From: Leucoraja ocellata
Lineage: Eukaryota
DNA length: 64,000 nt
NCBI GenBank assembly: GCA_036785375.1
Contig: JAWMAR010000242.1
Location: forward strand, 3,534,001 to 3,598,000
Direction of reading: 5' to 3'
Position numbers and translations under genes: made by a program. Below the pieces are notes generated by a model that was not told the origin of the DNA, made no database searches, and saw only the letters and a list, made by a program, of their open reading frames with translations. Shown piece after piece: positions 1 through 64,000 of this stretch. Every line of letters begins with the position of its first letter. The stretch's first letter is position 1.

Positions 1-385
1 TTTAGTTAAGTTTAGTTTATTATCGGCATGTGTACCGAGGTACAGTGAAAGGCATTTTTGTTGCATGCGATCCAGTCAGTGAAGAGCCTACACATGATTA
101 CAATCAAGCCGTCCACAGCGTACAGATACAGGATAAAGGGAATAATGTTTAGTGCAAGGTAAAGTCCAGTAAAGTCTGATTAAAGATAGTCTGGAGTTCT
201 CCCATGAGGTAGATGGTAGGTCAGGCCCCCTCTCTACTCAGTGATAGGGTGGTTCATTTGCCTGAAAACAGCTGGGGAGAAACTGTCCCTGAATCTGGAG
301 GTGTGCGTTTTCACACTTCTGTACCTCTTGCCCGATGGGAGAGGGGGGAAAAGGGAGTGAGACTCATCCTTGATTATGCTGGCAA
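1..385 (-). mobile_element. Rex1/Babar-type LINE 3' fragment
   Basis: Minus translation IIKDESHSLFPPLPSGKRYRSVKTHTSRFRDSFSP, followed by the tail ttcactgtacctcggtacac...ataataaactaaac. Confidence 0.8.
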
Positions 386-3157
386 ACCAAATGAAAAATT
401 GAAAGGAAGTCAAAGACTGCACTAAATATTTTTGGAAAAAGAGCTATTAGTATATTGCTAACGTTGCGCTTATATGAGATAATCTCAATTTATCAAATTC
501 TTGGCGTTTTAAAACATCTTAATCTATTACTGCTGTTCATTGTTAATGTGTAATTTATATATTTTTCTTTGGATCTTATTGGTAGCAACAACTTCAGAAT
601 TACATGCCTTTTCACCAGGATAAATGGCTATGTGAATCGGTGATTACCCAAGTGAACACAGTATTGTGCCCTGTAGCCCATATGCTAAACACCTTTTCAT
701 GTTGTTCATGAGCTGGTTAGCAGCACTTTCTGATCAAGACTAACGCAACCATTAAACATTTATAATTCCCCTGATTTTTAAACATGGCTGGGATTCTAGC
801 AGACTAAAACATCAGAATGAAAATTCATCTTTAAGCAAAGACTTTACCTTTCTCTGTGAAATCCAAAGACAATCACCATTTTGGATGGGAAACTTTACAA
901 CAGTTATTGCAAAAACCTTTAAAAATGGCAAAAACATTTGCAAATGTTGTCTTTTCTCAAAACTTCTATTATAGGAATATTATTTGCTCCCAAATGCTAA
1001 AAATGACATAAAATAGCATTGTTCATGCATTTAGTTTGTTTGATAGAATAGCATTGTGCTCCAAGGAATTCTGAGTAGGCAAGGCCAGAAGATAAAACAG
1101 CATCTACGAGCCACAGAGAAAATATATGATTAGACAGTCTTTGTGACTAAATAAAGGGTTAAATAATTAAAATTCTTCATCCTAAGAATACCCAGGAAAG
1201 GTAGCGAAACAACCAATACAGATTGATTCATGAATCATTTCTGAAGAATTTGAGGGATTGGGTGAATAAGTCGAGTTGAGATGAACAGAAAAACAATCTG
1301 TTTCAAGGGGCAAATGATTTGTGTTCCACGGTGTGTGGGGCCTTATTACTGCACACTGTGCCAATTAACCCTGACTTAATTTCTCCCCTCATCCACCATC
1401 GATTGTCCCCAGCATCTTGATAACCCCCTCCCTATTTTCGCCCCTTCCTCTGATCTCTGCCATTCCCTGTCTCTCTCCCCAGTCCTTCCTTGGAGAGAAT
1501 TCTCTCACTTTCTACTAGGCAATGTGAAACATGATGGCAACCAATAATTTTGGAAAACCACCAATGTTGAAAGTGTGTATCTCCTTTAAGTGTATGAAGT
1601 CCATGATAACGTTTTCTCAAAGTAATGATGCCTCAGTTTCTAATTTTTTTTAGTACAGGGTGTCACCCAATTTGGCATCAGAGCAGAACACCGCACCCTA
1701 AATGGGCAAAATCCATTTTCTTGGTTAATATATTTTTGGAAATGGGCAATTATGGGTTAACGCTGTCATACACATGGGAATTTCATTCAAAAAGATTATT
1801 AACGGCAAAAAGTCAAGACTGGACAGCGTAACACTAAATAATCTAGAAACAAGGAACTATAGATGCTGGTTTTTCAAAAAAAGACACTGTGCTGGAATAA
1901 CTCAGCGGGTCAGGCAGCATATCTGAAGAACATGGATAGGTAACGTTTCAGGTCGGGATCCATCTTCAGACTGAATCCCTACACCATTTTGCAAGTGAGA
2001 ATCGCTCATATGGTTCACAAAGTTTTATTACTGATTTGTTGTTTGCTTATATGTGTGTCAAAATGATATAAAGCATTTACAAAACAAGCATTGTCATCTT
2101 AACGTAGCTAAATTGAAATCTCTATACAAATCTGTGCCAATTTTTTGAAGGACTATGGGGCTTTGTATCAATGTTGGTTTACATTTAAAATTGCTTGATT
2201 TTAAAAGAAGAAACATTGATGTGTGAGACTAGAGCATGAGTATTATATGGATTGAATAATAGATCACAACCTGTGATGTTTGCAGATGCAACAGAAAATT
2301 AAATCAAATCACTTTCAAAGAGGTTTTCCAGATTAAAGAATCATTGCATGCAGAACACATCTTTCACAAAATGTGTCCCATTACTTTTGTGCAAAGTTTT
2401 TACTTTTGTTATTTTGGCTCTAAATGTTTGTTGATTTAAGTCAATTGCACGTAATTACAAACAGGAAGACATCGTAAAAATGCAAGTAGCACAAGGACCA
2501 CTTGTAAACGACGGGCACATTCTATTTTGTTTTATCTTTTTAGTTCACCTTTGCAGTCATGGGGTGGTATATTTACCTGCATCAATTTTACCACAATATT
2601 ACATGTCAAGTTTTCTAGGCTTTGTTTCACTGGTAAGTGCTTCTGTGTGCGATTGTAAGATGCTAGCCCTGTATTTATGCTGAGAAATGCTATCAGTGTG
2701 AAATGAAGTGGCCACCCAGCTTGAAGAATAGAATTCTTATGCAGGGACAACTTAAAATGGCTCTGGCGTTGCTAATATTATAGTTTCTTTTGATAAAACA
2801 TATTTGCATGGGGAAGTGCATTTGGAAAATGTTGACAAGATATGTAAGCTTGCCAGATTGTTATTTTTTATTAGTAAATTTGTTAAAATATCAATTTCAC
2901 ATCACACTTACAAGTCACTGATAAGATATTCCCGATGGTGATAATTAGGATTCATTAATAAAATAGTTGTTAGAGAAGCCTTTTAAAATGGGGCAAGCGA
3001 TCTAAGGGAATCATATTTGTATTGTTCTTTTTGCCGTGGATTTAAAATAACTACCAAATTAACAGAATAGGCTTAAGCAAGCAAGATTTGCATCGAAAAA
3101 ATTATGCATTTTACTTATTTGTGAAGTATATAAAAATTCTGCCATGCCTAGTTTAGT

Positions 3158-3448
3158 AGGTAGTCAAAAATGCTGGAGAAACTCAGCGGGTGAGGCGGCA
3201 TCTATGGAGCGAAGGAAATAGGCAACGTTTCGGGTCGAGACTCTTCTTCAGACTGATGTGAGGGTGGGGGGGCGGGAAGAAGAAGGGAAGAGGCGGAGAC
3301 AGTGGGCTGAGGGAGAGCTGAGAAGGGGAGGAGAAAGCAGGGACTACCTGAAATTAGAGAAGTCAATGTTCATACCACTGGGGTACAAACTGCCCAAGCG
3401 AAATATGAGATGCTGCACCTCCAATTTACGGTGGTCCTCACTCTGGTA
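3158..3448 (-). mobile_element. Penelope-like element 3' end/pseudo-LTR fragment with degenerate hammerhead motif (3224-3251)
   Basis: Similar to the 3' ends of the larger Penelope copies at 15985 and 40565. TTTAGTAGG occurs on both sides. Confidence 0.75.
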
Positions 3449-3689
3449 ATTTAGTAGGATAGTATGTCCATACAAATAAAAGTCCTTTTTGATAATGAAT
3501 TTCATCTAAATCCTTATTTGCTTATTAGTTATCTCAAAATATTTAGTTGGCACATATGAACCAAGGGCCATGCAAAGGCATGCATCTTAAATATCAAGAG
3601 ACTATGAAAAAATAACATTTTATTTAGTTCCTTGCGAGTGTTAGCTTTAAATTTGGAAGGGTTCAAAACAAAAATGAGCACATAAACAG

Positions 3690-3990
3690 TGCTGGCACTT
3701 CAGTGAAGACGTGCTGTATTTTTGAAGTTGTTGCTTTTGGGTGCCATGTTAGGCAGGCCTTTGTTTACATTGGTGCACATAAGAAACTTCACGGGACCAT
3801 TTGGGAAGGATTATGGGAATATTTCTGCTTTCCTGGCCACCATTTCTCTTCCAAATAATATAAATTAGTCCGTAAATGATCTTATTGTTATTTATGTGCT
3901 AATGGCTGTTGTGTTTGCATGCTTTACACCAGTCAACACATTACATAAGCATTTCAGGATCTTCACAATACTTTACAAGTGGTAGTCAAG
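3690..3990 (+). mobile_element. Highly diverged DeuSINE (SacSINE1/AmnSINE1-like) remnant
   Basis: Weak collinear similarity to the Deu domain (gtgctgtatt...tcctggccaccattt...aatggctgttgtgttt) and to the better copy at 44830-45350. Confidence 0.4.
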
Positions 3991-4086
3991 GGGAAGTCCT
4001 TTCTTGTTCTAATTACTTGTTCCCCTCATTGTGTTCGCAGCTGAAATTTTAATTGCAGCCAATTGTAAAATTTGTTAATTTCTGTG

Positions 4087-4287
4087 TTTAAGAAGGAACT
4101 GCAGATGCTGGAAAATCGAAGGTACACAACAAAGCTGGAGAAACTCAGCGGGTGCAGCAGCATCTATCGAGCGAAGGAAATAGGCAACGTTTCGGGCCAA
4201 AACCCTTCCTCAGAGAAAGGGTTTTGGCCCGAAACGTTGCCTATTTCCTTCGTTCCATAGATGCTGCTGCACCCGCTGAGTTTCTCC
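4087..4287. mobile_element. Penelope-derived fold-back mini-element
   Basis: About 70-bp inverted arms (4137-4207 / 4217-4287). 14-bp TSD TGTTAATWTCTGTG at 4073-4086 and 4288-4301. Hammerhead-like core on the minus strand at 4186-4213. Confidence 0.9.
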
Positions 4288-4579
4288 TGTTAATATCTGT
4301 GACAGTTTCAGGTATTAAAATGGGTTGCTTGTGGACAGATGACTGATACTGTGTGGAGATGAAGGCATGGAGATGCAGCTGGATTTCTCTTAACAAGATA
4401 GTTTTATCATCTCTATCATGTCTAGGCTTAAGCTATTGACAAGATTTAGGAACTATTGTTGTTTGAGCAATTAATTACAATACTCATGTCTTTGTAAATT
4501 ATTATTATTAAGTTCAAAATAATACCTAATTGTTAATAATTTATAAATCCTTAATGTGGACTGATGTCAATATTTGATA

Positions 4580-5722
4580 ACTAGTTGGGGAGATGGTACT
4601 ATTTATTGGAATTAAGTAATTTTAATTGGATTGATACCCATTAAAGATGCATATTTATAGCAATTTCCTTTTATGTTAGACTACCAACATTAAATTCCAT
4701 AATTATCAAATCTCTATCTCAAAGTCAGATCTTCTTAATTCCACAGCTTGCCTGCTATTTACAAGTGTTTTTTTTGTTAATCTTTTCGACATTTCATGTC
4801 AGTTACAGCTTTGGAAGCAGTCCCATATTGAAGGACCATGAAAAGCAATTGAGAAAATATATCTGTTAAAAATCAGATGCAAAAGGCACAAATTCTTGAA
4901 CTCAGAATTAACTCCTTAAGTGCTGAATTGTTTTTATGTGACTTTCAAGATGTGTACATTTCATGTCAGGAAAATTATTTCCATTAAAATTTTAAATATT
5001 GAATATTACAAAATAGAATTATAGAAAAGGTTTCATTTGAATCATGAACATTTCTTCTTTCACATCCTTGGAAAGAACTAAACAGCCATTTGCAGGTTCT
5101 GATTTTTGTTGTGGTGCAGTAATACTACTGTTAATCAAAAAATGAATACATCCTCTCTCACCTTTCAAGGTCAGGAGTCTTCTTTTCTAAAAAAAAAGAA
5201 CTGATTAAAAAATATAAAATAATTGTAAAGGCTTGTAATAGAACCTAATGAGTTGATTAATGTGGTATAATTACTGTCTTCAGCTCATTTTAATCAAAAT
5301 ATTATGAATGTATCCACAACAATAAACAATAGAACATTATAGTTTTGAAAATTGACTTGAGTAGACCAACAAAAAATACAGTAAACTACAGCATCTTGAG
5401 TACATTCAGAGTAAATCCTCGTGGATAACCAAATGGTCTTTTCATTTCTTGATGCCAAAACTAAGATAATGTTACCTTTTGTCTAGGTTGTCTACAGTTC
5501 TTCTCTTCAAACAATGCATATTAAATCATTGAAGTGATGGGGAAGCATATTTTACCATTCTGTCATGCCACAGAGCTATTTTATTTATGCCATTAACTTT
5601 GACTAAAATCCAGTATTGATATCTAGGAAAGGCAAAATGTGAAGAACTTGACCACGTTCTCAGACTTTTTCATATTGAAGTACATCAGTTTTCTTTTACA
5701 CAGTTCATTGACAAATAGGCAT
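4580..5722 (-). other. JPH3: Probable JPH3 3' UTR (distal end uncertain)
   Basis: AT-rich, repeat-free sequence directly after the stop codon. Candidate AATAAA hexamers on the minus strand at 5580-5585 and 4602-4607. The true cleavage site cannot be determined from sequence alone. Confidence 0.5.
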
Positions 5723-5803
5723 TCAAATAAAAAAGTGGATAAACAAAATGGCGACACCAATGTTTAGCAAAATCACCATAGCAACCAGAATGGGATTGGA
5801 GCC
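5723..5803 (-). CDS. JPH3: Junctophilin-3, terminal coding exon (transmembrane tail anchor + stop)
   Basis: Minus strand tctcttttttcttttAG|GGC TCC AAT CCC...ATT TGA gives GSNPILVAMVILLNIGVAILFIHFFI*, nearly identical to the recalled JPH3 C-terminus GSAPILVVMVILLNIGVAILFINFFI. Phase 0, matching the exon 4 donor. Confidence 0.96.
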   Translation of the reverse strand, partial: GSNPILVAMVILLNIGVAILFIHFFI

Positions 5804-7084
5804 CTAAAAGAAAAAAGAGACAAGATTTACAAGTCATTAATATTATGTGTCCACAGCAAATCTCACAAATACATACCTGACATATTTGCCCTTTTTTATT
5901 TTAAAGGAAATGTATCTATATTATTATTTAAAGATGTTAATTATTATGAATCATAATCTCCTAAATAGTTCATCTTCATCTGTTATCCCATAATTAAGTT
6001 AACATTTCCAAAAGATGGAGTTTGTCTGTACACATAGACTTGAGCCCAACATTCTGTTCATAATAGTCACCATTTAAACAAAAGTATTTACATGAAAACA
6101 AAGCAAAGGACAGTTGAAATTAATGTCAAATGTTTTCATATAATTCATAATATCTTACATAATTAAAATGATTTAATAATATTTTGTGTTTCAAGTCTCC
6201 TGGCCATGTGATCATTCATTGTGAAGAAATCACGACTTAAAAATTGTGAAGAAAACCTGCCCAATTTGCTGGAAGAAACTTTACTCTGCCTTCCTTATCA
6301 AGAAGTGTCTTGAAAGCGTACTTGGGTTGGTGAGTGCTTACCAAAATTATGGCAAAAATGGCAAAAGTGTCTACAATACCGGGAATTATGATGTTATGTT
6401 TTAAGTGAAAAATATGAAGTGCCTCTTAGCCAACTAACATTTTGAAATTCTATCCAAAACATCAATGTGTTGTGTCGTGGACTTTCTGTGTTTGTGCTTT
6501 TCTTTTTTTTAATTCAATTCAATTTTATTTTTAATATGTTTTATTATTTATTAATTATTTATTTTTATGATACTGCCTGGAAGGAAAATTCATTTTGTTG
6601 TCTCTAATTGAGACAATGACAATAAATTTGAATACAATACACAATACAATCCTGGATCATTACGCGTATATAATGCATTTTGTTGTCTCTGTACTGTACA
6701 CTGACAATGACAATTAAAATTGAATCTGAATCTGATTACAATTTTTCACTTTGTGATTTGTCGCTTCAGTGTACAACAGCAAATAATTTTTTTAAGTTAT
6801 TAAGGTTTAGTCTGTGTTCACATATAACAAGACAACCTTCAAACATCAACTAATAAGGACAAGTAGCATATGTGGCTCATAAATGTTAGGTGAAGGTGGT
6901 CTCGAAGTATAGAAAGTCAAAGCAGATTCCCTGGATATTTGCTGATAGACACATGTTGTAGAATCAAGTGGCAGAATCTGCGGAGAATTCAAATATCAAA
7001 ATCCTTTGGTTCAGCAAAGACCAGAAACACAAGTGCATCAACTGTGCCTTGTCTACAAGGACAGAGACCTTATTTAATGTTATC

Positions 7085-7350
7085 TCCCTTCTGCAATCTA
7101 TGAGGCACACAGGGACTGCTGGAATACACTTTGCATGACTGGATAGCTGCAGGTCCTACAACAGTCAAATACCCTGGCATTATGCTGGATAGACAACTGA
7201 TCCTTGATAAACATGCATTACTTCAACCACCACCAACATAAGGTAACCTGTAGCAACTTATTAAAGTTTCTTCACTACATTTCCCAGTACCATGTCCTCC
7301 AGTGCCCAGTGAAGGACAGCAGGACTAGGCTGCTGCCAATTGTAAGTTCC
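7085..7350 (+). mobile_element. Ancient degenerate LINE fragment (CR1/L2 group)
   Basis: Remnant resembling the LINE ORF2 C-terminal region (ctggaatac...tggatagctgcag...caccaccaac). No intact ORF. Confidence 0.35.
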
Positions 7351-8307
7351 AAATTACTTTATAATGACTTGAAATATATTAAATATATTACCAATTCTTT
7401 ATCATAGCTGAATGAAAATCCCGGAAATCCCTGCAGAATAGTTCTGTGGGAATAATTTCTACAACCTGATTCTAATGCTTCCAGGAGGTGGCTCACTCCC
7501 ACTCTATCAAATGTAATTACAATGGCCTTGAGAAATAAAAATACGCTCATTTGCACCTTGTACGATTTCATAACGCCTCTGATAGCTACTCGTAGAACCA
7601 TGTACTGTATCAGAAACCCATCAACTCTCTCAAGATTCTGCCACATACCTATACAATTTACAATGGCTGTAACCTACTGGTCAGCAATTGTTTGGGATAT
7701 GGGGGATCCCATAAAATGACAGGGAGAATGGATAAAGCCAACACAGACAGGACAGGGGATTTACACCATGCAAACACAAGTTATTTAGTTAGCTTAAAAC
7801 CCAATGGCATGAACATTGAATTCTCCAATTTTAGGTAACGTACCAGAACCACAATTCCACTCATTCCCTCCCCCAACTCTCCTTCCTGTTGCCCACCCGG
7901 TCATGCACTTGTTTCTCCTCTTCCCACCCCTCCCACCTACATTCCTTTCTCTAGTTTCACTGTTCGTATGTCACATCTTTAGTCTTTCCATCCTTGGCTT
8001 TTGATGAACCATCGACTATATGCTCCCTGTATCCACCTATCCTGCCCGCCCTCTCATCAGTCTGAAGAAAGATCCTGGGCCAAAACATCACCTATCCATG
8101 TTTTCCAGAGCTGCTGCCTGACCCTCTCGATTACTCCAGCACTTTGTATCTTTTTTTTTAAACCATCATCTGCAATTCCTTGTTTCTACATTTTGTGCTT
8201 TGTCCAACTCAATTTCTATATGTGTATCTTTAAGCGTTATGAAGGAATGTAAAGCACGTTTTCCATGAATTATTTTATGACTACCTAAGTGGATTGATGC
8301 ACCATGT

Positions 8308-8434
8308 GTGTAGGAAGGAACTGAACATGCTGGTTTACACCAAAGATAGACAAAAATTGTTGGATGTAACTCAGCGGGAGAGGCAGCATCTGGCTGTCCC
8401 ACTGAGTTACTCCAGCATGTTGTGTCTATTTTCC
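8308..8434. mobile_element. Penelope-derived fold-back mini-element (short)
   Basis: Inverted arms (atagacaaaa...gtaactcagcggga / tcccactgagttac...tgtctat). 11-bp TSD ATGCACCATGT at 8297-8307 and 8435-8445. Confidence 0.8.
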
Positions 8435-9766
8435 ATGCACCATGTTGTACATTGTAAAGTCTATGATGTTATTTGACTCGAGGTAGCAAAGTAAGAATCT
8501 CTCTTCAGGGGGAAAAAAAATGAAGAAATATTTCCTTGTCTTTTTCAACATTTAGTGTGTTTCCAAGAAGGCCCAGAAACGGCCATTGTCAAACCCTGCA
8601 GGATGATGGGAGAGAAAGAATTTAAAACTGAAAAGAAAACTAATTTAATGAGAGGATAAGGAATGTTTAATGCTTTCTGCACGATGGATTAATATGCCAT
8701 TGTAGAAGAATATTAATATCTACATGAGAAATTAACAATAATAACCAAGGTTTATCATGCATTATATTTTAAATATTTCAATGTAATATTTCTGAGCATA
8801 GGAATCTTCAAATGACACTATCTGTAGTGTAACGAGCCTTTGTTTCCCTCCTTTGACCTGACTTATATATGAAATCTTATCTGACCAAAATGTGAATTCT
8901 GCTTTTAATCAAATCTTGCATTTTACAATGACAACAAAACAGTTATGCATATCATGCTCCACTGCAGTGGAGATTAAAAGCTGTTTGCTTTATGCAGGCA
9001 CAATCCAAAGATAATTTATAATGTCCTACAGGAACTTAGATTAAGCACATAATGCCAAGTACTGAATCTGAGCCTGGATTACATGGGCCACTTTCATCAG
9101 CCTTTGAACATACTATGAAAAGGGTGCTTGCTGGATACGTATATACTTGAAAAATGATTTTGTAATTAGTGTGTATTAATATTTCCTATACAAAGTAGTG
9201 TTATTTAGATGCAGGTAGCACCGTTCATTTCTGGTACTTCAAATGAAATCCAGTGAGCCTTTAAGGTATAAGCTGTTGCTAGGTAACTACCCAGAAAGCC
9301 AATGACATGCCTGTATTTCATGGCTCAGCAGATTGGAGGTTGTTGTGCTTCTGAAAATGAACTACATTGGGGCGGAAAAAACCTTGCAATATATTGATGC
9401 TTGGATATGAATTGACTTAATAATTAGATATGCCTCCTTGATTCCTTGGTGCTTAACATGAATAAATGATGTATTCATTACAGGATGTGAACAGCTGATT
9501 ACTATAAATTGATTACACCTATCAATTTCATAAAAATATGTTCCCAGCACTGTAATATTATTTTTCTTATCAGGCATATTTCATTACTTACTCTGCACAA
9601 TAGCAGTAGCAGTACACCATCAGAATTAGATTTAGTTAGCTGATGCAATTTGTTATATTGTACTTTATTCCATGTTTTATCCTCACACTTCCACTCAAAC
9701 AAAATTCATAACTCTCTCTACAGGTGGACCTCTCAATTGCATTGGTCAAATGTTCTTTTTATATAA

Positions 9767-10026
9767 GATATATAGTGTGGAAACAGGCCCTTTGGCCCAC
9801 CGAGTCCACGCCGACCAGCGATCCTAGCACTATCCTACACACTAGGGACAATTTACACTTTTACCGAAGCGAATTAATTTATAAACCTGCATGTCTTTGG
9901 AATGTGGAAGAAAACTGGAGCAATCGGAGAAAACCCATGTGATCACAGGGAGAACGTACAAACTGTGTGCAGACAGCACCCGTAGTCAGGATTGAACCAG
10001 GGTCTCTGCTGCTGTAAGGCAGCAAC
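9767..10026 (-). mobile_element. HE1-like V-SINE
   Basis: tRNA-like head with B-box GGTTCAATCC, V-domain (tttgtacgttctcc...), and HER1/CR1-type tail gggcctgtttccacactatatct. Confidence 0.85.
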
Positions 10027-10641
10027 TCTACTGCTGCGCCACCGTACTGCCCTATGGATAAGAAACTCCAGTCCATTGTGTTTTGATTGGAGGTATAGGC
10101 ATTGATTTGACATAGTTGTGTTAAGTGTATGCAATAAAATTCACGGCCTGAATTACATCTCCCAGTTTTTATTTCTGTTGAAGATGGAACTGATTGTAGA
10201 ATTCTTATTGCCAAAATGTTTTACCTGCCTTCTCATGGGTATTAAAAGCCTACAGTTATGTAATCTTATGCAATCCTCCAACAACAGGGATGTACACTTC
10301 TTTATTGCAGTAAAGACAATCTTTATACCTTGAGTGGGATGAAATATATAGGACGTGTGCCAAAACCAAAGGCTGCTGGTCTTTCAGCCTATGCCTGTTG
10401 CAATAGGTTTTAAGATGGAATTAATACATTCAATAAGGGCCATGAAGAATCGTTAAATAATCCTGGTATATATACAACTGATGTGGATCTGGGTATCTCA
10501 ATGATACAAAACATTGCAACATAGTAAAGTGAACATACTGTAGAACAAGTGAATAAGATATTATCAAACTTTGCAAGGCCTTGGAATGAAATGGGTAACC
10601 TCCTGGCAGTGTAATCTAACTGGTACTATTTTGATGTGCAT

Positions 10642-10943
10642 GCACGGTGGCTCGGCAATAGAGCGACTGCCTTACAGCGCCAGAGACCCAGGTTCAATCC
10701 TGACTACGGGTGCTGTCTGTACGGAGTTTGTACGTTCTCCCCGTGACCTGCGTGGGTTTTCTCAGAGATCTTCTGTGTCCTCTCACACTCCAAAGACGTA
10801 CAGGTTTGTAGGTTAATTTGCTTGGTATAAACGTAAATTGGCCCTAGTGCGTGTAGGGTAGTGTTAATGTGCGGGGATCAATCGCTGGTCGGTGAGGACT
10901 CAGTGGGCCAAAGGGCTTGTTTTGGCTCTCTAAACTAAACTAA
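10642..10943 (+). mobile_element. HE1-like V-SINE
   Basis: B-box GGTTCAATCC at 10691, V-domain ctgtacggagtttgtacgttctccccgtg, (CTAAA)n tail. Confidence 0.9.
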
Positions 10944-10959
10944 TTTGGGGAGCTTTTTT

Positions 10960-11520
10960 CTAAATTCCTGAAGATGGCACAGCAAGTTGATAAAGCAATT
11001 AAGAAAACATACTTGCCTTTGTTATTTGCATTATTGAATACGGGGATGATATTAATGGCAAAACTTTTCAAATCACCAGCTAGGTTTTAACTGCAAAATT
11101 ATGCAAAATAATTAGACAGGCTATGTAGAGAGGTCAGCTGGAAAGCTTCCAGAGATTAGAGAGTTCAATTTTATGATTGGAAAAGATGGGAATGTTCTCC
11201 CGGAGAGGAGAAAGTTAAAGGGAGCCTAAAGGGAAATATTCACAATTTGGAGGGGCTTTGATTAACCACCTGGGGGGAGCTGTTTCAGCTGATGGCGGCA
11301 AGTCATTATAAATCATAGATTGAATGTACTTGGTTGGAAGGATTCATAAACTGAAAACAATTACTAAATATTAGAGAAATCAAAGTAAATTCTTTGCAGC
11401 CAGAGGGTTGTTAAAAATCTGGAACGTTCTTCTAAAAAGGGTGAAGAAATAGACTCAATAGGAAATTTCAAAAGGTCAATGATTAAGTGCTTGACCAATT
11501 TACACAATTACAATGGTACA
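10960..11520 (+). mobile_element. Old degenerate CR1 LINE 3' portion
   Basis: Collinear remnants of the CR1 ORF2 C-terminus (cttgcctttgtt..., ggagaggagaaagttaaagggag, cagagggttgttaaaaatctggaac). Confidence 0.55.
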
Positions 11521-11552
11521 ACTGGGAGGGTGAATGAATGAATTAATGCATG

Positions 11553-11716
11553 NNNNNNNNNNNNNNNNNNNNNNNNNNNNNNNNNNNNNNNNNNNNNNNN
11601 NNNNNNNNNNNNNNNNNNNNNNNNNNNNNNNNNNNNNNNNNNNNNNNNNNNNNNNNNNNNNNNNNNNNNNNNNNNNNNNNNNNNNNNNNNNNNNNNNNNN
11701 NNNNNNNNNNNNNNNN
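11553..11716. other. Assembly gap within a (GAAT)n microsatellite
   Basis: Run of N flanked by tgaatgaatg repeats. Confidence 0.98.
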
Positions 11717-12341
11717 GATTGAATGAATGTATGATTGAATGAATGATTGAAAGAATGAATGAATGAGACGAGTCACAATGAAATTCTTTGTTTTGCATAC
11801 CCAAGGTAATTGAGAGGTGAGATGAAGACAGGTGGAGTGTAATGATGAACAATTAGAGGATGTCATCCACTATGGTGCACACAAGGGAAAGGTGAAGTGT
11901 TTATTACATGGCGAGAGACTGGCTAGATGTGTTTTTGTACATAAATCATTTAAAACCAACATGCCCAAGGTATGCAAAGAGTTGCCACATAAATGACACT
12001 AAATAGAACAGCTGACTTTAACAGCTTGCACAGGTATGTGGGAGCAATGAGCTTATTCAAGGACTCTATGAATATGTATTGATCAAGCTTCTTATCCTCT
12101 GCTGATTAGGTTTTTGGAAGAAAGCAGAGTAAGATTCTTAGGAAAGGAAAAGTGACTTGCATATAAAACAAATTGGACATATTACAACATAAATTGCCAT
12201 GGCAGTATTCTTGTTATGTTAATAAAATATATTTTGTCTGTATGTTACAACTACATTCCAACTTGTCTCACTGGTAAACCATTTACTGGGATTACAGATC
12301 CTTCTGTGATCAGTTCATTTTCTTATTTGAGCTATTTGAAA

Positions 12342-12802
12342 GTTTAGTTTAGTTTATAGATACAGCACGGAAACAGGCCCTTCGGTTCACCGAGTCCGCG
12401 CCGACCAGCGATCCCCGTACACTAACACTATCCTATACACACTAGAGAGAGTATTTACCAAAACCAATTAACCTACAAACCTGAAGGTAGACAAAAATGC
12501 TGGAGAAACTCAGCGGGTGAGGCAGCATCTATGAAGCAAAGGAAATAAGCAACGTTTCAACGCTCATCCTCACCCGCTGAGTTTCTCCAGCAATTTTGTC
12601 TACCTTCGATTTTCCAACATCTGTAGTTCCTTCTTATACCTACAAACCTGTACGTTTTTGGAGTGTGGTTGGAAACCGGAGCATCTGGAGAAAACCCACA
12701 CGGTCCTGGGGAGAACTGCATACAGACAAGCACCTGTAGTCGGGATCAAAACCGGGTCTCTGGCGCTGTACGGCAGCAACTCTACCGCTGCGCCACCGTG
12801 CC
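12342..12802 (-). mobile_element. HE1-like V-SINE interrupted by a fold-back mini-element
   Basis: SINE tail at 12342-12483 and head/V-domain at 12638-12802 join collinearly across the insertion. Confidence 0.88.
12484..12637. mobile_element. Penelope-derived fold-back mini-element nested in a SINE
   Basis: Arms gaaggtagacaaaaatgctggagaaactcagcgggtgagg / cctcacccgctgagtttctccagcaattttgtctaccttc. Perfect 13-bp TSD ACCTACAAACCTG at 12471-12483 and 12638-12650. Confidence 0.9.
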
Positions 12803-13443
12803 GCCGTAATGTTGGTAGATTTTTGTAAAGTGTACATGAGAAATGAAGCAAAGACTCAACATACAGTTGCGTGTAAATCCCACTGAATAGCAAAATGGTG
12901 GTGAGAAGCTGTTTGTCTTCCAGCTGTCCCTGTGTTTCTGTATTCAATTAATTGTTTACTTAATTAATTATGGTTGAGGCTGTCGTTAAATATTCTTATT
13001 TATGACTTGCAAAGAAACATTTCCCATTATTATTATTATCCAGAGAATGTGTGACAATTTATTAGCAGCAATTCCTTTTCCTCTTTAGATTTGATAAATT
13101 GAAAGCAGTGACAGGAGTGTCCCCATGACCCTGTGAATCCTCACTGTCCTTCAATCAGATCATTGCGGATCCCTAGCTTTGCTGCCTTATCCTCATATCC
13201 TCTGGATGTTCTTAAATTAACTAATATACTTAGCAATTTTGACATGTTCATTCAATTTTGTACTGAATTTGGTCTGAATATTGCAGCAAATCTGGATCTT
13301 TTTGCAGACAAAGGGTTACTTATTTAATTGTATAATTATTGTGCCTGACCCACGCAAGGTAAACACATTTAGTGCATTATTGTTGTTTGTTGCTGACAAT
13401 GTGGTGTTGTGCAACAAATGATAACAATAAGGATCTCGGCGAA

Positions 13444-13712
13444 AGAGCTACTGCCTTACAGCGCCAGAGACCCGGGTTCAATCCTGACAATGGGTGCTGT
13501 CTGTACGGAATTTGTACATTCTCTCCGTGACCTCCGAGATCTTCCCACACTCCAAACACGTACAGGTTTGTAGGTTAATTGGCTTGGTATAAATGGAAAT
13601 TGATCCCTAGTGTGTGTGAGTGCGATAGTGTTAATGTGTGGGGATCGCTGGTTGGTGCTGACTCGGTGGGTCAAAGGGCCTGTTTCTGCGCTGTATCTCT
13701 AAACTAAACTCA
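13444..13712 (+). mobile_element. HE1-like V-SINE
   Basis: Same head, V-domain and (CTAAA)n tail as the other copies. Confidence 0.85.
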
Positions 13713-13839
13713 ACTCATCTCAAAGAAACCTACATTTAAATCTACTGATTTCTATGACATTAAAATGACTGGTAGAATTTTATTTTCCGTATGTCAGCTG
13801 AACTCAGAATAACTCTGAAGAACCATGTACTCTTGTACT

Positions 13840-14274
13840 CGGCTTGTACTCGCTAGAATTTAGAAGATTGAGGGGGGATCTTATAGAAACTTACAAAATT
13901 CTTAAGGGGTTGGGCAGGCTAGATGCAGGAAGATTGTTCCCGATGTTGGGGAAGTCCAGAACAAGGGGGTCACAGTTTAAGGATAAGGGATGTCTTTTCG
14001 GACCGAGATGAGGAAAACATTTTTCACACAGAGAGTGGTGAATCTGTGGAATTCTCTGCCACAGGTGGTTGAGGCCAGTTCATTGGCTATATTTAAGAGG
14101 GAGTTAGATGTGGCCCTTGTGGCTAAAGGGTTCAGGGGATATGGAGAGAAGGCAGGTACAGGATACTGAGTTGGATGATCAGCCATGATCATATTGAATG
14201 GCGGTGCAGGCTCGAAGGGCCGAATGGCCTACTCCTGCACCTATTTTCTATGTTTCTATATCTATGTTTCTATG
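13840..14274 (+). mobile_element. Young CR1/HER1 LINE 3' fragment
   Basis: LYSLEFRRLRGDLIETYKIL...FFTQRVVNLWNSLP coding remnant, the 3' UTR gggccgaatggcctactcctgcacc, and a (CTATGTTT)n tail. Confidence 0.92.
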
Positions 14275-14523
14275 ATCTGCAACCAAATTGGCAGCATGAG
14301 TTGTAACGTCATCTTTGCCTTGTGGTGCTTTTTAAAGTGAGGGGAGGCAGTGCTGTGAACATGCATACTGAGGTAGACACACCTTTGAGAGTCAGAAGCA
14401 CAGTTACACCATTGGTAGGTATTGAAGTAGACAGGAGCTGCTTTTGTTCTCTGGCCAGGAAACGTCAACAGTGGGAAAAAATAATATTTCTATTACACAT
14501 TGGTAAGGTGGCAAGTTACTTAC

Positions 14524-15407
14524 TGAATTAGATTTATATTGAACCATTGTTTCTTCATCAGACTGAGATATATTTACTGACTGTGAGTTTGGTGATGTAC
14601 TAATGTCATGCCTTGATCGAGGCTCCAGCTTTACATTCATTCTCAGGTTCTCCAACCTCTGTACATTGGGCTCAGAGGGGGACATAAGTATAAAGTTCTC
14701 TTTATTTTGCATTGTGGGCTTTAGCCTCTGTACTCCATAGCTAAGGAAATCTGGATGGTAATCTTCCATCATGTTTCTGGAGCTGAGTTTATTGTAGTGT
14801 TGTTCTGAATATGTGTCTTGCACATAGGAATCCATGCGTTGTAGGGGTTTCATTTCCATTTCATAATTACTAAGTTTTTCTTCATCCTGTTCATGCAACT
14901 GTTTACTGGAATCATGATTATGCAACTGGTAGGATGTCCATGAAAATGTTGGCGACTCGGCCCCCTTTCTGTCAGTGAGTCTATGGTTGTACTTGCATTC
15001 GTTGCCTCTCACCCTGATCTCTTCAACCAGTGACGTTGCGTTTGAGCTGCTGCTCCCTTTGCTGCCTCCTCTACGAGTTCCCGATCTCTGCTTCTCATTC
15101 CACTTGGCAGATCTTGGATAGTCACTCCTTCCCCCTTCCAGCAACATCTGAATGTCCTGCCCTTTGTCACATTCCATGTTCATCTGCCGGACAAGCCTGG
15201 TACCCTTTTTCCTGTACTTTGGTGGCGAGGTGGATGGTGAGGTGGATGACCGGCTTGGCACAGGACTATGTTCGGGAGTGAGATCCGGGGGTGTCGTTCC
15301 TTTCCTGTAGAGCTCTGGACTCTCTTCTAGTGGGAGACTCTCTGAGGAAATTCTGTCGATCTCATTCTCCGTTGAGTTTTGGAGTGTTGGCCTTTGATAC
15401 TCAATTC
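14524..15407 (-). CDS. JPH3: Junctophilin-3, large divergent-region exon (exon 4), 884 nt
   Basis: Lies within ORF 14404..15429(-). Acceptor ttttcccatcAG|GA ATT GAG TAT; donor TCA|GTAAGT. Contains the JPH3 motifs EYQRP, ESPELYRKGTTPxDLTP, DIQMLLEG, ESPxFxWTS, EEKLSNYxMEMKPL, GVQRL, QNKENF and SDEE. Phase 1 start, phase 0 end. Confidence 0.96.
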
Positions 15408-15984
15408 CTGATGGGAAAAGAAAGAACACAAAATATTTAATACATAGCTTCCTGCCCCTTTGTCAACTACCACAGCATTGAATATCCACGGCACAGTTTC
15501 CTCCTGATCTGATTACAAAGGATAATCTCCAACAACCCTGAGCTGTCACGCGGTTCCTCGTAAAACACGTTATCACAGATTAGGTTGAATAAATGGAATT
15601 GACATCAATTGCAATTACCTTTGGATAACCAATAGCTTTGGTGGAGAATTAGCTCCGTATTTGATACAAGGACAGTCACTTCCTGCAACAACTCAATCCA
15701 AGATTCACTGATAGACATCTGGAATATTAGATTGACAACTCTACCATACACGCTATTGTTTTATGACTGCTTTTCCTTTCTAATACATATTGATAGAGTT
15801 TGCAAAAATTAATTTTGGACTTAAGTAGCGTTGACTATCTTCACCTGTGGTTAAGTTAATGCATAATTCGATTTTTTTTAAATTCTGGAATAAATGTAAT
15901 AAAAAAATATTAACATTGCAATTTCACCCGGAGAAATGAAACTATAGTAGATTTTCTATCAAATGTGTAGCAATGACATAGAGT

Positions 15985-17405
15985 GTGTAAGAAAGAACTG
16001 CAGATGCTGGTTGAAATCCAAGGTAGACACAAAATTCTGGAGTAACTCAGTGGGTGAGGCAGCATCTCTGGAGAAAAGGAATGGGTGACGTTTTGGGTCG
16101 AGACCCTTCTTCAAACTGATGCCAGGGGAGGGGCAGGGCAAAGATGGAATGTAGGCAGAAACAGTGATATTAGTGGGAGAACTAGGAAGGGGGAGGGGAT
16201 GGAGAGGGAAAGCAAGGGCTATCTGATGTTAGAGAAGTCAATGCTCATATTGCTGGGGTGAAATATGAGGTGCCGTTCCTCCAATTTGCACTGGGCCTCA
16301 CTCTGACAATGGAGGAGGCCCAGGACAGAAAGGTCAGATTGGGAATGGGAGGGGGAGTTGAACTGTTGAGCCACTGGCTGATCAGGTAGGTTAAGACAGA
16401 CTGAGTGGAGGTGTTCAGCGAAACGATCGCCGAGCCTGCGCTTGGTCTCACTGATGTAGAGAAGTTGACACCTGGAACAGCGGATACAGTAGATGAAGTT
16501 GGAGGAGGTGCAAGTGAACCTCTGCCTCACCTGGAAAGACTGTTTGGGTCCTTTGATGGAGTCGAGGGGGAGGTTGCAGGGGAAGGAACCTAGAGAGGGG
16601 GTGGTTTGGGTGGGAAAGGACGAGGTGACCAGGAAGTTTCGGAGGGAACGGTCTCTGTGGAAAGCAGAAAGGGGTGGAGGTGAGAATATGTGGCCAGTAG
16701 TGGGATCCTGTGGGAGGTGGCGAAAATGTTGGAGGATTATATGCTGTATGCGACAGCTGATGGGGTGGAAGGTGAGGACAAGGAGGACTCTGTCCTTGTT
16801 ACGAGTGGGGGGAGGGGGAGCAAGAATGGAGCTGCGGGATATCGAGGAGACCCTAGTGAGAGCCTCATCTATAATGGAGGATCGGATCCCTGTTTCCTAA
16901 AGAATGAGCACATCTCCGATGCCCTGGGAAAACTTCATCCTGGGCACAGATGCAACGTTAGATGGAGGAATAGGGGATGGAGTCTTTACAGGAAGCAGGA
17001 TGGGAAGAAGTGGAGTCTAGATAGCTATGGGAGGCAGTAGGTTTGTAATAGATGTCGGTCAATAGTCTGTTTCCTGTGATGGAGACGGTGAGATCTAGAA
17101 ATGGTAGGGAGATGTCGGAGATGGTCCAAGTGAATTTGAGTGCAGGATGGAAATTAGTGATGAGTTGATGAAGTCAGTGAGTTCTGCATGGGTCAAGGAG
17201 GCAGCACCAATGCAGTCGTCAATGTAGCGGAGGTAACGTTCAGGGATAGGGCCAGTGTACGCCTGTAGGGATTGTTCGACGTACCCTACAAAGAGGCAGT
17301 CACAGCTCGGGCCCATGCGAGTGCCCATAGCTACGCCTTGGATTTGGAGGAAATGGGAGGAATTGAAGGAGAAGTTGTTGAGGCTAGGGACCAGCTCTGC
17401 TAGGT
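15985..17405 (-). mobile_element. Penelope-like retroelement, 5'-truncated (RT C-terminal part + GIY-YIG endonuclease + pseudo-LTR)
   Basis: RT motifs MGTRMGPS...YLRYIDDCIG (ORF 17095..17328). GIY-YIG-like IYCIRCSRCQLLYISETKRRLGDRFAEH (ORF 16219..16530). Frameshifted. Degenerate hammerhead near 16087-16114. Confidence 0.92.
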
Positions 17406-18154
17406 GGACATGGATACTGTTCAGGGACTGTCATATTGCAAGTGGGAATTTCCGTATTTGCAGTGTCTTCTTAGTCCTAGCTTTGCTGCTTTACAGTTGT
17501 ATAATAGTGTACAATACAATAAAGTTGTATTGCTGTATTGCTGTATTGAATACATGGATCATTGGCCTGCCTCTTTAATTAATATCTCGTGGCATCTTCA
17601 GTACGAACCGAGTCATTCTTAATTCCATTCTGGTCTTCAAAGGATAATTAGGGACAGTTAATGGCAATTGAAAAAGAGCGTGTTGATTTATTTTACTGAC
17701 CTTACATTAAACACTTGTCCTTGCTTCATCTCAGTATTGCAGATTGTTACCTTTCCACCTGCATTGCAAACTTGCTCCCACTTTTCCCTGGAGTCCACTG
17801 TTCGTTCTATCATTGTAATGCTGAAACTACTTTGAAGTTGGAGTTGGTATTTTTTTAAGACTAATCAAATGCCATTTTCTGGTATAAAGTTGGAAAGCCC
17901 AGGCCCTGTGACCAGCTGGGCTCTTCACTTTTGAGTAGATATTGAAAGTGTCTCAGAACTTCTTGGTCTGGAAGTTACTCACTGTGTAAACATTGGACTT
18001 GGCAGGAAAAATGGTTCATCCGTGCAGGTTCATGGTTAATAATCAACGTTAGCGTAGATGGTACAGTAAAAAAAGATCTGCTTAAAGTTTCAAAATGCCC
18101 AGACTTGTTATTTGAACAGGAATCCTGTTCTTGAATGTTGAAAGAAAGCACTCC

Positions 18155-19935
18155 AGATGCTGGTCAATAAACAAAAGGTCACATTTTGTTGGAGTAACTC
18201 AGCGGGTCAGGCAGCATCCCTGGAGAACATGGATGGGTGAGGTTTCGGGTCAAGACCCTTCTTCAGACTGATTGTGGTGGGGTGAAGAAAGCTGGGTAAG
18301 GGGAGAGGCAGGGTCTGCGGGGGAGGGGATGGGTCGCCACTAGTAAGGGAGAGCTTACAGGCAGCTCTTTGTGGAAAATGGACAAAGATAAGAAAGGCAG
18401 GAAGGAGGCTGTGAGACACGGTGGAAGAGTTGTGGGTTGGCAAGCCAGAGGGTGGAAATTGGCGGGGGTGTAGGTGGGGGGGTGGTGAGTGGAGGGGGGT
18501 GGTGAGGGGAGGGGGGGGAGTGGAGGGGGAGTGGTGAGGGGAGTGGGGGGTGGTGAGTGGAGGGGGGGGTGGTGAGTGGAGGGGGGGTGGTGAGTGGAGG
18601 GGGGTGAGTGGAGGGGGGGCGGTGAGTGGAGGGGGGGTGGTGAGTGAGGGGGGATGGTGAGTGGAGGGGGGTGGTGAGTGGAGGGGGGGGGGTGAGTGGA
18701 GGGGGGGTGGTGAGGGGAGGGGGGGGAGTGAGGGGGACTGGTGAGGGGAGGGGGGGGGGGGTGGTGAGTGGAGGGGGGGTGGTGAGGGGAGGGGGGGGAG
18801 TGGAGGGGGAGTGGTGAGGGGAGGGGGGGGTGGTGAGTGGAGGGGGGGCGGTGAGTGGAGGGGGGGTGGTGAGTGGAGGGGGGTGGTGAGTGGAGGGGGG
18901 GCAGTGAGTGGAGGGGGGGGTGGTGAGTGGAGGGGGGGCAGTGAGTGGAGGGGGGGGGTGAGTGGAGGGGGGGGTGAGTGGAGGGGGGGTGGTGTGTGGA
19001 GGGGGGGGTGGTGTGTGGAGGGGGGGGTGAGTGGAGGGGGGGGTGAGTGGAGGGGGGGGTGAGTNNNNNNNNNNNNNNNNNNNNNNNNNNNNNNNNNNNN
19101 NNNNNNNNNNNNNNNNNNNNNNNNNNNNNNNNNNNNNNNNNNNNNNNNNNNNNNNNNNNNNNNNNNNNNNNNNNNNNNNNNNNNNNNNNNNNNNNNNNNN
19201 NNNNNNNNNNNNNNNNNNNNNNNNNNNNNNNNNNNNNNNNNNNNNNNNNNNNNNNNNNNNNNNNGGGTGGTGAGGGGAGGGGGAATGAGTGGAGGGGGTG
19301 TGGTGGGGGGGAGCGGGGAGTGAGTGGAGGGGGGATGGGGAATGTAGGGGGGGGGTGGTGAGTGGGAGAGAAGGGGGGGTAGTGAGTGGAGGGGGGGGTG
19401 AGTGGAGGGGGGTAGTGAGTGGAGGGGGGGTGAGTGGAGGGGGGGTGAGTGGAGGGGGGGTGGTGAGTGGAGGGGGGGGTGAGTGGAGGGGGGGTGAGTG
19501 GAGGGGGGGTGGTGAGTGGAGGGGGGGTGGTGAGTGGAGGGGGGGGTGAGTGGAGGGGGGGGTGAGTGGAGGGGGGTAGTGAGTGGAGGGGGGGGGTGAG
19601 TGAAGGGGGGGCGGTGAGTGGAGGGGGGTAGTGAGTGGAGGGGGGGGTGATGAGTGGGGGGGGTAGTGAGTGGAGGGGGGGGTGAGTGGAGGGGGGTAGT
19701 GAGTGGAGGGGGGGGTGAGTGGAGGGGGGTAGTGAGTGGAGGGGGGGTGAGTGAAGGGGGGGCGGTGAGTGGGAGGTGGAAGTCCAGGTGGGGCACAGGG
19801 GAGGGAAACGGTGGGGGGAGAAGATAAGGTGGGGGTGGGGGGGGGGGGAGGGGGGGGGGGTTGGAAAGGTTAACTAAAATTGGTGTATTCAATGCTCATA
19901 TCCTTAGCTATCCAAAGAGAATATGAAGTGCTGTT
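18155..19935 (-). mobile_element. Penelope pseudo-LTR fragment expanded by a G-rich satellite
   Basis: pLTR end and hammerhead motif at 18155-18270; GIY-YIG-terminal remnant at 19870-19935; the satellite lies between them. Confidence 0.7.
18462..19860 (+). repeat. G-rich tandem repeat, unit about (GGT)GAGTGGAGGGGGG (15-18 bp); includes gap 19065-19264
   Basis: Directly visible tandem units with runs of 6-9 G. It produces the spurious Pro-rich and Gly-rich ORFs. Confidence 0.97.
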
Positions 19936-20392
19936 TAGTTTATTGTCACGTGTACCTTGGTACGATGAAAAGCATTTTGTTGCATGCTAACCAGTCAGTG
20001 GAAGGACTATAGACGATTACAATCAAGCTGTCCACAGTATACAGATACAGGATAAAAGGAATAATATTTTGTGCAAGATAAAGTCCAGTGCAGTTCATTT
20101 AAGATAGTCCGAGGATCTCCAATGAGGTAAATGGTAGCTCAGGACTGCTCTCTAGTTGGTGATAGGATGGTTGAGTTGCCTGGTAACATCTGAGGAGAAA
20201 CTATCCCTGAAACTGGAGGTGTACGTTTTCATATTTCTGTACTTCTGGCCTGATGGGAGAGTGGGGAAGAGGGAGTGTCCGGGGTGAGACTCATCCTTAA
20301 TCATGCTAGTAGCCTTGCTGAGGCAGCGAGAAGTGTAGATGGAGTCGAAGGAAGAAAGGTCGGTTTGCGAGATGGTCCGGGCTGCATCCACT
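19934..20392 (-). mobile_element. Rex1/Babar-type LINE 3' fragment
   Basis: ORF 20152..20391(-): SIYTSRCLSKATSMIKDESHPGHSLFPTLPSGQKYR, followed by the standard tail. Confidence 0.85.
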
Positions 20393-21226
20393 TGTGCTTA
20401 TTGGTTACAATTTGAGGAATATGATGATGCTACTGAGTATGATATGCCAATATACCAGCTAGCAACTGACCTTCTCCATAAAGACTTGGTCATTTACTAT
20501 AAATTGTAATTTCTTTACCTGTCCGTTATGGACTTACAGCACATAATACAATAATATTAAAGTTCTGATCTTGAGAATATCACATTTTTGAATTAAGGCA
20601 GTCTGGGTGTTTATTACTATTTCCATCACAACGGCCCATTTTGCAATGATCTACAATTAGGTAAATAACTAATTATATGCTTTAATTTCAGGTCATCCAA
20701 GTAAGATGTTTCATATTTGTTTCAGAATGCTTCAATCTATAATAACTGAACGTTTCATTCAGTTCTCTAAATTTTTAAGAAAGTTATGGGCTTTTGCCTG
20801 TTCTCGATCACAGCTTGTGTGTTAATCATTGGAAAAGCAATAGGGAACAAGATGCTAATTTCCAAGTATGAAAATTACCATAACGTTTTTAATACTGAAG
20901 ATATGAAAGTGAATTAGGTGTCAAATTAAAGATCTTTTTATGCTTTATCTGATTTTTAGAATCTCAAAATTTTGTAACATTCCTAGTTATTGTGGTAAGA
21001 TTTCCATTTACTGTTTTACATTATTCTCATTGGTGACCCTCGGGCTATCCTTGATCAGACTTTGCTGGCTTTACCTTGTACTAAACATTATTCCCTTATC
21101 ATGTAATCATGTATTGTCTTTCAGCTGACTGGGTCGCACGCAACAAAAGCTTTTCACTGTACCTTGGTACACGTGACAGTAAACTGACCTGAACTGTCAT
21201 GTTATTCCTGGTAACCTTTTAGTCAT

Positions 21227-21433
21227 AGACACAAAATGCTGGAGTAACTCAATGGGACAGGCAGCATCTCTGGAGAGAAGGGATGGGTGACGTTTCTTCA
21301 GATCTGAAGAAGGGTCTCGACCCGAAACATCACCCATTCCTTCTCTCCAGAGATGCTGCCTGTCCCGCCGAGTTACTCCAGCAATTTGTGTCTATCTTCG
21401 ATTTAAACCAGCATCTGCAGTTCCTTCCTGCAC
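21227..21433. mobile_element. Penelope-derived fold-back mini-element with hammerhead core
   Basis: Inverted arms. TSD AACCTTTTAGTCAT / AACCTTTAAGCCAT at 21213-21226 and 21434-21447. Core CTGAAGA-A-GGGTC-TC-GACCC-GAAAC-ATC at 21304-21331. Confidence 0.85.
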
Positions 21434-23094
21434 AACCTTTAAGCCATGCCAGTCAACTTCCCATTGCAAGATTATGTACATTTCTTCTCTTGGATATTTC
21501 ACTTTGCAATTACATGGCTAGCAGAACAGAAAGATCTTTCAGATCCCCATAGAGATCAAAACAGGTTTTAGCTTCACTGTCAATCCTTGGGGGGGATGCT
21601 GCTCCATTTATTACATTCATTCAAGTTATAGCGAAGACTTTACTTGAACCCGCAAGTTGTAAATACACTTACTATAGTTACATTGAGAACTTGGTCAATT
21701 TGTGCCTTCCAGGAATGTTCTTCAGACAATGAAAGAGATATTATTGCGTTTATGAATCAAATTCTTATTTGATCTTTGATTAATGTGGCCTACGATCTTT
21801 AGTGGCCGAATCCTTCTTAAATCGTACATTTGCTCAAAATGCTCCTTTAAGTACCACTAAACACTAAAATGTGGACATACTGTAACATAGAACAGTACAG
21901 CTCTGGAGAAGGCCCTTTAGCCCACAATGTTTGTGCTGATTATGATGCCAAGTTAAACTGATCTCATCTACACACCTCTGGTTCCACCAACACCACTGGT
22001 ACTGTGGTCCACGCTCCCACCCATCTTGGTGTAAATACACTTGCCCCACCCATCTCCATTAAGCTTGCCCCTTCTCACCTTATAGCAATGCCCTCTGTTG
22101 GACATTCTCCACCCTGGGAAAAAGATCCTGACTGACTACATTCTGACTCTCTACCCTATCAATGACGAAGGAAAAAAAAGCCAAGTAAAATTTATTAAAA
22201 AAACACAAAACTTTGAAATAATTATCAGAGGGAGTGCTAATCCAGCCATGCAACATTGGTTGTGTTGGGACCTAAGTGATTGTTAACCTGTAATTATGGT
22301 TTTGTAATGTCCCAAAAGACAAGAGAACTTTATGCAATAAAGATCAAAGATTCAAAGAGGGGTTCATATATTCCTAGATTATTGCATTTTTGCTGATTAT
22401 GCTGGAGGAGGCTGCATGGACCTGTGCAAAATACTGAGTTATGAGACTATCTTCTGGATCTCCGTGGAATTGATATTTCAGAAGTTCCCCTCACTTCCTC
22501 TCCCCAATCAGATTGGAATCAGTTGGAGTTCAGAAAATAGGTGCAGGAGCCATTCGGCCCTTTGAGCCAGCACCGCCATTCAATATGATCACAGCTGATC
22601 ATACTAAATCAGTACCTGGTTCCTGCTTTTTCCCCATATCCCTTGATTCCATTAGCCCTACTTGAATACGTCTCTTGAGTTCCTCTAATTGCAACGGAAA
22701 AAAATATTCATAAATGGGCCTAGATAATGTTCATATAGAGTGTTAAACAGGCAACAATGACAGGGCAGTGTGATGCTCATTTAGAATCTGACATACCGTT
22801 AAACAACTCTTCCTCCAGGTACCAATGTTACCAATTCACGCTGGATAATAATTGAACCAGTACACTGGATGTCTAAAATTCATGTGCCCATTTGGCTCAT
22901 TTTATGAATCTCACTAAAGAAAGAAAAGCATTGCAAATGCTTTTTGAGTGAAAGCTGGAAATATTATTCAAAACTGGTTTATAGACACAAAATGTTGGAG
23001 TAACTCAGTGGGACAGGCAGCATTACTGGAGAGATTTCTGAAGATCTTTCCTAGACCCAACACACTGATGCAATTATAAAGAAAGCCCATTAAT

Positions 23095-23560
23095 GTGAGA
23101 AAATTACAGAGATTCGGTATGTCAGAGAGGATTCTCTTGAACCTCTACAGCTGTACTGTAGAGAGCATATTGACTGGTTGCATCACGGCCTGGTTCAGCA
23201 ACTTGAATGCCCAGGAGTGAAAAAGACTACAAAAAGTTGTGAACACTTCCCAGTCAAGAAGAGTCTCGACCCGAAACGTCACCCGTTCCTGCTCTCCAGA
23301 GATGCTGCCTGACCCCCTGAGCTACTTCAGAACTTTGTGTCTATCAACATGTACTCACCTCCCCACCATCGGATGGGTTTTACCAGAATCGCTGCCTCAA
23401 AAAGGCAACCAACATCATCAGAGATACACATTTTACCCCTGCCATCGGGAAGAAGGTGCAGGAGCTTGAAAACAGCAACATCCAGGTTCAAGAACAGCTT
23501 CTTCCCTACAGCCATTACGCTACTCAACACTAAAACCTGCATTAAGCCCTGAACTACATA
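23095..23560 (+). mobile_element. Rex1/Babar-type LINE fragment with a nested Penelope pLTR piece (about 23250-23345)
   Basis: gagagcatattgactggttgcatcacggcctggtt and LPLPSGRRCRSLKTATSRFKNSFFPTAITLLN. Its 3' tail is split by the Helitron and ends near 24656. Confidence 0.8.
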
Positions 23561-23599
23561 GACTATTATTGCACTATTATTGTGTGTTGTGTTTTTATC

Positions 23600-23747
23600 T
23601 GTATGTATGTGTGCGTGTGCGTGAGTGTATACATACATAGATATATAAATATTTATGTATAGGATCTGTATACATGTGTATATGTGAGTATGTGTATATA
23701 TATATATATATATATACCGACACACACACACACACACACACACACAC
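23600..23747. repeat. Compound (TA)n/(TG)n/(CA)n microsatellite
   Basis: Directly visible. Confidence 0.95.
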
Positions 23748-23847
23748 TGAACTTTTTTTTCTCGTTTAACATGTTGTTTACATGTACTATGTTTACATAT
23801 TGTGTTGTGCTGCTGCAAGTAAGAATGTCATTGTTCTATCTGGGATA

Positions 23848-24627
23848 TCATATACTTATTGAAAGTCTGATCTTGTACGTGTGTATATGTGTGTGTATAT
23901 GTGGTTGTCTTTACATCTTTGCAAAAACACTACACTGTAACAATTACATTTTTACATATCCCGATTGGCATTTTTCCCTTCGAGGCCGGGACCACCTTAT
24001 CTGAACATTTTATGCTTTATTTCTCGACTTATTCTCGACTCATTAATGATTAAAAGTCTCAAAAAGTCAAAAGAGTTTGAAATTAAAACCACCAGCTTCA
24101 ACTGATGACATCACAATGGCTTAGCTAGCAGAGACCAGCCTCATCCTAAATTTGACACATTATTTGCGATTAAAGCTTTAAATGTACCAGCTTCCACAAG
24201 ATTTTTACATATTCTGATTCACATTTCCCCCCTCTAGGCAGAGATCACTTTCACTGAATATTTTATGCTTTATTTCTCGACTTATTAGTGATTAAAGTTT
24301 TAAAAATCAAAATACCTTGAATTTCAAACCGACTAGCTTCAACTGATGACGTCACAATGGCAGCTTCAACTGATGACATCACAATGGCAGCTTCAACTGA
24401 TGACGTCATAATGGATAGACTAGCAGGGGAGGGCGAATTGCTCTTGCAACACACAGGGCAAGTGCAATTGGAATTTTTTTTAAAGAGCACTGCTGAGGGA
24501 GGCAAGGGGAGTGCTGGAATCTTACGTTCTGGAATGGCTTGTTGGAGGATCACGCCTCCCGTGGGGGCTACAGGTAGGGAACGGGTGCGTTGGGGGAGCA
24601 GACCCAATGGGTCTGCACTTAGTCTGG
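23848..24627 (+). mobile_element. Non-autonomous Helitron (780 bp)
   Basis: Starts A|TC, ends CTGG|T (CTRR). Hairpin GCAGACCCA-A-TGGGTCTGC at 24598-24616, 11 nt from the end. No TSD. The host LINE tail rejoins across the AT site. Internal 27-bp tandem repeats. Confidence 0.85.
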
Positions 24628-24665
24628 TACAACAATAAAACACTCTTGACTCTTGAGAAGGAATC

Positions 24666-24703
24666 TGGGTCTGAAGAAGGGTCTCGACCCGAAACGTCAC
24701 CCA
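24666..24703 (+). ncRNA. Minimal type I hammerhead ribozyme motif (Penelope-associated)
   Basis: TGGGT-CTGAAGA-A-GGGTC-TC-GACCC-GAAAC-GTC^ACCCA: stem I TGGGT/ACCCA, intact core boxes, stem II, and a loop-less palindromic stem III (ACGT). Confidence 0.8.
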
Positions 24704-25102
24704 TTCCGTCTCTCCAGAAATGCTGCCTGTCCCGCTGAGTTACTCCAGCTTTTGTGTCTCTCTTCGCTTCAATGACTGGTTTGGTAGGAAGGCCATTCAT
24801 CCCTATGCCTTGAGCCACAATTTGGTGTTTTGCATGTGTATGTCACCTTGCCTGATTGGAATGGCACTGTCTGTATTTCTCATTCAAAATCAGATAACTT
24901 CAGATGTAAAGAAATTTGAAATAAAAGCAGCAACTGGACTGCTGGAAACATGTCAGCATCTGTGCAATGTTAAACACAGTTAACGTATCTGGTTGAAGAT
25001 GTTCGTCTTCACATAATGAGCTCTTTCTGGGGGTGGCAGAGCTGACCATTTCTGCTGGAAGTGTGTGATATTGGTTATCTATTTGTACAGTCGCCATTAG
25101 AA

Positions 25103-25790
25103 CGTTCAATGGTGCTTCATTATCACATGTGTGAGGTGCAAACGCACTATAACATTTTTTTCTTACAAACAGTCCAGTAGAGTATTGCCAAACCACACCC
25201 CGATTAGCAATTGCCCAGTAGTAGTCTACTGAGCCTGCATGCATGAGGTGCCATGTTTTGCGCCCTTTTCCAAGTCCAGTCCACGCTCCATTTGTTTTGA
25301 GTGGTAGTAATTCAGGCAAGTCCCAGGCTGCTGTGGGCCTCCAGCCATTGCCTTCCTTGGTCGACCAGCAAGCAACATCCTCTCCTCGCCCGCCCACCTG
25401 TATTCCCGGGGGAGCCTCCTGCACCCGACCTTGAGGGCGCGGTAGGCCAGATCCCGGGTCCCTCTCCTCTCCTACCGGCCTCGCCTCGCTCCCGCCACAT
25501 CCGCCGTCGTTGCCGGCTCCATCCTCCTGGCCTCTGGTCTTCGGGGGATGAGCAGCGATGGCTCGCGATGGGCTCCACTTCCATGCTGCAGACCACCGGG
25601 TCCTCCAAGCATGGGCGAGCTTTGCGGCTACGCCCTACAGGCCGCTCCGCCGGCTCTTATAGTCGGTCGTGGTCCGTTGGGCCTTGCGTTTTCACTGCAT
25701 TCCACCGGTATTGGCCGCGGTCCACCACGTGTTGTGATCGGCCGCAGTCCGCATGGTCGCGGTTCCCCTGTAGGCTGCAGTGCTGTGTTT
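25103..25790 (-). mobile_element. GC/CpG-rich SINE-like element with a Rex1-type 3' tail
   Basis: Sharp GC-rich island. Minus-strand end tgcacctcacacatgtgataatgaagcaccattgaa resembles the tail at 36180-36213. Confidence 0.5.
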
Positions 25791-25954
25791 CTTTGATTGT
25801 GTTATCACTCTCTAATTGACCCTTTTAACCCATTTGACCAAAGGACAGCTTCATCTTGGGTGCATGACAATCCTATTTGTGTTGCCCTGTCTTCAAACAA
25901 CATTCATTCTTTCCTTCTTTTCATAAATGCAACCTAACCATCTTTTTAGTCAGA

Positions 25955-26565
25955 AGCAAAAAGATGGAGTAACTCAGCAGGTCAGACAGCATTGTTAGCT
26001 GTGGGCATCCAAATGCAAATTGGAGGAACAGCACCTCATATTTTGTTTAGGCTAATTACAACCCAGCGGCATGAATATTAATTTATCTAATTTCAAGTAA
26101 CCCTTGCATTCTNNNNNNNNNNNNNNNNNNNNNNNNNNNNNNNNNNNNNNNNNNNNNNNNNNNNNNNNNNNNNNNNNNNNNNNNNNNNNNNNNNNNNNNN
26201 NNNNNNNNNNNNNNNNNNNNNNNNNNNNNNNNNNNNNNNNNNNNNNNNNNNNNNNNNNNNNNNNNNNNNNNNNNNNNNNNTCAAAGTCATCTTGTTGAGT
26301 CTCATTGTCTGTAACTCGTTTTCACCAAGCCCACAGCTAACAACGGCCTGTCTCCTTTATCATCGTTACTTTTTTGCATATCTTTCATTCACTTGTTCTA
26401 TATCTCTCTACATCACCGTCTATATCTCTCGTTTCCCTTTCCCCTGACTCTCAGTCTGAAGAGGGTCTTGAACCAATGCATCATCTATTCCTTTTCTTCA
26501 CTGAGTTACTCCAGCTTTTTGTGCTTATCTTCAGTTTAAGCCAGTATCTGCAGTTCCTTCCTACA
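25955..26565 (+). mobile_element. Penelope 3' end/pseudo-LTR fragment spanning assembly gap 26113-26280
   Basis: caaattggaggaacagcacctcatatt (GIY-YIG end), degenerate hammerhead at about 26456, end ctgcagttccttcctacaca. Confidence 0.8.
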
Positions 26566-26574
26566 CATTTTGTT

Positions 26575-27212
26575 AGTTAGTTTAGTTTATTGTCACGTGT
26601 ACCGAGGTCCAGTGAAAAGCTTTTTGTGGCGTGCTATCAGTGGAAAGACTACACGTGATTAGAATCATCCACAGTGTACAGATACATGATATTGGATAAA
26701 ATAAATAATGTTTAGTGCAAGGTGAAGTCTGGAGGTGTGGGTTTTCAAACCTCTGTACTTCTTGCCTGATGGGAGAGGAGAGAAGAGGGAGTGTCCGGGA
26801 TGTGACTCGTCCCTGATTATGCTGCTGGCCTTGTCGAGGCAGCGTGAGGTGTAAATGGAGTCAATAGAAGGGAGGTTGGTTTGTGTGATGGTCTGGGCTG
26901 CGTCCACAATTCGATGCAATTTCTTGTGGTCTTGGATGGAGCTGTTCCCAAACCGTGCTGTGATGCATCCTGATAAAATGCTTTCTATGGTGCATCTTTT
27001 GAAGTTGGTGAGAGTTGTAGGGGACATGCCAAACTTCCAAAGCCTTCTAAGGAAGTAGAGGCGTTGGTGTATTTTCATGGCCATTCGATGTAGCTAGTCT
27101 AGGACAAGTGCTGATGATATATCAGTGTATACCGGGGTATGTGCACCGCTTCCCATCCTGAAGTGGACCACTATCTCCTTTGTCCTGCTGATATTGAGGA
27201 AAAGGTTGGTGT
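26575..27212 (-). mobile_element. Rex1/Babar-type LINE 3' fragment
   Basis: ORF 26665..27084(-): QRLYFLRRLWKFG...TIESILSGCITARFGN...DESHPGHSLFSPLPSGKKYR. Confidence 0.9.
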
Positions 27213-29189
27213 CAACTCCTCTTCCCCTTCCCACACTGACCTTTCTGGCCTGGACCTTCCCCACTGCCAGAATGAAGCCACACACACCAACTGGAGGAAC
27301 AGCACCTCATATTCCGCTTGGGTAGCTTACAGCGCAATGCTAAGAACATTGAATTTGTAAATTTTAGATAACTTCCAACAACCCCACCCATCCCATTTCT
27401 CGCTCTCAGTAGTAGGCAGGACTGTGGCACTGATCCTGGCTCTGAGGCACAGCAAGGAGGGGTAGTGTCAGGCAGAGTCATAGTGGGAGGAGGTTAGAAT
27501 CTGCAGCAGCGGTCGAGACTCCAGGATGGTGTGCTGCCTCCCTGGTGCCAGGGTCCAGGACGTCTCGGAGCAGCTGAATGACATCCTCAAGGAGGAGGGT
27601 GAAGAGTCAGAAGTCGTTGGGCACGTTGGCACAAATGTAATGGGCAGGTAATGGGAAGAGGTCCTGTAAATGAATATAGGGAGTTAGGCAAAAGACTAAA
27701 ACAGCCGGAACTCTAGGGTAGTGATCTCCGCATTACTCCTCGTGCCACTTGCCAGTGAGGGTAGAAATAGGAAGATCGATGTAGTGATGAGTTACACCTG
27801 AACTGGGGGGAACCAACATCCTGGTAGGCAGGTCCGCTAGTGTTTCACGGGTGGGTTGTCATGGTAGGGGATTTTAACTTTCTCAATATAGACATGGTGA
27901 TACTGTCATGGTGAAAAAGATCGATGGGGTGGAATTTGTCAAATGTGTTCAGGAACGTTTGCTCAGGCAATATGTCGAGGGGCCTACATGGAGAGGGCAA
28001 AGCTTGATCTACTCTTAAGAAATTGGGAATGGCTCATAAGGTCTAGGAGCAGAATTAGGCCATTCAGCCCATCAAGTCTACCCCGCCATTCAATCATGGC
28101 TGATTTATCTTTCCCTCTGAGCTCCATTCTCCTGCTTTCGCCTCATGTTAGCCTCTTAGGACCAGACACCACTGTTCTATTAGCTTTAAGATAGTGAAAA
28201 ATAAGGACAGGGCGGGCCCATTAGTTAAAATTCTGAATCAGGGCAAGGCCAAGTTTGATGGTATTAGACAGAAACGTGCTCAATTGGACCTGGTTGTTGG
28301 TGGGCAAAATAACATCCAGAAAGTGGCTGCTTTTAAAGGTGTTATAACACTAGTTCAGGTCATGCATGTTCCTGTTAGCGTGAGGGCAAGGTTAGTGGGC
28401 ATAAAGAAACAAGGATGATGAGAGAAATTGAGGCCCTGGTCAGTAAAAAGGAGCTATGGAGCAGGTAGAGGCGGCTGGGATCACGTGTATCCCTGGAGGA
28501 GTTTTGTGAAGAGAGGAGCGTACTCAAGCAGGGAATCAGGAGGGGAAAAAGGGGACTGGAGGTAGCTCTGGCAGATAATATTAAAGGAATTCTAAACAGA
28601 TTTTACAAGTATATTAAAGGAAAGAGGGTGACTATGCAAATCGGGCCCTTCAGAAACCAAAGCGGAGCTGCAGGAGTAGAGCAAATCCCTCAATGAATAT
28701 TTAACCTCTGTGTTTATTGTGGAGAAAGACTGGGGAACTTGGGGACAGTTCATGGAGGTGTGTTGAGGATAGTCTGTATTATGTCAAGGAGGTGCTGATC
28801 GTCCTAAAGCAGATAAAGATAGATAGATCCCCCAGGCCTGATGAGATATGTCCTCGGGCACTGTGGAAAGTTGGAGAATAAATTGCAGGAGCCCTGTCTG
28901 TGATCGATGATTCACCATTCACTGCAGTTGAGGCGCTGGAAGACTGGAGGGTGGCTAATGTTGTGCCTTTACTTAACAAGGGCTGCCAGGAACAGCCTGG
29001 GACCTATAGACCAGCCAGCCTAACATCTGTGGTAGTAAGCTGGTTACTGGAGAGTATTCTGAGGGATAAGATATATATATATATATGTGTTTGGATAGAC
29101 AGGGGTTAATTCGGGATAATCAGCATGGTTTTCTGTGTGGGAGGTGGAGTTTCGTGAAACTGATTTTTTTTTTAAAGTAACCAAAGGTT

Positions 29190-31193
29190 AGAAACAGAAA
29201 CATAGAAATTAGGTGCAGGAGTAGACCATTCGGCCCTTCGAGCCTGCACCGCCATTCAATATGATCATGGCTGATCATCCAACTCAGTATCCCGTACCTG
29301 CCTTCTCTCCATACCCCCTGATCCCCTTAGCCACAAGGGCCACATCTAACTCCCTCTTAAATATAGCCAATGAACTGGCCTCGACTACCCTCTGTGGCAG
29401 AGAGTTCCAGAGATTCACCACTCTCTATGTGAAAAAAGTTCTTCTCATCTCGGTTTTAAAGGATTTCCCCCTTATCCTTAAGCTGTGACCCCTTGTCCTG
29501 GACTTCCCCAACATCGGGAACAATCTTCCTGCATCTAGCCTGTCCAACCCATTAAGAATTTTGTACGTTTCTATAAGATCCCCTCGCAATCTCCTAAATT
29601 CTAGAGAGTATAAACCAAGTCTGTCTAGTCTTTCTTCATAAGACAGTCCTGACATCCCAGGAATCAGTCTGGTAAACCTTCTCTGCACTCCCTCTATAGC
29701 AATAATGTCCTTCCTCAGATTTGGAGACCAAAACTGTACGCAATACTCCAGGTGTGGTCTCACCAAGACCCTGTACAACTGCAGTAGAACCTCCCTGCTC
29801 CTATACTCAAATCCTTTTGCTATGAAAGCTAACATACCATTCGCTTTCTTCACTGCCTGCTGCACCTGCATGCCTACTTTCAATGACTGGTGTACCATGA
29901 CACCCAGGTCTCGCTGCATCTCCCCTTTTCCTAGTCGGCCATCATTTAGATAATAGTCTGCTTTCCTGTTTTTGCCACCAAAATGGATAACCTCACATTT
30001 ATCCACATTATACTGCATCTGCCAAACATTTGCCCACTCACCCAGCCTATCCAAGTCACCTTGCAGTCTCCTAGCATCCTCCTCACAACTAACACTGCCC
30101 CCCAGCTTAGTGTCATCCACAAACTTGGAGATATTGCATTCAATTCCCTCATCCAGATCATTAATATATATTGTAAATAGCTGGGGTCCCAGCACTGAGC
30201 CTTGCGGTACCCCACTAGTCACTCTGCCTACCATTGTGAAAGGGACCCGTTTACTCCTACTCTTTGCTTCCTGTTTGCCAGCCAGTTCTCTATCCACATC
30301 AACACTGAACCCCCCATGCCGTGTACTTTAAGTTTGTATACTAATCTCTTATGTGGGACCTTGTCGAAAGCCTTCTGGAAGTCCAGATACACCACATCCA
30401 CTGGTTCTCCCCTATCCACGCTACTAGTTACATCCTCGAAAAATTCTATAAGATTCGTCAGACATGATTTACCTTTCGTAAATCCATGCTGACTTTGTCC
30501 AATGATTTCATCACTTTCCAAATGTGCTGCTATCCCATCTTTAATAACTGACTCTAGCAGTTTCCCCACTACCGATGTTAGACTAACTGGTCTGTAATTC
30601 CCGTTTTCTCTCTCCCTCCCTTCTTAAAAAGTGGGGTTACGTTTGCTACCCACCAATCCTCAGGAACTACTACAGAATCTAAAGAGTTTTGAAAGATTAT
30701 TACTAATGCATCCACTATTTCTGGAGCTACTTCCTTAAGTACTCTGGGATGCAGCCTATCTGGCCCTGGGGATTTATCGGCCTTTAATCCATTCAATTTA
30801 CCCAACACCACTTCCCGGCTAACCTGGATTTCACTCAATTCCTCCAACTTCTTTGACCCGCGGTCCCCTGCTATTTCCGGCAGATTATTTATGTCTTCCT
30901 TAGTGAAGACGGAACCAAAGTAGTTATTCAATTGGTCCACCATATCCTTGTTCCGCATGATCAACTCACCTGTTTCTGACTGCAAGGGACCTACATTTGT
31001 TTTAACTAATCTCTTTCTTTTCACATATCTATAAAAACTTTTGCAGTCAGTTTTTATGTTCCCTGCCAGTTTTCTTTCATAATCTATTTTTCCTTTCCTA
31101 ATTAAGCCCTTTGTCCTCCTCTGCTAGTCTCTGAATTTCTCCCAGTCCTCCGGTATGCTGCTTTTTCTGGCTAATTTGTACGCATCATCCTTC
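29190..31193 (-). mobile_element. Young 5'-truncated CR1/HER1 LINE (RT domain)
   Basis: Three long consecutive ORFs (30578..31024, 30228..30569, 29425..30297): KSPGPD, QHGFTKGKSCLTNL, YLDFQKAFDKVPH, GVPQGSVLGP, KFVDDTKL. (CTATGTTT)-type tail. Confidence 0.96.
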
Positions 31194-31691
31194 GGTTGAC
31201 GAGGGCAAAGCCATAGATATAGTCAATATTGATTTCAGCAAGGTATTTGATAAGATTCTGCATCGTAAGCTCCACTGGAAGGTTAGACCGCATGGGATCC
31301 AGGCCGACGTTAAAAAATTGGCTTCATGGAAGGAAGCAGAGGATGATTTCGGACTGGAGGCCTGTGGCTAGTGGTGTGCCTCAGGGTTCGGTGTTGGGCC
31401 CATTGCTATTTGTGATTTATTTCAACGATGTGGATGAGAATGTAGAAGGCAGGATTAGAAAGTTTGCAGATTATACTATAGTGGGTGGTATTGTAGATAG
31501 TGAAGATGGTTGTTAAAAATTACACCAGCATCTTGATCAGTTGGGCAAGTGGGCTGAGGAACAGTTAATGGGGTTTAACGCAGCTAAGTCTGAGGTGTTG
31601 CACTTTGGGTGGTCAAACCAAGGCAGGACCTTCTCAGTGAATGGCGGGGCTCTGGGGAGTGTTGTAGAGCAGAAGGATCGAGCAGTGCAGT

Positions 31692-31995
31692 TCGTTTAGT
31701 TTAGCATAGAGATAATGGGCAAAAACAGGCCCTTCGGCCCAGCGGGTCCGCGCCAACCAGCGATCCCCGCACATTAACACTATCCTACACACACTAGGGA
31801 CAATTTTTACATTTACCAAGCCAATTAACCTGGAAGGTTAATTAACCTTGGAGATGGGAGGAAACCGAAAATCTTGGAGAAAACACACGCAGATCATGGG
31901 GAGAATGTACAAACTTCATACCGTCAGGATCGAACCCGGGCCTCCGGCTCTGCATTCCCTCTAAGGCAGCAACACTACCACTGCGCCACCGTGAC
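31692..31995 (-). mobile_element. HE1-like V-SINE nested in CR1
   Basis: Same tail and head as the other copies. Confidence 0.85.
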
Positions 31996-32867
31996 CGCCC
32001 GTGAAAGCTCCTTGAAAGTGGCGTCACAGTTAGATAGGGTGGTCAAGAAGGCTTTCAGCACATTGGCTTTCATCAGTCAGGATATGAGTATAGAAGTTGG
32101 GATGTTATGTTACAATTGTATGATACATTGATGAGGCCACATTTGGAGTATTGTGTTCAGTTTTGGTCACCCTGTTATAGGAAAGCTGTTGTGAAGCTGG
32201 AAAGAGTGCAGAGAAGATTTGTGAGGATATTGCCAGGACTCAGGACCTGAGCTACCAGGAGAGGTTGTGCAGGCTATGACGTTATTCCTTGGAACGCAGG
32301 AGGATGAGGGGTGATCTTATTGAGGTGTATAAGATCATGAGTGGAATAGATAGGGTAGATACATAGTCTTTTATCCAGAGTAGGAGAATCAAGATCCAGG
32401 AGTCATAGATTTAAGGTGAGAGGGGAAAGATTTAATAGGAACCTGAGGGGCCACAGGGTGGTGGGGACAGGTGGGGACAGGGAATGTGCTGACTGAGGAA
32501 GTAGTTGAGGCAGGTGCTATGACAACATTTAAAAGACACCTGGACAGGTAAATGGATAGGAATGGTTTAGAGGGGAAAGGGCCAAACTTGGGCCGGTGGA
32601 ACATGTGTAGATGGGGCATCTGGGTTGGCATAGGTAAGTTAGGCTGAAGGGCCTGTTCCATCTTTGACACCCCTCTGTCTCCCCTGTATCCCACCTGGAC
32701 ACACACCATTATCTCCCTTTCCCCTTCCCTCCACATACATTCCTCCCCCAATTGGCATCACAGTTCACAACTGGCCTTTGTCCAACTATCGGCCTATCAA
32801 AAACCTCCCTCACTTGTGTTCACCTATTACCATCCACGCTTTGTCCTGCCCCTACCCTCTTCTTTCT

Positions 32868-33180
32868 CCCCCCACCCCAACCCCACCCCCATCCCCCCAC
32901 CCCCACCCCATCCCCCCACCCCAACCCCACCCCCACCCCCACCCCAACCCCACCCCCACCCCCACCCCCCCACCCCACCCCCACCTCCACCCCCCCACCC
33001 CCACCCCATCCCCCCACCCCCACCCCCCACCCCAACTCCACCCCCACCCCCACCCCAACCCCACCCCCACCCCAACCCCACCCCCACCCCCCCACCCCAC
33101 CTCCACCCCCCACCCCCACACCACCTACACCCCACCCCACCCCCACCCTCCCATCCCCCTCACCCCACCCCCCACACACA
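32868..33180 (+). repeat. C-rich (CCCCA)n-type tandem repeat
   Basis: Directly visible. Reads (TGGGG)n on the JPH3 sense strand. Confidence 0.97.
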
Positions 33181-35200
33181 CCATCATGTAGGTTTAGTTT
33201 GCTAATTTTTTAACTTTACACTCGGGTATTTTTGAAACAATTCTAACCTGTTGATGTTTGTATAAATCCTTCATGTTATTCTCCTTTTCAATTTCAGCCT
33301 CAAACTAAAATGAGAGGAAGTAGTGTTTACTTCTTAGTCCCAATTTAAAATTCCAACTGTGTAAGAATGATTAATTAACGTTCTCTTAACGTCAAATAAA
33401 TGATACAAGAGGAAGGTTAATTAGGTCCATAAATGTAATACGCATGCTATCATAATGGGAGATTTATGCCAATAAATCTGGTGAAATTACCATTCAAACC
33501 TGAGATTGAATTTTTTTTTTAAATAGATAAGGACGGCAGGGTAAGGTGACCATGGATGACCAAGGAGGTCGTAAACTTGGTCAGGTAGAAGGAAGCATAT
33601 GTTAGGTTTAAGAAGGTGACCTCAGATGTAGCTGATGAGGAAGATAAAGCCAGTAGGAAAGAATGTAAGCGGGCGATTAGAAGGGCCAAGGGTGGCCATG
33701 AAATCTGATTAAAGAAAATCCTTAGGCACACATTAAAAAATATCAGGGTGACCAGGGAAAATATAGGAACACTCAAAGATAAAGGAGGAAATCTATGCTT
33801 GGAGTTGGAGGTTGCAGGTGAGGAACTAAATGAGTACTTATCTATATTCACCGAGAGAAGGACTTCGAAGATAGCGAGACCAGTGTGGAGAATACAAATA
33901 TGCTCGGGCAGTTTGAGATGGTGAAGGAGGTGGTACTGAGACTCTTGAAGAACATTAATGTGGATATATCCCCAGGACCTGATGGAATCTATCCCAGTTT
34001 ATTGAGGGAGGTAAGAGAGGAGATTCCGGGAGTCTTATCAAAGATCTTTGCTTCTTCTCTTGTCACAGGGCAGGTCCCAGAGGACTGGAGAGTGGCCAAT
34101 GTTGTTCTTTTGTTTAAGAGAGGAAGTAGAGAGAATCTAGGGAACTATAGGCCGGTTAGTCTCATGCCTGTGGTAGATAAACTATTGGAGAGAATTCTTC
34201 GAGATTGGATTTACTCCCATTCGGAAGAGAATGGACTAACTACAGATGGCCGGCATGGCTTGTACACGGTTGGTCGTGGCTCAGTAACTTGATTGAGTTT
34301 TCTGAGGATGTGGTTAAGGAGATTGATGAGGGTAGCGTGGTGGATCTTGTATACATGGATTTTGGGAAGACTTTTGATATGGTTGATCATGGTAGGCTGA
34401 TCCAGAAGATTAAGATGTACAGGATACACGAGGACTTGGTCGTATGGATTCAGGACTGGCTTAATCAATAAAAGACGGACGGTTCTGGTGGAAGGAAGTT
34501 CTGGCTGTAGGTCTGTGACCAGTAGAATTCTGCAGGGATCTGTGCTGGGACCTCTGCTGTTTGTGATACAAGTGACCTGGATGTGAATGTAGATGGGTTG
34601 GTGAATATATTTGTTGATGACACCAAGATTGGAGGAGTTGCAGACAGTGAGGAATGCTGTCAGAAGATTCAGTGGGACATGGCTGCAGAAATGGGAGGAG
34701 AAATGGCAGATGGAATTTAACCTGAGGATGTGTGAAGGTGGTTGCACTTTGGGAGGTTAAATGTAAGGAGAAAGCAAACAGTTAATGGCAAGACCCTTAA
34801 TTAACAGCAGTAATGTGCAGATGGATCTTGTAGTCCAACTTCATAGTTCACCAAAGTTGCAAATAGTTGCACATGAGATGGTAAAGAAGGCATCTGGTAT
34901 TCTTGCCTTCATTGCTAACGGCATTGAATATAAAAGCTTTATAGGACTTTGGTTAGGCCGCATTTGGAGTTTTGAATTCTGTCCAGATCACCCCATTAGA
35001 CGTGGAAGCTTTGGAAAGGGTGCAGAGGCCTTGAGCAGTGGCAGAAGACTCATTTGATAGGTCTCGCAGCAGCAGAAGGCTGCCGGGATACATCGCAGAG
35101 CAGGCCGCAGGAAGAGCCGGTGGGTCCATGAGCGGTGGCAGACTGGGCTCACTGCCACGGAGACAGACATAGCGGGCCCCATCCTGCATGGGGAAGCTCA

Positions 35201-35940
35201 GATGCTGCAGGGGGCAGCTGGGATGCTGCAGGGGGCAGCTGGGATGGTGCAGGGGGCAGCTGGGATGGTGCAGGGGGCAGCTGGGATGGTGCAGGGGGCA
35301 GCTGGGATGATGCATGGGGGCAGCTGGGATGGTGCAGGGGGCAGCTGGGATGGTGCAGGGGGCAGCTGGGATGGTGCAGGGGGCAGCTGGGATGGTGCAG
35401 GGGGCAGCTGGGATGCTGCAGGGGGCAGCTGGGATGGTGCAGGGGGCAGCTGGGATGCTGCAGAGGGCAGCTGGGATGCTGCAGGGGGCAGCTGGGATGG
35501 TGCAGGGGGCAGCTGGGATGCTGCAGGGGGCAGCTGGGATGCTGCAGGGGGCAGCTGGGATGGTGCAGGGGGCAGCTGGGATGCTGCAGAGGGCAGCTGG
35601 GATGCTGCAGGGGGCAGCTGGGATGGTGCAGGGGGCAGCTGGGATGCTGCAGGGGGCAGCTGGGATGCTGCAGGGGGCAGCTGGGATGGTGCAGGGGGCA
35701 GCTGGGATGCTGCAGGGGGCAGCTGGGATGCTGCAGAGGGCAGCTGGGATGGTGCAGGGGGCAGCTGGGATGCTGCAGGGGGCAGCTGGGATGCTGCAGA
35801 GGGCAGCTGGGATGCTGCAGGGGGCAGCTGGGATGGTGCAGGGGGCAGCTGGGATGCTGCAGGGGGCAGCTGGGATGCTGCAGAGGGCAGCTGGGATGGT
35901 GCAGGGGGCAGCTGGGATGCTGCAGAGGGCAGCTGGGATG
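35201..35940 (+). repeat. 21-bp GC-rich minisatellite, about 35 copies (GATGSTGCAGRGGGCAGCTGG)
   Basis: Directly visible tandem array with essentially two variable positions. Confidence 0.98.
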
Positions 35941-36366
35941 TATCCAGCGCCTTCATGATCGGCTGCAGGTGACGCCCCTGGGACATAGAGGTGGTCGGGC
36001 GAGGAGAGGGACGTGGGTTCACAGGGCGAGCTGGTCGATGATGATGAGGGAACAGCAGCCTGGGCTTACCCGGATTGGGTGGCTCTCCAGTATATTGAGT
36101 GCCTGGACTTTGAACTTTTCAAACATGCCACCAAAGTATTGCCACATGCACGCGTGAACTATGCAAAAAGAATCTGACCGTGCAGTGTACACGTGACAAT
36201 AATGAACCATTGAAGAGGATTACAGTGTTTCAGCTGCAGGGAGAGGTTGGATAGATTGTTTTCTGTAGAACGTTGGAGCTTGAGGGGAGATATGATAGCA
36301 GGATATAAAATGATGACGGGTGTAGAGACGGTAGATGGTCAGAACCCTTTTCCCAGTAGCTATGGA

Positions 36367-37989
36367 TACTAAGAGTTTCAAAGTAAAAGAAGTACTGACA
36401 CTTTTGAAAAATATAAAAGTGGACAAGTCTCCAGGTCCTGACAGGATATTCCCTAGGACATTGAAGGAAGTTAGTGTAGAAATAGCCGGGGCTATGACAG
36501 AAATATTTCAAATGTTAATAGAAACGGGAATAATCCCCGAGGATTGGCGTACTGCGCGTGTTGTTCCATTGTTTAAAAAGGGTTCTAAGAGTAAACCTAG
36601 CAATTATAGACCTGTTAGTTTGACTTCAGTGGTGGGCAAATTAATGGAAAAGATACTTAGAGATAATATATATAAGCATCTGGATAAACAGGGTCTGATT
36701 AGGAACAGTCAGCATGGATTTGTGCCTGGGAGGTCATGTTTGACTAATCTTCTTGAATTTTTTGAAGAGGTTACTAGGGAAATTGACGAGGGTAAAGCAG
36801 TGGATGTTGTCTATATGGACTTTAGTAAGGCCTTTGACAAGGTTCCTCATGGAAGGTTGGTTAAGAAGGTTCAACTGTTGGGTATAAATGCAGGAATAGC
36901 AAGATGGATTCAACAGTGGCTGAATGGGAGAAGCCAGAGGGTAATGGTGGATGGCTGTTTGTCGGGTTGGAGGCAGGTGACTAGTGGGGTGCCTCAGGGA
37001 TCTGTGTTGGGTCCTTTGTTGTTTGTCATGTACATCAATGATCTGGATGAAGGTGTGGTCAATTGGATTAGTAAGTATGCAGATGATACCAAGATAGGGG
37101 GTGTTGTGGATAATGAAGAGGATTTCCAAAGTCTACAGAGTGATTTAGGCCATTTCGAAGAATGGGCTGAAAGATGGCAGATGGAGTTAATGATGAGGTG
37201 CTACACCTTGGCAGGACAAATCAAAATAGGACGTACTTGGTAAATGGTAGGGAATTAAAGAATACAGATGAACACAGGGATCTGGGAATAACCGTGCATA
37301 GTTCCTTGAAGGTGGAATCTCATATAGATAGGGTGGTAAAGAAAGCTTTTGGTATGCTAGCCTTTATAAATCAGAGCATTGAGTATAGAAGCTGGGATGT
37401 AATGTTAAAATTGTACAAGGCATTGGTGAGACCAAATCTGGAGTATGGTGTACAATTTTGGTCGCCCAATTATAGGAAGGATGTCAACAAAATAGAGAGA
37501 GTACAGAGGAGATTTACTAAAATGTTGCCTGGGTTTCAACAACTAAGTTACAGAGAAAGGTTGAATAAGTTAGGTCTTTATTCTCTGGAGCGCAGAAGGT
37601 TAAGGGGGGACTTGATAGAGGTCTTTAAAATGATGAGAGGGATAGACAGAGTTGATGTGGACAAGCTTTTCCCTTTGAGAATAGGGAAGATTCAAACAAG
37701 AGGACATGACTTCAGAATGAAGGGACAGAAGTTTAGGGGTAATATGAGGGGGAACTTCTTTACTCAGAGAGTGGTAGCGGTGTGGAATGAGCTTCCAGTG
37801 GAAGTGGTGGAGGCAGGTTCGTTGGTATCATTTAAAAATAAATTGGATAGGCATATGGATGAGAAGGGAATGGAGGGTTATGGTATGAGTGCAGGCAGGT
37901 GGGACTAAGGGAAAAAAGTTGTTCGGCACGGACTTGTAGGGCCGAGATGACCTGTTTCCGTGCTGTAATTGTTATATGGTTATATGTTA
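36367..37989 (+). mobile_element. Young 5'-truncated CR1 LINE (second subfamily), nearly intact RT
   Basis: ORFs 36335..37243 and 37174..37908, separated by one small frameshifting deletion. YMDFSKAFDKVPH, GVPQGSVLGP, KYADDTK. (GTTATAT)n tail. TATGGA duplicated at 36361-36366 and 37990-37995. Confidence 0.96.
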
Positions 37990-38579
37990 TATGGAAATGT
38001 TGAACACTTGACATCATAGCTATAAGGTGAGAGGGGGAAGGTGTGGGGTGAGGGGTGGGTATTTTGGGGTGGTGGTGGTCTGGAACTCATTGCCAGTGGT
38101 GGTGGTGGAAGCAGATACAATAGTGGTGTTTAGGAGGCTTTTAGATAGGCACAGAAGTGCAGGGAATAGAGGGACATGGATCACGTGTGTGCTGATGGGG
38201 CCCATTCCTGTGCTGTACTGTTCTATGTTCCATGCCCCATGTGATGGCAGTGTCTACGTAATGGCTCCTACATACCATGAAGCACAGATTAACAATCCGT
38301 TCAAAGCTTGCCAATGTGAGTTATATGATTGGCAAGTTGCAAGCAACTATCAATGTTTTCACATAATCTGCAATATAATCGATGGGAACAAGATGTCAAT
38401 ATCTGCACACAACTAGAAATAACAAATTAAATCCTCTGGAACTGCGGGGCAGCAGAATCACAAGCTCGCTGATGAAGTGCATTTTTGGGAAAGCTTTATC
38501 CCATGAGAATCGTGACATGGTGCAATATATTTTTTCAGGCCATGGTAATGTTCAACAAAGGGAGTCTCACTACTGATGG

Positions 38580-38857
38580 GACAGCACAGTGTTACAGGAG
38601 TAGAGATGCTGCCTTACAGTGCCAGAGACCCAGGTTCCATCCTGTACGGAGTTTGTATGTTCCCCCCGTGACAGGCGTGGAGCTTTGGTTTCCTCCCCCA
38701 CTCCAAGCACGTGCGGGTTTGTAGGTTAACTGGCTTGGTACAAATTGTAAATGATCCACAATATGTGTTAGTGTGCGGGCATTGCTGGTCGGCGCGGACT
38801 CGGTAGGCGAAAGGGCCTGTTTCCGCGCTGTATCTCTAAACTAAACCAAACTAAACT
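38580..38857 (+). mobile_element. HE1-like V-SINE
   Basis: V-domain and gggcctgtttccgcgctgtatctctaaactaaac tail. Confidence 0.85.
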
Positions 38858-39004
38858 GGACTATGACATTCAACAGCATTATGTTGGTTGAGACCCCTGC
38901 CATCTGTCTTGTGGAGATCATCAATGATTAGAAACTTAATCAGGTGTTAGATAGTTCATTAGCCAATAAATATTTCAGTTTGAAAGTAGATCAGAAATTA
39001 AATG

Positions 39005-39185
39005 TTTAAGAAGGAACTGCTGTTGCAGGAAAAACCAAAGGTGGACAAAAGTGCTGGAGAAACTCAACGGGTGAGGCAGCATCTATGGAGCGAAGGAATA
39101 GGTGACGTTTCGGGTCTCGTCGCCTATTCCTTCGCTCCATAGATGCTGCCTCACCAGCTGAGTTTCTCCAGCACTTTTGTCTACC
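39005..39185. mobile_element. Penelope-derived fold-back mini-element
   Basis: About 65-bp inverted arms. Perfect 14-bp TSD TCAGAAATTAAATG at 38991-39004 and 39186-39199. Confidence 0.92.
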
Positions 39186-39808
39186 TCAGAAATTAAATGA
39201 TCTGCAGTTCAAAATCGGACACCCAGGCACTTTCCAAGTTCTATCAGTCATATGTCAGGACGATGGGTTAACACCTTAACTTGGTTTGAGAAGATGGGTA
39301 TATGCTGAATGATTATTGATTGCTTTGTATTTAGGCTGGGGGAAAACACCACTACAATATCACAACAGAACACATTTACACACAGTGCGATGGCATTTTG
39401 ATACTTTTTGTTCGGAATACATCTGCTTGTGAAGCTATTATTTCAGTTTTACTATATTAATGGAACATGCTTTGTTTTCGCATTTAGATTCTACTTGCAT
39501 TAAATGTGTTCTGTATTCCTGCAGTATAATTCATCCTTTATATTCTTTTCATTGTATAGAGCAGCACAAGAAAGTGGACAATGACATTTTTGTAGATGTA
39601 AGGATTTTAATTGGGATTTTATAAAACTACTTGGAAGGTGGATGCTATAGATAGAATTCTGAGCTAATGCATGTGGTTGTAATGAAATTGAACATATATA
39701 TTACTTATAGTGTTGAATTATTAATTTTCATTCATTTAATTTCAAGGTTTCTGGCACCTAAAAAAAGAAATAGGTAATCAAGGATTAATCCATGTTAGTT
39801 TCATGTTA

Positions 39809-40087
39809 AGCCACTGTCCCACTTTCCCGAGTTACTCACAAATTCTCCTGAGTTTTGCCCTTGATTCAAACTCGGAGATGCCAGCCGTAGGTACTCGGGT
39901 CTATCTATTTTACTAGTGGCGATTTTTCAGCATGCTGAAAAAAACATCCTGACTTAACTCATGCCCCGAGTACCTACGGCTGGCATTACGAGCCACTATG
40001 AAACATCTACGGACATTCTCCGAGTTTGAATCAAGGGGAAAACTAGGGAGAATTTGTGAGTAACTCAGGAGAGTAGGACAGGGACCA
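39809..40087. mobile_element. Palindromic MITE, PIF/Harbinger-like
   Basis: Termini CTGTCCCACT.../...AGTAGGACAG with about 65-bp imperfect TIRs, an inner inverted pair atgccagccgtaggtactcggg / cccgagtacctacggctggcat, and a central palindrome tttttcagcatgctgaaaaa. Confidence 0.85.
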
Positions 40088-40504
40088 ACATGTTGGTGTT
40101 TTTACTTTCCATTTTGAGTCTCAAGCTTTGGAAATATTTAGACAAGAATTTTTTTTATTTTTTGCCAGATTAAGATGTCATCCATCCTTAAAGACTAAAG
40201 TCCTATTACTTAACTTTTTAGTTATTTAGACATATTTTTGGTAAACCTTTATTTGATTCAGAAAGAAGATAGACCAGAAAGGTCTTTTCTTGTCATGGTA
40301 CACTATGTGATGCACAATGTCATTTATGTCATAAGCTATAAAAATATGCCAGGGAATCTTTGAAGTTCCCTGTATCAATATGTAAGGAGAACAATAAATG
40401 GGTACAAAATAAATGGTAGTTTGACCTTATTTGTTCTTTTTTATTCTCAATGATATTTCAAGAGTTATCACTAGCTGGCAGAATTACTTATGTTATAAAA
40501 ATAC

Positions 40505-41560
40505 ATAAAGTGCAAGAGTAACTCAGTGGGGCAGGCAGCATCTCTGGAGACCATGGGTAGGTGATGTGTAGGAAGGAACTGCAGATGTTGGTTTACACCG
40601 AAGATGGACTCAAAATGCTGACGTAACTCAGCGGGACAGGCAGCATCTCTGGAGAGAAGGAATAGGTGATGTTTCGGGTGAAACACTTGTTCAGACTGAG
40701 TGTCAGGGGAGAGGGAGTCTAGAGGTATGGAAGGGCAAGGTGTGAAAATGACAGATCAAAGCAGACAATGTAGAATGGTTCATTGTTAGCTGAGGGGAAG
40801 GTGACAAGGAGGCAAACAATCAGTAAAATTAATCAGAAGGATTAAGCTGCCCAAACAAAATATGAGGTGCTGTTCCTCCAATTTGTGCTGGGCCTCACTC
40901 TGACAATGGAGGAGGCCCAGGACAGAAAGGTCAGTGTGGGAATGAGAGGAGGGTAAAGTATTTAACAACCGGAAGATCAGGCTGGTTTAGGCAGACTGAG
41001 CGGAGGTGTTCAGCGAAACGATCGCCGAGCCTGCGCTTGGTCTCACGGATATACAGGACTCTACACCTGGAACAGCAGATACAGTAGGTGAGGTTGGAGG
41101 AGGTGCAAGTGAACCTCAGCCTCACCTGAAAGGACTGTCGCGATCCTTTACGGATTTGAGGGATGGGGCATAGGGACAGGTGTTGCACCTCCTGGGGTGT
41201 ACCTGGGGAGGGCGTGGCTTGGGTGGGAAGGGACGAGGTAACCAGGAAGTTGTGGAAGGAACAGTCTCTGCGGAAACTGGAAAGGGGTGGAGATGGGAAG
41301 ATGTGACTAGTGGTGGGATCCTCATGGAGGTTGATGGGGTGATGGGGTGAAAAGTGAGGACAAAGGGGACTGTGTCCCTGGTGCAAATGGGTAGAGGGGG
41401 ATCAAGATGGATCTGCGGGATACCAAGGAGACCTATGTAAGGGCTTCATCTATGATGGGAGAAGGAAAGCCCTGTTCCCTAAAGAATGAGGACATCGTGG
41501 ATGTCCTGGTATGGAACACCTCATCTTGGGCACCGATGCGGCATAGATGGAGGAATGGGC
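40505..41560 (-). mobile_element. Penelope-like retroelement fragment (GIY-YIG region + pseudo-LTR)
   Basis: ORF 40931..41386(-): RFTCTSSNLTYCICCSRCRVLYIRETKRRLGDRFAEHLRSV. Confidence 0.9.
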
Positions 41561-41662
41561 AGTACGATAGGTGATGTTTTGGGTTGGAACCCTTCTTTTC
41601 ATCTGAAGATGGGTTCCAACCTGATACGTCACCTATTCATGTTCTCCAGAGTTGCTGCCTGA

Positions 41663-41856
41663 AGGGCCTGTCCCACTTGGGCGTCATTTACGTGTCACGC
41701 AGATGGCGCGCAAAGATTTTGTACATTCCAATATCCTGGGGCGCCGCTCGCGACCGCTTGTCACTGTCTACATCACCACGCACCATGCGCGTGTCGTGAC
41801 GCATAAACGATGTCGCGTAAACGACACACAAATGGCGCCCAAGTGCGACAGGCCCT
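41663..41856. mobile_element. PIF/Harbinger-like MITE (194 bp) inserted in a Penelope pLTR fragment
   Basis: TIRs AGGGCCTGTCCCACTTGGGCGTCATTT / AAATGGCGCCCAAGTGCGACAGGCCCT. 3-bp flanks TGA/TTA. The host sequence gctgcctga|ctcgctgagttactcc rejoins. Confidence 0.88.
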
Positions 41857-42029
41857 TTACTCGCTGAGTTACTCCAGCACTTTGTGTCCTTTTGTACAAA
41901 CCAGCATCTGCAGTTCGGGTAAGATTAATTATGCTAATATTCATGTACATGCACAGAAGAAAGTGGAAAAAATCCAACATGACATGATTGATTTCCTCTT
42001 TAAACATTCAGATGATGCCACTAATAATG

Positions 42030-42262
42030 AAGGTTACACTTTTTCTCACAGAGAATGGTGAGTCTGTGGAATTCTCTGTTTCGCAGGGCGGTGGAGGCTT
42101 TCAAGGGAGAGCTAGATAGGGCTCTTAAAAATAGCGGAGTCAGGGGATATGGGGAGAAGGCAGGAACGGGGTACTGATTGGGGATGATCAGCCATGATCA
42201 CATTGAATGGCGGTGCTGGCTCAAAGGTCCGAATGGTCTACTCCTGCACCTATTGTCTATTG
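42030..42262 (+). mobile_element. CR1/HER1 3' end fragment
   Basis: tctgtggaattctctg...gatgatcagccatgatc...ctcctgcacctattgtctat. Confidence 0.85.
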
Positions 42263-42511
42263 TTAAAGTTCTCAAGCACTGTCAAACAGTAAAAGGATAA
42301 TCAGGGGTAAAGGTTCAAACATTAATTTGGTTGATTCACATCAAGTGGTGAATAATAACAGGTCCATCCCAGTTTGGAGAGAGAATAATACTAACTTTCA
42401 ACTATTAAGTTTTAACTTAAGAATTTTACAGGGTTCAATTTGATTGCCCTGGTGACCTCTGTGGATATAATGGGAATTCCAGCTTCCAAAAGAAGTGTTT
42501 TATGGATCAGG

Positions 42512-42790
42512 TTTTTAGTTTCAGTTTTAGAGATACAGTACGGAAACAGGCCCTTCGGCCCACCTAGTCCACGCCGACCAGCGATCCCTGTACACTAGCA
42601 CTATCCTACACACTAGGGACAATTTACAATTTTTACAAAAGCCATTTTTACATAAACCTGTACATCTTTGGAGTGTGGGAGGAAACCGGAGCACCCAGAG
42701 AAAACCCACACAGTCACGGGGAGAATGTACAAACTCTGTACAGACAGCACAGGTAGCCAGGATGGAACTCGGGTATCTGGCGCTGTACGG
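42512..42790 (-). mobile_element. HE1-like V-SINE
   Basis: Tail, V-domain and partial head present. Confidence 0.85.
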
Positions 42791-44004
42791 CATCGACGTT
42801 AGCGCTGTGCCTACATGCCGTGCCATCCCTAATAATTGAAATATTGAAATATCGCTTTTTAATGATGAACTGAAATACAATGAGGAATGTACAGCTGTTC
42901 AGAAAGTTTTAATGGAAGCAAATGAGAAATAGTGGGCTGGATTTTCAGGGCTGGGGGGAGCCATCTACCTGGGTATTATTTATTCATTACTTAATAGAAC
43001 AATTCAATCGCTTTGACAAAAAAAAGAGTAAGAAAACGAGCAAGGAAAGGGATGACAAGAACAGAGGTGGTAAAACGGAAAGAAAATAAATAGCAGGGAC
43101 AAGAAAATGGCTGAGAATTTGATTAAAATAGTAAATATTATGATTCATGTCATGTGATAGGAGTAGAATCAGGCCATTCAACCCATCCACTACTCCGCCA
43201 TTCAATCATGGTTGATCTATCTTTCCCTCTCAACCCCATTCTCCTGCCTCCTCCCCATAACCCCTGACACCATCATGAATCTATCTAACTCTACCTTAAA
43301 ATTATCCATTGACTTGGCCTCCACAGCCTTCTGTGACAATGGATTCCACAGATTCACCACCCTCTGAATAAAGAAATTCCTCCCCATCTCCTTCTTAAAG
43401 GAACATCCTTTAATTCTGAGGCTGTGATCTCCAGTCCGAGTTCAAGGATTCAAATAAGGTAAAATAACGTGAGTTTGAGTAAAGTCCTCAATTATGATTT
43501 AACTCTGTTAGTTGTGAAAAAGTAATTAACCACTTTTACTAAAATTAAAAACGTAGAAGTACTGGAGACACTCGGCAGAGTTATCATTAGACTGGAACAT
43601 TCATTATATTTCATCATTTCCAGCTGCTATTTTCACATTCACATTTTATAATGCAAACACATGAATTGTGAGCAAGAATCGACCACTCAGTCCTTTACAA
43701 GACCATGGCTGATTTGATTGTAATCTCCACTCCACACAACATAATCTTTTGTTTTCTTCCTTATCAAGTGTCTATCTGGCTCAGCTTCAAACATAGAAAT
43801 GTGGCCACTTTGCTTCTGCTGCCCTTTGAAATAAAAAAGTTCCAAAGACTCACAGCCCTCGTACAAAATATTTTGCCTTATTTCATCACAAGCCAATCCC
43901 CCCCTCCATTCCAGAAATTAATGGAACAAACCTCCTCTGCAATGTTCCTATTGCGTATGCAACTTTCCTTAAATAAGGAGACCAATATGGTGTACAGTAT
44001 TCAT

Positions 44005-44620
44005 AGAGTGATAGATACAGCGTGGAAACAGGCCCTTCAGCCCAACTTGCCCAACATCTCAGCCACACTTTTGGCCCATATCCCTCCAAACCTGTCCTAT
44101 CCATGTACCTATCTAACTGGGGTGGAAGATTGTAACCTTCACGTGGTCCGCCCTGTTTCGCCGAATGCAATCAACCTGGCGGGCACAATCAAATAAGATC
44201 AAATAGAACAAGTTGTCCTACAACTTTAGGCTGTGCACGCCATACGCAAGAAGAAGAAGAAAACCTAACTGTTTCTTAAACGTTGGAATAGTCCCAGCCT
44301 CAACTACCTCCTCTGGCAGCTCGTTCCATACACCCACCACCCTTTGTGTGAAAATGTTACCCCTCAGATTCCTATTGAATCTTTTCCCCTTCAACTTAAA
44401 CCTATGTCCTCTGGTCCCCGATTTCCCTACTCTGGGCAAGAGACTCTGTGCATCTACCCGATCTATTCCTCTCATTATTTTATACACCTCTATAAGATCA
44501 CCCCTTATCCTCCTGCGTTCCAAGGATTAGTGGCCCAGCCTACTCAACCTCTCCCTGTAGCCCTGTAGTTCCCTCTCGTCCCAGCAACATCCTCATAAAT
44601 CCTCTCTGTACCCTTTCCGG
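44005..44620 (-). mobile_element. CR1 3' fragment with a nested short retroposon
   Basis: ORF 44218..44523(-): ERRRIRGDLIEVYKIMRGIDRVD...QRVVGVWNELPEEVVEAG. Confidence 0.88.
44120..44264 (+). mobile_element. Unclassified 145-bp retroposon with an (AAG)n tail
   Basis: Interrupts the CR1. CTAACTG duplicated at 44113-44119 and 44265-44271. Ends in caagaagaagaagaaaa. Confidence 0.75.
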
Positions 44621-44829
44621 CTAGTCTGGATGATCTTGACAATGTCCAATATAACCGAACCATAACCTCTATACTTATGTCTTCAACTCGCCCAGCATAG
44701 TTGATAATATTCTACCAATACACAATCACTTCTCCAAAGGCTGACTTCACTACATATAGGTGACAACAAGGTGAAACCTTCAAAAGGTAAAACACTGTAC
44801 AATGTTGTTGTTACCTTGTTGTTGCATTT

Positions 44830-45350
44830 GTGTAGCATCTTTTACATCCTTGATGGAATATTCTAAAACATTTTGCAGCCAGAAAAGTGTATGTTAAACA
44901 GGACAGTGTAAATAATGTATAGCCAGTTTGTACACAATAAGGTGCCATAAATAGCAATATGATAACAACAAGATAATCTGCTTTTCTGGTGTATCGGAAG
45001 GAACTGCAGATACTGGTTTACACTGAAGATAGACACTAAATGCTGGAGTAACTCAGCGGGACAAGCAGCATCTCTGGAGAGAAGGAATGGCCCCAAATGT
45101 CACACATTCCTTCTCTCCAGAAATATCCTGTCCTGCTGAGTCATTCCAGCATTTAGTGTCAATTTGCTTTTCTGATACTGACCAAGGTGTAAATATTGAC
45201 CAGGACACTGAGGATAGCTCACCTGGTCTTCATTCAAAAGTGCCACGGCAGCATCTTTCTCCATCCGAGAGCAGGTGAGGCCTTGCCTCAACATCTCATC
45301 TGAAAGATGGCATCACTGACACTGCAGCAGTCCCACACAACTGAACTCTT
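44830..45350 (-). mobile_element. DeuSINE (SacSINE1/AmnSINE1-like), interrupted by a fold-back element at about 44989-45164
   Basis: Minus strand ctgctgcagtgtcagtgatgccatctttcagatgagatgtt...gtggcacttt...gtgtcctggtcaatatttac...cagattatcttgttgttatcatattgctattt matches the recalled Deu domain. The insert is flanked by TGCTTTTCTG at 44979-44988 and 45165-45174. Confidence 0.75.
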
Positions 45351-45854
45351 AACTCCACTTTCTGAATAGGATTTGAAAGGCCTGACGTGGGAAAGTGAAT
45401 GCCACCAAACCCACGCAGGTCACGGGGAGAACGTACAAACTCCGTACAGACAGCGCCCGTAGCCAGGATCTAACCCGGGTCTTTGGCGTTGTGAGGAAGT
45501 TGCTCTACCGCTGCACCTCCGTGTCGACTTCTTTTCCACATTTCTATAAAGATCTGCATTTCTCAACAAGATTAACAGGTGCGTTCACCTGGTTGAGGGC
45601 ATCTTTTCAGAATATAAACATCTTGAATGCAAAGTGAGTATTACCTCCTCTGCCGAGTATAATGTTATTATAAAATGAAATGATAGAAAGTGCTAAACCA
45701 GGCTTCCCATATCCTGCATTAGCAGACCATATATTTATCATTACGTTACAGAACAGGCGGTTTAGCAGCAAAAGACACATAGTTTGAAACAAATTGTGTC
45801 AACCTCATTATCCATACTGATGGCGGCAACTTCATTATGCAGCATTATACTGAC

Positions 45855-45979
45855 CGTTGCCTGGTTGCTGTGTGGATGGTGAGAACTCTTTGGCAGTGAT
45901 CCTGGCAAGCTGGGCCTCATCCTGAGCTTTTTGAGCAGCTGTATCAGCCACATCCGATTTTGATTTGGCGTGAGATGTC
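45855..45979 (-). CDS. JPH3: Junctophilin-3, internal coding exon (exon 3 by human numbering), 125 nt
   Basis: Minus strand reads ctttccttacAG|G ACA TCT CAC GCC...GGC AAC G|GTcagt, i.e. (R)TSHAKSKSDVADTAAQKAQDEAQLARITAKEFSPSTQQPGN(G). This matches the recalled JPH3 alpha-helical region (RTSHSRAKAEAALTAAQKAQEEARIARITAKEFSPSF). It ends in phase 1, matching the next exon. Not present in the ORF track. Confidence 0.95.
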
Positions 45980-46225
45980 CTGTAAGGAAAGTGAAGAGTT
46001 ACAGATCTTTAACATCAATGACATACCCACTCACCAACGTGTCAAAATCAAAGCACTATTGTGACCAAGTCTACAACTTCCATTCCCCATTTGAATGGAA
46101 GATGAAGTTCATCTTGCTGATAAGTCACACCTTAGGTTGTCATTCCTATCTTTTCTATCCTAAACACAAAGGGAGTTTGGCCATTATGTTTTTGTAAGAA
46201 TAAACCCATTATTAGTTTACTTGTT

Positions 46226-46396
46226 TAAGAAGGAACTGCAGATGCTGGAAAATCGAAGGTAGATAAAAATGCTGGAGAAACTCAGCGGGTGAGGCAGCAT
46301 CTATGGAGCGAAGGAAATAGGCAACGTTTCGGGCCAGAAATGTTGCCTATTTCCTTCGCTCCATAGATGCTGCCTCACCCTCTGAATTTCTCCAGC
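46226..46396. mobile_element. Penelope-derived fold-back mini-element
   Basis: About 60-bp inverted arms. 15-bp direct repeat ATTAGTTTACTTGTT at 46211-46225 and 46397-46411. Confidence 0.9.
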
Positions 46397-46869
46397 ATTA
46401 GTTTACTTGTTCTAAAGAATAAAAGTTAGATTGCAAACAACTCTATCCTTTGTCACCAGTCCACCAATTTTGGATCCATATCTAATGTTTATCTTAATTA
46501 TCGGAACAAATATTTTCTGTGCTATAACCTCACACAAAATTATCAAAGGAAGGTTTGATTTTGTGTTTTTCTTATCTACATGTTTTTTACACTCATTGAA
46601 AGTTGAACTTGATTTTACAATAACAAAACTTTTCACCATTGACATTAAACAATCAAATCAAAAATTGTGAATATATACTAATAACAGGAAAAGCATATTT
46701 CCTAAATATGTCAGAACAGATGAACAACCCGTAGTTCAGACATAGAGCAAGGATACAAACTCTTCACCCATATTGTTGGCATCGTGCTCACCTATACTAA
46801 TCCCATTTTAGCTCTTGCACCCCCATTGACGTACCACCCATCTAGAAATGCAGCATTCTTATAAGAAAC

Positions 46870-48720
46870 TCGAGTCATAGTCATACAGCATGGAAACAGG
46901 CCATTCGGCCCAACTCATCCATGCTGACAAAGACGGCCTATCGAAGTTAGTCCCATTTGATTGCATCAGGCCAATATTTCTCTAAAACTATCCATGTCCC
47001 TGTCCAAATGTCTTTTAAATTTTGTTTAGTTAAGTTTAGAGATACTGCATGGAAACAGGCCCTTCAGCCCACTGACTCCACGCCGACCACCGATCACCAA
47101 TTCAAATGTTTTTATTGTACCTGCCTCAATACATCCTCTGGCAGCGCATTCCATATACCACCACCCTGCGTTCCATATACCACCACCCTGCGTTTGAAAA
47201 GGTTGCCCTCCCAGGTTCCTGTTAAATCTTCCCCCTTGTCTTATACCTACGCCCTCTAGTTCTTGATTCCCCTCCCTCACCCAATCCATTCACCCCATGG
47301 TTTTATACAAATATAATATCACCCCTCAGCCTCCTGCATTGCAAAGAATAAATACCGAGGCCCAACCTCTGCCTATTGTTCAGGCCCTCAAGTCCTGACA
47401 CCATGCTCATAAATCTTCTCTGTACTATATCCAGCTTTGTGCCATCTTTCCCACAGCAGGGTGACCAAAACTAAGCAGAATAGTTCACGTATGATCTCAC
47501 CAATGTCTGGAACAACAGTAGCATCATGTCCCAACTTCTTCACTCAAATCCCTGACGGATGAAGCATTGTAAGCCGAAACCCTTCTTCACGACCTATCTG
47601 TGTGCGATGCCTTCTTCAGGAACTATGCACTGAACTCTTAGATTCTACATCTCCCTACTCAACATTACCCAGAATCCTTCCATGCACAATGAAGGTTTGA
47701 CTTCCCAAAATTGGAGAAGCCCTGCTCTCATCAGCCTTCTTGGTTATTTCTTCAAATAACTCATCCAAATTTGTGAGATTCAATCTCCATTGCACAACCC
47801 CTATCTACCCACGTCTTTGCAAATGCATGTTTATCTTATCCCAGAATCTCAGAATCATCCCAGAATTGGCAGTGGAGGCCAATTCACTGGATGCTTTCAA
47901 GAGAGGTAGATTTAGCTCTTGGGGCTAACGGAATCAAGGGATGTGGGGAAAAAGCAGGAAACGGGGTACTGATTTTGGATGATCAGCCATGATTGATCAT
48001 ATTGAATGGCAGTGCTGGCTCGAAGGGCCGAATGGCCTACTCCTGCACCTATTTTCTATGTTTCTAATTAATTGGCTAAGACTTATCTGAATTAAACTCT
48101 GTTCGCCATTCGGCAGCCCACTTACCCAGCTGATCAAGATCCTACTGTCATTCTTGATAAACATCTTCACTACCTATGATACCACCTATTTTAGTGTCAT
48201 CTGCAGACTAACGAATCATGCCTTGTACATTCCCATCCAAGTTATTGGTAAAGATGACAAACAGCAATGGGCCCTTGTACCGATCCCTGAAGCACACACA
48301 CGTCACAGGCCTCCAGTCTTCTTAACAAAGGCCTTGCAAAAGTCCTTACAGATTATCTCTATGGCCCTGCCCTCATCAGCCTTCATCGTTACTTCATCAA
48401 AAACTCAATCAAATTTGTGAAACTCGATCTCCAATTCACAAAACCATGCTACTACCCACATCTTTCAAGGTGCATGTATATCTTATCCCTCAGAATCCTC
48501 TCCAGTAACTTTCCTACCACAGGTGTTAGGCTTACTGGTCTATTGTTCCAAGGTTTTTCTTTGCAGTCCTTCTTAAATAGAGGCACAACATTAGTAATCC
48601 TTCAGCCATCCAGCACCTCACATATATCGAACGATGATTCATGTATCTCAGCTAGGACTCCTGCAATCTCTTCTCTAGCTTCCCACAGTGTCCTTGGATA
48701 AATCTGATCAGGCCTGGGAT
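46870..48720 (-). mobile_element. Degenerate, fragmented CR1 LINE with nested short SINE/CR1-tail pieces
   Basis: Reverse-strand remnants of the RT and C-terminal region. Plus-strand CR1 tail at about 47855-48065. Confidence 0.75.
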
Positions 48721-50784
48721 GGTTCCAAAGGCCCTGTTATTGTCATGTGTGCCAATTAAGGTGCAGTGATATGCGAATTATCATACAGCCATACTAAAAA
48801 AAGCAACAAGACACACAACTACATAAAGGTTAACATCAACATCCACCACAGTGGATTTCCCACATTCCTCACAGCGATGGAAAGCAATAAAGTCTAATCT
48901 TCTTCCCTCTTTATTCTCCCGCGGTCAGGGTGATCGAAGATCCCGTGTCGGGGTGGTCAAAGTTCCTGCGACCTGGAGCTCCTGAAGCCGGTCCCCAGCA
49001 GAGGCTGCTAGTTAGATAGTTATTTACCTTCATAAGTCACAGGTGTCCAGCATCTACTAGGCTATAACGCAGAATGCCCTTGAGACAACTCCATTAAAGT
49101 TCCCAAGTTTCCAAGTCTTTTGTGTTTCTCCTCAATAAAATAAAGGATAAATATTCATTGCCCATCTCCTGTGGCTCCACATGTCTTCGCCCCCTCCTCG
49201 CGGCCTACCACCTGGATTGGTGCGGCCTTTCCTGCCAGAGACCGGCCAGAGCATCAGCTTCAGCAGCGGCACAGCACGGGATTCCATCGCGGAGCGAGCG
49301 GTGCCATGTTGGAGCTCCGGAGTGCTGGGACTGCCGAATTTGACACTGTGGAGCTGTGGTCTGCAGAGCTTCCAGCCGCGGGCGGCGCTGACTTTCCTGT
49401 CGCGGGCGGTGCTGTCTCTGACTTGACGTTGACGTTTCAGGTTGAGACCATTCTTCAGTCTGAAGAAGGGTGTCGACCCTGAAAGGTCACCATTCCATCT
49501 CGCCAGAAATGCTGTATGACCCGCTAAGTTACTCCAGCATTTTGTGTCTATCTTTGGTGTAAACCAGCATCTGCAGTCCCTTCCAACACTTTCTATTATA
49601 CTATCTTTTTAAAGCTATTTAGATAAAAGATTGAGTTGTAATGAGGAATATTGAGAAGAATGTAATTTTTGTTTGAATTTTCAAATTAATTTTGAACATT
49701 CAGCGATTTAATTAATCTGTTTACTGAAAGAAAGCTGTTTCATTATCTAAAAGTCAATAAAGGAGATGGTGACATCATCACTAGGTACTGTAGCTTTTTA
49801 CTTAATGACCAACTTCAATGAAATGGCGCAGTTCAAGTTTTGGTTTCATAAATCATTAATGTTTGCTTCGTAATCAAGGAGAATAAATCAGTGAACCATC
49901 AGTCTTAGTTCATGGCAACTCCTGGAGAATATGATGCCATCTTTACTCCACTCAAGCGAGACATTTTGCATTAAAATAACCTGTACCCATTTATTGTTTT
50001 TAATTGCTCTTAATTACAATAAATATCATGAACATTCCATGATGAAAGTTATTATTTTCCCAGTTTTTTGATGTCTATTGATTAACCAATATTGGTTAAT
50101 TTTTGGAATGGAATTGAATACTTTATCGTCATGTGACAATCACAGTGAAATCCTTTGCTTGCATATGCATGGTATGCAAATAGTTACAAAGTACCCCTGC
50201 CAGCTCAGCCTTTGTTCTTCCCCCTCCCCCTCCCCATGGACTTCCCCCACGCCCTCATCGACTGCCGACCGCAGGTTGACCCACGAGGCTCCCACTGTCA
50301 CCGAGGCTCCCACCATTGGCGAGGCTCCATTTTAACTTGCACTAAACGATATTCTCTTATCCTGTATCTATACACTGTAAATGGGTCGATTGTAATCATG
50401 TATTGTCTCTCTGCGACTGGACCTGTAGCTTTTCACTGTACCTCGGTACACGTGACAATATACTAAACTGAAGTTCTGAAACAAATAAGATAAATCAAAC
50501 TTGCTTTGGAAGCTAACAAGGGAATGGAAAGTGGGTTAAAATCAAACTTATCGATGAAAACAATTTATCAGTCAGCACTTGTTATTGATTCATTGCAAAA
50601 AAAGTATTACTTTTAGAAAAATCATGATGAAGTATACAAGTAATGTATTCTATGTACTATGTTCTGCGTTTTATGAAGTAACCTTTCATCTTTTTTGTTT
50701 TAATTGAGGTAGGATGAGGGAACTGTCTAATATGAGGGTGAGAACACCCATTGGAGAGCAAAGGAAAGGATAATTAGTTGAAAA

Positions 50785-50989
50785 TAGATACAAAAGCTGG
50801 AGTAACTCAGCGGCACAGACATCATCTCTGGAGAGAAGGAATGAGTGATGTTTCAGGTCGAGACCCTTCTTCTCGACACAAAACATTACCCATTCCTTGT
50901 CTCCAGAGGTGCTGCCTGTCCCGCTGAGTTACTCCAGCTTTTTGTGTATATCTTCAGTTTAAAGCAACATCTGCAGTTCCTTCTTACAC
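50785..50989. mobile_element. Penelope-derived fold-back mini-element
   Basis: Inverted arms with the turn in a degenerate hammerhead. AAGGATAATTA duplicated at 50766-50776 and 50990-51000. Confidence 0.82.
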
Positions 50990-51179
50990 AAGGATAATTA
51001 ATGCAGTTCTGCTCTGAGATTTACGTCATTTAAATATTTTGTTCAATTCATCTAGGTGTGAATAATGAACAAGGAACATGGGGTAGCTAGGTATGCTTTA
51101 TATTCCATCCAATTTCTGTTGATGTAACGTTTATGTATTGATTATGCTGGCAGTCATTCTTCTTGCCTTGAAGCTGCGT

Positions 51180-51980
51180 TGGTCTTTGCGGATGATTGCG
51201 CTCTCCTGGTGTCCAATTAATCGTGTGCATATTTGCAGAGGCGGCACAGTTGTTTGGTCTTAATATCAGTCTCGGTAAGTCAGAAGTCGCCCACTAACGA
51301 GCCAGCTCCATGTGTACACATTGACAACACACAGCTGAAAACAGTTGACGCTTTCAAGTACTTGGGCAGCGTAATATCTTCTGATGACTCGCTGAGCAAT
51401 GAAATATCAACCAGTCAGCAGGGCCAGTCAAGCACTTGTTTGACTCCGAGCACGAGTGTTAAACCACCACAACATCAAGCTGCCAACTAGGCTGAAAGTC
51501 TACAAAGTTGCAGCATTCTCCAGCTTGCTGTATGGATGTGAACATGGACCTTGTACAGGAATCACATCCACCAGATTGAGAAATGCCGCATGCACTGACT
51601 CTCTGTGGTCCATCACTGCGGTCCATTCGCTGGCAAGACAGGGTAATAACGTGGACGTGCTGGACTGTCTGGCTTCACGAGCATCGAAGCAATGATCATA
51701 AAGGCCCAGCTTCCATGGACAGGCCATGCGATCAAGATGGATGAATCCTGCATGCCTTGTCAACCCCTGTATGGAGTTCTGCCACAGGGTCAAAGGAACC
51801 CAAGGAAACGCCCAAAGAACCGGTTCAGCGACCGCATCATGGCCCACCTCCAGCACGCAGGCCCAGCCCCTAAACAACTGGAAACCTGTGGCAGTGACAG
51901 GACTGGCTGGTGTACAACCACGAGGAAGGAGGTCAGCAGTTTCGTAGACAATTGCCGAAGCCGACTGGTTCATGGCAGTG
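51180..51980 (+). mobile_element. RTE-clade LINE fragment (degenerate RT C-terminal half)
   Basis: FADDCAL (51185), FKYLGSVISSD, KVYKVAAFSSLLYGCE, AQLPWTGHAIKMDE...LYGVLPQG. Confidence 0.85.
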
Positions 51981-53507
51981 ACCATCATTTCATTAGTTTT
52001 AAAGTAGCTATGCAGAAGGATGGGACTTAAAATCCTAAATGGCCCGGACTGGGTGGGCCGAAGGGCCTGTTTCTGCACTGTACCTTTAAACTAAACTAAG
52101 TCAGGGAGCTCCTTGCTGGTAAGACTGACGTCAATAGTCTGAACGTTGGTGGGGACTCTTAGGAACAGGATCTACTTCCATTTGGATAGGCGATCTAATG
52201 TGGACAGTCTCACGAATCTGATAGAGATCTTTGTAGTACTCACCGAGGATTTATATGGACCTTAGAAAGTACTTTGACAACTGGAAGGTTATATTGGATG
52301 GAATACAAGGGGAGTTAGCCGATTGAATTCAAAATTGGCTTAGAGGAGGATCAAAGGGTACTTATGAGGGATAGACACGAAAAGCTGGGGTAACTTAGCG
52401 AGGTAGACAGCATCTCTGGAGAAAAGGAATAGGTGATGGTTCAGGTTGTTTTTAACATTGGGGGCCTGTGACCACTGGAGTCCACGGCTGTTATTTATAT
52501 ACATCAACGATTTGATGACAATTAGCTTAGTTTACAGCATTTCAACGTTCTCGTACTAATTGTTCAACCCTTTATCTGTGGACAGCTTGATTGTATTCTT
52601 ATATGGTCTTTTCTTCGACTGGATAGCACGGGGGGAAAAAAAGCTTTTGCTGTACCTTGGTACATGTGACAATAATAAATTAAACTAAACTAAGATCTAG
52701 ATCAGTTGGGAAAATGGCCCACGACAAGGGGAATGGAATTGAACTTGTACAAACCGTACAGACAGCGCCCATGGTCGGGATCGACCCGGGTCTCCAGCGC
52801 TGCATTTGAGCCACGGTGACTGTTATGGAAGATAGACACAACAAAGCTGGAGTAACTCAGCAGGTCAGACAACATCTCTGGAGAAAAGGAATAGGTTACA
52901 GTACGTTTCAGGTTGTTTTAAGAATGGAGGCTTCGAGTCAGGACCTTTAAGAATGGTCCCAACCCAAAATGTCCCCCATCCTGTTTCTCCAGTGATGCTG
53001 CCTGACATGCTGAGTTACTCTAGCACTTTGTGTCTATCTTTGGTATAAACCAGCATCTGCAGTTCTTTGTTTCGACTGTATATGATGCCAATTAAAATTG
53101 ACCTCTCACCGGCTGGTACATGATTCATATCCTTCTATCCTCTGCACTTCCATGTGCCAATCTAAAAGCTTCAAACACCATTATCATATCTGCCTCCTCC
53201 ACCACCTCAGGCAATGCAATGTAGGCCTCTACTACCCTCTATGTATAAAAACTCACTCCTCACCTCTCCATTGAACTTTTCCCCTCTCACTTACAGCGAT
53301 GCCCTCTAATGTTGGACATTTACACTCTGGGATAAAGGTTCTGATTGTCTAGATTACTTTGGAATGTTTTTTCCCCTTGCTTCCAATGAAATATGTGACC
53401 TGATAGAATAAAATATACAAGCTCTTTACCTGTGCAAGGGAACCCCAGTCCATAAAAGAGAAATTAACATTGTTGACTAATTCTCCCCTTTTACCAATTA
53501 GCCCCAT

Positions 53508-54260
53508 CATAGAAACATAGAAACATAGAAATTAGGTGCAGGAGTAGGCAATTCGGCCCTTCGAGCCTGCACCGCCATTCAATATGATCATGGCTGACCA
53601 TCCAACTCAGTATCCCGTACCTGCCTTCTCTCCATACCCCCTGATCCCCTTAGCCACAAGGGCCACATCTAACTCCCTCTTAAATATAGCCAATGAAGTG
53701 GCCTCAACTACCCTCTGTGGCAGAGAGTTCCAGAGATTCACCACTCTCTGCGTGAAAAAAGTTCTTCTCATCTCGGTTTTAAAGGATTTCCCCTTTATCC
53801 TTAAGCTGTGACCCCTTGTCCTGGACTTCCCTAACATCAGGAACAATCTTCCTGCATCTAGCCTGTCCAACCCCTTAAGAATTTTGTAAGTTTCTATAAG
53901 ATCCCCTCTCAATCTTCTAAATTCTAGAGAGTATAAACCAAGTCTATCCAGTCTTTCTTCATAAGACAGTCCTGACATCCCAGGAATCAGTCTGGTGAAC
54001 CGTCTCTGCACTCCTTCTATGGCAATAATGTCCTTCCTCAGATTTGGAGACCAAAACTGTACACAATACTCCAGGTGTGGTCTCACCAAGACCCTGTACA
54101 ACTGCAGTAGAACCTCTCTGCTCCTATACTCAAATCCTTTTGCAATGAAAGCTAACATACCATTCGCTTTCTTTACTGCCTGCTGCACCTGCATGCCTAC
54201 CTTCAATGACTGGTGTACCATGACACCCAGGTCTCGCTGCATCTCCCCCTTTCCCAATCT
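53508..54260 (-). mobile_element. Young CR1/HER1 LINE 3' fragment, same subfamily as 29190-31193
   Basis: Uninterrupted ORF 53607..54293(-), almost identical in translation to the 29425..30297 ORF. (CTATGTTT)n tail. Confidence 0.95.
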
Positions 54261-54285
54261 GCAATTATCTGCAATCTCCCTACAG

Positions 54286-54710
54286 GGCAACACAGTGGTT
54301 CATGGTAGAGCTACCGCCTTACAGCGCCAGGGACCCGGGTTCGATGCTGACTACGGGTGCTGTCTGTACGGAGTTTGTACGTTCTCCCCCGTGACCTGCG
54401 TGAGTTTTCTCCGAGATCTTCGGTTTGCTCCCACACTCCAAAGACGTACAGGTTTGTAGGTTAATTGGCTTGGTAAATGTAAAAATTGTGCCTAGTGTGT
54501 GTCGGATAGTGTTGATGTGCGGGGATTGCTGTTCGGTGTGGACTCGGTGGGCCTGTTTCTGTGCTGTTAAATTTGTGTTGATTGTAGTGTTTTTGTCATT
54601 TTTTAAATTATATGTATGACTGCAGGGAAACAAAATTTAGTTCAGATCGAAAGGTCTGAATGACAATAAGCAAATCTAATCTAATCTAATCTGTATCTCT
54701 AAACTAAACT
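54286..54710 (+). mobile_element. HE1-like V-SINE with a small insertion (about 54567-54690) in its tail
   Basis: Head and V-domain intact. The tail gcctgtttctgtgctg...tgtatctctaaactaaac is split by an AT-rich insert ending in (AATCT)n. Confidence 0.85.
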
Positions 54711-54774
54711 ACACATCTGCTCCCTTAATTACCACTGTCAAATGCAGGCAAATAGAAGTAGCTTTTGATGAGGC

Positions 54775-55611
54775 GGTACCCGGACGTGGCGTCGAAAGAC
54801 GAGAAGCCGAAGCAAAGAAGTCGAAGCCAAATAACCGAAAACATACGAAGCCGAAACGCCAACGAACCGAAAGGGTGGGATGCATAAATACAAGCTAACC
54901 GAATGGCCGGGGAGGGGGGGGGGGGGGGGGGAGTGGGACGAGATAAAATTATTCGTTGCCATGCACGCTTATCATCTGTACCCCCTCCATGTTTTAAAAG
55001 CAATTTACAGTGGCTGCCAATGCCACAAGCCGCCTGTCCCCGCAGCCGGGGTGGGGGTGAATCACCCAGTGTGGGTGTCAGGGTCCAGGGGTCGGGAGGG
55101 GGGGGTGGGGGGGGGGGGGGGGGGGGGTTGGGGTGGAATCACCCTGGTGTGGGGGTTGGGGTCCGATGATGGTGCACTCTGCCTGTCCCACACCACCGCT
55201 CCACCCCGGCCCACAGCCCGTCGCAGTGCGGGGCGCACAGGGGGGAGATGAGGTAGAGGGCGGCCGTTGTCGTGGGAGAGTGGGGGCTGTCCCGAGGGAT
55301 GCGCTCCTTCGGCCGCTTACAACTTGGTGCTGGGGTTCAGATTGCCCAGTCACCTATGGCTTGTGTGGGAAAATGACCCCCACCCTCCCGTCTCCACCGG
55401 CCAGTGATGTGATGGGCATGGGGGTCTGGAACAAACGCTGACACGTCCCGCCCCCTGGCGTTGACTTTTCGGCAGTGCGGCATTCGGTTCGTTGGCTTTT
55501 AGGCGTCCCACCCTTTCGGCTCATTGGCGTTTCGGCTTAGTTTCCTTTCGGTTATTTGGCTTCGACATCATCGCTTCGGCTTCTTGTCCTTCGATGCCAC
55601 GTCCGCACAGG
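54775..55611. mobile_element. Non-autonomous DNA transposon with subterminal inverted repeats (Mutator/Phantom/Foldback-like)
   Basis: About 100-bp imperfect inverted repeats (54781-54882 / about 55503-55605) that start 6 bp inside the ends. 8-bp direct repeat GATGAGGC at 54767-54774 and 55612-55619. Confidence 0.82.
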
Positions 55612-56221
55612 GATGAGGCATCTTCTTTGGCATGGATGAGTTAGGCTGAAGGGCCTGTTTCAATGCTGCATGAATGCATATCAAATTGTCTTCCTTGAAA
55701 TAAAATATATATATATCTGCAGAAAAATGTCAGAACCAAACATTGGCCCATGCGTTAGGTGGATGCGTTAGGCGGATGCGTTAGGTGGCAAGAAAATGTA
55801 CCCAATCTGGTCAGGAAAATAGCAAATGGAAATGAATCCCAGGAAGTGGTAGGTAATGCATTTCTGGATGTGCAAGAAGACAGGAGGATTGAATATGAAT
55901 AGGAATCAGTTAGTGGTGAAGCACAAATGCTCCTTGGAGCATGTTGCTGAAAGATCCTTAAAGGTAGCATGGCAGATCAATAAAGACATGCGTGATGCTA
56001 TCATTTTTAGCTGTGGCATAAAAATAAGAGTAGTATAAAACCTTATTTAGGCTGATGTCTGATAACCACTTTAGAGCAAAGTTGCAGGGTGTATTTACAA
56101 AGTTATTGTAGGCACTTACTGGGAAACTGTGGTCAAGAGAAAAGATAAAATACTACCATTTACCTCGAGGGAGCAAATGAGGGGGCAATTCCGTGGTATA
56201 TAGTGATGAGGGGCCCAGACA

Positions 56222-56995
56222 GTTTAGTTGAGTCTAGTTTAGTTGAATGTCAGGTGTACCAAGGTACAGTGAGAGGCTATGTGTTGCAAGCTAACCTGTC
56301 AGTAGAAAGACTATACAAGATTACAATCAGGCCGTCCACAGTGTACAGACACATGATAAAGTGAATAACATTTAATGCAAGATAAAGTCCAGAAAGTCTG
56401 ATTACAGATAGTCCGTGGGTCTCCAATGAAGTTGATAGCAGCATAGGACCGCTCTCTAGTTGATGAGCAGGGTGCAACTCATCGTTGATTATGCTGCTGG
56501 CCTTGCCGAGTCAGCATGAAGTGTAAATGGAGTCAATGAAAGGGAGGTTGGGTTTGTGTGATGGTCTGTGCTGCATCCACAATTCCCTGTCATTTCTTGT
56601 GGTCTTGGATGGAGCTGTTCCCAAACTATGCTGTGATGCATCGTGATCAAATGCTTTCCACGGTGCATCTCTAGAAGTTGGTGTAAGTTCTTGGGGACAT
56701 GCCGAACTTTCTAAGCCTTCTAAGGAAGAAGAGGCATGGACATTGTTTCTTGGCCATTGCCTCAATATGGGTGGTCCATATTTGGTGATATTTACTCCGA
56801 GGAGCTATCAACCATCTCTATTTCGACACCGTCAACGTGTACCGGGGTAAGCGTACCGCTTCACTTCCTAATGTCAATCATTCTCTCCTTTGTCTTGCAA
56901 ACATTGAGAGAAATGTTGTTGCCTTGATACCAGGCCACAAGGTTCTCAGTCTCCTTCCTGTACTCTGTCTCATCTTTAGTTGACATCAGAGATGG
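56222..56995 (-). mobile_element. Rex1/Babar-type LINE 3' fragment
   Basis: DETEYRKETENLVAWYQGNNISLNVCKTKE, PFIDSIYTSC, followed by the standard tail. Confidence 0.88.
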
Positions 56996-57039
56996 CATCA
57001 GCCGTGGATCTGTTTTGCCAGTAGGCAAACTGCATAGAG

Positions 57040-60000
57040 TCACAGAATGATACAGTGTGGAAACAGGCCCTTCGACCCAACTTGCCAACATGCCCCAGCT
57101 ACACTAGTAACACCTGCCTGCATTTGGTTCATATCCCTCCAAACCTGTCCTATCCATGTACCTGTCTAACTGCTTGTTAAATATTGGGATAGTCCCAGCC
57201 TCAACTAACTCCTTTGGCAGCTTCTTCCATACACCCGCCACCTTTTGTATGAAAAAGTTACCCCTCAGATTCCCATTAAATAGTTTCCCCTTCACCTAAA
57301 ACCTATATCTTCTGGTCCTCGATTCCCCTACTCTGGGCAAGAGGCTCTGTGTATCTACCTGAACTATTCCTTTAATGATTTTATACACCTCTATAAGATC
57401 ACCCCTCATCGCCCTGCATTCCAATGAATAGAGTCCCAGCCTATACAACATCTCCCTATAGCTCACACCCTCTAATCCTGGAAATATCCTTGTAAATCTT
57501 CTCTGTACTCTTTCCAGCTTGACAATATCTTTCCTATAACATGGTGCCCAGCCAATGGTCTAAATGCGGCCTCACCAACATCTTATACAACTGCAACATG
57601 ACCTCCCAACATCTATACTCAATACTGACTGATGAAGGCCAATGTGGCAAAAACCTTTTTGACCACCTTATCTACCTACAACTCCAACTTCAAGGAACCA
57701 TGCACTGTACTCCTAGATCCCTCTGCTCTACAATCCCGAGGGCCTACCATTCACTGTGTAGGTCCTGCCCATGTTAGACTTCCCATAATGCATCACCTCA
57801 CATTTTCCGTATCAACCATTCCTCTGCCCACCTGGCCATCGATCCAGATCCTGCTGCAATCTTTCACAACCATCTTCACTATCTGCAAAACCACTCACTT
57901 TTGTATCATCTGCAAACTTGCTAATTTTGCCCTGTATGTTATCATCTAAATCATTGATATAAATGACAAACAGTAACAGGCCCAGCACCAAACGCTGAGG
58001 CACATCACTAGTCACCGGACTCCAGTCTGAGAAGCAACCTTCCACCATCACCCTCTGCTTCCTTCCATCAAACCAATTTTCTATCCATTCAGCTACCTCT
58101 CCTTGGCTCCCATGCGATCCAACCTTCCAGAGCAGCCTACCATGTGAAACCTTGTTGAATACTTTGCTGAAATCCATGTATACAACATCTACAGCTCTGG
58201 CCTCATTGATCTTTTTGTTCACGTCGTCAAAAAACGCAATCAGATTTGTGAGACATGACTCCCACGTACAAAACCACGCTGATTATCCCTAATCAGCCCT
58301 TACCCAAAAAAATGCCCGTATAACCTACCCCTCAGAATACTCTCCAGTAACTTACCAACTACAGATGTTAAGCTCACTGGACTATAGTTCCCAGCATTTT
58401 CCCTGCAGCCATTCTTGAAAAGAGGCACAACATTTGCCACCCTCCGGTCTTCAGGCACCTCACCTGTATTTAAGGACGACTCGTAAATTTCAACCAGGGC
58501 TCCCGCAATTTCCTCTCCAGTTTCCCGCAATGTCCTCAGATATATCTGATCAGGCCCTGGAGATTTGTCTACCTTCATACATGACAGTACCTTCAGCACT
58601 TCTTTAACTGTAACACTAACTGCTCTCAAGACACTTCCATCGGCTGCCCCAAGTTCTTCCATCCTACTGCTTTCTCGGTAAATACCGAAGAGAAATACAC
58701 ATTGAGGACCTTGCTCATCTCCTGTGGCTCCACACAGTGGTGACCACTTTGATTCCTGAGGGGTCCCACTCTCTCTCTAGTTATTCTTTCCCCCCTTATG
58801 TATTTATTAGAATATTTTGGGATTGTCCTTGATGCTACCTGCCAGAGCTATCTCCTGGCCCCTTTTGCCCTTCTGATCTCCTTTTTTAATTTTCTCCTTA
58901 ATTCCCAAAACTCCTCCAGGGATGCACTTGATCCCAGCTGCCATGCACTATACCTGTCCCATGCATCCTTCTTGTTTTTGAACAATGCCTCAATTTCCCA
59001 CGTCAGCCAAGCTTCCTTCCGTTTGCCTGCTTTGCTCCTCTCTCTAACGGGGATGTACATATCCTGATCTTTCTTCAGTACACTTTTAAAACATCCCAGT
59101 TGGCCCATGTTCCTTTCCCCTCAAATAACCTGCTCCAGTCAACTTGAGCGAGACCTTCTCTCAAAGTTGGCCTTACCCCAGTTGAGCATTTTAACACGTG
59201 GGCCCTCTCTGTCCTTATCTATAACGATCTTAAACCTAATCGAACTGTGGTCAAAATGTTCCTCCACAAACACTTCATTAACTTGCCTTCCCAATTTCCC
59301 AATACTAGATCCAGTGTTGCCCTCTCACGTGTGGGGGCTTTAGAAAACTCTCATGAACACTTCTGAGAAATTGCACCCCATTTAAATCCTTCACGCTATG
59401 ATTTCCCCAGTCTATATTGGGAAAGTTAAAATCCCCTACTACAACAACCTTATTTGACCAGCAGCTGTCTGCAATCTCCTGGCACATTTGTTCTTCTAAT
59501 TCCCGTTGACTATTCGGGGGTCTGTAGTACACCCCCAACAAGGCGATCATCCCTTTCTTGTTCCTCAGCTCCACCCATATAGCCTCACTAAACGAACCGT
59601 CCATAATGTCATGTCTGAACACTGCCGTGACATCCTCCTTACCCAACAATGCAACCCCCCTCCTCTTTTTCCCTCACCCCTGTCTGCCCTGAAGCTCCTG
59701 TACCCCGGGAACATTGAGCTGCCAGCCGTGCCCTTCCGTTAACCAGGTTTCAGTCATGGCTACAAGGTCCCAGTCGCTCGTACCTATCCATGCCCTCAGC
59801 TCATCTGCCTTCCCCGTCAGGCCCCTTGCATTAAATACATACATTTCTTCCTCCCTCGTTATTCTGTCCTCTAATCTTTCTCTCACTATCCTCCACACCA
59901 GCTTCTCACCTCCCACCTGCCACTGTCCTGTATGGAGCCCACCCCCCACCAATCTAGTTTAAACTCACCCGTGTAGCACTAGTGAACCTGCCTGCCAGTG
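57040..60000 (-). mobile_element. Degenerate CR1 LINE with whole ORF2 span (APE endonuclease + RT)
   Basis: VFNARGLTGKADEL...AMTETWL, LGVYYRPPNS, VVGDFNFPNIDW (APE); KSPGPD, YMDFSK, KFADDTK (RT). Many frameshifts. Confidence 0.92.
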
Positions 60001-60214
60001 GATCAAAGCTGATGGGTAGACTGGACTGGACAGCAATGATCTATTTCCTTCAGCAGAGAAGGCAAAATACAATTTAGAATAATTGTTAAATCAAAAGGTA
60101 GATAAGGAGAATTTATTACATCCAGTATGTGGTAGAGATTTGGAACTCATTACCTAAAAGGATAGTCTCCCATAGGGCAGAAGGCATAGATCTGTGAAAA
60201 CGCACACCTCCAGA

Positions 60215-60571
60215 TTTTTCTGTCCTTTCTGTCCTGAGCCTCCTCGACGGCCAGAGTGAGTCCCATCGCATATTGGAGGAGCTGCACCTCATATTGCGCT
60301 TGGATAGTTTACACCCCAGCGGTATGAACATTGACTTCTCCAATTTCAGGTAGTCCTTGCTTTCTCCCTCCTTCCCTTACTCTTCCCAGCTCTCCCACAG
60401 CCCACTGTCTCCACCTCTTCCTTTCTTCTTCCCACATCAGTCTGAAGAAGGGTCTTGACCCGAAACGTCACCTTTCTCTTCGCTCCATAGATGCTGCCTC
60501 ACCCGCTGAGTTTCTCCAGCATTTTTATCTACCTTCGATTTTTTTCAGCATCTGCAGTTCCTTCTTAAACA
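60215..60571 (+). mobile_element. Penelope 3' end/pseudo-LTR with intact hammerhead core at 60442-60469
   Basis: GIY-YIG-terminal remnant, pyrimidine tract, CTGAAGA-A-GGGTC-TT-GACCC-GAAAC-GTC, and 3' end gcagttccttcttaaaca. Inserted in a Rex1 fragment whose tail continues to about 60882. Confidence 0.85.
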
Positions 60572-61404
60572 TCTCCAGATTCAGGGACAGTTTCTTCCCA
60601 GCTGTTATCAGGCAAATAAACCACCCTACCACAACTAGAGAGCAGTCCTGAACTACTATCTATCTCATCGGTGACCTTTGGACTATCTTTGTTCATGCGT
60701 TACTGGCTTTACCTTGCACTAAACGTTATTCCCTTATCATGTGTACACGTGTCAGAATCTATACATTGTAAAATGGCTTTATATGTAATCATGCATTGTC
60801 TTTCCGGTGACTGGTTAGCACGCAGCAAAAGCTGTTCACTGTACCTCGGTACACATGACAATAAACTAAACTAAACTGAACTGGTGAAAGCAGAAACCCT
60901 CGACATGTTTAAACAACTTTGGGATGTGTTCTTTGAGGTCCGTTGACCCTTGTGACTATGGGCCTTGTACCAGAGAGTGGTATTGGTCTATTTTTATGTC
61001 CAGTGCATAAAAATTAGACCAAATCTGCTCTTTCTCTTTTATGAATGATTATTTATGATTCCCGGTTGTCGGACTGATGGTTTGTGGCGATGGCAAAATT
61101 CCACAACTTCCAATGAGTCGTCAGTGAATTGTTGCATGTTCCAAGTCACAAAATCAAAGAACTTCTCATTCTGAGTGAGAAACAGTGAGGAACCTAAGAA
61201 CACAAGAATACAGGAGAATAGGCCAAACATATACTCTCATCCTCATGGTACCCAAGAGGACACAGTTTCAAAGAATCAAATATATACATCACACAAAGAA
61301 AGACACAAACCTTATGTTACACTCACTCTGGGCTACACCACTTAAGATGAACATAACATCAGAGGTAGCACACAGCAGATGTAGGGTCAGCACATCACAG
61401 CGAT

Positions 61405-61707
61405 GGGCAGTGTGTAGCAGTAGAGCTACTGCCTTACAGCGCCAGAGACCCAGGTTCAATCCTGACAACGGGTGCTGTCTGTACCGAGTTTGTACGTTCT
61501 CCCCATGACCTGAGTGAGTTTTCTCTGAGATCTTCGGTTTCCTCCCACAATCCAAAGACGTACAGGTTTGTAGGTTAATTGGCTTGGATTAAATGTAAAT
61601 TGTCCCTAGTGTGTGTAGGGTAATGTTAATATGCAGGGATTGCTGGTCAGTATGGACTCGAAGCGCCGAAGGGCCTGTTTCCGCGTCGATTCTCTAAACT
61701 AAACTAA
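61405..61707 (+). mobile_element. HE1-like V-SINE
   Basis: B-box GGTTCAATCC, V-domain, (CTAAA)n tail. Confidence 0.88.
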
Positions 61708-62084
61708 GCAGAAGGTATATTACTTCAATAATCAAAATATATCTCCACAGAAAGACAACAACTCAAAATCACACAACAAAAAAACAAATATAAACAAAAT
61801 TATTGCCTGAGCTTTTGAGATAGCAAATGGAGTATGGATCGAACCTTGTTTTGAAAACTTCAGTACATTCCAACTTAATAAAGTTGATAACGCAAGGTAT
61901 ACACCATAGAGATTACGATGGGCCTATGGATAATATGGGACAGAATCCATCTCTATCCTGTACCATAACTGATAAGCAATGTGTTGTTTCCATGCTGTAT
62001 CTTTGAAAGAAACTAAACTAACATGATGTATCAACTCATCATTAAGAGAGAGGGAAATAGACAATTTGACCCTACTCATGCAGA

Positions 62085-63640
62085 CTAACGGCACAGAAAC
62101 AGGCATCTTAGCCCATCTCGTTCACACCAACCAACTTGCCCCATCTAAACTAGTTGTTTGCCCGCATTTAGCCCAAAATCCTCCAAAGCTTTTCTATTCA
62201 TTTATCTGTCCAAATGTCTTTTAAATGGTGTTATGGTACCTGCTTCAACTACCTCCTCCAACAGCTCATTCCATGTATCCACCAGGCTCTGAGTAAAAAT
62301 GCTGCCCTCAGTTTCTTATTTAATCTTTACCCTTGCAAATGATAAAAGGACTGGACAAGCTAGATGCAGGAATAATGTTCCCAACGTTGGGCGAGTCCAG
62401 AACCAGGGGCCACAGTCTTAGAATAAAGGGGAGGCCATTTAAGACTGAGGTGAGAAAAACTTTTTCACCAGAGAGTTGTGAATTTGTGGAATTCCCTGCC
62501 ACAGAGGGCAGTGGAAGCCAAGTCATTGGGTGGATTTAAGAGAGAGTTAGATAGACCGCTAGGGGCTAGTGGAATCAAGGGATATGGGGAGAAGGCAGGC
62601 ACGGGTTATTGATAGGGGACGATCAGCCATGGTCACAATGAATGGCGGTGCTGGCTCGAAGGGCTGAATGGCCTCCTCCTGCACCTATTTTCTATGTTTC
62701 TATGTATCTTAAACCTAGGCCTTCTAGTTCTTGACCCCCCTACCCTGAGATAAAAGACTATGCATGCACCCTATCAATTCCCTGCATGATTTTATACACA
62801 TCCATAACGTCACCATTTTCCTGCACTCCAAGGAATAAACTGCAGACGATGAGTCCATTGAGTCCTGGCAGCATCCTTGTAAATCTTCTTTGCACTCTAT
62901 CCAGCTCAGTGACATCCTTCCTATATTAGGGTGACCAGAATTGAACACAATACTCCAAATGTGGTCTCACCAACTGCAACCTGACATCCAAACTTCTATA
63001 CTCACTACCCTGACTGATGAAGGCTGATGCACCAAAAGCCTTCTTTACCACTGACATTACTTTCAGGGAACTGTGTACCTGTACTGCTAGATCCCTCTGC
63101 TCTACAATATTCTCTGATACATAGCATTCACGGATAAGGTTGTAGCCTGGTTTGACTTCCTAAAATGCAACACCTTGCACCTATCTGCATTAGACTCCAT
63201 TCAACGTTTCTTAGCCAACTTTATCGCAGCTGATCAAAATCCTGCTGTGATTATTAATAACTATCTTCACTGTCTCCGACTCCACCTTGCTTTCGTGTCA
63301 GCTGCAAACTTACTGATCAACCCTTGTACATTATACACCACAAACAGCAATGGGCTCAGCACCGATCGAGGCATATCAGTACTCACAGGCCTCCAGCCAG
63401 AAAAGCAATCTAATATCACCCTCCTCTGCTTCATTTAATGAAGCCAATTCTGTACCCAGTCATTTAGCTCTCCCTGGATCCCATGCAATCTAACTCTTCA
63501 GAGCAGCCAACCATGCTGAACCGTATCAGAAGCCTTACTGTTTATATAGTAATGCCTTGCCCTTGTCGACCTTCTTACTTACTTCTACAAAAAGCTCAAT
63601 CAAATTCATGAGGTACGATCTCCCAGATACAAAACCATGC
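62085..63640 (-). mobile_element. Degenerate CR1 LINE with an oppositely oriented younger CR1 3' fragment nested at about 62335-62705
   Basis: Minus-strand RT and C-terminal remnants. The plus-strand insert encodes IKGLDKLDAG...GESRTRGHSLRIKGRPFKTE and ends in (CTATGTTT)n. Confidence 0.82.
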
Positions 63641-63644
63641 TGTC

Positions 63645-64000
63645 CTGCAAAGACTCTATCCCAATTCCTCCGTCTACGCTGCACCTGCGCCCAAGATGAG
63701 GTTCCACACCATCACATCCGAGACGTCCTCGTTCTTTATGGAATGAGGGTTTCCCTCTTCCACATTAGATGAGGCCCTCACACAGGGCCTCACATATCCC
63801 ACAGCTCTGCCCTTGCTCCCCCTCCCCCCCAGTTGCAACAGGGACAGAGTCCCCCTAGTCCTCACCTTTCACCCCCATCCGCCATCGCATACAGCACATA
63901 ATCCGCTGGCATTGTCACCACCTTCAACGGGATCCCACCACCTCACATCATCCCATCTCCACCCCTTTCCGTTTTCCACAGAGACGGTTCCCTCTGCAAC
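63645..64000 (+). mobile_element. Penelope-like element internal fragment (runs off the window)
   Basis: Reverse-complement similarity to 16650-17000 (caattcctccgtctacg..., gacagagtccccctagtcctcacctttcacccc). Confidence 0.85.

Follow-up and report, generated by a model that had tools for sequence, protein, structure and literature searches.

The dispersed fold-back insertions in this Leucoraja ocellata DNA, here called stubs, are probably one-off insertion products of a Penelope-like element (PLE), formed by twin priming of its 5′ leader from both ends of the target. We consider the two-ended priming itself quite likely; the chances are about even that the 5′ end of the transcript causes the arms to stop about 30 nt upstream of a putative hammerhead cut site. 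The fold-back structure itself is already known: our literature search found this architecture published, and no paper with this mechanism for the stubs. The stubs are probably dead on arrival.

The window, i.e. the whole stretch of 64,000 nucleotides that was analysed, contains all eight insertions of inverted PLE arms listed in the original prediction; only the left end of the last one was corrected, from 50785 to 50777. In each, one PLE segment is present as two arms, the first on the minus and the second on the plus strand; arm coordinates count from the hammerhead cut site (0). The tail arm came first in five of the copies. In 4087..4287, it covers 4087-4214 (+99 to -28) and the tail-less arm 4217-4287 (-21 to +49), between a 14 bp duplication with 1 mismatch (4073-4086 / 4288-4301). 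The arms of 8308..8434 run from +100 to +23 and from +26 to +69, and the 11 bp duplication is exact (8297-8307 / 8435-8445). In 39005..39185, the arms reach to -12 and start from -3, with an exact 14 bp duplication (38991-39004 / 39186-39199), which the automated junction analysis missed by running past the right end of the copy. The staggered copy 44989..45164 has a tail arm to +3 and a tail-less arm from -10 to about +61 (44979-44988 / 45165-45174, 10 bp exact, or 14 with 1 mismatch), and in 46226..46396 the tail arm reaches -13 and the tail-less arm spans -7 to +52 (46211-46225 / 46397-46411, 15 bp exact). The tail-less arm came first in the other three. The staggered copy 12484..12637 (+66 to -7, a 9-nt filler, then +29 to +98) has an exact 13 bp duplication (12471-12483 / 12638-12650); it lies within another short repeat. 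Copy 21227..21433 (+62 to -7, then -28 to +100) has 6 nt of filler, in which a short stretch of the turn is repeated in inverted orientation, and a 14 bp duplication with 2 mismatches (21213-21226 / 21434-21447). The staggered copy 50777..50989 (to -23, then -16 to +100) is flanked by an exact 11 bp duplication (50766-50776 / 50990-51000). Thus each of the eight copies has its own target duplication of 10-15 bp with up to 2 mismatches, as had been proposed. For a probable ninth copy, predicted at about 52830-53075, both arms were found at 52828..53073 (tail-less minus arm to -13, a filler of about 33 nt, tail plus arm from -24 to +101); the junction refinement did not yield this copy, and its degraded 10-11 bp duplication near 52818-52827 / 53074-53084 was seen by eye only. 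Two remnants were also identified. One (49430..49589) joins a minus stub (+1 to -27) to a tail plus arm (-28 to +100), turns at the palindrome TCAG-T-CTGA and gave no target duplication when one was looked for; in the other (41566..41916), the plus arm is interrupted at +33 by a different inverted-repeat element (41662-41857).

The window also holds an empty target site, at 52577..52601, as a single copy of a 21-25 bp sequence. The same sequence flanks both sides of a 216-bp fold-back in a duplicate region (L243:7342-7557, contig C546), and this fold-back is absent from the window. This indicates that the flanking repeats are true target duplications. Seven of ten window copies, for which both flanks were found, are shared with C546, among them the 4087 copy; for the other three both flanks were not found, with the 12484 copy and the left arm of the 52830 copy present. 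The 39005 copy lies outside the C546 stretches compared. Stubs are still polymorphic between the duplicated regions. When contigs of three related organisms were compared with window positions 3600-4800, none joined across the 4087 copy among the matches listed.

Judged by its sequence, the parent of the fold-backs is an endonuclease-bearing (EN+) PLE, in line with the origin first proposed. A single frame carries a reverse transcriptase (RT) and, at its C terminus, a GIY-YIG endonuclease; the 815-aa frame of L066 matched RVT_1 (E 4.7e-6) and GIY-YIG (E 9.8e-4), both slightly below Pfam cut-offs, and young relatives have frames of 1,221 aa. Units of 3,946 nt lie in tandem with 99.7-100% identity, forming pseudo-LTRs (pLTRs). 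The 3′ ends cluster at +62..+68 and +97..+101, the ends without and with an optional tail of 30-40 nt, and an inverted 5′-truncated copy stands at the 5′ end within a target duplication (in L236, 3.2-kb arms and 16 bp). The segment -30..+100 is the 5′ leader of the intact 3,946-nt unit, whose ATG lies 137 nt downstream of the hammerhead cut. A candidate frame start further upstream, the ATG at +23, was rejected, since in the young family it opens a short frame only and the long frame starts at +137. The pLTR contains a putative minimal hammerhead motif, recognised by visual inspection and by pattern matching. Its core boxes surround a 4-bp stem II, with U-A / U-G variants, and its putative stem I is only about 2 bp. 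An Rfam scan of the window returned no hammerhead family and only sub-threshold microRNA matches to hairpins; folding of the leader RNA (z = -0.12) did not predict the hammerhead fold. Two PLE copies were identified in the window: a 5′-truncated minus-strand copy (15984..17408) with the end of the RT / GIY-YIG frame (16219-16896), the 3′ UTR and the leader with tail, and a short direct plus-strand copy (60219..60571), the first query, with the frame end, 3′ UTR, hammerhead motif (60442-60469) and tail. A Pfam search of the window's own broken frames found no family, and a protein atlas search with the 352-aa frame at 14404-15462 no usable match; the first 700 aa of the young frame had no match among PDB sequences.

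Our genome sample of 1.584 Mb gave 807 strong profile matches, whose adjacent fragments were arranged head-to-head in 150 cases, tail-to-tail in 7 and in tandem in 20, while 800 kb of reversed or complemented DNA gave 0 matches of at least 28 bits. A target duplication score of at least 7.5 was reached by 74 of the 175 fold-backs in the sample compared with 10 of 350 mismatched flank pairs; the other 101 were without clear duplication. Given the empty control DNA, the orientation excess and the excess of duplications over mismatched flanks, the fold-back architecture is not due to chance. Duplications were 8-20 bp long (mode 13-15) and 64% AT, as against 56%, and the whole insertion was often just two leader pieces (105-280 bp). 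Stub density was about 110 per Mb, which, if the sample is representative, extrapolates to the order of 10^5 copies in the 3.44-Gb genome. As the profile ends at -33 and paired arms were required within 40 nt, long-armed copies are under-counted.

Among the copies with duplications, 64 of 74 had one tail (+100) and one tail-less (+64) outer end, and tail/tail and short/short were found once each. Ordinary non-inverted copies close at the same two ends (21 tail-less and 9 tail among those with duplications), and so do young arrays; +64 is therefore an end in its own right. The two arms had been taken for a copy and a nested partial copy, but most are staggered: of 65 copies with duplications, 46 had the deeper 5′ reach in the tail-less arm (by at least 10 nt in 38) and 14 in the tail arm (p = 4e-5); dropping the duplication filter gave 63 and 28 of 101. 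Some copies combine a tail arm that ends at +49 to +79 with a tail-less arm reaching -20 to -33, the classical twin-priming layout. The ratio of tail-less to tail arms being deeper was 21:10, 21:9 and 21:9 in the three age groups, the same in young as in old copies. Later deletion as the source of the staggering was rejected, there being no age trend (rho 0.14, p 0.16).

The arms do not end where a cleaved ribozyme would stop them. Only 17 of 350 arm ends fell at -2..+2 of the cut, the rate of the flanking 20 positions (63 ends), and 237 arms run through it. Instead, 111 of the 350 ended at -33..-27, about 30 nt upstream of the cut, at an initiator-like TCAGT (A at -30). A block at the ribozyme fold would be expected at its 3′ foot; these ends lie beyond the 5′ edge, so that a stop at the fold is unsupported as well. 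Short single copies likewise ended at -33..-27 (165/379). Element identity in the fold-back arms falls between -30 (A in 72/111) and -31 (C in 44/111), as against 60 and 62 of 71 at these positions in controls that run on upstream. The sign of a cap G was weak: G preceded A in 9 of 16 non-templated fold-back cases (p = 0.02) and in 11 of 29 in single copies (p = 0.21). A look-up of RNA sources containing the element listed none, and raw RNA reads of a relative, swamped by stub copies, showed no pile of read starts.

In the mechanism that we propose, the PLE enzyme likely cuts both strands of the target, with about 14 bp between the cuts, and the free DNA ends would each start a cDNA, with the tail site (+100) used by one and the tail-less site (+64) by the other. 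The template of both would be uncleaved RNA, probably a single molecule. The +64 cDNA would usually run off the RNA 5′ end at TCAGT, and the +100 cDNA, which must displace it, would fall short more often. The two cDNA 3′ ends might then be joined end to end through microhomology, often in the TCAG-T-CTGA palindrome (-32..-24), or through filler. Priming on the downstream leader of a tandem transcript could give the kilobase inverted copies.

The original prediction favoured a different course, in which the hammerhead halts reverse transcription, by its cut end or its fold, after which the cDNA snaps back to serve as its own template; self-priming has been proposed for such junctions (PMC3846280). 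This agrees with the symmetry axis, which lies between -33 and +3 in 124 of 175 fold-backs, so that a turn within or next to the motif holds loosely, and with the short palindromes and short inverted fillers at the junctions; yet the 8308 copy is without any hammerhead, its arms ending at +23 and +26, and the 12484 copy has only the 3′ half. The copies in which the tail arm is deeper, and the symmetric long copies L236 (776/778) and L249 (-175/-175), fit it equally well, and snap-back is possible for a minority of nested or symmetric copies. However, a single cDNA folding back cannot produce copies in which the tail-less arm is deeper, i.e. most of them, and the outer end of the second arm is fixed near +64. 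The age groups argue against staggering acquired later. Of 8 perfect palindromes judged by eye, 6 (L253-L257, L243) owe their unpaired centre base to the tail-less arm and 2 (L244, L245) to the tail arm. A regular-expression count in an unbiased sample, which speaks against this, assigned 5 to the tail arm and 1 to the short arm, although imperfect palindromes were among the junctions it picked up. In all, we find this course very improbable for the stubs. Amplification of one hairpin master as a unit, as by a MITE-like or passenger element, is hardly credible as their general source. The stubs are short, abundant and have inverted ends, and near-identical perfect palindromes centred on -28 recur, but 101 two-ended copies fall into 78 junction classes, the largest of 5, and the five subfamily models each yield fold-backs. 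The duplications have no fixed short length, and the 4087 junction has just one near-identical match over its full length, namely the duplicate of that locus. Repeated de novo formation, which had been predicted over a single master, thus stands.

More akin to twin priming on one RNA is dual priming, in which the two target ends prime on different RNAs, or on different leaders of one tandem RNA, held by a dimer. The Anolis protein is a predicted dimer that extends both strands (PMC11167929), and the arms overlap, which one RNA permits only with strand displacement. Different subfamily models were assigned to 15 of 96 arm pairs, and a rare variant is confined to one arm of the 4087 copy. Against this, if the start site could be chosen freely on two RNAs, tail/tail and short/short copies should be common, yet each occurs once in 74; it is also the tail arm that more often stops early, and in long copies both arms end within 2 nt. 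Same-subfamily assignment reached 81 of 96 pairs (chance 0.27), and rare non-CpG variants are shared in excess within copies (104/929 vs 262/4881 between copies). The expectation that arms of one copy are more alike held for the median distance (0.194 vs 0.22), but the partner was the nearest arm in only 8 of 96. Since this within-copy identity is modest and the 4087 variant is in one arm, two RNAs or later gene conversion may be involved; dual priming seems unlikely. It is also conceivable, though we give it clearly the smaller weight, that priming is two-ended and the -30 boundary comes from palindrome-guided joining, a splice acceptor or stalling in the C-rich sequence upstream. Perfect palindromes are centred on -28, and the -32..-24 palindrome could itself attract junctions; a pyrimidine tract and CAG (at -29) lie directly upstream, a Drosophila Penelope intron ends at the hammerhead (PMC4209133), and in the young copy L247 the end lies within a run of G at -39. 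But single copies, which have no partner to be joined to, end at the boundary too. A splice acceptor at -29/-28 was rejected: identity did not step between these two positions, and no common exon sequence lies upstream.

Going beyond the twin-priming reading, PLE integration might be obligatory two-ended priming on one RNA, the stubs being integrated 'strong-stop' cDNAs of the capped leader; we hold this only tentatively. If so, the tail and the inverted pseudo-LTR would simply be the two start sites, the hammerhead core would lie just inside the promoter, and full-length copies would arise only when priming hits the downstream leader of a read-through tandem transcript. The stubs would then resemble the strong-stop DNA of retroviruses, differing in their insertion from both ends of the target. 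An internal TATA-less promoter has been described in Drosophila Penelope (PMC2377424), and the ACGT of the hammerhead core here, at +27..+30 from the initiator-like A, resembles the downstream element described there. The stubs form a large natural record of the PLE insertion step. Their geometry separates candidate mechanisms, with predictions testable in the existing Anolis in vitro system. The stubs also account for hairpins that could be annotated in error as MITEs or microRNA precursors.

How PLEs make tandem and inverted ends has been stated as open (PMC3846280, PMC8557442). Published EN+ PLE units have an inverted 5′-truncated pLTR and, at one end, a tail of 30-40 bp (PMC8557442); like units are Adineta Pen2a (PMC3846280) and Drosophila virilis Penelope (PMC2377424). 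The present PLE shares with them the RT and GIY-YIG frame, tandem units, the head-to-head inverted segment, the tail at one end only, the target duplication and the hammerhead motif in the pLTR; unlike them, the insertion here is often only two leader pieces, and its duplications are most often 13-15 bp long, those of Adineta 8-10 bp. Self-priming on an antisense template, the published explanation found, is contradicted by the staggered arms. The Anolis Poseidon PAc protein cuts and extends both strands in vitro, uses uncleaved RNA and starts reverse transcription at two internal sites matching the tail (PMC11167929); that paper leaves the steps after priming unvalidated, and the parts of it consulted do not link the two start sites to the inverted structure. 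Two internal start sites bounding the tail and AT-rich targets are common to both systems, but the PAc sites lie within the frame, whereas those of the present PLE are in the 5′ UTR, 37-73 nt upstream of the ATG. Stub formation works like L1 twin or dual priming (PMC2837659), with two inverted cDNA pieces between one pair of about 14 bp duplications and joining by microhomology or filler, but the stubs are not an L1 product. In L1, the arms are non-overlapping, with poly(A) as the priming site of the first and varying sites for the second; in the stubs, both sites are fixed, the arms usually overlap and there is no poly(A). The motif has the minimal core of metazoan PLE hammerheads (PMC4209133) and non-LTR retrozymes (bioRxiv 10.64898/2026.07.22.740005), with palindromic ACGU replacing helix III, and in Schistosoma motif pairs lie 100-700 bp apart on opposite strands (PMC4209133 / bioRxiv 10.64898/2026.07.22.740005). 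The fold-backs are, unlike retrozymes, not tandem ribozyme arrays, are often without the whole core and bear no sign of a cleaved template. A non-LTR retrozyme was rejected as their identity: they are head-to-head, not head-to-tail units with a whole hammerhead. A separate 299-bp tandem derivative, L246, does have that retrozyme arrangement.

Sampling of the 3.44 Gb genome took in 152 pieces of 10 kb placed at round coordinates, of which 142 came from large contigs and 10 lay beside the window (on contig C242), giving 1.584 Mb together with the window; homology-picked loci were excluded from all sample counts. A profile of the segment, built on 124 genomic copies, gave 807 strong hits in this sample, and no hit of at least 28 bits in 800 kb of control DNA. 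Neighbouring hits were arranged head-to-head in 150 pairs, tail-to-tail in 7 and in tandem in 20. We used the profile to split the fold-backs, which are stubs of two head-to-head leader arms of a Penelope-like element (PLE), into their arms. Once weak partners were added and duplicates removed, 175 fold-backs were obtained, mainly 105-251 bp in length. Target duplications were called at a score of at least 7.5, by comparison with mismatched flank pairs: 74 of the 175 fold-backs had one, versus 10 of 350 mismatched pairs, with a length mode of 13-15 bp, and no clear duplication was found at the other 101. The stubs are real and abundant, and represent in miniature an insertion structure already known from PLEs. 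Inverted pseudo-LTRs (pLTRs), tails, duplications and hammerheads of PLEs are already described in PMC8557442, PMC4209133, PMC3846280 and PMC2377424; opposite-strand hammerhead motif pairs 100-700 bp apart are reported for Schistosoma in PMC4209133.

The value of the stubs lies in the insertion mechanism recorded in their copies. Element positions are numbered with 0 at the base after which the hammerhead motif would cleave, so that the first core base is -27 and the A of TCAGT is -30. The segment had been described as the end of the pLTR, and this holds for the stretch -30 to +100. The same stretch also serves the following unit as its 5′ leader, because units of a young PLE family stand in tandem (3,946-nt units, 99.7-100% identical) and their 1,221-aa frame has its ATG at +137. 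Another copy is seen at locus L066, where an 815-aa frame with reverse transcriptase and GIY-YIG matches, both slightly below the Pfam cut-offs, is followed by the segment. Activity of the young family is very recent or still going on, since numerous intact 1,221-aa frames at loci L226-L234 and L237 are identical to one another, and the tandem arrays there are 100% identical. Its leader also has a short upstream ATG frame at +23, which stops near +64.

The outer ends of the arms lie at about +100 in one arm (the tail arm) and about +64 in the other (the tail-less arm) in 64 of the 74 copies with duplications, and like ends are rare (tail/tail 1, short/short 1). These two sites also close the copies that are not inverted. 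The stretch from +64 to +100 is the known PLE tail (PMC8557442), and in PMC11167929 the tail of an Anolis element is bounded by two sites at which reverse transcription starts. Locus L246 (G000:C9:3394300-3395600) is a young, non-autonomous array in which a 299-bp unit (-58 to +239, hammerhead motif included) is repeated in tandem; it is 100% like the young family and ends at the tail-less site inside a 15-bp duplication; this derivative is retrozyme-like. Kilobase head-to-head PLE palindromes were seen at L235 and L236, the latter with arms of 3.2 kb, a tail at one end, a tail-less other end and a 16-bp duplication.

The original prediction placed the turn of the arms within or beside the hammerhead motif in most copies. 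Our analysis showed no excess of arm ends at -2 to +2 (17/350, versus 63 over the 20 flanking positions); 237 of the 350 lie at -3 or further upstream, and 111 at -33 to -27. Among 451 single copies, 72 continue upstream into the UTR. Of the remaining 379, 165 end at -33 to -27, with only 1, 1 and 2 ends at 0, +1 and +2, respectively. Identity to the element drops from -30 to -31 and has reached background level by -34. The stubs are not ribozyme-delimited. Since both arm and single-copy ends pass the cut site, the template was uncut at the hammerhead, which agrees with the in vitro use of unprocessed RNA described in PMC11167929.

The boundary at -30 is a putative transcript start, and the sequence there, TCAGTCT, matches the initiator consensus. 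A rotifer pLTR holds an initiator-like TCACT (PMC3846280), and an internal promoter is described for Drosophila Penelope (PMC2377424). Reads from the RNA of a relative have loose ends at -30 (792 reads in X24) and -29 (545 reads in X24) and also contain opposite-strand joints; rather than a start site, these indicate stubs with the same boundary within transcripts. In L226, beyond -33, the cDNA strand immediately upstream of the stop consists of successive G tracts, which could form a quadruplex, and a young copy, L247, ends at this place in a G run.

As to how the second arm is made, it had been proposed that the cDNA snaps back on itself. A folding cDNA copies only what it already holds, so the second arm should lie nested within the tail arm; self-priming on an antisense template, as proposed in PMC3846280, leads to the same expectation. 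Contrary to this nesting, the tail-less arm reaches deeper 5′ in 46 of 65 copies with duplications (tail arm 14, ambiguous 5; p = 4e-5), and in 63 of 101 when the duplication filter is dropped (28 and 10; p = 3e-4). Later deletion was rejected as the source of the staggering: it should show no arm preference, and the ratio stays equal when the copies are divided by age into thirds. In perfect palindromes at young loci, read by eye and with seven loci picked by BLAST, the centre base comes from the tail-less arm in 6 of 8; a looser regex count, not restricted to perfect palindromes, went 5 to 1 the opposite way. The 14 nested copies and the long symmetric copies L236 and L249 are compatible with folding back as well as with priming from both cut target ends. 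The stubs are mostly not snap-back products.

Priming from both ends may use one RNA or two; for L1, twin priming as well as dual priming has been described (PMC2837659). We tentatively favour one RNA with strand displacement, because like ends are nearly absent, the tail arm reaches less far and the ends of long arms are matched. In 81 of 96 pairs, both arms of the copy are assigned to the same subfamily. The two arms of a copy resemble each other more than arms of different copies do in rare variants, with sharing doubled within copies (11% vs 5%), but hardly in median distance (0.194 vs 0.22). The junctions are variable, with 78 classes among the 101 copies that have one tail and one tail-less end. 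A title and abstract search, with subscription papers mostly outside it, found no application of twin priming to inverted PLE ends; the supplements of PMC11167929 may bear on priority.

Contig C546 carries a 96-98% identical counterpart of the window region, either a duplicate or a second haplotype. Against window 3397-52968 it (L238-L243) differs by the presence or absence of many segments, from 57 bp to 3 kb long. Both flanks could be used to compare seven of the ten window copies, and all seven are common to both regions. C546 has one extra fold-back of 216 bp, flanked on both sides by a 21-25 bp sequence. Because this sequence occurs once in the window, at the empty site 52577-52601, the flanking repeats arise at insertion and are true duplications, as had been supposed.

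In the window, the listed insertions are genuine, being the top pairs of an inverted-repeat search, and the segment profile resolves each into an arm on the minus strand and, after it, one on the plus strand. Flanks read directly gave eight copies their own duplications of 11-15 bp; at the probable ninth, both arms were resolved and the duplication is degraded. Direct PLE copies are also present, with further remnants at 49430 and 41566. At 22977-23348, two tail-less arms stand head-to-head, separated by about 215 nt of unrelated sequence that looks like a retroelement. Two other inverted-repeat elements, at 39814-40081 (65-nt arms) and 41662-41857 (35-nt arms, interrupting a PLE arm), are possibly true MITEs. 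A 352-aa open frame at 14404-15462 (minus strand) resembles a large host exon, with no Pfam family and no protein atlas hit. Long simple or tandem repeats at 34953-36157 and 18207-19895 give spurious open frames.
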